Source: Amoebophrya sp. A120 (lineage: Eukaryota > Protista > Dinoflagellata). Taken from it: 64,000 nucleotides of DNA. The translations under genes and the position numbers were made by a program. Below are positions 1 to 64,000 of the stretch, one piece after another. The notes under the pieces are model-generated. The model worked only from the letters and a program-made list of their open reading frames with translations. It made no database searches and was not told where the DNA came from. Each line of letters opens with the position of its first letter. Within the stretch, counting starts at the first letter, position 1. Location of the stretch: assembly GCA_905178155.1 (NCBI GenBank), contig CAJINV010000014.1:1953888-2017887 (forward strand), given 5' to 3'.

Positions 1-986
1 TTCGGGATTCCAAGCGATGAATGAGTGATTTTTTGCGCTTGCGGTGGTCGTGGTCGTGGACTAAATTTGCCACGACTCACAACACTTTGTTTTCACGGAA
101 CACAAACAGAGAACTTACTTGCGCTTGGTCTTTTATGTGATTTTGGTCGTCATTCATCTTGGTTCGGCTAGCGGAAGCGGAATTAATACAACTACGAAGA
201 CCATACAGGCTCTACAATCAATGTTGATCATTTTTGACTGACGAGTCCTGTGCGGCAAAAAACCACGACCACGACCACCTCTCCGCCGGCTCAGACGCAA
301 GCATTGTTTTTTTTCTCTGTAGTGGCTGTTAGGTAAAAAAAACGCTTTTTGTAATTGTAGTCGCGCTGCTTTTCATTTTTCCAGCGCGACGCAAAAACTC
401 GCCCGAGCAGCGCATAGGTATTTCGTGTGCTTATTCCCGCACCGTGCGATCAGGCTCGCAGTGCACATTCCAAACCCGTCGCGATCCTCGTCCTCCGCGT
501 TGATGATGATGTTGGCAGTGTGCCCTTTAGCGGACTGCTGCGTGCTACTCCCTCCTCCAGCCCGAGAGCAGCTGAACGCCGATCCTCTATGACGAACAGT
601 TGATCTATACCATAAGGGCGCGGCTGTTATGAGGCTAGGTTTTTTTCGGACTTGGGTGTGGGCCTCACACTCACACACGTCGTTCAGGGGGGACCAAAAA
701 CGCACACACTGTAGCACTCTGCATTAGTGTAGGGCGAATCTGATCAGCGACCGAGCCGAGGCTATCAGCCTTGTTTTTTAGGTCCGGCGCAGGGAGTACT
801 TAAACTCCACAACGGCTCGGTCACTGTAGCTCGAGCACCGGACCCACTGCGTATTCCATGACGCAGCGCATACATTTCCCAGTATTAAAAATAAAAACTT
901 TTTGAAAAAATCTTCACAAACTCGCCCTTCAGCAGAACTTTCCTCCGACGAGGATTGATTCTCTGCTTGCGAATAGGTCTACTTTT

Positions 987-3900
987 TCACAGGAGGAATA
1001 ATCCCGAACCGGAAGCGCCAATTTGTCCCTTTGCCAATTGTTTGTACATCCGGGTGATATCTGCTTGCTCCAGGTTAATGTCAACAAAACTCTGAGTACT
1101 AGTATCGTCTTCATCTTCATCGTCCTCCATATCCGTTTCCCCCTCGTCGGTAATCTCCTGCAGCTTCTCCTCCAAAACCTTTTCACAACCGCTTAAATCG
1201 ATCAGCTCCTGTTGGAAAAATTCCAAACTCACCGGGTTGTGGGCCCTGAAAATGTTGACCTCCGGCTTCTTGAACGGAATATGGAAGCGTCAGGATTGAA
1301 ATCCTCAAAGTTCAAATAATTTCTCATGCAGAAATTGCAAGGCATGAAGTGCCTCTCTTGCAGGGATTGCAAATGAGGCCGATTGTGAGCCTGTTTCGGG
1401 TTTGGAATAGAGCTGCCAAAGTAGCATGACAAAGGGCGCCTTCTGTCCCTAAACAGCATGACAGACTGGCTTTAGACGGTGCCGAAATTTGTCATGCGCC
1501 GCTGGGAAATTGGGCTTCCAGCTGGTATCCGTATCGCTTTTATGCATTACAAATAATTTCAACTTTGACGATTTCAATCCTGACGCTTCCATACGGAATG
1601 CCCCACTCGTAGTAGACGTCGTCGAAAGAGAGTTTGTCATCTTCGTCGTCTTGTAAAGCTACCTTCCACGGCTCCGGCATGAGTGCGAGGATAAGCTCTG
1701 AAGTGTTGGCAGAAGTTGAGGTCGTTTTCTTGTCGATGTAGTCCGCGGTGAGAATCTCAGCGAGCGTGTAGGAGTTTTGCTTCTGCGGCTTGGTCGTCGT
1801 CGGTGCTGCAGTATCGATAAAGTTCTTCTACTTTTTGAAGTGAAAGCAAATGCACAGCACTACAGGAACAGGATTGAGTTTGGACACGACAAAAATTCTC
1901 TGACTATATTACAGCTGCTTGTCGTTGTCGAGAGACGAAGCCATAGTATTAACTTACACAAGAAGACATATACGGCACCGGTTCTTGCACACATAGATTA
2001 TTATCTTACCTTTCGCTTCGTCGTCGTCTCCCTCGATCTCCATGATGACATCCCCATCTTCATCATTTTCCGCTGGTTTTTTAGGCCCCGCAGCGCTAGT
2101 AATATCAGAAGTTCCTGGCAGCTTATCTTTCCCGTTCTTCCCCAAGCGACGACCTCCTGTCTCCCAATCGTATTCATCTTCGCTATTCTGCCCCAGGTTG
2201 ATCGCCGTTAAAACTTGGCACATTTCCTCTCCAATTTCCCAGAAATCCAGATCCGCCCGCTCCGCTTGCGTCAGTCCTTCGTACTTCGCCTCCCTCTCCT
2301 TCTTTTTCGCCTCGATCTTCATCTTTTTCGCTTGCTTCTTCAGCGCCGCCTTCGACGGACGAAGATCGCGGCCTGCCCTGCTGTGGTCCCGTCGGCTTCG
2401 ATATTTCAATATCTTGCGGTCGTGGTCACGGTCGCTGTAATTGTACCGATCCCGACTATGATATCTCCCATCTCCACGACCTCTCCTGTCGTTGCTCCTC
2501 CACCCGCGCTCTTCTCTGCCACGGTCACGATCTCCGCCTCTATGTAAAAATTCGCGATCTCGGTCGCGGTCGCGGTCCCGATCGCGGTCACGATCGCGGT
2601 CACGATCGCGCTCCCTGTCCCGATCCCTGTCTCTGTCCCGATCTCTGCCGCGAAGATCCCGGTCTGCTCTATCACGATCCCTATCCCGGTCCCGGAGATC
2701 TCTATCCCGATCTCTGTCCCGAATATCTCTGTCCCGGTCTCTATCCCGCCGGTCTCGGTCGTAATCCCGGTCTCTATCTCGGTCGTAATCGCGGTCTCTA
2801 TCTCGGTCGTTGTAATCCCGCTCTCTATCTCGGTCGTTGTAGTCCCGGTCTCGGTCCCACCGATCGCGATCACGGTAGTTGTCCCGGTTGCCTCGGTCTC
2901 TTCTGTCCCTTTCCCGTTCCCTGTCGCGATCTCTCATGGGATGATCCCAGTCCCTGGGCCGGAAAATCAGTGGAGAGGCGTTCGGGGAACGAGCGCCGAG
3001 CTTGATACTGTTGGCTCCTAGCACGAAGCTTGGAGGAGCTTCCTGCTTTCTCAATGTCGGCAGTTGCACCGGAGGGGGCGCGACCGCACCTTTTTTCAAA
3101 GTCGGTAACTGGAACTTCGGTGCAGCTTTGGGCCTGATGTCCTTGATGTGAAGGGCTCCTGCGGCAGTTGTAGATGCAGACAAGAACTCCGGCACGACCA
3201 CCCGGGGGGGAGAGGCTGCTCTCATTTTGTTCGCCCCAGCCGACACCACCATCGGCGCTCGATCATTGTTCCGACCGTTGTCCCTGCTTCCTTTCGGTGA
3301 TGAAGGCCGTTTCAAACCACCAGCGGGAGGAACAGCTGGTCTTAATATTCTCGGGGATGAAGCTTCTTTTTCGACGCGAGAAGGTGACACTTGTTTCTCT
3401 TTCTTCAACCAAGGGCGCGGTATCGGTTCAGGGGAAGGCTCTTTCTTTCCACCCAGAAGTTCTTGTTTCGATTTGTCGTGCACCTGCGGTGCGATTTCAA
3501 CCGTCGGACGGTCATTGACGCTCTTCTGCAAGAAATCCGGTAGTGCTAATTTTCCGACAGCTTTACTCGACGCCCCATCGGTGCCAGGTTTGTACTTGTC
3601 CTCTCGCAGGACATTGTTCGGCAGCACCATCTCTGAAGAGCGAATCCCTGCAGCACGACCAGATGACTTGTTTTCCCGCCTGCGAAGGTAAGTTTCCTTA
3701 GCAACACCTCCTCCATCCCGATCATCTTCTCGGACCCTCCCGGCCCGTCTTCCTCGGGATTCACTTCTCCGTTTGTATCTGTAAGAGCGATCACCATCAC
3801 GATCACGATCTTCTGCATCAGAAGCAAAGGTCCGCTTCAGTGGAGCAAAATCACGCAGACAAAGACGGTCTTGTTTCTTATCGCCGTCCGGGCCCGGGCC

Positions 3901-6900
3901 CCTGTCGTCCACGCGACGAGCATGAATGCTTTTCCGTGGTTCAGCTTTAATATCCTCATGACCCTTGGCCGTCGTGTAGTTGTGGTTGCTTCTTCTACCA
4001 AACACCACGCGCTGTTCGCCGGAAGAAGGCGCAGCATCTTTTTCTTGTTCTAGTTTTTTATCATCTGTTCGCGGCGGAGCAGGCGGTCGAGGAGGTCGTG
4101 ATGGATGAACATCAACATTTTCCGCTTTCTCGTCCTCTTCACTGCAGTCTTCAAAAGTCAACTTGCTCGACGTCGTCTTCCCGGGAAGGCGGAGACAGCC
4201 CCACTTCGTTTCACGACCTTGCTGTCCTTCCACCGCTTTCGCCGCCCTTTGACTTTCTATCTTCGCAATGCGATCGCGTACGGAAACGGTTGCGCCCGGA
4301 ATCATATCATTGTTCTTCCTGTCTCGGTCACCTGGTGCACCAGAGTAAATGTTGTCCTTCTTCGCATCAAGGAGCGACTTGTGATTATCTTCGACTGGCT
4401 TCATATTCATCTCTTGGTCCCTCGTCTTCTTCCCGTCGGAAATTCTAGGTTGATCGAAACTTTTACCGCTAATACCTTTTCTTCCACTTCTACTGCTTTC
4501 GTCCTTCAAATCATCATCTTCCCTCGGACTTCTATCGCCGAAACCCGTCTCCTTGCCGAACTTATAGTCGCCCAGCGCGGGCAGCTCCGAATACTCGGAG
4601 TACTTATCAGACTCTGCTTCTTCTACTTCTCTTTGCCGATTATTCTGGTTGTTTTTCATCTTTTTACTTTCGACGTTGTCAACGACTAACTTTTGTTGCT
4701 TTTCTACCGCAGAACCTGAAGATGCCCGCCTCTTCCGGTCACGATCTTTAATATTATCCGGCGGATCCTCATGCTTGATTACCGCCTTACTAGTGATTTT
4801 TGATACTGCTCCTACTTCTCCTTTCTCCCGCAGAACTTTATTCTCTTTGAAACCCTGCGTCTGATCTTTTTGATCCGTTTTGTCGACCATACTATCGCTG
4901 TGTTCTTCTTCAACATTGTCGCTGTGTTCTTCTTCTTCTTCAACAGATTCCTCTACAGCCGAAGACGAAACCGCCCCGCTGCTGCTGCTCACCTGGGATT
5001 CGTCTTCGTCATCATCCGACGATACTGCTTCATCTTCGTCGTCGTTTTGGGCCGTCGTGTCCCAAAACTTTATCTCCGCAAGCCGTCGAGGATCGGGATG
5101 TATTGGTCGTGGTAGTTGTTGATGGAAGCGGCCCCGATCAGATTTCTTCTCCGATGAACGACGTCTACCGCGCATCGTCGTTTTTCCTGGTCGTTTTTTT
5201 TCTTCTCGTTTTTTTCTCGATGAACGCTGCTGCTCCAATTCATTTTCGTCGTCATCCTTATCGTCCTTATCAGGACTGGTAACGATCGGCTCCCCATAGG
5301 CAAAGTCGGAGTCGCTCTCACTTTCACTCTCTTCCGCTTCGTCGTTCGCAGCGTCTTTATTTCTTTGGGAGTTTAGTACTTTTTCTCTTTCTGGACGACG
5401 ACCTTTTTTATTATTTTTTCCATCTTCATCCTCCACATCTTCCATTTCAACGTCCCGGCTGTAGTTGCTTGTTCTTTTCGGTCTTTTCGAGCAAGGTCCT
5501 TTCGCTTTCTCTACTACAGACGTACGCCTAGTTTTCATCGCCCTCGCGGCCGTATCAACATTTTTATCTTGTTCCCCGGCCTCCTGCTCCTCGGACTTCT
5601 CGTCCTCCGAGTGAGCAGACGAGGACTCCTGTTCAAGAGCAGGCGAATCCTCGGGCAGCAACAAAGCTCCATTTCGACTGCGCGGCTGTGGTTGATGCGG
5701 GGGTCGGATCGGTAAGATTTTGACGCTTGGACTATTTCTGCCTTCTGGAGTTTTTTTCTGCTGCTGTTGCTCTTTTTTCGCGTTCTTCTTGTTCTTTGCG
5801 GTAGCTTCTCCTTCTTTTATTTTTTCCTCGTCCGAATCATGCTGAGGATTATAACTTTCGTTCGACCTACCAGACAGCGATGACTCAGAGTTGTCGTTTT
5901 CGGAGATGATCCGCCCGTTACGGAGGGTATGAAAGTTAAAACAGAGGCCGCTTATTCCCTTGGTATTCCACTGTATTGCGTCGTGTGTGTAGGAGTAGGT
6001 CTAGGTCGTGTGCGTGTTTTGTGTCTAGTACGAATGACAAAGCCATCAAATTCGAACTGCACTGGAGCAACTTTCTTTCGAAGATGACAAGGTGCAACAG
6101 AGATTCCTCAACAAGCGAAGCACTGCAAACTACCCAGGGACGAGCGGCCTTCAACATTCTACCGATCTCATACCGCGAGTTTGCCCCTTGGTAGTTCCGT
6201 GGCGGGCGCTGGGAAGCGGCGATGCGCTTTTCTACTGGCTCCTCTCCTGGCTCCTGGTCGTCCACTTCTTCATCGTGCGCTGCCTCTAATTCCGCCTCCT
6301 CAGAAGCGGCTTCGTCCTCGGAACCGGAAGGGCAAATGCAAGGAAAAGTAAAGCGCTTAAACTTCTTTTCAATGTCAACGCTAGAGCATATTCCGAATGC
6401 TGGGGCCGAGAAGATGAAAAATATCACACAAATACATGATTTTCTGATGTGGTTTTGAAACAAGATGTTGTGATGCACATTAAAACCCTTCACTCGTGCT
6501 TCGATTGGCCCTGCGGGAAGAAAAGCTAGCTGTTTTACTTGTCCTTCATCATCCTAAATTGCTGCATGCTTTCCTCTTCCTCTTCGTCCTCAGAGACGCT
6601 GCTTCGATATTCCGGACTGTAATCCCTCAAGGCTCCCGGGATGATCAGCATGGGCGCCGGGGGAGGAGCGGGAGGATCTCCTGCGCTGGAACTAGCCGCC
6701 TGAGCAGAAGAACCTCCACCAGGACATGCGTTCCGAAAATCGCGGTCTGCCTGATTGACATGGTGAGACGACTGCTGCTCTGGGCTGTTGATTCGGTAGT
6801 TGTCCCTGTTGTGCTCCTGCCGTTGTTGGGCTGCAAACACTTCGCTGCTGCTTTCCGGGGAGGACTGGAAGTACTTTTTATCATGACGGCCCTGCTGCTG

Positions 6901-7672
6901 CTCTAGCAAGCGTCTCCTGTTTTGCGTTGGCACAGGACGCGAACGACGATGCTCACGAAAATCGTTATCTTCCGACCGCTCCGGCGAGAGTTCGTAATCA
7001 TCCTCGCCGGAGGAGTGCTCGGAAGAAGGCAACGCGGCCCGGTCATCTTGATGTTGCAGCACTCCCGCCCTTGCAGGAAGAACTCCCGCACGACCGCCAC
7101 CACCCGGATCGTTCTGACCGCCGGGGCTGTTGCTCCGGCTGCTACTGCCGCCCAAAGCGCCACTTCGATGCGCAGCAGGGCCGGGGGCTGACCTGTTCAG
7201 ACCGGCAAACAGGCTATTGATGGCTTGGTGCCCGCCTTCCTGGTTGCGCACAAATTGCTTTTTGATTTGTTCTATCCTGTGCAAAAGTATCTGTATCGTG
7301 CGGCTCGTGCTACATTGAATATAGGAATTGCAATAGCTACTTATTTGCGGTCGTGCATGGCCACAAATCTTGTACGTACTTCACGCGCAAATCAGCATGA
7401 CGACTACCGCTGGTCCTTCTGAGCAAAACTTGTTCCATCTCCAATGCAATAGCTACTACAAGAACTACGATATTTTTGCAATGCATATCTTGCTGGTTCT
7501 GCGCAGACGAGAAGGTGGAAGAGGATGGCATGGGTAGTTTAAACGCATTCGCCGCGAACTTCGTGTCAAGCTTCTTCTTTTTCGGCTCAGGATGTGCATC
7601 TTCCGCATTGGACGGGGTGCCGTTCCGTCGACGGCTGCACGCCGACGATTCAGACGAGGAGCCGTCACCCAT
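987..7672 (-). CDS. Large low-complexity hypothetical protein with Arg-Asp (RD) repeat region (SR/RD-rich, possibly nuclear); multi-exon
   Basis: ORFs 7337-7720, 6535-7284, 5936-6493, 1954-5664 and 987-1232 join in frame after removing elements 7273-7487, 5928-6172 and 1280-1593 (+5 nt each) and a GT-AG intron at ~1807-2009. The junction at ~6333-6538 and the start codon are unresolved. Confidence 0.7.
1280..1593. mobile_element. Introner-like TIR element, family A
   Basis: TIR TATGGAAGCGTCAGGATTGAAATC...; TSD CGGAA (1275-1279/1594-1598); removal gives EWGIP|FKKPEV. Confidence 0.95.
2555..2935 (-). repeat. Coding RD/RE dipeptide repeat
   Basis: Translation DRDRDRERDR... inside ORF 1954-5664. 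Confidence 0.9.
5928..6172. mobile_element. Decayed introner-like element
   Basis: TATG...CATA ends, residual TIR (AGGCCGCT..TCCCT.GGTA), TSD lost; removal +5 nt gives ANSR|RNGRII in frame. Confidence 0.6.
7273..7487. mobile_element. Introner-like element, family C (aged)
   Basis: TATCCTGTGCAAAAGTATC...GATATTTTTGCAATGCATA; TSD TGTTC/TCTTG; removal gives NQQE|IKKQF. Confidence 0.8.
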
Positions 7673-10600
7673 TCGGTATGCAAGGAAAGAGAGGCAAGCT
7701 ATTTTTTCGAACAACTGCATTGTTGCTGTCCATGTGTGTAAAGATGGCCATGAATCATCTGTCCAATTTCAGATAGACCGGGGTGAGCAAGTTCCCTCGC
7801 TCTTAGACTTCTTTTCGCTTTTGCATAACCTCTAATCGTACTAGCTACAGCACCTCATCACAGTCGTCGTAGCAGCTTCCTTGTCGACTTGGCTGAAAAT
7901 TATCCAGGATTACCTTCACGAACAACAAAGACATGTCATCATTGGCGCATGCTCCTATCGGCTCCTTGCTTCGTGATGATGATCTATCGCCCCAACATTT
8001 CGAACATTTTTGATGTGCTTCTAGTTGTTGGAAAAGATTGGAGCTGCAAACTCCGCCTCTGTATGGGATTCTCTGGATAAGTGAAAAAACCCATCATCTT
8101 TTGGTGGTCGTGGGTCGCGTTTCGACGTTATGGACGCTGCGCTTCCAACATCTCGTGTTGTCTTTCCCCTCAGGGCCGCATTTCCGACAGAAAGGCAGTT
8201 GATAAGTCCTCTCGCAGGTCGCGACCCTCCTCCTCTTGTCGTTGTCTTTCCTTGCTGTACCTCCTCGACAGCCGAGGACTCCGTGGGGGAGCGGTTATTG
8301 AAAAGACAAGACTAGCTAAAGCGGCAACATTTCTGCAACCCTACAGTGTCAGAGAGGTAGATACTGATATCGCCTGAGAAAGAGGAACAACAGCGCTTCA
8401 GGAGATGAAAAACTGCTTTCATTGGAAAACTATTTTTACCCCGAATGCTGCAACAAAACACAGCTTCCGCTGCACCTGATTTTCAAAAGAAAACATATGC
8501 CATCAACATTTTGATTTTGAGCCTGTATGAAATACAACGCGACCTGTTCTGCATGCTGAAGCTTATTTTCACGGCTTGAGATTGAGTTCTGCTTTCAGAC
8601 GACTTGAAATGCCAAGTCACGTTCTTGCACACCATCAAAAGCATGCATCTTATCATGTTTTTATTGCAGCGGGCCGCCAGTCTTTTCCTTTTCGAAACGC
8701 TCATCACTGTCACTGAACTCGCCCTTTTTCGATCGGAGAAGGCCGGCGCGTTTAGGTGGCATCCTGCAACTCTACTGCGACTTGTTGAGTTGGAAAAGAA
8801 GCGAATCAGCTGCAGGCCAGCGCGACCAATTCGATCTTTAACGGCACCTCGTCGTACCAAACGCTCTACGCTAAGTATTTCCAGACGCGACCGTGCTGTA
8901 AAGAATGCCCGAGCAGCTCTCGACAGCTCGCCTGACAAAACCCCACTTTGATGGCGTGACGTGGTGGGCGGGGCACAAGAGTTCTACTTCTAATTCTTCG
9001 CTGCTTTCGACAAATTCATCTGTAGCTTTGTTGCCATCAATTTTTCCTCCATGATGCGGGAGAGCAGCAAAGTCCCGATCAAACTCAGTTGTCCTGGTGG
9101 TATGGGTAAACGCGGCTTCTTGTGGTCTTCGTGGTGGTTCGCTCCGCCAGAAAAATGTCATCAATGTGCTGCGCCGAAAGAAACGTGTAAAGACGGTCTC
9201 AGAAGCTATGGTCGTTGAGGTTGATGCGTGTCCTTGCGAGCTCCTCGTCACACGAAGAATTCAGGGTAACCGCACTACGTTTGTGCGCGCGTCCGAGGAT
9301 AAATTTTGGTTATCAACAATCGGAAATTGCATGTGTGAGCAGCGGGGAATCTTTTTCGTGTTCTACTTTACCCATTAGACGGACAAGCAACTTTGATCAA
9401 GCAGCAGATGAAGCGTAGAGAGAGATAGAGACACAGACAACACCCACTCTCGCTTCTTTACATACCACATCACTGAGGCTGTTGATATGATGGAGTAATA
9501 GATGTGGCGGCAACAAATTATCATATCTATGGCATCATCAATAAAATAAATGACTGAGACTGATCACGACACACAAGAGAATCTGTCATCGCTGCTGCAA
9601 CATCGGGGCTCGAACCAAGGGAACGGTTAAGGATCGACGAGTATATCGATACATACAAGCTACCCGGCGGGCGGCAGGCGACGGCAGGCGAGCACCCACG
9701 GAAAATGCGGCGACGAAGAGATAACCGCGCTGAGCAGCGCTCACTCCACGCGCGCCATAAGCACAAGCGCGAAAATATATATGTATCAATTGAACAAGAG
9801 ACGGCCGCGGCGCCGCGCCATTGCTTGGCTGGGCAGACGGGGCTCGGGCGTCTGGCTACGTACTGTCTGACACACAGGCACCATACGCGCGGCGGCCCGG
9901 GCCATTCGCCCATACGTAGGCCCGAGCGCCGCGCCCACGCCTCCCTACGTGGGCGCCTTTCCACGCCCGGCAAGATCAAAACACCAAACCGGACGCAGCC
10001 GCCGCGGCCGCCGCCGGCCCAATTGGCCGGCGGCACTGAAATCGGCGCGCCTGACTGCCCTGATGCAAACAACCGGGGGGGGGGGGCGCGGAAGGATACC
10101 ACCCGCCCGGCGGACGCGCGCCCGCGCAGGCAGCAGGGCCATGGGTGCCGGCCCAGCCTACCAGCCAAGGAATGGCGCCCCTCGCCCCCCCCGGCGCCCA
10201 AACAGGCCTCAAAGCAGGGGCCCACCCAAACAGCAAGGGCGCGCCACTTACAAAGAACGAAGCCCAAGGCAAGGAAGCACCCGGGCCACCGGCAAAAGAG
10301 AAACACCAAAACCGCGCGCCACGCGCGCGCGCCGTCTTCGCTTATCTGCGCGCGGGTTCTCGGACCCCCATCCCCCTTCGTTTTTAACATCCGCAGAGCG
10401 CCCCGGCGCGCGCGCGCCTCCCGACCTTCGGCAAGCTCTTGGGGGTAGAGAATCATAGCCGCGCCGGGGGGCCGCGCGCAAACTTTGCGGACTCATCCCC
10501 GCGAAATGTTAACCAGTCACCTGGGCAGATCGCGCGCGTGGCGTTTGTTTCTGACCAATCAAGACGGCGCGTCAGGCGGACCACGTACCACCTACCGGGG

Positions 10601-11204
10601 CCAAATTCTCCGAGAGGTCCCGCGTTTCGCTTTCCGCGCCGACGCCTCCAAGGCGGGGCGGCTTCAGGCCGGTTCGGAGGCGCGCGGAGTGCGGCCCTGC
10701 ATACGACTCCGCGCGCGCTGATATGGGCCCAGGTCGACTCCTCTACGGAGCCGCTTGGGAGCTTGGAGCAGGTCTGTCGAGATTGAAGCCGCCCCCTGAA
10801 GCAGTTTTATCGAGATCGAAGTGGGAAAGTCAGCCGCTATTGCCAAAAGCGCCCGCGCCTCCCTCCCCAGGCGCTTGCAGGCCGCGACGGTGGGCCCACC
10901 GACAAGAGGCGGCGCCGCTCTGCGGAGATTCAGACTGTTTGTAGAAAAATAGTCACGACAGGCGAAACATGTATGCGCGGCGTGCTTCATCTTCTTTCGA
11001 AATTCATGGAGCGAACACGTCGAATGTTGATGGTTTGCGCGTCTTGCGCTGCGCTAGAGATCAGAAATCTACGTGCTCATCCTGCAGCGCGCTTTGTGTT
11101 CATCAGTCGCAGTGCGACAACTTATCAAGTTCGCGTCGTCCTCACCTCACTTCGTTGCCAGTGCCTGTTCGACATTTTTCTCGCTCACGAAACAACAAGC
11201 GCCA

Positions 11205-13091
11205 TCAGAATTTATACACTTGCCACAACACCAGCAACAATATCACCAAACTGGGTGCCCAGTGGATCAGCACCGCGGAAACGCTGGTGTAGCGGCCGCA
11301 GAAGAAGACCCAGAGCGCCAGTATCACGGAGTTCCAATGTTTGAACCCGCCGTACTGCATGTTATTCAGCACGTCCGCAACGTACGTGTGGCAGTTGTCG
11401 ACGCAGCCCTTGTGCGATCGACCGGGAGTATGAAAATGGAAAAACTTCTTCATTAGTACATTGGTGAAAGTACTGCTCGAACACGAGAGGCCGTTAACGA
11501 CTTCGAGAAACAATCACACACGGCGACATCTTCGACATACACAAACGATGAGCCATGCGGTCATACAAAGACGAACCAAGGCTTTGTGCACAGGAAAAAT
11601 AAAAGCATAGCACTTTTATTCATCGAGCATGCTTTTCTGATAGAAAACGAAAAGAAGAAATCTTTCACAGTTCATAACGGCACTGGCGATTCCCAAGCGA
11701 CAACCCGTCATTCCAGTTGAGCTTGTGCGCGGAAGCGGGCTTGAGTGGGATATACCTGGTAAGATTGATTTTTGACTCCACAAATGCAATCAAGTAGAAC
11801 GTGAAAAGCAGTGTGACGCAAATCTTGGAGAACAATACAAAAGGAAAGTATGATGCTCATCGAACAATTCCACCCTGCATTCACTTTCATCAGCGACTTT
11901 AGGAAATGACTTGACAAACTCTCTCCCAGCACTATACCTCAGAACCGGTCCGAACGCCAGTCCACCCCCGCAGCTCGCTCCGAGGCCCATGAACTCGTAG
12001 ATGTCTCCCTTTTCGTCCGCAATCCCCATGTGCCCCACGACCGGGAACAACCACGTGAGCCCGCAAATGCTGCACCACACGATAGAGCTCGGAAAGATTT
12101 CCTTGTCGAAATCGAACCGGGGTGGAGGACCATCAACTCCGGCAGACTGTGGTTGATGATGAAAGTTATGATCTCTGTCTAACTGGTCTAAACCTCCGCC
12201 GTGCATCTCCCTGCTCCTCGACCTTGTCCGCCCCAGAGCATTCAGCGCTGCAGTGCTGCTGGTGATGCTTGCGGTGGTGCTGGATTCGCCGATCAATCCT
12301 CCACCACTTGTTCCTGACGATGATACTAATCTCATCTCCTGTATTAAGACCTGATCAGGCGAGTTGGAGCCGGAATGGGGCGAGTTGCTGCTGGAACTAC
12401 CCGCAGACCCGGCGCCACCGCCTCGGTGGTGCTGTCCGAAAAGCTGCGTTGTAGTTCCGGTTCCGCCTGCGCGGTCGCCCAGCAACGCCGCGCCGGAGTT
12501 CCTTCTCGACGAGCTCGCGCTCTCGTTCGCTGACAACCCCGTGCTGAGGTTGCTCCCAGATGATATTAAGGCCGGTGGCAGCATCGCTTCCCTACTTAAC
12601 GCCCGTTGGGTGGTGACCGCGGAGCGAAGCTCATCGTGGTCGTAGTGGTCTAGTGTGCTGTCCGGAGCGGAAGTAGAGGTGCGGAGGTGGCGCTCGTTCG
12701 GAGGATGTTGTGCTCTACTACTCGAGGAGGAGGAATGGCCACCATGCTGCTGGTTAATATTTCTGTTCTCCCTTATCGCCGGATCGTACAATACCGGTGA
12801 AATCTCCTCCGCGTCTACTACTCCGACTACCTCTTGGAGTCGAGCTGGGTAGGGTGAGCGATGAGAGGAAGTTGCCATGTTGATGTTTCGGCTGTTGCTA
12901 ATGGTGGAACTTATTTTCTGGGTTGAGGATGATGAACTTAAATCATTTTTCGGGTTTTTAACAATGCTAGCGTCTGTTGTTGTTTTACTGTTTGTTTTCT
13001 CGTCCTCTATGAAAATTGTAACTACCTCCTCTGGGGCTACGATTTGCGCGTCGTTTTGATCGCTGCGTTTCTTGTCATCTAAATGACTCAT
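11205..13091 (-). CDS. TMEM222 / RTE1-like (DUF778) membrane protein with long low-complexity N-terminus
   Basis: Motifs FPSSIVW..I..LTWLFPVVGHMGIAD..G.IYEF, LAFGPVLRY and DNCHTYVADVLNNMQYGG..WNSV.L..WVFFCGRY match the family; GT-AG intron ~11756-11937 and decayed introner 11429-11676. Confidence 0.85.
11429..11676. mobile_element. Decayed introner-like element
   Basis: Left end TATGAAAATGGAAAAACTTCTTC vs reverse complement of right end TATGAACTGTGAAAGATTTCTTC; TSD lost; removal +5 nt joins GNRQCR|GRSHKGCVDNCH. Confidence 0.6.
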
Positions 13092-14831
13092 CGCGAATTT
13101 GCTTTATTATGTTTACAATACACAAAGAAAATATTGAATAGCTCTGCAGGAACTTTACGTTCGCAGACGAAATGGAGCCTGACCTTGTGAAGAGACATGA
13201 ATATTAACATTCACGGAGACGTCGACCGCCAATAAAGTGAATGCGGACACCAGATCAAAACCAAAACGAGAACAACAGAAGGAGAAAAAATAATGTGAAC
13301 TCAAAAAGGGTACGGGTAGGTACTAGTATGGCTCTGTCAGCGCGAACATTTGCCTAAAGAACGACAGAAGGAAGGACAGTGAGTGTGTGTGATTAAGACG
13401 GCTATGCGGCTACATGTGAATTATACAGGATAGATGCACTCGAGTATCGTGCTCGATATCCAACATACTTTGCTATGCCTAACTACGGAACGGGGTACAC
13501 ATGACATATACAATATGGGGGCAAGAACGGGTCAATCATGAACTGGGAAAAAGTCGCGCTCGCGTTCGCGAGTCTTCAATGCATGAATATAATTTTTACC
13601 TAGCGCGTTGTTGACTAGATTGCGCGCCATCGTCGACGAGTTCCGGGTGCACAAGCCTGTAAATGGCCTGTAGCGATGAAGTTTACAACTGGTTCTTTCT
13701 GCGAGACTTCTTACTTCCTATCTTTGACCGAATCAGTGGAGTCTTGATCTTCTACAGCTGCCTAGCCAGCCATCGAAAGGAACACTTTTAAAAGTAGCAG
13801 GTCGGATGTTGCAGCAGTGACTGCGTCACGTCTGACGTCGCAGGATACACTACGACGTCGACGCCGGCAACTACTTACAAAAACCTGCAAGGCGAGACCA
13901 GTAATCGCTGGCTTTGCGCCAGGTCGCTGGATTTGCACCGCTAGACGTTTTGCTTTCTCTTTGAATGTGAATCGGTGTGACAACAACTTCTTCACCATTC
14001 TACCGCTCACGAAGTCTATTTCTACTAAAACTGCGCCGGGTTTGCTTCAAACGCAGTGTTCGTACTGGCTCGCGGGGAGAGAAGTCAGTGAATCTCTTGA
14101 AGTGGCGAGACAAACAACACAAGTGAAGGTCTTACTGGTTTGAACAGAACAAGATGAGTCCTGCTCTGCCATAGATAAGCATAAGTTTACTTTGAGTATC
14201 GGCTGTTCCTGTTACGCCGAACTCCGTTGTCGCCGTGGCACTGAGAGTGCGCAAGTGCAGGAACTAGGTCGACGGGGGTCACGCAAAAAAAGATGAATAG
14301 TGATTCTGATCGACTGGCGTAGTCCTCCTGCTAAAACATACTAGTAGAAATCAGTCTAAGAGAAATAAGAACCGGGTCCTATTTTTCAAGACTTCAAAAG
14401 AAGAAAAACATAAATGAAGATTTTCAGCAGGGGCAGCGGCGGGTCGATATCAGTACTACTTTCCACATCTGCAGTCCATCCGGGCGGGCAGCAGTTGTTG
14501 TGGCGTCTCTACTCAGCGGTGCGCCGCTCCACGAGAAGCGGAAGCAGCTACTGGAGCATCTACAATTTTCTGTCGATGATCAACAAATCAAGCTTCATAC
14601 GGAATAAATACAGGCGATGATTATCGCTTTCAAAAAGTGATTGATCAAACAAAAAGTGAGGTGAACCTATTGTCAGCAGCGAAAGTCGCCTTTCGCATAA
14701 AGAAAGCAAAATATTCGAAAGCATACAAAAATTTTCTGTACACTATAACGAACGAGCGATCGAAGCTACTAGCGCTACGACCACCCGCGACCCTTCCACG
14801 GTTTGAATCCAAACCGATTGAAAGGGTTTGC

Positions 14832-19075
<4,244 letters not shown>

Positions 19076-20745
19076 ACTACATGAGGTACACTAGAGCTAC
19101 TTCGGTGTACACGGGACTATAGCAAGCTCGTCCAAATCACTGTTTGTGAAGATTCAATCAATCAGAAGGGATTTCTTTTTTTTCGGTCACAATCGAAGTG
19201 CTCGGCGGTCGTGTGTGGCCGCCAAATAAATCAGTTCCTCATAAAAAAAACTTCTTTGGCGTCAGTTCCTCTCATGGCGTTGATTTACCAGAACCTTCTT
19301 TGCGAAGATCACGCAAACTCGAACATCTGTCACCTCCATGCCTGCCGCTCGAGCGGAGAGCAACTTTTATCGTCCCGTCGAAAGGGTGAGTAAAGCAGTG
19401 GAGGTCGTTTTTACTTTGCTCTGATACAACGAACTTTACTTTTGCTCTGACTTGTTCTTCTTGGATATTTATTACTGCAGCCCTATAAAAATTCAGATGA
19501 ATATAAGCGCACTGATGCGTCGTGGCACTGATGCTGGGAAACAAAGGGCACGGGGCGAATAAATCATCGAGAGCTACAATAAAGTTCAGGTAGTTGTGGG
19601 TAGTTTGCTGTTTTTAAACTCAACTTTTTGCTTCTGAACTCGTTGATTTTGGTTGATTCGCTAGTAGATGAGGGAAACGGAAAACTCATCATCAAAAACC
19701 ATAAAATACATGAGATTTTTTTCTGGTGGAAAAAATGTCGTCTTATGCTTTTACTTTAATATTGCGCCGTCTCATCAATTCAATATCGTTGCTCGAAATT
19801 ACACCTACTAAACTAGCTTTGGCGAAGTAGATTTTGTTTCTGTGCATCATATTCAGTCGACTCACGGTTCCATGGCACTCTTGATAACTTATTTTCTGGT
19901 CGCCGTGTCCGTCGGTGATAGATGAGTACTATGCAGCAGCTAGATTCTACTGCAGCTGTGCATTGTTTTTGTCGTATCGGACCGGAGAAGACGTTTTAGA
20001 CAGCACAGACCTGCAGCTAGGTAATAGCAGAAAAGGAAAAGGATGAAGACCACACAAATATAAGCATCAAGACGAAGACGTAGACGTTACAGGGAGCATT
20101 AACATACTTATATTGAATTCATCGGGTGGAGCGCACGTTGTTACATTTTGCAGAAGGGAAGATCATAAAAAGTTCATAAAGCGCATCACGTTGTTACAAG
20201 GAAGTCTGAAATTGTATAGGTACAAAACATTTGAAGTTCAAAATAATCACCACGCACGACGGCATTACCGTGATTTACAGCTGCGCCGCGTTTCGTTACC
20301 ACAGCACTGGGCTGCTTTTCTTATTAATTTGCCTATAATCAAAGCCGTAGTAGTTTCATGCAGCACTATTTTACTCTTCCAGCATCTTTTGCGAATCGGC
20401 ATGGTCTCTTCTTCATGCCCCCGCTACTCCAGCAATGCGGTTCTTGCGCCATTGCTTTCACGAATCTGTTCTGAGAATATTAAAACGAGTTTCTTGAGGT
20501 TTCTTGTGGAAATTTTGCTAATGATAAAAAGGTTTCTGAGAAGATAATGTAATTGTATTGGGACAGCTAATTTTGGAAATGAGTAGATTGCCTGAGCTGC
20601 AAACCACGGAAGAACCGCCCCAGCCTCCTCTTTTCCTTGCGCGAAAAGAGGTATGATTTTTCGATATCACACATAATTGCACGCGGCCTAATCGAGGTTC
20701 TGTTTCATTCGAAAATCCATTTGTTCCATGCGTTTTAATACAAAT

Positions 20746-23700
20746 CTACATTCCCGGTGGCAGCGGTGGGGGTGGCGGGATGCCGCTATCTTCCACGGCG
20801 TCGCCGACGTCTTTCGTTTTCTGCTTTCTCACCGGCTGCTGCATCGCCTGCTCGCGCAGGTTCTGGGAGACCACTAAATTGTTGATCAGGCCCTGGCGCG
20901 TGCCGACCTTCGAACTGAGATCCTTCTGCCTCTTGCGTGAAAAGTCGCGCTCGTGCAGCTCTGCCTCGGTGATGCCCCACATATCGTCGAGACGTTCGAG
21001 AAGCATCTGGGTTCATGTTTTGTTTTGGAATGAAACGCTGATGAATAAAAAGTAGTTGCAAAAGAACAAAACGCGAGGGAGTACACTGTATTAAGCCCTA
21101 AAAAATGCATCTTTGCGTGACGGCTGCAAAAGGTGAGCGACACGACGCCGAAAAACAAATCATACCTTCGTGATAGAAACAAAAGAATTTGCAGTTTCTT
21201 CGAGAAAACATTTACGCGCAAGTCCATCAAATTCAAATTAGACAAACAAAGCGATACAAAATAAAAAAAAAAAAATCTTTAATACATCCGCCTGCTGAAT
21301 AAGTTTATCCGCCTGTCCCTGCAAGTTCATGGCCCTTCTGCTTGCTCTCTGCACGTACGCTAATAGTTGGATCATATCGCCTCCTTGCGCGGGCCCCTTC
21401 ATCTTCTGCACACCCACGATAAACTCATCGACGGAGAGAGATTGAGAATTGTCCACATCGAGGAGGAAAAACAACTCTTCGGCCTGATAGTTTTTGTTTT
21501 GTCCGTAGGTAGGGTTCTAGTGTCGCATCACAAAAAATTTATTTCATATAGTTCAAGTTCTCACGCTCGAAAATAGATCAGTAGTGCTAGTGCAGGACAA
21601 AAACAGGAAATACTAAGAAAATAGAAATACGTCCTCCAACGGCAGCCCAATAATTTTCAACTTCGACTGGAAGCTTTTTGTTCTTATCGCTTCGCAGAAC
21701 TGCTCGAAGTTCAGCTCCCCGGTGCTGCTCGCGTCGGCGAACTCCATAAACTCGATTCGCATGGAATTCATGACGCGCTTCTCGCACTCGAGGATGATGT
21801 TTTGCACGTTCTGGTCGTTTTCCTTTGCGACGAGCAAGGTTCGCTCGACGATGACACCGATAATGACGTTGAGAAGACCAAAGGAGCACAGAACGATAAC
21901 GATGAGGCATAGGACGACAAGGGAAACATCCTGCTTCATGGACGTATGGAAAGGGAAACATGCTCTTCTTGGTGAGGGTGATTCAACTTGTTTTCATGTG
22001 TGAATACCATTCACGTGAACGGTAATACACATGATAAGCTCTCTCTTGATGTTGATTCCAGCCTGCTGCATAACATAATACACGATGGTATGGTAGACGA
22101 TTAAAATATTAATGTACCTCATACACCACAATACCATCGTGAGTAACATCTTGCGCGACGGTATAATGCGCGTCTGAAAAGCGACAAGTCAAAATCATTA
22201 GAAGAAACATGTTTCACTATCGTAAATTGGCCTGACAATTGACCCCGACCAGGATTCCAACGTGATAATCTGTCGTGTGATGATTGATGTGGAATAGAGT
22301 TAGTTTTTCGACGGAATTAATACGTTCTTTTAATTTGCAAATCCAACCCAAGCAAAACAGAAAAACTTTTTACCTGAAACACGGTGAGCATGGCTCGTGG
22401 CACGGATCCTACATAGACATCCATATCTGGCCAGTGGTTTTTGAATTCCTTGACACTTCCTACTGCGATGACTAACAGCACCCCGATCGCGTAGCAGACG
22501 ACGAAAAGTAGAACTGAAACCCAGAAAACGGTTACCAGCGATTCGTAGAAACCTTTGATTTTTTTTTTGTGAAGTTGATCTCTGACCGTGTTGTAACCCA
22601 CCACTACCAAAAACAAAATAAGTACTGTGTGCTGTTTGTCTTCAATCACATAGTGTAACTATAATTGTTGCTCCGTCGAACAAAAATTTAGGAATCTAAA
22701 TCAAATACCTTTCACAATCGTCCACAAATCCCGGAACATCCTGAGCAATCGAATCTGTCGCACCACACGGAGCATACGCAACATACGGAATGCGGTAATC
22801 ACCTTCATCTCACCCTCGCCTTGAAACATGAAGCGCACGACGATCTGATTTGTAGACAAAGCTAAAGATCATTGCATTTTGGGATAACAAAGTACAAATT
22901 CGTTGTGATTAGGCAAGTACAGCCTGTGCTGCATGACATTGCATTTTTGCGGGAGCCTCACAAAAAAGAAAACAAGTGATCTATTCAGTACATCCACAAA
23001 CCCGAGCACAACGAGATGGTAATCCAGGATGTTCCACGGATCCAGGAAGTATCCCCACTGCAGCTATCACAGGAAAAAACATTGTAGGTGTAATTTTTTT
23101 GGAGGAACAGCATTACAAATTTGTCTGGCATGACAGCAAAAACCTGTCATGCGCAGATAGTACGGGAAAACGCCCTTTGGTGGACCCTATGACGCATGCC
23201 AAGAATGACAGACTCAATCACTTTGCGCGTTGCGCGTGACAAATCTACACGTAACAACGTTTTTTTTTTTGGATAGCAGCAGTTGTAGTTTTATTATCAT
23301 TTCCGCGAGAAAGATCGCCAGAAAGCAGATCTCGAAGATGACAAAGATCAGAGTGTGCTCCAGCTTGTCTGACTTTGCCGTGTCTACCTCCAACCCAATC
23401 ATGAAGGCGTTGAACACAATGGTGAACGCGACGAGGGAGGTCAGGTATTTACTGTTCGACGGGTGTTTTTGTCTCGCCATCAGGTCGTGCGTGGTCATCA
23501 CGTGCATCTGCTGGAAAACCGATCGGAACTGCTATTACAGTGAAAAATGCCCCCCGCCCCCAAAGTCGCAAAAATTTGTGATGCGAAGTTTCCAAATGAA
23601 AACTTTTTGTCATGCATGCAAGAAGTATGAATCTTTCCGATGCAGAGTCTAGGCGTGTATCGCATCGCTTGCATGACAAGCGCCACCTTTGCTGCGGTCT

Positions 23701-24161
23701 CTTGCAATACAAATTTTTGCTATTCACGATTGGAAATCTGTGATGCTGATAGATGCAAGAAGGCGGATGTTTCATGCATACAAATGAAAAGGTTTGCAAT
23801 GCAAATGCCCCCAAATTCGGGGGTGGGGGCATTTTTCACTTTGATAACTGCCCGGTGTGCTCTATCATCTGGCCATTGGCACCGTTACCGTTGGCGCCAT
23901 TGCCATTCCCGTTCGGCGCCTCCCCGCCATTGCCGCCGGATTCGGCGGGAGCTGGTTTTTTTTTTTAATTTTGGAAATGTTTCGCATTTAGAAAAGAAAA
24001 GCTGGCTCATGCCGTCCTCTATGTGTGCCGAGGAGATGTTGAAGCAAAGCGTGTAGTTGATAGTTGTTGTATCTCGTGTAGTTTTTAGTCCTGTTGTAGA
24101 AAGCCCAAACATGATATACATTCGTACCTGTTGAGCTCTTAGCCTTGCTCGCGTCGGCCAT
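20746..24161 (-). CDS. Single-domain (6TM) voltage-gated Na+/Ca2+ channel with TLESW filter and C-terminal EF-hands
   Basis: S2-S3 YFLDPWNILDY, S4 FRMLRMLRVVRQIRLLR (~22740-22795), pore VFQ|IITLESWSGSIVRPI (22225-22269), S6 LLNVIIGVIVE, EF-hands DASSTGELNFEQF and DVDNSQSLSVDEF; several GT-AG introns plus three introners. Confidence 0.9.
21945..22224. mobile_element. Decayed introner-like element
   Basis: Residual TIR (GAAACATG.T.(C)TTC); no in-frame GT-AG solution found; removal +5 nt gives IVRPI|MKQDV. Confidence 0.65.
23065..23275. mobile_element. Introner-like element, family E
   Basis: TATC..poly-A-C(A/G)TTGT TIR; TSD GCAGC; 211 bp and similar to 40000-40210; removal gives LQLL|QWGYFL. 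Confidence 0.95.
23533..23846. mobile_element. Introner-like element, family D-like
   Basis: TIR TAT.A.AGTGAAAAATGCCCCC; TSD ACTGC; removal gives HTGQ|FRSVFQQM. Confidence 0.95.
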
Positions 24162-25159
24162 TTTGTTTCTCTGGTCGGCGCGCGATTTGAAGAGAGCTCA
24201 GGTCTGCGGGCGCAGCAGCGGTGTCGATTCAGCAGGAACTTTGTCTGTAGATTTCCGTCTTTCGATGAACTTGGTTGAATATCACTACCACGGTAGTGAA
24301 AATTCCCCGGCGAAGTAGTTCTTGTGGGACAAGCTGCGCGTTAGCGTGGCCGTCTGCGCTTGCGCGGCGACGTTGAGGTGAGTGCTGACATTATCCTTTT
24401 TAATGTGTAGCTCTATGAAGATAAAAACGCAGGAGAAGGTGAGGATCTACAGCTTCGAAGGCATTTTTTATTGTTCATCTCTCTCTAAAAAACGTCTTGC
24501 TGTTTCGTTTCTCAGGGTTGACGAATTATGACATGCGAAAAAAAGATTGGGAGGTGGATAACTTGACGAGTAGAACAAGAATAAGAGACGACAACGAGGC
24601 TGGCACATTTGAGATTCCGCAACTTCCACATTCCCTTGATGTTCCTTCGTCCTCTATCGATAAAACATTCCACTTGCGCTCCGTGTTTTCGTTTTCGACA
24701 AACTCGCTCGCGAAAAATCATATTCGTTCACAGCTCTTCACTTAATAGAATCAATCTCGACCTCTTCCCTCCCTCACAATCTCTCTTCTCGTCCCTCACA
24801 ATGCGACTAACAGTGCTAGTGCTACTGGTGCTCTACTAGTACTCCTATCTCGCTTCGTATTCGTTCTCCTCTCTCACGTCGTTCAACGAGATACGTGCGG
24901 GCGACATTTTTGGGATCTGTCACTTGCCAGGCCAGTGCATCAGCAAGCCAGAAGCATACTGTGCGAGTCGCGCCTTTGATTTTGCCTCGCTTGTTAATTC
25001 TTACTTGCTCATACAACCATATGCGACGTTCATTCGTAGACAAGACAGTCTGATGAAACTGAAACAATTTGTTCTGCCGTGCAGGTGCAGTGTGGTCATT
25101 CAAATAGACGAGATTTTTGCATAATATATAAATTCGTACAACGCTACTTGTTTACTTTC

Positions 25160-28100
25160 TCAAAACTCTTCCTCTGCTAGTTCTGAGTCCGAGCGGCCAC
25201 GCTCCGGGTCATTTCCATTTGTTTTTGAAACTTTATTTTCTTTTTCGGCCGCAAAGCCGTTGTTCTTGTTTGCGAAAGCACTCGGCACCTTCATCGGCAC
25301 GGTGGGTAAGCGGGAGACGTCGAATGTGGTCGCAGAAGTAGAAACAGGGTCATTTTTCGCCGGTGTTGTAGTCCTCGTCGTTCCCGGAATGTCGCCAAAA
25401 ACCTTTCCGGAAACCCGCACCGGCTGGATTTTCGCTAGAGCCTTCTCCCTCTCCTTCGTGGTAGAAACCACAGTACTCGGCGGAACCGCGTCGGACGAGT
25501 AGTAGGAAATATTGTCGTCAAAATCCACTTCTTTCTCCGACGAAGACAGGACTGCACCGTCCATTTTCATCACGTCTGCTGGATGAAGAACACTGGTACC
25601 AGGAGCGACTCGTTCGCTTATTTTGCTCGTATCCCGACTGGAGGTTAAGTCCCCGCGAGCAGGACCCGATGAGCTATCCTTTGACTCGTCTGTGGAGCTT
25701 TTCTTGGAAAGAAACACAGACTCTAACTCCACTTCCGAGGAGTGGGCGGACTTCGGACTGTGTTTTTGCTTGATGCCCCTGGGATCGTCGATTTCCACCT
25801 TTTTCTTGTTCCTAGATGTTGCCCCCGCCGCGCCAGCTGCTTTCTTCAAAGACGCCTCCGTGCCGTCGAAGTCCGTTTCATCATTGTCGACATTGTCATC
25901 GAACTGCACAAGATTCGTGTTCAACATCATCCCCGCCGACAGTCCACGGCCACCACCCCCGCTACTCTTTTTCCCGAATTCGATCCGAATTTGCGCCAAT
26001 AGTCTCCGTTTTTTCTTCCGGTCCACTAAGAGACTGAACACGTTTTTCTCAAACTGTTCGACCGGGATTCCGGGGAGGCGCCGGTACATTTTCACTTCGT
26101 TATCAAATGCAAATACGTCTGGGCCTGGAAGATTGCCACGTTTGTCATGCATATTTCACATGACGCATGACGCCTGTAATGCATGCCCCAGCATCACAGA
26201 TTTCCTCAGGGCTTCCTGATGCTTATTTCGCATGAGAAATTGAAATGTCCTCCCCGCGTAGCGCAAAGTGGACTCCTCTTGCTAGTCATCCAATACAGAC
26301 TTTTTTGGAATCCAAACACCGCATCACAAGTTACCACCTTCTAGACCCAGACATATTTGCAATACATATTCGTCGTGCGGGAGCAAGTGCCCGGCGGAAA
26401 CGTGGTTCTCCGCCTCCGCGATCGCCAAGTCATCGTCGTCGTCTAAAATCCGGCGAATCGGCTGCAGTTTCGCGGAAGTGGGTTGCGAAGATGTTGCGGC
26501 TGCACTGCTGGAATTCTTGTTGTTTCTTCGATTCCACACGTCCTTCGTCGCTCTCATCTTTCTCGTGGCGGACCGGAGAATCGCCGTCAGGACGGACTTA
26601 TGCATTGCAAAAGCATCGCACTAGTACAAAGCGCATGACAAATTTTTCGTAAAGGAAAAATCAAATTTGTCGTGCAGAACAAGCTAAAAAAGCAGATCTG
26701 CCATGCAAGACCTGCATTTATACGAGTGCGATGCCTTTGCACAGGATAGGATTCCCTAGTAGTGCTGGGGTCTTGATGATGTTCTGCTGTTGAAGATGTT
26801 CCTCCAGAACCGCCCGACAGATAGAAACTGGTGTTCTCGTCGCTGTCAAAACTGCCGTCGAAATGCGTTCGCCAGAGCCCGATGAGACTCAGTTTCGCAG
26901 TTCTGCTCTTATCCGGCGTTTCCCGAAACTTCGTTTTCCACTTTCGATACGCGCCCGTGTCGTCCCGCGTCGACTTCGCGTTGCTTCTCCCCACGCGGTG
27001 CGAGAGGTTGCGCATCTGCGCACTGGCGTACTCGACGAAGCAGCGGAGGAGGACGGCGCGGTAGATTTCCGGGAGGTTAGTGGCGAACTGGTGTTCAGAG
27101 GATGAACTCGACGAGGACGCAGCACGAGACGAGCCACGACCTGTGGTCATGCCGGAGCTCATTCCCAAATGCGAAAAGTACTCGCAGACCCTCCTGATTG
27201 CCAAAAACACCACTTCCTTCCCCGTGCGGTTCAATCGCGTGACGTCTAAGACATCGGATTGGACGCTGTAGTCTCCCGTCCTGTCCTGGTCCACGTTCGG
27301 GTAATAATAGATGAGATGATGAGAGGAAACAAATCTCCGTCTGTGAAGATGTTGTTGACTTTGATGTCCTCGTCCGTAGGTGCTCTCGTGGACGAAGAGG
27401 AATTCCCTGCAACGCTCGACAAAATCGCCAAAGAGAAGCGAAAAAACACCCGTCCCGTGCAGCAACTTCAAATCATCAGCAGTCAGATCTCCCGCGTCAC
27501 GAGCTTTATTCCGCCTCTTCATTTTCGCCTTGAGCGCCAGGTGTCTCCGGCGCGCAACTTCGCGCTTCTGCTTTTTCGTTTCATCTTTTTCTGGATCTGC
27601 TGCTCCTTCCCCGTGGTCTCTATCGGAGGTGGTGTTGCTGGTTTTTGATCGCTGGCTTTTGCTTGTGTCGGATGAGGAGGAAGAATCATCCGCGGACAAG
27701 GCGTCGTTAATATCGTTTTCTTCGTCAAAATTGCCGAAGTCACCCTCGTCCTCAGATGAAGAGGAGGATGAAAAGGCTGCACCAGCAGCCAGGTCCCGAT
27801 CTCGCAGACACGCAGAGAACAAGGTGGACAAGACAAACCGCAGCACGTTTTTCAGACCGGTGAAAACTGCGGAAATGGGTTCCTCCGAAATAGGAAGTAA
27901 GAAGTCTAGACCGCAGGCCTGCAGGATGAAGGTCCCGACTAATTTCCAAATTGTGGTGAGGACGAAAATAGTGTGCAAAACGAGGAGGATGTCGATTGGG
28001 AGAAAATAATCTGCGTCGGATTGATTTGACGGGGAGGTGGTCGTAGAAGAATTGTTTTTGATTCTTCCTTCGTACCACACGCCGATCAGGCTCGTGGCAA

Positions 28101-29481
28101 GCATCAAATGCAGCTGAAAACTTTCCGCGAACCCCGCGATTGGAAATGCAGCGAACGCGTCGTCCTTGTGGTGCAGAAACAAGAGAGTAACCGCGAGGAG
28201 GAAGAGAAGCAAGTGCAACGACGGAAGTGTTGTGTCGAGGTTCTTCGGTGAGGTAGAAGAGAAATCAGCGCCGGAAAACTCAGTGACGCAGACATAATAC
28301 CCCGCGACGAGCAGAACTAGCACACCCTTCACGATCATCTTCTTCTCAACCGCATAAAGCGGTTCCCAGAGGGCGCCCGAGGTCAAGAACCCCCACAACT
28401 GGTTTGCAAACTGCTCTCCGTTACTCGTGGACAAACCAACTGAGCTCTTCAGGCAGCAATGGGCGACGAACTGGCGCAGGCAGAACGGAATCCAGAACCC
28501 GAAAAGGAAAACCCCGAGATAGATCAGAGAGAGCGCTGCCGATTTTCCAATAGAAGCGGCGGAGGCTGCTCCTCCGTTCAGCGTGTGGATGTTGACCGCT
28601 TCGAGGAGGAGGCAAACGAGCGAAATCCCCTGCGTGAGGTACAGTAAGTTTACAGCGGTGGGGAAAATCTGCCGGCAACTTTCCAGCACGACTTGCCAAA
28701 AATTCATCCCGCGGTAAACCTCCACATGCGAAGCGCCTTCTTTCCTTCTGAAGCCACACCGGTACCGGTACCAGCCGCAGAGGAGTGAGAGAAAGAGCAG
28801 ACCTGACAGGACAACCAATGGAAGCAGGTATGCGACGGCCAGAAGAGACAGTTGGGAATCGTCCTCGTTCTTGCTACTTACTGATAGATGTGCAGCATGT
28901 GCTCCCGATGAGGCAGGCGCAGATGTTCCAGCACTGCTCGCTGCGACAAAAGAAACGCTACACCCGGCTTCTGTAGTTTTGCCCGTAACCGTTGCAGACG
29001 CTGGGTACCAGAATGCATGTGGAGATGTACCCGCTGACAAACTGCCGACCTCAAACGGGTTGTGCAGCCACTGCAGGAGTCTTTCGATGCTTCCCAGAAA
29101 CCCGGTTGTACTGTGGTCGCGCGGAACGAGCAGCGTAGTCGCACTCGAAGTGGAACTGCTCGAGACCACGTCGATGGCATGCCGCTGGTCCCGCAGGTTC
29201 AGCAACAAAGACAGCGGCAAGCAGCCGAGCAGCGGGTAGTCGAAAAGCGTCCGGAGCAGCGCGAGCTTCTCTTCCCGCATGTGCAGCGACCACTCGCCCT
29301 TCCGCTTGTGGCTACTGGACAGTCGGCCGCGGCCGCTTGCGAGAATGCCGGGTCTGGATGTGGAGGAAACGCTGCCGCTTGGTAAGAGAATGGCTTTGAG
29401 GAGAGAATCCTGTGTCGGGGAGATACCTGCTGGGTTTTCAAATAGCATGGCACACAAACATCTTCTTCGCCGGAAGAACAA
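25160..29481 (-). CDS. Large multi-pass membrane hypothetical protein (~1300 aa; 5' end unresolved, may include 29570-29803)
   Basis: ORF 26587-29481 has several hydrophobic helices and joins 26593-26369 and 26095-25160 after removing two introners (3894 nt, divisible by 3). Confidence 0.8.
26101..26368. mobile_element. Introner-like element, family B
   Basis: TIR core GTCTGGG.CT.GAAG; TSD TTCGT; removal gives PHDE|VKMYRR. Confidence 0.95.
26599..26748. mobile_element. Introner-like element, family C
   Basis: TSD GGACT/GGATT (1 mismatch); removal gives TRES|VLTAIL. Confidence 0.9.
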
Positions 29482-32400
29482 CTAATCGCAAGATAATAGC
29501 ACACGAATTGTAGCTATTCTTTCAGTCAGCGCACCAGCCGCATGAAGTTGAACCACATACGATATTTCCTCAACTCTCACAACATTTTTTCATACCTTCC
29601 GGATACCGCAGGAACGCCCAAATCCGTCCATTCTGCAGGGTCGCGACAAAGGAGAGTAGCAAAAAAACCAGAACTGCGACGAAGACAAAGTTTGCAAGTG
29701 AAGTCGTCGGAGAAAAGACCAGCAACCGCACTTCGCAGTTTTCCGTTGCAGTAGTCGTGAGATCGCGGCTCACGGGCGATGTTGATGTGCTCAAGCCGGT
29801 CATTTATTTTTGCAGGGAATTGTTATTTGGCCTCGTTGCTACTGGCAGACGGTTAGTCACAATCCAGTGGCGGCCTATTCTGGGTTTCATCGCACCTTCT
29901 TTGCCACGACTTAGATAGTTATCGCACTCTTATGTCTCTCGCTTGCGGCTACCGGTCCAACAACAACAACAAAATCCGATTTGACGCGACGATCATAAAA
30001 TCAATGTCACTCATCAACTTGAACTTCTACGTCATCAGATCACAAATCTCGAAGCAAGTTGCTGTCACTTCATCTTCGTCATTCCCTATTTCTCAATCAC
30101 AATAACCCTTCTCTCTCATGGTCATGCGAATTGACATAGCTACTCGGGGGATGAACAAAGATACCTACCGAGAAGGAACGAGCGCAGCGACACACACGCG
30201 ACGACACGCGCACACTCCTCAGCGCTGTTGGCAGAAATGAATAGCGACGCTGCGGCGGGAGGGCGCGCGCCACCGAACGTCGACCCGACGGAGCCACACA
30301 TGGCGAGCGACCGTCCGCCCAGATGCAGCTGGAAAAGCCTCTCGACGTGGCTAGGCGGCGATTAGGGGGCAAACCTTCCTCCCTTCCGCGCGAAAGCAAA
30401 CCCCGAACAAACATCGCCAGAAGAAGACCCGGGCCATGCTTCCCGTGGCTGCGCCCATACAAAGGGCCAACGCGATTAAGTACGGGCGCCAACTGCTCGG
30501 GGGCGACGGGCACACAAGCGCAGCCGCGCGGGGCATGCCCACAACCTGCCGGCGCTGATTGAAAGCCTGAAGGCCCCCGGGCGGCTACGCGAAGCGCGAA
30601 AGGGCTGCCCGCCGGGGGGGGGGGGGCGGCGGGGCGAATGTATGACGGGCGTAGCCCGGCCCACGCAAAGCAAACGGGGCGCCCGCGGCAGAGCACGAAG
30701 AACAGGAGCCGGGCGCCGCTGCGCTCTCCTGGCGGGCGGCGGTCGGGGGCTGCTCCGCTGCGCCTGCGCTCCGGCTGTCTGTTATTCTGTTTGAGGGTGA
30801 GCACGGGCAGCGACGCCGCTGCAGCAGGTGGGTCGCCCGCAGCACTCCGCCAGCGACGGCTCGCGCAGCCCTCATCGATTGGCAAAAGACGGAAACGCGC
30901 GCCAGTGCAGACATAAGAAAAAACAAAATCCGCGGCGCGCGCCCGGTTGGCGCCGGCGCCGCTAGCCCCGGCACGCGACCGCGTCGCCCAAAAGTCTGAC
31001 CCTCCACCACAGGCGCATCTTGTTCGTACTTGCTACCTATCCGGCGAGCCACGGGTCGCTCCAGCACAACTAAATGAGAGCAGATCTATTGGTATTGCGA
31101 AGTACTCGACCACTCGTCCACCATACGGATTACTCGCTACTGACTCCTCCAGGTCGCGGCTCAGAGGAAATAGACACTCACCCTCAACAAGTTAGTAGAT
31201 GTTGCGCGCGAGTACCTAGCCAGAGCCAGACTAGGACAGAAACACTGCTGGTCTCATTCGTGCGATCCCTCACAACTCTTCCTGCTCCTGCAGCGGCTCC
31301 TGCATCCAACAATGACAACCAAATAACAACACTCGTACACCCCACAATCGTTTATTTCATCTCTTTGAACCACGACACATCGCGCAACAATTTTCCCATA
31401 TGTTTGCCGACTGCTGCTCCATTGAGTTTCAGATAAACACATCATCGAGGTGGAGAATCGATGAAGCAACACCCATTGCACCTCGAATTCAACAGGGACA
31501 AATCAAGCGACAGACTCGTTCCATTGCTGTTCAGGCTTGATGCAACCGGAAAATGAAAAGCTCTTTACTGTTCTTCCAGCATCCACATACCTTCCACTTC
31601 CATCCTTCTTGATGTCCACCCAGGAGCTCAAAATTGTCCTGCAATCTATCCATCTAATCCTGTGGCGCTGGACCTTTACCATCATCTTCAAGTTGTCAAA
31701 ATTCATTCAAATTTAGAATTCGTACTGTTCCCAAGATTTGTTTGCTTTCGATTTTTCGAAAGTAGGGCAAGGTTGATATAACTTCCATGGTGCCGGAGCA
31801 CGGTACTAAACAAGTTCGCAGTTTTTATGTAGAATAAAAAATGCTAAAAGCAAAGCGTATAATTAGCAAAGGGTGTATCAAAAAGAAGTTCGCTAAATGT
31901 CGTGGCGAGCACGTTTAAGCTGCTGGGTCTTCGACACCATTGCCTTCATCTCGGAGCCCGATGCAAATCAATGCGCGAGCACTACCGTCTCATTGCGAAT
32001 GCAATTTTTGGTGCCAGGTCGATGATGCAGACGAAGACCCGACTCAAAGCCATCAATATAGTCAAGACCAACCACCTCCTCGTGTGAAGATGGTCATGGA
32101 CTTTTGTAAACCTCTCGCCTCCGACGTCAATCGAAGCAAGGACGAGAAGAGAGCAGCCCGGCCGTCAAGAGCACAACTAAAAGTAAAAAGAGCGTGAAAA
32201 TCAAATCAGAGAAAAAAGAAAAAGAAGGTAAACTCAGACTTCAACTAATCAAGAAAGAAAAAGGGCTTTGCCTTTACTGTACTTGTAAACATTTTTCGAT
32301 TGTCATTTTCCAAATCAAATTCAAACTGTTGGCAGAGGAGTTAGCTCAAGCATCTTCACAATTTTTCAGCTACACAACACCAGCTGAGAAGCGGATGCAG

Positions 32401-33739
32401 CTGCCGGTGCCGCATGTGCATAGCAGCAGAATAATACAACCGAGCATAGTGCTGCTAGCTTTTTTCGAGGAGCGTATCAAATAGATACTTTTTGGAAAAC
32501 TGATACTACCCGCACTTCATATTGTGATCGAAGTCAGCAACAACTTACAACGTAGCTCATGTTCTTGTGTATAGACGAGTAAAAGTGATTCTGTCAGTAA
32601 TATCGGTGAAAAAATACCTGTCTGATTGAAAAGTAATAGAATTGATTCTTCTTGCCGTTAGAAGTTAGTAAAACAGTTCAAACTCGAGCTAATCCCGTGA
32701 AAAATCGTATAACAAAGTTCAAGTTGTGACTAAAAATTTAGGCTAATAAAGATACTCTAGCTGATATTCATATTTATCTTTTCGAAGCGCCGTGCTGCCC
32801 AGCGCCGGGTACTTTTATACTATTCCCGCTACAGCTGTGATTATTTTGGTGCGACAAGATAGGCATAAGGCTCCCTGTATTAGTGGAACTAGAAGTACTA
32901 AGGGTAATAATATCTTAACAAACATGATAGAGCGAAAAAAGGTATTTCCTGTCGGATTAGAACCGACTTTTCTGTAAAAGTTTTGTAAACTCAATTAAAA
33001 GTTCGAAAGAGAAGTGTGCTTGAATACTAGAACAAATATGTCAGTAAAAGCAAATAAGTTCACAACTATGCAGCAGCTCTAGTAGTTCCGATGCTGTTGC
33101 GGAATAAAATAGGCTTTCGAAGAGTCGAACTATTGTTTACTCGTCGCGTAACTTCGTAGTAGCAAGTTTTTTGATGATGTTAAAAAGATAAGCACCTCTG
33201 CCGAAGACGTTTCTCCGTTTTCTTTCCCGTAGGTAAAAGGCCAATAGATGACTTTGATCTATATTCCGTCTCACATTCGCAATTCGACCTCCTTGTTTAT
33301 CGTCATCGACCTACAGCCCTGTGTTATTTTGTCGACTGCTATATCTGAAATCTGCAATAAACCTCTCTAACTCCATTTGGAGTTATCTATTTTTCTATTT
33401 TTTGCTAGTAGATGATACGGTGGTCGTTGCAACTTAATATTCACGAACAGCGCATCTTCAACTTCGAATCAGCTGTACCAGTGGCGAGAAGAACTTGCGG
33501 CTATTTCAAAAGCAAACAATCCAGCAAGCAGCGAGAGTCTATCTCGTAGTGTAGGAGCCTCGGTAGAGCTGTGTGGTGTACTTCAGCAACGGTAGCACGT
33601 ATTGATCATGATCTCTGTAGTGTAGTAAAAACTAAATCGTAGTATGGATTTTTATTCCAGCTTAATATTTGTTTTCGCTTGTCTATCGCCTGAGTAAAGT
33701 ACTCCTTCCATCATGTCCTTCTTCTGGACCCGCTATTCA

Positions 33740-36700
33740 TCACTGCAGTGACATGAGCTGTTGGTTAATCAGGTCGGACAGCGGAATGTTGCCCATTTGT
33801 GACTTTACCAACACGATAGAGGAGTCCAGCTTGTCATCCAGCATGCTGTCCAAAACCCCCGGACCCCCATTTTCGAAGAGCTGCGAATCATGCTCGTTTG
33901 GATTCGCGGTCGTGGCGCTCCCGTGCTGCTGCTGTCCGCTGGATAATTGGTTTATTTCCGCAGAAGTCGTAGCAGAGCTGCACACGACAGCACCACCAGC
34001 CGGAGCAGGACGAGCCGGTAGCTCGACTACTGTAGTTAACGGCGCGGCTGTAGCTGTCGTCGTGAGAAGATCTACTTCCGTTTTGTTTCCTTTCGGTGCG
34101 GAGTTTGTTGTTGAGAAAGAACTGGTAGAAGACGACGTCGAGCAAGAACTCGAGGTACAAGAGGACGAAGCTGGGTTCATTTTCGGGAGCGGCGGCCCTC
34201 CGGTCGTCATGCAGTTCGGGACGATTCCCACCGAAGCACTGGAAACAAACTTTTCTCTGGGATCCACACCGCGCGTAGGAACTGTGCTTGTTACAATAGT
34301 TGGCTTACAACTAGTGTTCGTGGTACTACTGCTGGAACCACTGCTAGAAGAGGAGCTACTTGAAGACGATGATACCACCGCCGCCCCTGCTGTGCTGCTT
34401 GTCGTCGCAGCTGCGGTGCTACTAGAACTACTCGCAGTCGAAGAACAAACAGCGGAACTGCAACTGGATGAGGCCGTCGCCGCTCCTGTCGGTTTGGTCA
34501 CGCCAGGACCCCCGCTTGCGACAGCAGTAGAAGCTGCACTGGACGAGGACGACGTTGCGCGGACACAGCGGATCCGGTGCGACGGGCGGATATGGGAGTG
34601 TCAGGATCGAAATCGTCCGAGTTGAAATAGTTTGTGATCATGCATAAAACGGATACCAGTTGCCGTCTAGTTTTTAAGTGGCGCATGACAAATTTGGCTA
34701 GAGCCGAGCTCCAGTTTGTCATGCTGTTTGGGTAAAAAAGACGCCTTTTGTCATGCTACTTTAGCAGTTCTATTTCTACCCCTCAACAGGCTTACAATCT
34801 TCCTCCCTTGCCTACTCTGCAAGGCAGGCACTTTGTGGGTTGCATTTTTTGCATCACAAACCATTTCAACTTTGAGGATTTCAATCCTGACACTTCCATA
34901 GCGGATTGCACCGCGAGTGGTCGCCGTCATTTCCATGGCAGCGCGGCTGGGGCTTGGCTTTGTGCCTCCGACAACCTCGAATTATTTCATCAAAAATGAT
35001 TTTTGACTCAGATGTTGCATCACTTTTCTCGCACACACAACAGCACATCAAAAGTAAAAGAAAATTGATTCTATGCATGTACATCATCAAAACGAATATT
35101 ATCCACTCGCACCTGATCAATCGACGAGGTCACCACCGAAGATGCGGAAGTTGTACTAGACGCCACTCCCGACGAAGCTCCTCCACCGCGCGCGGACCGC
35201 GGCTGCTGCTGAATGCTGCTGTTGAAGAGCGATTCTTTCGAAGAGCTCGTGCCTGGGGGTCCACCACCTCCGGTGCCGTTGTTCGTCTGCTGTTGAACCA
35301 TGGAGCCGCTGGTTGTCGTGCTCGGACTGTTCATGGTGCTATTGCTGTTGGTGCTCGAATTGTAGCTCGGCATTCTGCCCGTTCGCACCTTGGAGCGAAA
35401 GACGGCGCTGGGTTGTTCCGGTTCGTCCGAGGATTTTTCGGGCAAGAACGGGCGGATGTCCCGCTTCATGCTCGAAATTTTCTCCTGAAAATCAGCGGAC
35501 GCGAGGGACAGATTGTTTGAGATCCGGGTCGCTTTTCGCTTCTGCGCGATCCGGGGATCCAGCTTGTAGCGATCCATATCGGTCACCGTACTGTTCCAAT
35601 CCGGCCTCGTTTTGCGCTCCGGGGGCTGGAATTTCGGAATGGAGGACTTGCTGTGGTCAGCACTGCCGGTGCTGGTCTGTTCGATTTGGTATATAATGCT
35701 TGGGAGCAGGAGAAAATTTTATTTGAGTGTAGTTTTACTCCTGGGCATCTTCATCTCAGGTTTTCGGTACAACATGCGCTCTTTAATGACCGAGAAGGAG
35801 AACTACGAAGACCGCAGGCGCACACATCATTGTCATACAGTATGAATTTCAATGAAATCATATCATGGAGATAACGCCACAAATAGCAACCATACAGGCG
35901 GATTCGAAGGCTGCAACACGGTGCCGTAAGTTGCCTTTACAGCTCCGGTAGCCCGAAAGCTCCCTGTTGCTCCGGTCGTACTCTTCGAGCGCGCTGTGTT
36001 AAACCTGCGGGCGGTGCGGCGACGTTCCGTCGCCGTGGCCGCTAGCGTGGGGTCGGCGCGTACCTTCAGGTGATATATGTGATGTGAGCGACTTTTTACT
36101 ACAGTTTGTACTATCTCTGTCTTCGGGTGTTTTTCTGTACCTCAATGCAGCTACGGCGCTCAAATTTCTATCTTCAAAATCAAACGCATCTATGTATCAT
36201 CGCAATTCACTACCGGTCCCCGGTGGCTGTTGTCGATCATTTTTCTGGCACTTTTCAACTTGACACTGGAGGCGGAAAGCGGCTGTTTTTTCATGCTACT
36301 CAGTGCGCCGTTCATCAGATCCAGGGGCTCCAGGAACAAGGAACTTCCGCCCCCGGACGCCGTTGTGGAGCCCATCGAGATATGCATTGCAAATATGTCT
36401 GGGTCTGGAAGCATTCGAACTTGTGATGCGAATTGATTCTACATCATGAGAAAATCTGTCATGCACGGTCAGCAAAAAGCGACACTTCTTGATACAGAAA
36501 GAGGAGATTTGTCATGCGGATTTGGCAGAGATACCTGCCCGAAATCTGTGATGCTAGGATTTGCATGCCAGACGGTCTGGGTCAGGCAAAAACTGCATGA
36601 CAAATGTCTGCACTCTTCCAGACCCAGACATATTTGCAATTCATACGAGATCGTGCTGCCTCGCCCAGATTCGTACACAGAAGAGGAAGCGCGGGACCGA

Positions 36701-39700
36701 CTCCCGTGATCTCCGTGGATGCTGATTTGGGGTTGAAGGGAAGAATCAGGTAGAGAGCGCTGAAACTGATATCTAGAAGCTAATCATAACAGTTGAGAAG
36801 TCAGTACTAACTTACAACTATTCTTTGTGCGAGGGAAGTTGCAGCGGGACGAGACGCGACTACACTCATCTACAACTACAAAGTTGTACTACCTGCTCCC
36901 CGTGATCTGCACGTGTTGCACGCCACTCGCCCCGGCGGCCGCTCCGCCTCCCCCGACCGCCGAGGTCAGGGGGCACGCGCGCACTTTTTTCACGATCGGA
37001 CCGGTGGCACTGGTGCAGCTGGGCCCGAGATTGTAGTTTCCCATGGTCATAGACAGCAAATCCGGTTCGTCCTCGAATATCTGCGTGCGCCCGTTGTAGC
37101 CGTATCGCAACTCCGCCACCTCCCGTTGCACGCGATCTTCCAAACTGGCCATGGGGGAGGATGTTTGACTCGATCCGGTCGTGGGCCGGGAACTGGGGAC
37201 GCCGTTCGCACCACCAGCTCCTTGCTGTTGAAGGGTCGACCCTGTAGAAGTACAACTACTAGTAAATCCATTCGCACCTCCAGTGATAATCTGCCCACTC
37301 GCGTCAAACTTCGGCCAGTTGTTTTTGGCCGAAGTGGGGTGCTTGATGTCAAAGCAGAGCACGTTGTTGATGTGCGACGTCGTTGCACCAGAAGTTCCTC
37401 CTGACGCAGTAGTTTTCGGCGAGAGAAAAAAATTCTGCTCGTGCGTCGAAGAGTTCCCGGGCGAGTCCGCTGTGTTGGAGGGCTGGAAGCAGGTGAAGGC
37501 GTTCAGCGAATCTTGACGGTTCATCGGATGAGTGCTGGAGATTTGCTGTTCGTCCACTTCTGTCGCAGAGGAGTCCTCTTCGAGGACCGCAGCATCTTCG
37601 ACGCCGACACTGCAACTACTGTTCTTCTCCGCCCCACTCTCGTCTTCGCACAACGTCGAAGGGGTTGGCGCGACCATGTTGCAAGAACTGGAAGGAGCTT
37701 GTCCTGCGGAGGTACTACGTAGTTGATGTTGATTTTCCGTGTCCTTCTGTTGCTCCTCAACATGATCCACCACTTCGTCGTCGATGTTGCCCACTACTTT
37801 TAACTTCGAAGTGGACAATTCGTGGGCCGCCGCTTCTAAGTTGTCGAGGTCTTTCAGATTGTCCGAGACAGTTTTTGACGTCTCGGCTTCGTCAAAAATG
37901 GAGGATGATCGACCTGCTGCTTCTCGCGCGCTAGTCGTAGTTTCTTGCTTCTTCACAACTTGCGCTTGCCTCGCGAGGTCGTCGCTCGTTGGCACGACGA
38001 ATGCATTGTTGCAAGAATTATCTTGTTCGTGGTCTTTTCTCGGAAACAAATACCCGCCGGAGTTTTGCGCAATCTTAGCTTCGTCGCTACCGCCCTGCTG
38101 TATGAGATATCGGCTGCTGGGGTTGATGCTCGTGGAGGTCTCGTCGCCCTGGACCGCATAATTAGAGGAGGTTTCGTCGGCACCATGATCATCTTTACAA
38201 CTTCCACCAGCTTCGTCATGGCGCGGCGTCTCCGTGGCCCGCGGTATGGAGATGATCTTTTCGATTTGCTTGTCCAGATCTTCCGAGTCGACTGAAGAAA
38301 CCGACGTGTATGCATTTTTTGCAAAAGTTCTGTATCGTATTCGTACTTGACCACGTACTACGATAAGGATAATTTGGTTGCTGAAGTATTATATTGTGCA
38401 AGAACTCGTACTAGAACCAGTACCAGTAGTAGTGCAAGTCAGTGGCGTAAATTAATTTCTGCACAGGGTCGAATTTTTGACAAAGTGGATTTCTAATTCT
38501 ATGTATTCTATGCTGAAGAATCCGGTAATAAAGAAGCAAATTTGTCATGCAGTACTGCATTTTTATCTTTATACGAGTACAAGTACGACTACGATGCTTG
38601 TTTTGCGGTGCATACCGTGTCGTCTTCTTCGTCCATTTCGCGTAGGAGCTGCGCACCGCCGTTGTTGTGGTTGTAAGCAATCTCCTCTCCAGACCCGACG
38701 ACACTGGTTGTGCTGCTGATCTTTGCAACGCCTTGATTGCTTGTTGTACCTCGTGGACTGGTGCTTTTTGTAACCGGCTCGACAGGAGCAGCTGTGTGGA
38801 GGTCTTTGATGTCCTCATCTTCGAGCTCATTCACATTCTTCTTCCCCATGTCCATCTGAAACCCCACTTCTTTCCCGATCTTTTCCACCAGTTCATTCAC
38901 ATCGACGTGGAGGTCCATCGTCCGGTCGTGATTTGATGTCACCTTGGTTGTTGTACTATCGTTCTCATCATGATCCACCAGCGCAGCGACTACACTAGCG
39001 ACCTGATTATTTTTCGCACCTGGCACCACGACGGCCGCCCCACCTGCGGGAACAACAGCTCCAGTCTCATTCATCATACCAGCCGCGGGGGAATCCACTC
39101 CGTTGCAGCCGCCCGCCGGACTGGTACTCCGGGTTCGATCGTTTTCCGAAGTGGAGGTGGCGCAGTGGGTGCTGCCAGGCTTTTCCACGTCGCAGTTTGA
39201 AGTGCCGTGGTTGGTGCAGGCGGAATTTTTGAGCAGCAGGTTCATGCGAGTCTGGTGCTCCCGCACGATCTCGTCCAAGTCTTCCATGGTTTCGGTTAAA
39301 GACTTACTGCGGGAACGCTGCAATTCATTTTTTTTTTTGATTTTTGGGGGAGGTTCGAGTATATCGATTTTTTCAGCCTGGCTTTTCTAAGTTCCGATCG
39401 GATTCTATCCTTCATATGCGTCAAGGTGCTCCTTCTCACCATTTTTCTCCATGACAAAGAGCAAGGACATGGACATAAAAGTATCGCTTCGTTAGTACAA
39501 CTACCTGGCGCCCGCACGCATTTCCGCCCGCTGCCGCGTCGATGCAGGACTCTTCATCACTGGTGTTGCAAGAATCAACTTGTTTTTCAACATCAATTTG
39601 CTCCGCGTCGACGTAATTATTTCGCTTCAGTGCGGGGATCGAATGTCCTCCGCTGGTGTATAACCCGCTCAGGTGTTACAATCTCAAGCGTTACAGTAGA

Positions 39701-40997
39701 ATATGGAGATCTGTGATGCAAGACTGCATGATCTAGCCAACTTTCATACGATTGCGCATGACAAGTTCCGGAGCCCCAAACCCCACTACAATCTGGCGAA
39801 ATTTGTATTGCAAAAGGTGGAACGCTGTGCGAGTCTGTCATGCTCATCATGCAACACAAATTCCAGATTCTATTGTAACGTTTGAGATTGTAACGCTTGA
39901 GCAAGTCATATGGTGCAGTCGTTCAACTCATTATCCGCAACGATCGACGAACCGACGCTGCTAGTTCGGCTCCGTCGGTTCAATCGCCTCGGCGGGCAGT
40001 ATCCAAAAAAAAAAAAGGTTGTAGGTGTAACTTTCTTGGAGGATTAGCATGACAAATATCTCTCGCATGACAGCAAAAACGTATCATGCTCAGATAGTAC
40101 GTGAAAACGCCCTATGATAGAACCTACAATGCATGCCAAGCAAGACAGACGCAATCATCTTGCATGTTGCGCATCACAGATTCACACTAACAACGTTTTT
40201 TTCTTGGATAGGCAGGAGCGGGAATTCACTGTGGTCTTCTGCTTGTTCGTCGTCCCGACTCCGCCTTTATGAGAAGTCTGAAGATGTTGATGATGATGTC
40301 GCTTCTCCTTTTTGCCGTTTTGTTGCTGCAGCATCTTCTTGATCTCTGCGTCCATAGACTCTAAGTCCAAAAGATCAGCGTCGGACGAGGTTTCCGAGGC
40401 GGATCTGGAGGTGTTGGACCCCGTGGTTTGGTCGTGGAGCTCGATGTCGTCGTCGTTTTTGCAGAGAGAAGTGGACAGATTTTGACACGAATCATCTCCA
40501 GTCGCCTGGTTGTTGCTTTTAACATTTGAGGATGCAGTAGTTGTGGCAGCTTTATTACTCAGTAGACCTGCTGATCCTTTAGTCGTAGGTGGAGCCGTAT
40601 TTGATTTGCTAGTCGTTCCCATTCCTGCTACACCTCCACCACAGGTCGCCGGCGACGCGCTACTGTTGAAAGCAGCACTCAGCTGATTTTTGCTCTGCAG
40701 CTGTCCAGTGCCTCCTCCAGCTCCTTTGCCACCGTTTGTTGTACAAGTTCCCGATACAACTACAACTGGAGGCACACCAGCTGCTGCGCCACCCGCTCCT
40801 GCCACGGCACACGCCGCCGGAGCAGGAACAGCAGCTGAGGGTTTGCTTTTGTTTTTCGCGCTCGCTTTGGTAGGAAACCGCATCTTGATGATCCGACGAA
40901 GGGCGGCAGGTGCAGTAGTGCTCGTGGTGGTTCTTTCCTTGTAGAAGTATTCAGGAGGCGGGTGTGGAGATGCAAGCGGTTCTTGTGTGAAGACCAA
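33740..40997 (-). CDS. Very large Ser/Thr/Gly-rich low-complexity hypothetical protein, multi-exon (start probably upstream of 40997)
   Basis: ORFs 40182-40997, 38589-39323, 36889-38049, 36190-36414, 35071-35586 and 33740-34501 chain through introners at 40000, 39659, 38309, 36381, 35690 and 34591 plus GT-AG introns; junction ~36760-36900 unresolved. Confidence 0.7.
34591..34900. mobile_element. Introner-like element, family A
   Basis: TSD GCGGA; internal sequence reversed relative to 1280-1593; removal gives GAIR|PSHRIR. Confidence 0.95.
35690..35894. mobile_element. Highly decayed introner-like intron
   Basis: TATA...CATA ends only; removal +5 nt restores frame (SNPP|(V/I)EQTS). Confidence 0.4.
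36381..36645. mobile_element. Introner-like element, family B
   Basis: TIR TATG.ATTGCAAATATGTCTGGGTCTGGAAG; TSD CGAGA; removal gives STIS|MGSTT. Confidence 0.95.
38309..38614. mobile_element. Aged family C element expanded by micro-duplications
   Basis: TSD ACGTG/CCGTG; TIR interrupted by short insertions; removal restores frame (EDDT|(S/A)VSSVD). Confidence 0.8.
39659..39910. mobile_element. Introner-like element, family F
   Basis: About 60-bp TIR containing GTTACAATCTCAA.CGTTACA.TAGAAT; TSD TGGTG; removal gives NDCT|SGGHS. Confidence 0.95.
40000..40210. mobile_element. Introner-like element, family E
   Basis: TSD GGCAG; 211 bp; removal gives SRSC|PPRRLN. Confidence 0.95.
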
Positions 40998-43026
40998 ATA
41001 CTGGAGGAGAGGTGGACCGACGAGTCAGGACAAGGTAGAATAAACCGCAGGCTGACAGAGACAGCAAATTATCAGAAATCGGTCTGATTGCGGAAACAAA
41101 GGAAAGCTCAATTTTTCAGCAGCGCTCTTTTTGGCGATGGAGGTTCCACATGGTCTCGGTCTTCAAGGGGGGATAGGAGAAGAAGTTGAGGTCGAAGTTC
41201 TTTTGTTGGTCACAAAATCATCGTCAAGAAAGTTGGAATGGCACAAGTTGTTTATCTTCTTCACCGCAGTTGATTGACCTCCCCGTCGTACTGCGCCGCG
41301 TCATCGAAGCTGAACATTTTTTTGGCGAGAAGTGAAATGATCCTTCTTTCCGGTACAATTATACCGAAAGGAAGATTTGCGTTCGCTTCTACTATAAGTG
41401 AGCTTCAGTTCATTCCTTTCAACGAACGATACTGTCGCGCTTCTAACACTAACAAAACGAAGACGACAACATTTTGATTTTGTATGTTTGCTCTCGACGC
41501 AGCTGACTTTGCTTTGGGTATAAACAAGTTGTAGGAAATGTCAAGAACTTACACTCGACAGATTTTCTTCTCACATTGTTTTTTGCTAGTACTAGTTTGA
41601 TATTCCCGAGCGCCGCAGCAGGTCGTTGCAGTGTAGTAAACTTGGGAGTTCGTTTCCGATTTTACATTGCCACTATTTCCTCACAAGACATCGACTCCTG
41701 CTACTAAATCTAAATCCACTCAACACATGCAAGCAGACTAAAGTTCAAGAGGAAATAAGTACAAGAGCAAATTTCTCTTTGAGTGCGCATACGCACGACC
41801 AAAACAACTCATACAGTTGTAAAGACAGACGCAATAAACTTCTGCCTATGTTGAACATGAACACTACTAGAGACCTACCAGACGTTGAGGCGATGAAAAC
41901 GCACTCAAATCAGCCCATTGACGCTGGTATCGTTTCATGCCCAGGCTTTTCTCATCCCGAGAGTTGTTTCTTTACTTCTCCGATCCTAAGGCTTTAATTC
42001 GAAATTCTTTCACATTTATCTTCTAGGAAATTCATCGACGGGCAGAACGTAGTTAATTGCTTCACAATCAGCTACACAACGCGTGGTCCTCGTCCTGCTC
42101 TACATCTCGTTTGTTATTTTGCATACGCGTCGTTCTACTTGGCGATTAGCTTTAGGTTTGTCATGCAATGATCAAAGCCGCGTGGTCCACCTGGGTCGGC
42201 ACGCATTTGCTCATTTTCTACTTATTTTTGGCAGACCATGGCAATTTTATAGACCTCACCGAGGCTCCTGCAGCACCTCGAAAGAGTGGCAAACGCGTGC
42301 TCTTTCTGGCTTCAAGCCCTCAAATAGGAACTCATCACGAGGACTCTTGGTGCCGAGTCTGAGACAGAGACAGACACCAGTCGGCAAGAAGATGGATCCT
42401 AATTCTGGTGCAGAACAATATCTCTGCTATTTTTTCGGTCCTTCCGGCGTCCCTAGTTTGACCATAATTAAAAGATGCGTTTCAAACAAGAGTGGTAGTC
42501 GCTCGCCATCGTCAGATATGCTTTTTCAAATTTCCTACTGTCATTTAACCGTGGTGCTGGTGTTGCAGTTCAAGAATCTGAATTATTTGGGAAGCTGATA
42601 TGCGGATAATAAACTTACTACTTTTTGACAGAACGTCGAGGGGAAGTGCTGGAGTGTGTTAGACTTAATACTCTGCAGATAAAACGGGCTATAGAATTAG
42701 TATACTGTGCAGGGTTTTTTTGTTCGAGGACAGGAATCATACATGTAATGTGGCATTTGTTACGAGCAGCAGGGACCAACGCGCCATTAGTTTCACTTTC
42801 GTTTACGTCGTACTACAATCTTCACAGTGTTTATGTTGTAGTTCTGACGCGAGTAAGCCTAACCTGCGTACAGGTACAGCTGGCAGTACTTGCTTCTTCA
42901 CCTCGGTTTATGTCTCAGGACAACATTGCTCGGGGCGAACGCAGCGGAACTCCCAGTAGTACAGAAACGAGGAGAATACGCTTATCCAAAACCGCTTTCA
43001 AGAACGAAAGGGCGGACAACAACCTC

Positions 43027-57000: not shown

Positions 57001-60000
57001 CTTCTCCAACAACCGCTGAAACTTAATACCGTCCTTCACGCCCTCGACGGTGTCCTATGGCAGTGCAAAACTTCGTCCCCTCCCCCTCATTTGTATTGCA
57101 TGAACAGCAATACAAACACCAGGACACGTGGTGGAGCCTGTGCATGACAAATTCACGCGCCTACTGTAGTATTGTTTGGGCTTCCGGAATGATCTGTCAT
57201 GCAAATAGTGCCACAGCAGGGACGAAGGACTAGACTTGGATTCGGTAGTTTGCGTGACAAATGAGGGGGAGCAGGGGGAGTTGTGCACTGTCATATGTCC
57301 CCCGCCTCCTTGTGCAGGTCCTCGATCAGGCTGTCGCGCAACAGGTCGGGTCGCAGAAACTTCTCGTATTTCGCGCTCTTCATGATTCGGTACCGCTGGT
57401 TATGGACGTGTCAGGATCGAAATCGACAAAACCGAAGAACTTGTGATGCATAAAATGTAAGGCACTGAAGGCCTGTATTGGGGGGCAGGCAAATGAGGCC
57501 GATTGCAAGCCTGTTTAGGGGTATGCAATGCGCTGCCAGAGTAGCATGACAGGAGCAGTCTTCTTTGTCCAAACAGCATGAAAGACTGGATTTGGGTGCT
57601 CCCGAAATTTGTCATGCGCCACTCGGAAACTGAGTGTGAGGCCCCAACTGGTATCGATTTTATGCATCGCAACTTTTTTGATTTTGTCAATTTCGATTCT
57701 GACACTTCCATACTGGTTGGACAGCTTCTTCACCTTCATCGCCTTGTTGAACATGATTTGGTGCATGAAGGCCAGCTCCGCCTCCCCCTCCCCCTTGATG
57801 GCGACGTATTGGTCTATGTCCCGCTCGTCCTCTTCCCCCTCCACCATGCTTTTCGACGTTTGCCGGGTGTGTTTCCAGGCGTTTTCGATCTCCTCCGTCA
57901 CGTCCGTTTCCACCATCATGGCGATGTCGGGCTTCTCTTCGAGCAAGTGCGCCATGCGGTTTCGCTCGTTGCGGTACACGCTCGCGGCTTCGAAGTACAT
58001 CGCGTCCGCGATTCGTTTCCAGATCGATCCGCACTCCTGCGGCTTCAGTTTCCAATCCGAATTGTCGACCTGCCGCTCCAGCACGTCTTCGGCCAGCAAG
58101 CGAGTATGAGAGTTGTACACAACTCCCCCTCCCCCTCATTTGTATGGCATGAACAGCAACACAAGCAACAGCGGAAAAGAGGCTTTCGCATGACAAATCT
58201 GCGTGCAGATCGTAGTACAGTTTGAGGTTCCAAAATTTGTCATCCTAGCAGTGCTTACGAGCACGGTGTGAATTTGGTACTTTGCATTACAAATGAGGGG
58301 GAGGGGGAGCTGTGCACTCCCATACCGGGCCTGGAAGATGTCGAACAGCCCCTTGTTGGTGCCCCGTTTCTCCGCCGCCAGAACCTCCCCAGCGGAGGGT
58401 TTTCGCCCCAGTTTCGCCTTCAGGCGCTCCGTGAGCAAACGGTCCTGGTACTCCGTTTCGAGCGTGTGCACCTTCGCAGGTTTTGTGTACTCCTTGACCA
58501 GGACATACTCCATGGCCCGATGCAGCTCGCTCATCAGGTAGCTCTTGGGAAGCTCCACGTCGCCGCGGATTAGGTCGCCGCCGATGTACTTGTTGTGTTT
58601 GAACTCCTCGGGGGTGTCCTCCGTCTCGGTCAGCGCCGCCTGTTGGTACTCCAAATCCGCAGCCAGGTGCTCCGTTATGTGGCCCGCCGCCATGCGCACG
58701 TCCATGCCCGCACGCTGATACAGCCGGCTCTCCCCGATATTGCCGCCGCAGGCAGAGTGCTGGTCGGTCTGAACCATAATGACGTACTCCGCCACCTTCT
58801 TCCACTCCACCAGCGCGATTTCGCGGAGCAAGTTGGTGGCGGTCCACCGGTCGCGGGTATTCAAATTCGACTGCGGGTTTAGAAACATGTCGTCGCGCAG
58901 TTCCTGCTCCGGGGTTGTCTCCCACGAATAGTTGTCGGCGTAGTGCGCGAGCCAGTCCTGACTGAAGTCTTTGTGCTGCTCCATAAATTTCAAAATAAGC
59001 TCGCCCTCGACCTCCTCCGCCTCTTGGACCCTCTCCGCTGGGACTTTACTCTCTCTATGCCGTGCGACTAGCCGCATCTCCTCGCGCTCGGTTGTTCTGC
59101 TCTTCAACTCCTTCATTGCGGAGGTCTTTTTACCTTCCTCGCCCTGTTTTGTTTCTTGTACTTGTTCCTCTTCCACAGTGTGTTGAAGCAGAGACGAACT
59201 GGTGCTAGTTTGTGCTCCTGCTGGGGGAGAAGATTCATGCTCATCTTGTTCCAGCACATGATCAGGACTCCGACTTCTTGTTGATTTCCTGGCATCAGCA
59301 TCTGAAGACGCCGCTCGACGCTGACGCCCCCGCTTCCGCTTCTGCCTCATGGCTTTTTGGAGGAGAACCTTCTCCAGCAGCTGAGACTGAAGCTCTTTTT
59401 TCTTTGCCGTTTTTTGTTCTGCGAATGATGATGAAGATGATGAGCTAGCTACTGATAGCGACCTCTCCTGGGAAGTAGTTCTGCTTCTACTTTTGCTCGT
59501 CCCGCCCGTTCTTCGCGCCAATTTTTGATGATTTCTTGCCGTTTCAGTTTTAGTTTTTGCCTCCCCCACCTGCAGCTGGGAGGACGTGCTGGACGTTGCT
59601 CCCGCTTGCATATTTGTGTCTACTTCTAGTACGCTGTCACCAAGGGAGGTACTACTCCCATCTCCGCGGCCAGAAAGTGCGTCGTTTTCGGTACTGCTCC
59701 TGGCACCGGAAGATTCTGATGACAGCTTTCCCAGTGGTTCGGCTAGTTCCTGAGATGAACCTTGGACACCTGGCGCAGAAGAAGTAGCGGCAACCGCTGG
59801 CAGCTTGTGTGCTGTCGTAGATGTTGACATCGTGTTGGTCTTCACGTCAGTTGCGCTCCTACCTGATGATGTTACTTTTTCTACGGGTTCCGGAATCTCC
59901 TTCGCGGCCCCTGCTTCATCTGGTACTGCTCCTCCTACGAGAGATGTAGTTGACAGCTCTTCTTGTTCTTTCACCTGCAGCATGCTCGCAGCACTGGAGC

Positions 60001-63000
60001 TGCTAGAAGTTGCGCTACTCGCAGCAGCAGCGGCTGCTGCTTGTGCTGCGCCGTTGGCTTGATTCTCCAGATCCTCTTCGTGCTGGCGTAGCAGCTCTTC
60101 GCACTCCGTGTCGCCCGGTTCGCATTCTTTCGTGATGACGTTTCCATCTTCGTCGACGTCAAGGTCCGCAAAGTGGTAGTAGAGGTCGCCGCCCTCTTAT
60201 CGCAAGAAAAAAATGTTTCACTGTGAACCTGTGACGCAGAGAACGAAACACCAAAGTGTTTGTCTTGCTACACCTGCAACGCAATGGATTTTTAAGCGTG
60301 TTTTCCCTTGGTAAACGCGCATGGCGAACTTTCTGTATCATGTGTAGCACACTTGTGATGCAGATCTTGCAAAACCATCACAGTGAAACAGTTTTTTCGT
60401 GGGATACCTCTTCTAGCGCTTCCAACTGTTCCCGCATCTGCTGGATCTCCAGCTCGATATCCCGTTCTCGCACCTTGTCGCTCAAGTGCTCCGCCTTCAG
60501 GATTTGTTTTTGCAGAATTCCCTCGGTCTTCAGATGGAACGCGTAGTTATACCGCATCTCGTCTCCGTAGATGTCCTCCATGATGTCGCGAAATTTCTCC
60601 GCGCGGAACCGCCTGGCCCGAATGTACTCGTTGATCCTCTCCTCGGCGGCCAGGAGCGGGATCTTGGGATGAATGTTCCCGTCCACCCCCGACACGCCGA
60701 GCTTGTCCGTGGTGAGCTTCGACGTACTTAAATGGATGTCCTTATGGATGTGTCAGGATCGAAACCCTCAAAGTTGAAAGAGTTTGTCATGCATAAATCC
60801 GATACCAGTCGGAAGCCCTTTTATCAAGCGGCGCATGACAAATTTTCCTATCACCGGGATCCAGTTTGTAATGCTGTTTGGTCCTCACTGAGGACTGCTT
60901 TTGTCATGCTACTTTAGCAGCTCTATTTCAAACCCTAAACAGGCTCACAATCGGCCTCACTTGCCATCCTGGCAAGACAGGCACTTCATGCCTTGCATTT
61001 TATGCATGGCAAATCAAAATCATTTCAACTTTGTCGATTTCAAACCTGACGCTTCCATAGTCCTTGCATGTGCCCCAGGCGGCATCTTCCAGGTCCTCCA
61101 GGGTGGCGGAAGTCAGGTCCTGCAAAAAGTTCGCGTTGTGGTCCGTGATCTTGCTGCCCACTTCCCGTTGTCGCAGTTCGTTGATGTTCCAGGTGGCTAG
61201 GCGCTCCTTCTTCTTCCGCTCCTCGTCGATGTCCGACAAAATTTGCCCTTCGTTCCGCATCTCGTATCGGTACCCGAGCACCGTGTCCTGTCCCGGCTGC
61301 GGCAAACACTCGTCCGGTGTGAGGAACATGAGAAACCGCAAGTGCTCCCGGATTTTGGTTGGCAACACCATGCCCACCGCGGCAAAGTAGTTGCGCGTCG
61401 CGTCCGCTTCCCGCGCCGCCTGGGTGCGGCCCTCGCGCCGGGTGCTGGTTATGCTGCCACCCGCATCCCCACCGCGCTCGTACCGGTCTACCTTGGTGTA
61501 TGACCGGAGCGGGTCCAACAGAATGAACGCGTCCCCGAACATCGTGTCCCGGTACGATGTGGTGGAGTCCTTGCCGCCGAAGAGGCGTCCGCTCCAACTG
61601 TTTGCGCCGCTGTGGGCCAGCAGGTCTGCCCGCAGTCCCAGAGCGTTGGTGGTCTTGGGGAACTCAGATTCCTCCACATCCTCATCCAACAGACCAGCGT
61701 CGTTGCTCGCAGGCAATAGTTTATTTTTCGCAGCTGCTCTTGTTCCTGTTCTGGCTCTTGCTTCTTGCTTCGCCTCCTGCTGCTCCGACGTCGTAGAAGC
61801 TGCAACTGCGTGCCGTCGTGCCACTCGTCCGCCCTCGCCTACCTTCATCATACCGGAAGCAAGACCTTCCCTTGCCGTTTGATGCTTTTCCATATTTTTT
61901 TCCATTTGTTCCTCGGTCCGCTCGCCCGTCTTGGACATTTGGAGAAACGATGAAGCAGAGGCAGCAGTAGAACTACTCGACGCGGCGCTGGAAGACGACG
62001 AGAGAAGTCCACTCCCTTGCTCAGCCTTGGTCGCTTCCGCCTTCATTTTTCGCTGTTCCTTGTACTGTTTTACGAGTTCCATCCGCTTGTCCTTCGGTAT
62101 CTGAGTGACCCAATACTTTTCGAGTTCCTCTTTTCGTTTCTCCACCTCGTCGGTGGCAAGTTGACAGAATTTGTCGTTCTCCAACTCGTATGAACTGCAA
62201 AAGTATCGTACTCGTACAAATGCATATACAAATTTATTTCTCAGCATCATCATCATCATCATCATCATCATCATTGAGAAATAAAATTTGTAATGCGGAT
62301 TTACCTTAATAAGACAAAGATTTGTAATGTAAGACTTGCATTATATACGAATACGATACTTTTGCACAGGATAACTCGCGTCCGTTTTCGAAAGAGCAGA
62401 CCTCTGCCCGCTTGTCGAGCCTCTCTTGCAAAGGAGCGACTCCTATCAAATGCAAAAATGTCTGGGTCTGGAAGAGTTGGAACCTGTGATGCAAACTCTG
62501 GAACACGCAAAAACTTTTGTTGCGTGAGCGCCAAAAGCTGTCCATTTCTTGGTCCGCAAGTAGGAAGTTTCTGATGCGGGACAGGCATCATGAGGCGTGC
62601 TCAAAACCTGTGATGCTTTTGCCTGCATCAGACGCCATTTGCGTGATCCGAAATATGCATGACAAATCTCGTAATCTTCCAGACCCAGACATTTTTGCAT
62701 TTGATAACTCCTGACTCCGGTGCTCCCGGGTCGGCCTGTAGCCACTCTTCTGGCGGCCTCAAAGCCTCCGCTTCCAACGCGTCCATTTTCGCGCTACCAT
62801 CCTCGGCGTTTTCAGAATTTATGCATTGCAATTATCATGTAGTTGTTACATGGGTGGTCTACAACTTTTAGAAGTCTATGTTGACATTCGCATTTTTGCA
62901 ATAGAGTGGCCCGCCCTTGTTGTAAGTACGGTAGAACATCACCAGCATCAGAAGTTTCGCGGGCCGCCTATTCTTGCTGATTCATACCTGAAGGAGCGCG

Positions 63001-64000
63001 TGTATAATGACAAAGAAGTGCCATCAACCTCCGATATTAAAAGAATTCTTGATGGCCATGCATCAATTATCGCATCCATGCGTGACAGCTCTAGGTCTTG
63101 TTGTCCTTCAAATCTTGTCGCGTCACGAATTGTATTGTATCCAGACCCGGACGACAACTACATGTGTGCAATGCATAGCGTTGGGATCCTCGCCATTCAG
63201 GTGCTTCACGTCTTTCAGCGCTTTCTCCTCCCACTTCTCCATGATTTGTTGCGTCTCCAGCGCTATCCTGTGCAAAAGTATCGCACTCGTATATCATGCA
63301 GTCACGAATTACAAATCTTTCTCTTAAACTTAAGTTAAATCAGCATTACAAATTCTATCTCTCATGCTGAGGAAATTTCAATTTGTAATGCATTTATACG
63401 AGTACGACAATTTTGCAATTCATAAGCGCGACCGGGTCCATCACGGAATCTTGGGCGTAATAGGTCGACAGCAGCATGGGCAGTGCCTCCTTGGATTTTT
63501 CCTTGACCTGCTCTAACAGGTCGTCCTCCTGATCTCTTTCCCACCCCGTATCGTTAGAAAAAATCGGCCCTCCCCATATCGACAAGGCACACCTCAGAAA
63601 ATTTGTCATGGTGATTTGTAGCCACAAATCGCATCTGTGATGCAAGAAAGCAACGCCACAGGCTCCGCCCAATGGTGCAGGCGGTTTGTAATGCTGTTGG
63701 GCCTGCTACGGCATAGACGTTCCTCATGCTAAGTGCCTAGGCCAAAACCTCTCGACTCCGGCACGATATGGGCCTGCAGTCCTCTACTGCAAGACAAATC
63801 TGACTTGTGGACGCAAATCCGGCATCACAAATTTCGTTTCGATGTGGGGAGGGGGGATTTTTCCTTGTGATACCCCGCTTGCCAGAACCACGAGGCCCGG
63901 GTTTCCTCGGCGTCGATCGAGGCCAGCAGCTGCCGTTCCGAGGCCATCGCAATCTCCCCGGCACTATGAACTGCAAAAGTATCGTACTCGTATAAATGCA
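54064..64000 (-). CDS. Very large hypothetical protein (>2050 aa, 5' end outside window) with one C-proximal TM helix, interrupted by 16 introners
   Basis: Removing 15 complete elements +5 nt each from 54064-63959 leaves 6177 nt (divisible by 3) and each junction translates in frame; TM-like LLFCVLFAIGLWLALVSVL. Confidence 0.85.
54426..54583. mobile_element. Introner-like element, family C
   Basis: TSD TCTAC; removal gives WCSR|SRTAIN. Confidence 0.95.
54679..54837. mobile_element. Introner-like element, family G
   Basis: TIR core AATTTCCCGC.CA.G.ACAAA; TSD GGAGA/GGACA; removal gives LALVS|VLRTCF. Confidence 0.85.
55913..56064. mobile_element. Introner-like element, family C
   Basis: TSD AGCCC/AGTCC; removal gives DEED|YYHDDD. 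Confidence 0.9.
56122..56403. mobile_element. Introner-like element, family H (D-like ends)
   Basis: TIR TATCCTG.GT.AAAACGTCCCCACCCCATAGT; TSD GCGCT; removal gives IKQR|VGFVIP. Confidence 0.95.
56476..56779. mobile_element. Introner-like element, family A2
   Basis: TSD TTGGA; removal gives MQSN|LIDMQV. Confidence 0.95.
57056..57295. mobile_element. Introner-like element, family I
   Basis: TIR TATG.CAGTGCA.AACT...CTCCCCCTCATTTGT; TSD TGTCC; removal gives EAGD|TVEGVK. Confidence 0.95.
57401..57712. mobile_element. Introner-like element, family A
   Basis: TSD CTGGT; removal gives LSNQ|RYRIMK. Confidence 0.95.
58105..58324. mobile_element. Introner-like element, family I
   Basis: TIR core CTCCCCCTCCCCCTCATTTGTA; TSD GCGAG/CCGGG; removal gives FQAR|LLAEDV. 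Confidence 0.9.
60198..60406. mobile_element. Introner-like element, family J (GT-AG compatible)
   Basis: TIR TATC.CA.GAAAAAA.TGTTTCACTGTGA; TSD CCTCT; removal gives ALEE|GGDLYY. Confidence 0.95.
60743..61059. mobile_element. Introner-like element, family A
   Basis: TSD GTCCT; removal gives TCKD|IHLSTS. Confidence 0.95.
62189..62373. mobile_element. Introner-like element, family C, with (CAT)10 expansion
   Basis: TSD ACTCG; removal gives NGRE|LENDKF. Confidence 0.95.
62444..62706. mobile_element. Introner-like element, family B
   Basis: Perfect TIR TATCAAATGCAAAAATGTCTGGGTCTGGAAGA; TSD ACTCC; removal gives ESGV|APLQER. Confidence 0.95.
62820..63177. mobile_element. Aged (B-like) introner-like element
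   Basis: TIR TATGCATTGCA...CATGTAGTTG; TSD GAATT/GCGTT; removal gives EDPNA|ENAED. Confidence 0.8.
63264..63424. mobile_element. Introner-like element, family C
   Basis: TSD AGCGC; reverse orientation relative to 62189 and 55913; removal gives PVAL|ETQQI. Confidence 0.95.
63549..63872. mobile_element. Introner-like element, family D
   Basis: TSD CCCCG; reverse orientation relative to 16352-16673; removal gives WQAG|WERDQE. Confidence 0.95.
63965..64000. mobile_element. Family C element, truncated by window edge
   Basis: TATGAACTGCAAAAGTATCGTACTCGTATAAATGCA. Confidence 0.85.

Follow-up and report, generated by a model that had tools for sequence, protein, structure and literature searches.

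Where, and by what, are the many transposon-like copies that interrupt coding sequence at this locus of Amoebophrya sp. A120 removed? The stretch analysed, 64,000 nucleotides long and hereafter the window, carries the published introner elements of this organism (PMC7789003; PMC12130899), a system already known, as an earlier note on this DNA had recognised; the 5-bp repeat, the TA/TA ends, and a Ginger-like candidate are all in print. The published work leaves open both the site and the mechanism by which such introns, tens of thousands in number, are cut ("intron border position remains unknown").

Elements in the window

We scanned the window for TA...TA pairs with at least 12/20 terminal complementarity and a perfect flanking 5-bp direct repeat (target-site duplication, TSD). 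The scan returned 31 matches, compared to 0, 0, and 0 in three Markov-simulated sequences. Twenty-seven are genuine elements; the other four have weak complementarity (12–13/20) and were taken as chance pairings. Eight further elements carry one or two TSD mismatches (7273, 26599, 38309, 46052, 54679, 55913, 58105, 62820), six are decayed (5928, 6335, 7677, 8296, 48872, 50894), and the one at 63965 is cut off by the window end, giving 42 in total. The earlier tally of 27 perfect, eight mismatched, and one truncated copy is unchanged, with decayed copies rising from five to six and the total from about 41.

The conserved end is TAT...ATA more than the TA...TA previously described, which holds broadly but is broken in two decayed copies (in mRNA sense, TAG...ATT at 6335 and TTC...ATA at 8296). 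The terminal inverted repeat follows the pattern of Farhat et al. (2021), TAT, 7 nt, then AAA: A occupies inward positions 11–13 in 160, 176, and 226 of 243 elements, more weakly in the largest family. In a second assembly we collected 302 elements, of which 282 had a TSD of at least 3/5, 276 of these a frame, and 206 a confident orientation. An exact 5-bp TSD flanks 194 of the 302, an exact 4-bp repeat two, and an exact 6-bp repeat none. Elements lie in both orientations relative to genes, and summed depth of the contig set X1 across them far exceeds that of their flanks. An Rfam search gave no match, and nothing with their end patterns was found in viral contigs or prokaryote genomes. Being short and high-copy, with inverted repeats, TSDs, and no coding capacity, they have the properties of MITEs. 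Overall, we are dealing with transposon copies that are short, encode nothing, sit in exons, end in TAT...ATA inverted repeats, and have duplicated 5 bp of their target.

Two host genes are referred to repeatedly:

14832..19075, minus strand: thioredoxin reductase (TrxR) gene, 5 elements and 4 GT-AG introns; P0003
54000..63960, minus strand: large gene, 15 complete elements, low end approximate; 10–11 kb contigs in X3–X5

The elements are listed below (no strand assigned), with k denoting the letters of the downstream TSD copy that are retained and "+5" removal of the element plus 5 nt.

1280..1593: perfect TSD, largest family (~310 bp); +5 gives longest frame
5928..6172: decayed, TSD 2/5, TAT...ATA intact, intron 5924-6173; P0123 permits k=0 or 1
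6335..6556: decayed, TSD 0/5, TAG...ATT, intron 6331-6557; P0123 junction unique, ends assigned after the fact
7273..7487: TSD 3/5; P0123 permits k=0 or 1, picked beforehand to test the upper bound
7677..8079: decayed, TSD 1/5, TAT...ATA intact, intron 7673-8080 with TT..GA ends; P0123 junction unique, k=1
8296..8696: decayed, TSD 3/5, TTC...ATA; k=1 lies within the P0123 junction range, ends assigned post hoc
16352..16673: in TrxR, perfect TSD; scan, P0003
16698..16961: in TrxR, perfect TSD, 19-nt exon to element 16352..16673; scan, P0003
17165..17317: in TrxR, perfect TSD; scan, P0003
17390..17747: in TrxR, perfect TSD; scan, P0003
18533..18840: in TrxR N-terminal extension, perfect TSD; scan, P0003
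23065..23275: in ion-channel-like gene, perfect TSD; scan, longest frame at +5
23533..23846: in ion-channel-like gene, perfect TSD; scan, longest frame at +5
26101..26368: perfect TSD; scan, longest frame at +5
26599..26748: TSD 4/5; longest frame at +5
34591..34900: perfect TSD; scan, P0001
36381..36645: perfect TSD; scan, annotated protein
38309..38614: TSD 4/5; P0001 requires k>=1
39659..39910: perfect TSD; scan, annotated protein
40000..40210: perfect TSD; scan, annotated protein
46052..46425: TSD 3/5; P0002 gives k<=1, RNA piece ends at 46045
47809..48124: perfect TSD; scan, annotated protein
48190..48484: perfect TSD; scan, annotated protein
48872..49138: decayed, TSD 2/5; P0002 gives k 0-3, RNA piece ending at 48867 gives k<=1
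49559..49864: perfect TSD; scan, annotated protein
50894..51220: decayed, TSD 3/5, TAC...ATA, intron 50890-51221 with CT..CG ends; P0002 requires k>=1
54426..54583: perfect TSD; RNA joint skips 163 = 158+5
54679..54837: TSD 4/5; RNA joint, k 0-3
55913..56064: TSD 4/5; RNA joint, k 0-2
56122..56403: perfect TSD; RNA joint
56476..56779: perfect TSD; RNA joint
57056..57295: perfect TSD; RNA joint
57401..57712: perfect TSD; RNA joint
58105..58324: TSD 3/5; RNA joint, k 1-3, RNA lower bound on register
60198..60406: perfect TSD, GT..AG readable only at k=1; RNA joint
60743..61059: perfect TSD; RNA joint
62189..62373: perfect TSD; RNA joint
62444..62706: perfect TSD; RNA joint
62820..63177: TSD 3/5; RNA joint, k -1 to 1, RNA upper bound on register
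63264..63424: perfect TSD; RNA joint
63549..63872: perfect TSD; RNA joint
63965..64000: truncated at window end; RNA contigs have loose ends here, diverging from the window at 63965

The elements are removed from RNA

Transcript-like contigs omit the element plus 5 nt at 15/15 listed joints (25 joints in all). The same removal reproduces annotated proteins at 21 more junctions, in four of which the element ends were read off the junction itself; the proteins used include P0001, P0002, P0003, and P0123, and 100% matches to NCBI A120 proteins identify the host genome as A120. For the remaining five complete elements, +5 removal gives the longest open frame among +3 to +7. These results confirm the proposal that excising an element with one TSD copy restores the frame, and that this occurs in RNA. 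Once spliced, the large gene has an open frame of 2058 codons. The claim that conserved motifs are restored is well supported for TrxR, where four element junctions align without indel to seven homologues, and less so for the channel exon, whose match to Ion_trans is weak (E 6e-4) and under the curated cut-off. GT..AG can be read in any register at only 1/15 RNA joints.

The RNA contigs come from two samples of one study, with X3–X6 called RNA by guess and by behaviour, and the contig comparison covered 44001–64000 of the window. In these RNA-like sets the start of one piece coincides with the border of a GT-AG intron (46907), and depth differs from gene to gene, behaviour expected of mRNA. 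Raw reads of X9 and X10 spanned none of the exons in 44001–64000 at 90%.

Excision from DNA before transcription, in the manner of ciliate IESs or by precise transposase-driven excision, was a hedge of the earlier note. Such a process would suit TA-bounded ends, and X1 was made from another sample than the RNA-like runs, perhaps at another life stage. We nevertheless consider it very improbable: the DNA-like X1 contigs (depth 40–50, 0 other letters, from an assembly type that drops rare variants) are continuous across exon/element borders at single-copy depth, the element-free contigs are the ones that stop at a GT-AG border and vary in depth by gene, and RNA-seq validated such introns in Amoebophrya (PMC7789003). 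We conclude that the elements are removed at the RNA level.

A single cut register

Copies with imperfect TSDs reveal where within the repeat the cut falls. The RNA joints permit k of 0–3 (54679), 0–2 (55913), 1–3 (58105), and −1 to 1 (62820), whose sole intersection is k=1. Annotated proteins exclude k=0 at 38309, 50894, and 7677, and k>=2 at 46052, 7273, 5928, and 7677; at 7677, with intact element ends, k=1 is the unique solution. Among the RNA joints, a single one rules out k=0 and a single one k>=2, with two contig piece ends in addition; all other constraints derive from gene models built on BLAT-aligned transcript assemblies. The junctions at 7677 and 50894 have neither GT nor AG, so annotation was not pulled there to canonical ends. 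Five old copies (6335, 7677, 46052, 48872, 50894) with 0.0–2.1 expected end pairs keep the same register. Among 14 imperfect-TSD copies, T stands at +2 in all and ATA at −7 to −5 in 13. Together, these data strongly indicate that the intron in mRNA sense is N-TAT...ATA-NNNN, cut one base before and four after the element. In this register position +2 is U and position +3 is A, which matches the usual GUA donor (A at +3 in 11/13 ordinary donors of these genes), while the terminal bases are free: +1 and the last four vary with the target site.

A coding-model test on 65 imperfect TSDs of the second assembly (L011 and L018 being duplicates of one site) was weak, with k=1 winning 1,088/2,000 bootstraps and k=5 689; in the same test TSD position 5 favoured the upstream copy 7/10 times, against k=1. 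At one locus of that assembly, k<=4 runs into a stop codon, which may be the true end of the gene. Published sites agree with the register. In Table S4 of PMC7789003, 9/9 predominant non-canonical A120 sites are NT-NN, and in A25, whose elements start TTA, 9/9 are TT-NN; U+2/A+3 thus holds in both despite a stem start one base apart. This pattern could partly stem from an aligner preference for donor-like placement in perfect repeats.

Spliceosomal removal without a single register, in which each copy is cut at its own place in the direct repeat, as described in the original paper, would fit the legends of Fig. 3 (splice sites variable relative to the hairpin) and S23 of PMC7789003, the inconsistent splice modes per family in Dataset S2 of PMC12130899, and the weak result on the second assembly. 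It appears improbable to us, however, given that k=1 is permitted at 13/13 testable window junctions, that no other single value fits all, that one junction is unique at k=1, and that aligners report sliding inside perfect repeats.

TSD base counts did not show selection for GT or AG within the repeats. GT..AG falls at the register in only 6/168 perfect TSDs. G stands at position 5 in 65/168 and C at position 1 in a comparable 56 (p=0.39), so the excess of G does not point to selection for GT.

Families share an internal motif

Clustering of 37 window copies gave 11 multi-member clusters and seven singletons, close to the ten or so families first estimated. All families have in common an internal motif, GCA-T/A-G/C/T-ACA-A/G-A/G-T. 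Strict matches number 110 in 7,372 nt of 28 elements versus 21 in the rest of the window, and PWM matches 980 in 60 kb of elements versus 30 in 78 kb of coding sequence. The motif occurs on both strands (469 sense, 511 antisense), with a spacing of 31–33 nt in 259/739. We rejected it as an obligatory branch-point RNA signal: it favours neither one strand nor the 3' side (Wilcoxon p=0.22), and a sense copy is missing in 27/243 elements. The motif is also missing from 5/14 old copies that are still cut and therefore likely serves transposition. Mobilisation and splicing thus appear to use different signals. Accordingly, of the single machinery envisaged for all families, shared ends and a shared motif were found, and two machineries are likelier than one.

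Spread may be driven by one trans-acting DDE transposase of an integrase-like clade (Ginger or IS3EU-GingerRoot kind), which would bind the TAT ends and motif array and insert with a 5-bp stagger. TA..TA termini, typical of IS3EU/GingerRoot (PMC10045372), are present here; the 6-bp TSD usual in that group is replaced by 5 bp (0/302 exact 6-bp). Ginger2 has a TSD of 4–5 bp (PMC10045372). Fam38 of A120, an 808-bp family with integrase-like homology, carries the annotation "Ginger; 5-bp TSD, TA/TA Termini" in Dataset S2 of PMC12130899, and the legend of Fig. S19 of PMC7789003 gives the 5-bp repeat; the authors of the latter paper speak against transposases as the general means of mobilisation. 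Neither the window nor 425 kb of related loci yielded a transposase, and long TIR-bounded copies of the second assembly (650–1,320 bp) showed no obvious transposase frame by inspection.

How the elements may be cut

The introns are probably cut by a U2-type spliceosome relaxed for the +1 G and the terminal AG, in one fixed register. The first TA of the element would act as U+2/A+3 in the way of a normal GUA donor, with any target base tolerated at +1, the 3' cut would be measured 4 nt beyond the terminal ATA with no scanning for AG, and the hairpin may help to join the ends in young copies. Since 1+4=5, every insertion would then be removed without trace. Among U2-type features, U at +2 is present, as follows from k=1, and GT (GC)...AG ends are lacking at all but 1/15 joints. 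A near-complete spliceosome, with U1 not detected, is reported for Amoebophrya (PMC7789003). A point against this reading is that folding predictions put the donor of most young copies inside the stem, from which it would need unwinding.

A separate nuclease-ligase is less likely than this relaxed spliceosome and, in our judgement, rather unlikely overall. It would act on the same elements in the same register: an endonuclease with a ligase, outside the spliceosome, or a second complex dedicated to the task (proposed for the nonconventional introns of euglenids; review PMC11282704), would recognise the terminal hairpin base, cut 1 nt before and 4 nt after it, and join the exons. The strong end pairing predicted for most young copies, removal independent of orientation, free +1 and last four bases, the failure to detect U1, and the departure of euglenid TIR introns as circles without lariats (PMC11282704) are all consistent with it. 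On the other hand, several old copies are removed despite little or no predicted pairing of their ends, the five named above keep the register, and the invariant U+2/A+3 matches ordinary donors and holds in A25 at another stem offset.

Returning to the relaxed spliceosome, we tentatively suggest a stricter form, less likely than not. The spliceosome would ignore G+1 and the terminal AG altogether, taking the donor from U+2/A+3 alone and the acceptor by an ATA ruler, and one Ginger/IS3EU-like transposase with motif sites spaced by 32 bp would create insertions born as perfect introns, in any target and either orientation. Under such a ruler, branching might occur at the A at −7. In ordinary introns, a candidate branch A at −7 was seen by eye in 8/13; 227 introns from a noisy ab initio predictor, which recovered only 4/13 known introns, had no −7 signal.

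Comparison with known introns

The introners of Farhat et al. 2021 (PMC7789003) share with ours the organism, RNA-supported removal, many families, inverted ends of TAT + 7 nt + AAA (8–20 nt), and direct repeats of 3–5 nt. In the accessible part of that paper there is no clear splice signature, the border is variable or unknown, and no shared internal motif is mentioned, whereas in the window every testable junction is accommodated by a single register and the families are tied together by a common motif. Gozashti et al. 2025 (PMC12130899) describe A120 families of TIR DNA elements of 150–320 bp, as here; most bear the label "TIR DNA, Unknown", their splice modes disagree, and their TSDs are called at 2–6 bp. 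Dataset S2 has no unified register among 38 of its 58 A120 rows.

Euglenid nonconventional and Fritillaria borealis introns (PMC11282704) are likewise MITE-derived, with TIRs, TSD-like repeats, and non-GT-AG ends; those of Fritillaria are spliceosomal and the euglenid ones possibly not. Euglenid introns pair CAG/CTG at +4..6/−8..−6, whereas here TAT/ATA lies at +2..4/−7..−5 with free terminal bases, and neither CAG/CTG pairing nor pyrimidine/purine junctions were found in our elements. Fritillaria ends are AG-AC/AT after an exonic TAC, in contrast to the free ends here. In algae and dinoflagellates, introners that co-opt the TSD (Gozashti et al. 2022, PMC9860276) also have boundaries inside it that restore mRNA length, but they recruit a real GY or AG from the target, whereas GT..AG at the register is rare in our TSDs.

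Implications

Neither the register nor the shared motif was found described in the literature searched, which was mostly open-access text without figures. The motif offers a bait for finding the transposase. A fixed N-TAT...ATA-NNNN register would explain the lack of a splice signature and permit junctions to be re-annotated genome-wide. If true, splicing without G+1 and AG bears on what the spliceosome active site needs and on how transposons turn into harmless introns.

Elements in coding sequence

Short TIR transposon copies were sought in the window as stretches bounded by TA...TA, with complementary termini and flanked on both sides by an exact direct repeat (TSD) of 5 bp. The scan returned 31 matches, versus none in three Markov-simulated sequences. 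Of these, 27 are genuine elements of 153–358 bp with perfect TSDs; the remaining four are weak pairings, which we took as chance. Eight elements with 1–2 TSD mismatches, six decayed copies, and one truncated at 63965 bring the count to 42, against the roughly 41 first proposed. The earlier note gave TA bounds; the conserved end is longer, TAT...ATA. A simple coding model gives 33 coding segments, every one of them minus-strand. Element length plus 5 falls about equally often in each phase (12/12/13, n = 37), and the 12 in-phase copies carry stops in all frames; element retention would therefore break genes. GC-rich blocks (64–67%) lie between genes at ~9700–11000 and ~30200–31000, unlike the DNA around them.

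The element-intron system is real and already known as a class, as the earlier note stated. According to the available text of Farhat et al., 2021 (PMC7789003), A120 carries 29,850 copies of introner elements whose ends have inverted repeats (beginning TAT + 7 nt + AAA) and direct repeats of 3–5 nt; the window elements are exactly these. The same text describes them as lacking a clear splice signature, with a border that "remains unknown", and reports that U1 was not found and that A120 has no transposase. In the accessible part of Gozashti et al., 2025 (PMC12130899), most A120 families seen are TIR DNA of unknown superfamily, and fam38 is entered as Ginger, with a 5-bp TSD and TA/TA termini.

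Removal from RNA

The elements are removed at the RNA level. DNA-like contigs from sequencing run X1 pass from exons into elements unbroken, at an even depth of 40–50 that includes intergenic DNA and with no other letters, making excision from DNA extremely improbable. In contrast, single 10–11 kb contigs in each of runs X3, X4, and X5 skip 15 complete elements from 54426 to 63872, and shorter pieces in X6 likewise skip elements in this interval. The skip is exactly element plus 5 nt at 15/15 joints listed for X3–X6 contigs, and GT..AG is readable in any register at only one of them. Together, the 15 skips restore an open frame of 2,058 codons (longest unspliced frame, 686). We take X3–X6 as transcripts because one piece begins at a GT-AG intron border and depth differs from gene to gene; these runs are two samples of one study, and their RNA label is a guess. 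Exons of the window are 100% identical to NCBI proteins of Amoebophrya sp. A120. Annotated proteins reproduce the rule at 21 further junctions, four of them in the catalytic domains of thioredoxin reductase (TrxR); alignment with homologues that include those of A25 and Perkinsus shows no indel at these four. The earlier note had correctly described the element-plus-5 rule and frame restoration, TrxR included, and had RNA-level removal as its first option beside a possible DNA-level one.

Between two elements, a 19-nt micro-exon (16679–16697) falls in the conserved SSDDIFW stretch of TrxR; neighbouring elements are thus removed without mis-pairing. The TrxR frame continues beyond the annotated end at 14832–14843 (minus strand) as Asn-Cys-TGA-Gly-stop, the annotated protein P0003 ending at Cys; we take Cys-TGA-Gly to be the Cys-Sec-Gly tail known from thioredoxin reductases that are selenoproteins. 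Run X9 has 450 + 94 loose-ended reads at 56476–56589 and 49807–49864; they match a single terminus of the largest family and are joined to flank absent from the window. No exon of 44001–64000 is covered at 90% by X9, and we read these sequences as a relative's element end, unspliced, in abundant RNA.

Register of the cut

Where the repeat is perfect, six or more cut positions fit equally well; a mutated repeat shows the copy whose letter the mRNA keeps. We let k count the letters of the downstream TSD copy that the mRNA retains, in mRNA sense.

Junctions constraining the register, named by element start, contig piece end, or intron coordinates
54679, RNA joint: k = 0 to 3
55913, RNA joint: k = 0 to 2
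58105, RNA joint: k = 1 to 3
62820, RNA joint: k = −1 to 1
46045 and 48867, contig piece ends: fit k ≤ 1
38309 and 50894, annotated proteins: demand k ≥ 1
46052, annotated protein: demands k ≤ 1
7273, protein P0123: Glu, as predicted by k ≤ 1; picked beforehand as able to contradict the upper bound
7673–8080, P0123: T-TAT...ATA-CCGA, sole solution, repeat 1/5
5924–6173, P0123: k = 0 or 1
6331–6557 and 8292–8697, P0123: fit with degenerate ends accepted post hoc

The sole value common to all four RNA joints is k = 1. It is allowed at 13/13 testable junctions, and no other single value fits all; thus, the intron reads N-TAT...ATA-NNNN, and one fixed register for element cutting is very probable. 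The gene models behind the protein junctions were built from BLAT-aligned transcript assemblies. A cut that slides, with no single register, draws some support from a coding-model test on a second assembly with 65 imperfect repeats, which was weak and partly contrary to k = 1: position 5 favoured the upstream copy in 7/10, k = 1 was best in 1,088 of 2,000 bootstraps, and one locus gives a stop under k ≤ 4. Set against the 13 concordant junctions, this alternative appears improbable. Neither the fixed register nor the internal motif shared by the elements had a prior description in the literature searched, mostly open-access text without figures.

P0123 also exposed old copies previously unrecognised in the window. 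This protein skips 298 nt at 2555–2852; the skipped stretch has GA..CG ends, falls within an Arg-Asp repeat, and is probably an artefact of annotation. The GT-AG intron 50058–50285 has the layout G-TAT...ATA-TCAG, a 3/5 flanking repeat, and no inverted repeat left; it is possibly an old element turned canonical.

Cutting mechanism

We favour, with some reserve, a relaxed spliceosome as the activity that would cut the elements, judging from sequence features. Spliceosomal use of U at +2 offers a comparison for the element donor. In the k = 1 register, +2 is U and +3 is A, and A is the +3 base in 11/13 ordinary donors of these genes. According to Table S4 of Farhat et al. (PMC7789003; partial text), to which aligner preference may contribute, the nine predominant non-canonical sites are all NT-NN in A120 and all TT-NN in A25, whose elements start TTA. 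U+2/A+3 would therefore be kept in both strains despite a different stem offset, which fits reading of the donor sequence better than the hairpin geometry expected of a nuclease-ligase. Moreover, five old copies keep the register with little predicted end pairing. Counting against the spliceosome, donors of young copies are predicted to be base-paired. Overall, removal by a nuclease-ligase seems unlikely, and a relaxed spliceosome is the preferred reading. The 13 GT-AG introns of P0001, P0002, and P0003 have T at donor +5 in nine cases and G in three, and A-rich 3′ ends without a polypyrimidine tract.

Internal motif and mobilisation

The motif GCA[T/A][G/C/T]ACA is present in 28/28 elements tested, with 110 matches in 7,372 element nt versus 21 elsewhere, many of the latter in old elements or introns. 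Intergenic sequence (12.8 kb) showed no elements and just two motif matches. A metagenome scan recovered the same families in one other assembly, JACKZZ01 (68 loci, 425 kb), with 302 elements, 194 having an exact 5-bp repeat; best identity to window copies is 74–94%. Among 243 oriented elements, the larger families are inserted both ways round (29/26, 22/21, 22/12), the motif is even between strands (469/511), and 27 lack a sense copy. Spacing of 31–33 nt, about three helical turns, occurs in 259/739 cases, copies of one family being non-independent. Five of 14 old copies lack the motif, and the annotation nonetheless treats their introns as removed. Even between strands and lost from copies that are still removed, it looks like a putative DNA-binding array serving mobilisation.

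Judged by their TA..TA ends and 5-bp repeat, the elements have candidate relatives in the integrase-like Ginger / IS3EU-GingerRoot clade; the IS3EU TSD is 6 bp in the available text of PMC10045372, unlike the 5 bp here. No transposase was found in the window or in 425 kb of related loci. Three long copies in JACKZZ01 loci (L004:505–1608, L042:7011–8136, L027:2077–2724) have family ends, perfect 5-bp repeats, and repetitive or GC-rich, non-coding cargo. If the motif is a mobilisation array, families with unrelated interiors would be tied to one enzyme.

Follow-up and report, generated by a model that had tools for sequence, protein, structure and literature searches.

More than 60% of Amoebophrya introns lack GT-AG ends, and their mode of removal has been open since 2021 (PMC7789003). 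That paper (Farhat et al. 2021) left the position of the intron borders unknown, lists nothing but NT among the top nine non-canonical donors of strain A120 in its Table S4, and had already proposed for the A120 introners a hairpin that joins the exon ends. Spliceosomal introners used in both orientations have been described (Huff 2016, as cited in PMC10228655), Polarella glacialis has two-way classes (2, 3, 6, 7, 8 and 10; 10.1101/2020.10.14.339549), and the non-canonical introns of Fritillaria borealis have been attributed to an altered U2 spliceosome (PMC11282704; 10.1101/2025.08.15.670264). Prior publications cover the elements, the hairpin and, in general terms, two-way introners. Here, we analyse a stretch of 64,000 nucleotides (the window) in which such elements are missing from transcript contigs whichever way round they lie, and in which the joins fit one offset cut, which makes it likely that the mirrored ends carry signals acting at the RNA level.

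Elements, host genes and orientation

The elements inside the genes of the window are the published MITE-like introners of Amoebophrya sp. A120, and three open reading frames are 100% identical to database proteins named for this strain. All 19 copies named by an earlier sequence-only reading begin with TAT. In 18 of them the far end reads ATA and a 5-bp direct repeat flanks the element; only at 55913 does this repeat contain a mismatch (4 of 5). The copy at 16698 closes with GTA, and its repeat is intact. Perfect 5-bp repeats accompany 31 TAT..ATA pairs in the window, whereas 200 local shuffles yield 4.8±2.2 (maximum 15). As in A120 introners, the terminal inverted repeat (TIR) starts with TAT, about seven variable bases come next and an A-run follows (232-251 of 266 copies have A at arm positions 11-13; family A is the exception), the 3-5 nt border direct repeats are represented by 5-bp repeats (without mismatch in 215 of the 266 called copies), and the repeated families are absent from RNA as non-canonical introns. 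Like MITEs, the elements are short, with inverted repeats and a target duplication and without coding capacity; a transposase would not fit into 148-337 nt (5th-95th percentile), and Farhat et al. 2021 (PMC7789003) report no candidate for a cognate autonomous transposase in A120.

At loci outside the window, 333 distinct elements were sampled, with the host strand called for 266 copies and 67 without a confident host strand kept out of the main test. The end-mutation test used 301 copies, and window counts of splice dinucleotides and codon score used 34 elements. The host genes are the following.

54067..63959, minus: open reading frame of at least 2058 codons, 15 elements, families A and C both ways round
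46906..51932, minus: open reading frame of 963 codons, 5 elements and 3 GT-AG introns
14841..19075, minus: thioredoxin reductase gene, 5 elements, identical to A120 protein P0001
33743..40883, minus: gene model P0122, elements 34591, 36381, 38309, 39659 and 40000

That all host genes lie on the minus strand, as the sequence-only reading had stated, is borne out by database proteins, GT-AG introns, a restored reading frame and codon score alike. The proteins P0001, P0121 and P0122 map to this strand, a transcript contig across 47809-49559 leaves out three CT..AC introns (minus-strand GT-AG), and the frame of at least 2058 codons opens only once 15 elements between 54426 and 63872 are excised. 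Codon score favours minus for 34/34 elements and is marginal only at 34591, where gene model P0122 settles the strand. The last gap of P0121 (2553-2853) is either a repeat-region artefact or an in-frame skip.

The named copies, all in minus-strand genes, are these.

1280..1593: family A, orientation 1; repeat CGGAA; minus reading frame restored
57401..57712: family A, orientation 1; skipped with one repeat, joint 57395>57713
18533..18840: family A2, orientation 1; in the thioredoxin reductase gene
56476..56779: family A2, orientation 1; skipped, joint 56470>56780
34591..34900: family A, orientation 2; within P0122
47809..48124: family A, orientation 2; skipped, joint 47803>48125
48190..48484: family A, orientation 2; skipped, joint 48184>48485
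49559..49864: family A2, orientation 2; skipped, joint 49553>49865
60743..61059: family A, orientation 2; shares its reading frame with 57401 and 56476; skip inferred from depth
16698..16961: family B, orientation 1; transcript 5' end TAC instead of TAT
17390..17747: family B, orientation 1; longer, internal insertion
26101..26368: family B, orientation 1
36381..36645: family B, orientation 2; within P0122
62444..62706: family B, orientation 2
55913..56064: family C; repeats AGCCC/AGTCC; cut offset 0-2 allowed
62189..62373: family C; oriented as 55913
63264..63424: family C; opposite to 55913 and 62189, same reading frame
16352..16673: family D, orientation 1
63549..63872: family D, orientation 2

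Pairwise alignment, a check proposed with the original claim and run on the interiors only, returned the claimed orientation for 19/19 copies. Opposite-strand scores far exceeded same-strand scores for 18533/49559 in A2 (290 vs 24), 1280/60743 in A (233 vs 26), 16698/36381 in B (127 vs 17), 62189/63264 in C (90 vs 14) and 16352/63549 in D (201 vs 42). Families A and A2 form a single superfamily with four copies one way and five the other. Orientation relative to the host is about even across the sample (88 vs 81), a count that leaves aside the 97 of 266 strand-called copies for which no reference family was assignable. Tree propagation of orientation in family B was inconsistent at 57 of 1180 edges and misplaced 36381, and direct alignment was used instead.

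Removal, cut position and directional end constraints

Removal in both orientations, the core of the sequence-only reading, holds: RNA-like joints drop the element and one 5-nt repeat either way. In two RNA-like runs, opposite-orientation joints were found in family A (47809 and 48190 vs 57401) and in A2 (49559 vs 56476), and these contigs carry 0 other letters. The element interior, as had been implied, is dispensable. Contig joints document removal for 6/19 copies (47809, 48190, 49559, 55913, 56476 and 57401), database gene models for 6/19 (16352, 16698, 17390, 18533, 34591 and 36381), restored reading frames only for 6/19 (1280, 26101, 62189, 62444, 63264 and 63549), and depth arithmetic for 60743 (52.4 = 72.8 x 331/460). 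The two runs (X3 and X4), analysed in the form of contigs, come from one study, and their RNA status is a guess; they behave as transcripts, skipping GT-AG introns and showing depth 0 at 52101-52560. Raw RNA runs X9 and X10 gave matches to element ends only (90-99%) and none to exons.

Together with 55913, the following elements and old introns have decayed repeats that restrict where the cut can lie, counted as an offset from the TAT.

48872..49138: decayed element; joint 48866>49139; offset 0-1
50894..51220: decayed B-like element, 5' end TAC; joint 50889>51222 (piece lengths); offset 1-4
54679..54837: decayed element; contig joint; offset 0-3
58105..58324: element, repeats GCGAG/CCGGG; contig joint; offset 1-3
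7273..7487: C-like element; gene model P0121; offset 0-1
38305..38615, minus: non-canonical intron G-TAT..ATA-CACG; gene model P0122; offset at least 1
7673..8080, minus: old non-canonical intron T-TAT..ATA-CCGA; direct repeat gone; unique offset 1
6331..6557, minus: old non-canonical intron T-TAG..ATT-TGCC; unique offset 1
5924..6173, minus: old non-canonical intron G-TAT..ATA-CCCT; offset 0-1
8292..8697, minus: old non-canonical intron T-TTC..ATA-ACCG, no A+3; offset -1 to 3
46048..46426, minus: old non-canonical intron C-TAT..ATA-AAAG; offset at most 1, judged by the lengths of contig pieces, the open frame and the GT-AG intron next to it

All of these junctions (12/12) are compatible with a single cut, exon|N-TAT…ATA-NNNN|exon (offset 1): five contig joints intersect there, six gene-model junctions fit it, two of them uniquely, and one inference from piece lengths agrees. 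Database gene models rather than reads supply half of this evidence, and a single strand of a single contig bears all the junctions. The old introns keep the register after loss of the direct repeat. The mirror register (offset 4) is excluded by 10/12 junctions, and the cut therefore follows the transcript or its strand, not the element. For the element at 62820, the reading frame alone gives no register information. In the literature that we searched, there is no earlier report of a single register.

The ends are also constrained directionally. Among the 301 copies, variants at triplet positions 1, 2 and 3 number 0, 2 and 13 in the 5' arm and 8, 4 and 2 in the 3' arm (Fisher p 9e-5); U+2 has 0 variants against 8 at its mirror base, and A-7 has 2 against 13. 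Four subsets were tried, and all show this asymmetry (p 7e-5 to 0.02); it is common to the families and to both orientations, and persists when the 67 copies without a confident host strand are added. Such transcript-directional tolerance of end mutations likewise had no earlier report in the literature searched. Both this asymmetric tolerance and the offset of the cut, which lies 1 nt ahead of the repeat and 4 nt beyond it, show the signals to be directional. Two copies, both of locus L004, have lost A-7 within a long open reading frame. At the +4/-7 pair, stem-breaking C·A outnumbers wobble U·G; the +2/-5 pair shows 7 U·G wobbles and no C·A. A preference for G+5 was not seen (51 vs 65, p 0.23).

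The canonical donors of the window (n=12) have T+2 in 12/12 and A+3 in 10/12, with +4 variable; the same introns have A at -7 in 7/12 and at -8 in 8/12 over a background of 0.34, a post hoc and weak signal. The window elements show 5' GT in 9/34 and 3' AG in 5/34, and the canonical U2 combination of a GT/GC donor with an AG acceptor does not describe them. In 242 target repeats, AG is not in excess (22 vs 18 expected), G+1 is at most slightly so (0.35 vs 0.31), and AGG is not enriched; a proto-splice-site bias of the AG|G type was rejected on these counts. C or G at -1 is frequent in the window (28/34), yet reaches only 0.62 vs a background of 0.575 in the 242 repeats.

What removes the elements

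We lean towards a relaxed spliceosome that removes the introners from pre-mRNA, reading signals in the inverted repeats with the hairpin assisting. U+2 and A+3 would be the core of a GUA donor with +1 set free, A-7 would act as the branch adenosine, the 3' cut would be measured 4 nt beyond AUA rather than located by AG, and the long hairpin may unite the ends, a task that normally falls to cross-intron definition. With one triplet present on both arms, the signals would be identical in either orientation. The sequence-only reading had argued from the two orientations to non-spliceosomal removal; this step fails, since inverted repeats give the same 5' and 3' terminal sequence either way, and two-way spliceosomal introners have been published.

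Element joints and GT-AG skips occur in the same transcript contig (47809-49559), in keeping with a spliceosome, and 83 of 89 spliceosomal proteins are reported present (PMC7789003). The agent is itself deduced, and the lariat and branch point are predictions. The proposed branch adenosine at -7 is predicted to pair with U+4 in most hairpins, which is awkward, and the +2/-5 asymmetry fits stem pairing equally well. The known spliceosome requires both G+1 and a 3' AG for docking of the 3' site; the absence of both speaks against a spliceosomal reading. Further points against it are the failure to detect U1 snRNA in A120, the loss of A-7 in the two L004 copies, the missing A+3 at 8292-8697 and the lack of a G+5 preference.

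Neither G+1 nor AG would be required by a non-spliceosomal, euglenid-like RNA endonuclease and ligase, a serious alternative to which we give a smaller share of belief. It would bind the closed stem with its UAU/AUA end, cut 1 nt and 4 nt outside it, join the exons and release a circle or a linear intron. The staggered geometry resembles that reported for euglenids (+4..+6 with -8..-6, circles released), U1 snRNA was not detected in A120 (PMC7789003), and directional base preferences could come from a protein too. Pairing of +2..+4 with -5..-7 is predicted in 9/12 removed elements, and a remnant of arm pairing persists in 3/4 old introns, which indicates that the stem matters. Against this reading, the 3/12 elements without predicted terminal pairing are removed precisely, and the invariant U+2 and the free +4 are matched in the canonical donors of the same organism. 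Nor is G·U in excess of A·C, whether over positions 4-24 of the arms (212 vs 211 in 263 of 301 copies, the 38 poorly paired ones dropped) or in the window (72 vs 59, 37 vs 34, 13 vs 23), and a candidate enzyme was not identified in this analysis. That a second, spliceosome-independent mRNA splicing machine recognises the hairpin by its UAU/AUA closure, with cuts placed 1 nt and 4 nt beyond, is a tentative proposition, held with slightly more reserve still.

Conventional signals in each orientation (own donor, branch point and acceptor, used by the standard spliceosome) were what the sequence-only reading had named as evidence against itself, and the junctions largely rule them out. Family A arms do have CTGAC at a distance of about 15-19 nt to the 3' cut, most arms supply a short T-run, and P. 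glacialis provides an example of canonical use in both directions (10.1101/2020.10.14.339549); the joints, however, remove exactly the element plus 5 nt, mostly with no GT..AG placement in the slide, the target duplications lack AG or AGG enrichment, and orientation is even in A120 whereas all two-way classes of P. glacialis are biased. We regard this explanation as very improbable.

Excision from DNA, of ciliate-IES or transposase type with transcripts made from edited copies, would suit the transposon anatomy and the loss of one repeat copy expected of precise excision, and is still harder to credit given that GT-AG introns are removed in the same transcript contig, that the mirror register is excluded at 10/12 junctions and that DNA-like contigs keep the elements. 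Unbranched contigs of run X1 (depth 21-30) reach 24-177 nt into elements and pass straight through 48872 and 50894, all with 0 differences, so that removal at the DNA level is unlikely and absence from a somatic DNA copy, the mark of a ciliate-type IES, is not seen. The library type of X1 is not on record, rare variants are lost from its contigs, and rare excision may occur; repeat copies swamped its joint table, from which no junctions were taken. Of the TIR-guided removal first suggested, what stands is that the TIRs carry information and that an RNA stem is plausible as a helper, while DNA-level recognition is disfavoured.

Implications and comparison with known systems

The single register provides an annotation rule for strain A120 and, together with U+2 and A-7, predicts the lariat branch position, the circle junction sequence and the bases to mutate. 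If the relaxed spliceosome is the agent, the near-universal G+1 and 3' AG have been given up; if it is not, a second mRNA splicing system exists. A hairpin machine, if true, would make any insertion invisible in mRNA whatever its target or orientation, would account for some 30,000 new introns, and would represent a portable, sequence-free module for precise RNA excision.

The closest system is that of the A120 introners of Farhat et al. 2021 (PMC7789003), which share the organism, the TAT start with A-run and the 5-bp repeats; element orientation, single register and directional end constraints are not reported in the portion of its text cited here. The introners of P. glacialis and Aureococcus anophagefferens are likewise non-autonomous, make target duplications and serve as introns in either orientation, but they take G(T/C/A) donors and AG acceptors from element or target, neither of which A120 needs, and they are orientation-biased whereas A120 elements are about 50:50. 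The nonconventional introns of euglenids, as described in the cited parts of PMC11282704 and PMC11170887, resemble those of A120 in terminal pairing, a longer unpaired 3' end, target-duplication-like repeats and the lack of GT-AG. They differ in pairing +4..+6 with -8..-6, in favouring pyrimidine|purine junctions and in releasing circles, whereas A120 pairs +2..+4 with -7..-5, keeps U+2 invariant and leaves the junction bases free. Finally, the introns of Fritillaria borealis (PMC11282704; 10.1101/2025.08.15.670264) are, as in A120, MITE-derived with splice sites in the inverted repeats, but preferred AG-AC/AG-AT ends are kept there, while in A120 position +1 and the last four bases are free.

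Elements and host genes

Three open reading frames (ORFs) in the window are 100% identical to database proteins named Amoebophrya sp. A120, and the next relatives of the thioredoxin reductase include strain A25 (74% identity). The elements match the introners that Farhat et al. (2021, PMC7789003) reported from A120, as described in the available parts of that paper, in TAT start, A-run, direct repeats (3-5 nt there) and a hairpin suggested to link exon ends; the elements themselves are an already known system. TAT…ATA ends with a perfect flanking 5-bp repeat form 31 pairs in the window versus 4.8±2.2 in shuffles (n=200). Scan and homology, contig joints and gene models together gave 35 elements, beyond which lie six older non-canonical introns and one copy truncated at the window end.

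The sequence-only reading placed the same families both ways round in genes of one strand. Interior-only alignments bear this out for 19/19 named copies, and the transcript contig, ORFs and gene models agree that all hosts are on the minus strand. Families A and A2 are a single superfamily, with four copies in one direction and five in the other. One ORF (54067-63959, >=2058 codons), in which family A and family C elements each occur both ways round, is open only once 15 elements, with one repeat each, are excised. Additionally, a family B motif search of metagenome contigs gave at least 144 stretches, with flanks taken for 80. Their exons lack a match to the window (the sole match is the truncated element at its end), and their elements resemble those of the window at 70-92%. 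We called 333 distinct elements there, 266 with a confident host strand (ORF plus codon score); a reference family could be assigned to 169 of these, of which 88 run one way relative to the transcript and 81 the other, and no family deviates from even (smallest p 0.07).

Counting from the 5' (+) or 3' (-) cut, arm position 13 is A at +14, mirrored by T at -17, in families that are otherwise unrelated (31 and 33 of 34 copies; 247 and 249 of 266); this pair may be a shared transposase site. Element 62189 contains an expanded (CAT)n microsatellite (62235-62283), and a C-like element of 358 nt with mismatched repeats GAATT/GCGTT lies at 62820-63177. The end of gene model P0121 (2409-2933) is an Arg/Asp repeat region with a model gap of ~300 nt lacking intron-like ends, and GC-rich intergenic stretches (9500-11000, 30000-31100) hold long spurious ORFs on both strands.

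Removal from RNA

Among the joints listed (15 of 18) for RNA-like contigs of one study (X3, X4), element plus 5 nt is missing at 47809, 48190 and 49559 (orientation one) and at 56476 and 57401 (opposite orientation), and the contigs contain no other letters. Three GT-AG introns are also missing from the contig spanning the first three. X4 depth bins agree with skipping of 60198 (43.1 observed, 43.05 expected) and 60743 (52.4, 52.4). Further, P0001 (thioredoxin reductase) and P0122, database annotations of uncertain independence from the assembly, agree residue for residue with the spliced model over nine elements (16352, 16698, 17165, 17390, 18533, 34591, 36381, 39659, 40000). Contig joints and gene models uphold removal with the element either way round.

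Recognition at the DNA level, which the sequence-only reading had entertained, is disfavoured by the DNA-like run X1 (library type not on record). Its depth is ~28-33 in most non-repeat bins, in exons, introns and spacers alike, and its contigs extend 24-177 nt into elements and cross 48872 and 50894 completely, all with 0 differences. An abundant excised form would interrupt these contigs at element borders. DNA excision is poorly supported and highly improbable as the explanation; rare excision may occur.

Run X9 is raw RNA from a related strain; there, hundreds of reads pass from an A2-like element end into a single foreign flank. These loose ends (450 and 94; 49807-49864 and 56476-56589) point to an abundant unspliced copy at a different locus. 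Transcript contigs continue ~1.4 kb, intronless, past the long-ORF stop (52596-54067), a long 3' UTR or read-through.

Position of the cut and directional ends

The available parts of the 2021 paper (PMC7789003) call the introner border unknown. Perfect repeats conceal the cut, whereas mismatched repeats make it readable as an offset, the count of 5' repeat-copy bases leaving with the intron.

Offsets at readable junctions, all in minus-strand genes
Element 48872: 0-1, contig joint
Element 58105: 1-3, contig joint
Element 50894: 1-4, contig, from piece lengths
Element 54679: 0-3, contig joint
Element 55913: 0-2, contig joint
Element 7273: 0-1, gene model
Intron 38305-38615: 1-6, gene model
Intron 7673-8080: exactly 1, gene model
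Intron 6331-6557: exactly 1, gene model
Intron 5924-6173: 0-1, gene model
Intron 8292-8697: -1 to 3, gene model
Intron 46048-46426: <=1, piece lengths, open frame and neighbouring GT-AG intron (which this candidate alone, among 18, yields)

Offset 1, exon/N-TAT…ATA-NNNN/exon, is compatible with 12/12 junctions, all on one strand of one contig, and the mirror offset 4 is ruled out by 10/12. With orientation about even, a cut tied to the element would exclude offset 4 this often with an estimated probability of ~0.002. In the parts of Farhat et al. (PMC7789003) available, 9/9 top A120 non-canonical motifs begin NT (Table S4), in agreement with an offset-1 cut, and repeats lie 1-5 nt away from splice sites (Fig. 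S23 legend). Old introns are spliced without direct repeats, so identical repeats are dispensable. Four such non-canonical introns (5924-8697; 227-408 nt) have lost the direct repeat, yet their geometry is still N-TAT..ATA-NNNN; decay of introners may have produced many of the 'singleton' non-canonical introns.

End variants were counted in 301 copies (266 outside, 35 in the window) with a detector that tolerated one departure, equally on either arm. At triplet positions 1/2/3, the transcript 5' arm departs from TAT 0/2/13 times and the 3' arm 8/4/2 times (Fisher p 9e-5; p 0.008 at position 1 and 0.007 at position 3). The variants, most with perfect direct repeats, come from many families and both orientations, and the asymmetry persists in stricter subsets (p 0.002-0.02). 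Because the asymmetries are opposite at positions 1 and 3, a general strand bias is unable to explain them. By these counts U+2 is invariant, A+3 and A-7 almost invariant, and +4 and -5 less constrained. A-7 is lost (3' end GTA) in two copies only, which share one long ORF (L004:721-971 and L004:4042-4375, at an outside locus).

The 12 canonical introns placed have T+2 in 12/12 and A+3 in 10/12; their +4 is free, and A occurs at -7 in 7/12 and at -8 in 8/12, a weak, post hoc pattern. These GT-AG introns (14984-50813) have donors mostly of the form GTA-N-T (T at +5 in 8/12) and A/C-rich 3' ends with A at -7 or -8 and no long pyrimidine tract.

Agent of removal and known systems

The step from both orientations to a non-spliceosomal agent is unsound: mirrored ends show the transcript identical termini either way, so two-way insertion proves only that the element interior is dispensable. 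Register, end constraints and RNA-level removal are the parts established; for roles and agent, we lean slightly towards a relaxed spliceosome, in which U+2/A+3 would act as donor core, A-7 would serve as branch point, the 3' cut would be measured 4 nt beyond AUA and the hairpin would link the intron ends. The elements show no preference for G+1, AG or G+5, which counts against a plain spliceosome. A euglenid-like endonuclease/ligase (PMC11282704, PMC11170887, both available in part) is a serious, if less probable, rival. Conventional sites in each orientation are poorly supported and very unlikely.

The stem is probably helpful to removal: +2..+4 are predicted to pair with -7..-5 in 9/12 removed elements, and arm complementarity is partly retained in 3/4 old introns without a direct repeat. 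However, 55913, 54679 and 50894 are predicted unpaired there (probability <=0.17) yet are removed in register, and the arms show no excess of G·U (212) over A·C (211), so the stem is not established as sole determinant.

The feature is real and lies within a known system. We did not find A120 element orientation, single register or directional constraints stated in the literature searched, including the available parts of PMC7789003, PMC12130899, PMC9860276, PMC11282704, PMC11453091 and 10.1101/2025.08.15.670264; figures, the Gozashti 2025 datasets, the final Roy 2023 paper and subscription journals may bear on these points. In the main text of Farhat et al. (PMC7789003), the available mentions of 'orientation' (three of four) concern gene clusters. 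The two added rules, register and directional bases, make it possible to test directly how splicing proceeds. Spliceosomal introners that work both ways round have been reported from P. glacialis (preprint 10.1101/2020.10.14.339549) and by Huff 2016 as cited in a review (PMC10228655); as far as the accessible parts of these sources go, those introners retain G-donors and AG and show an orientation bias, whereas the A120 elements differ in both respects.
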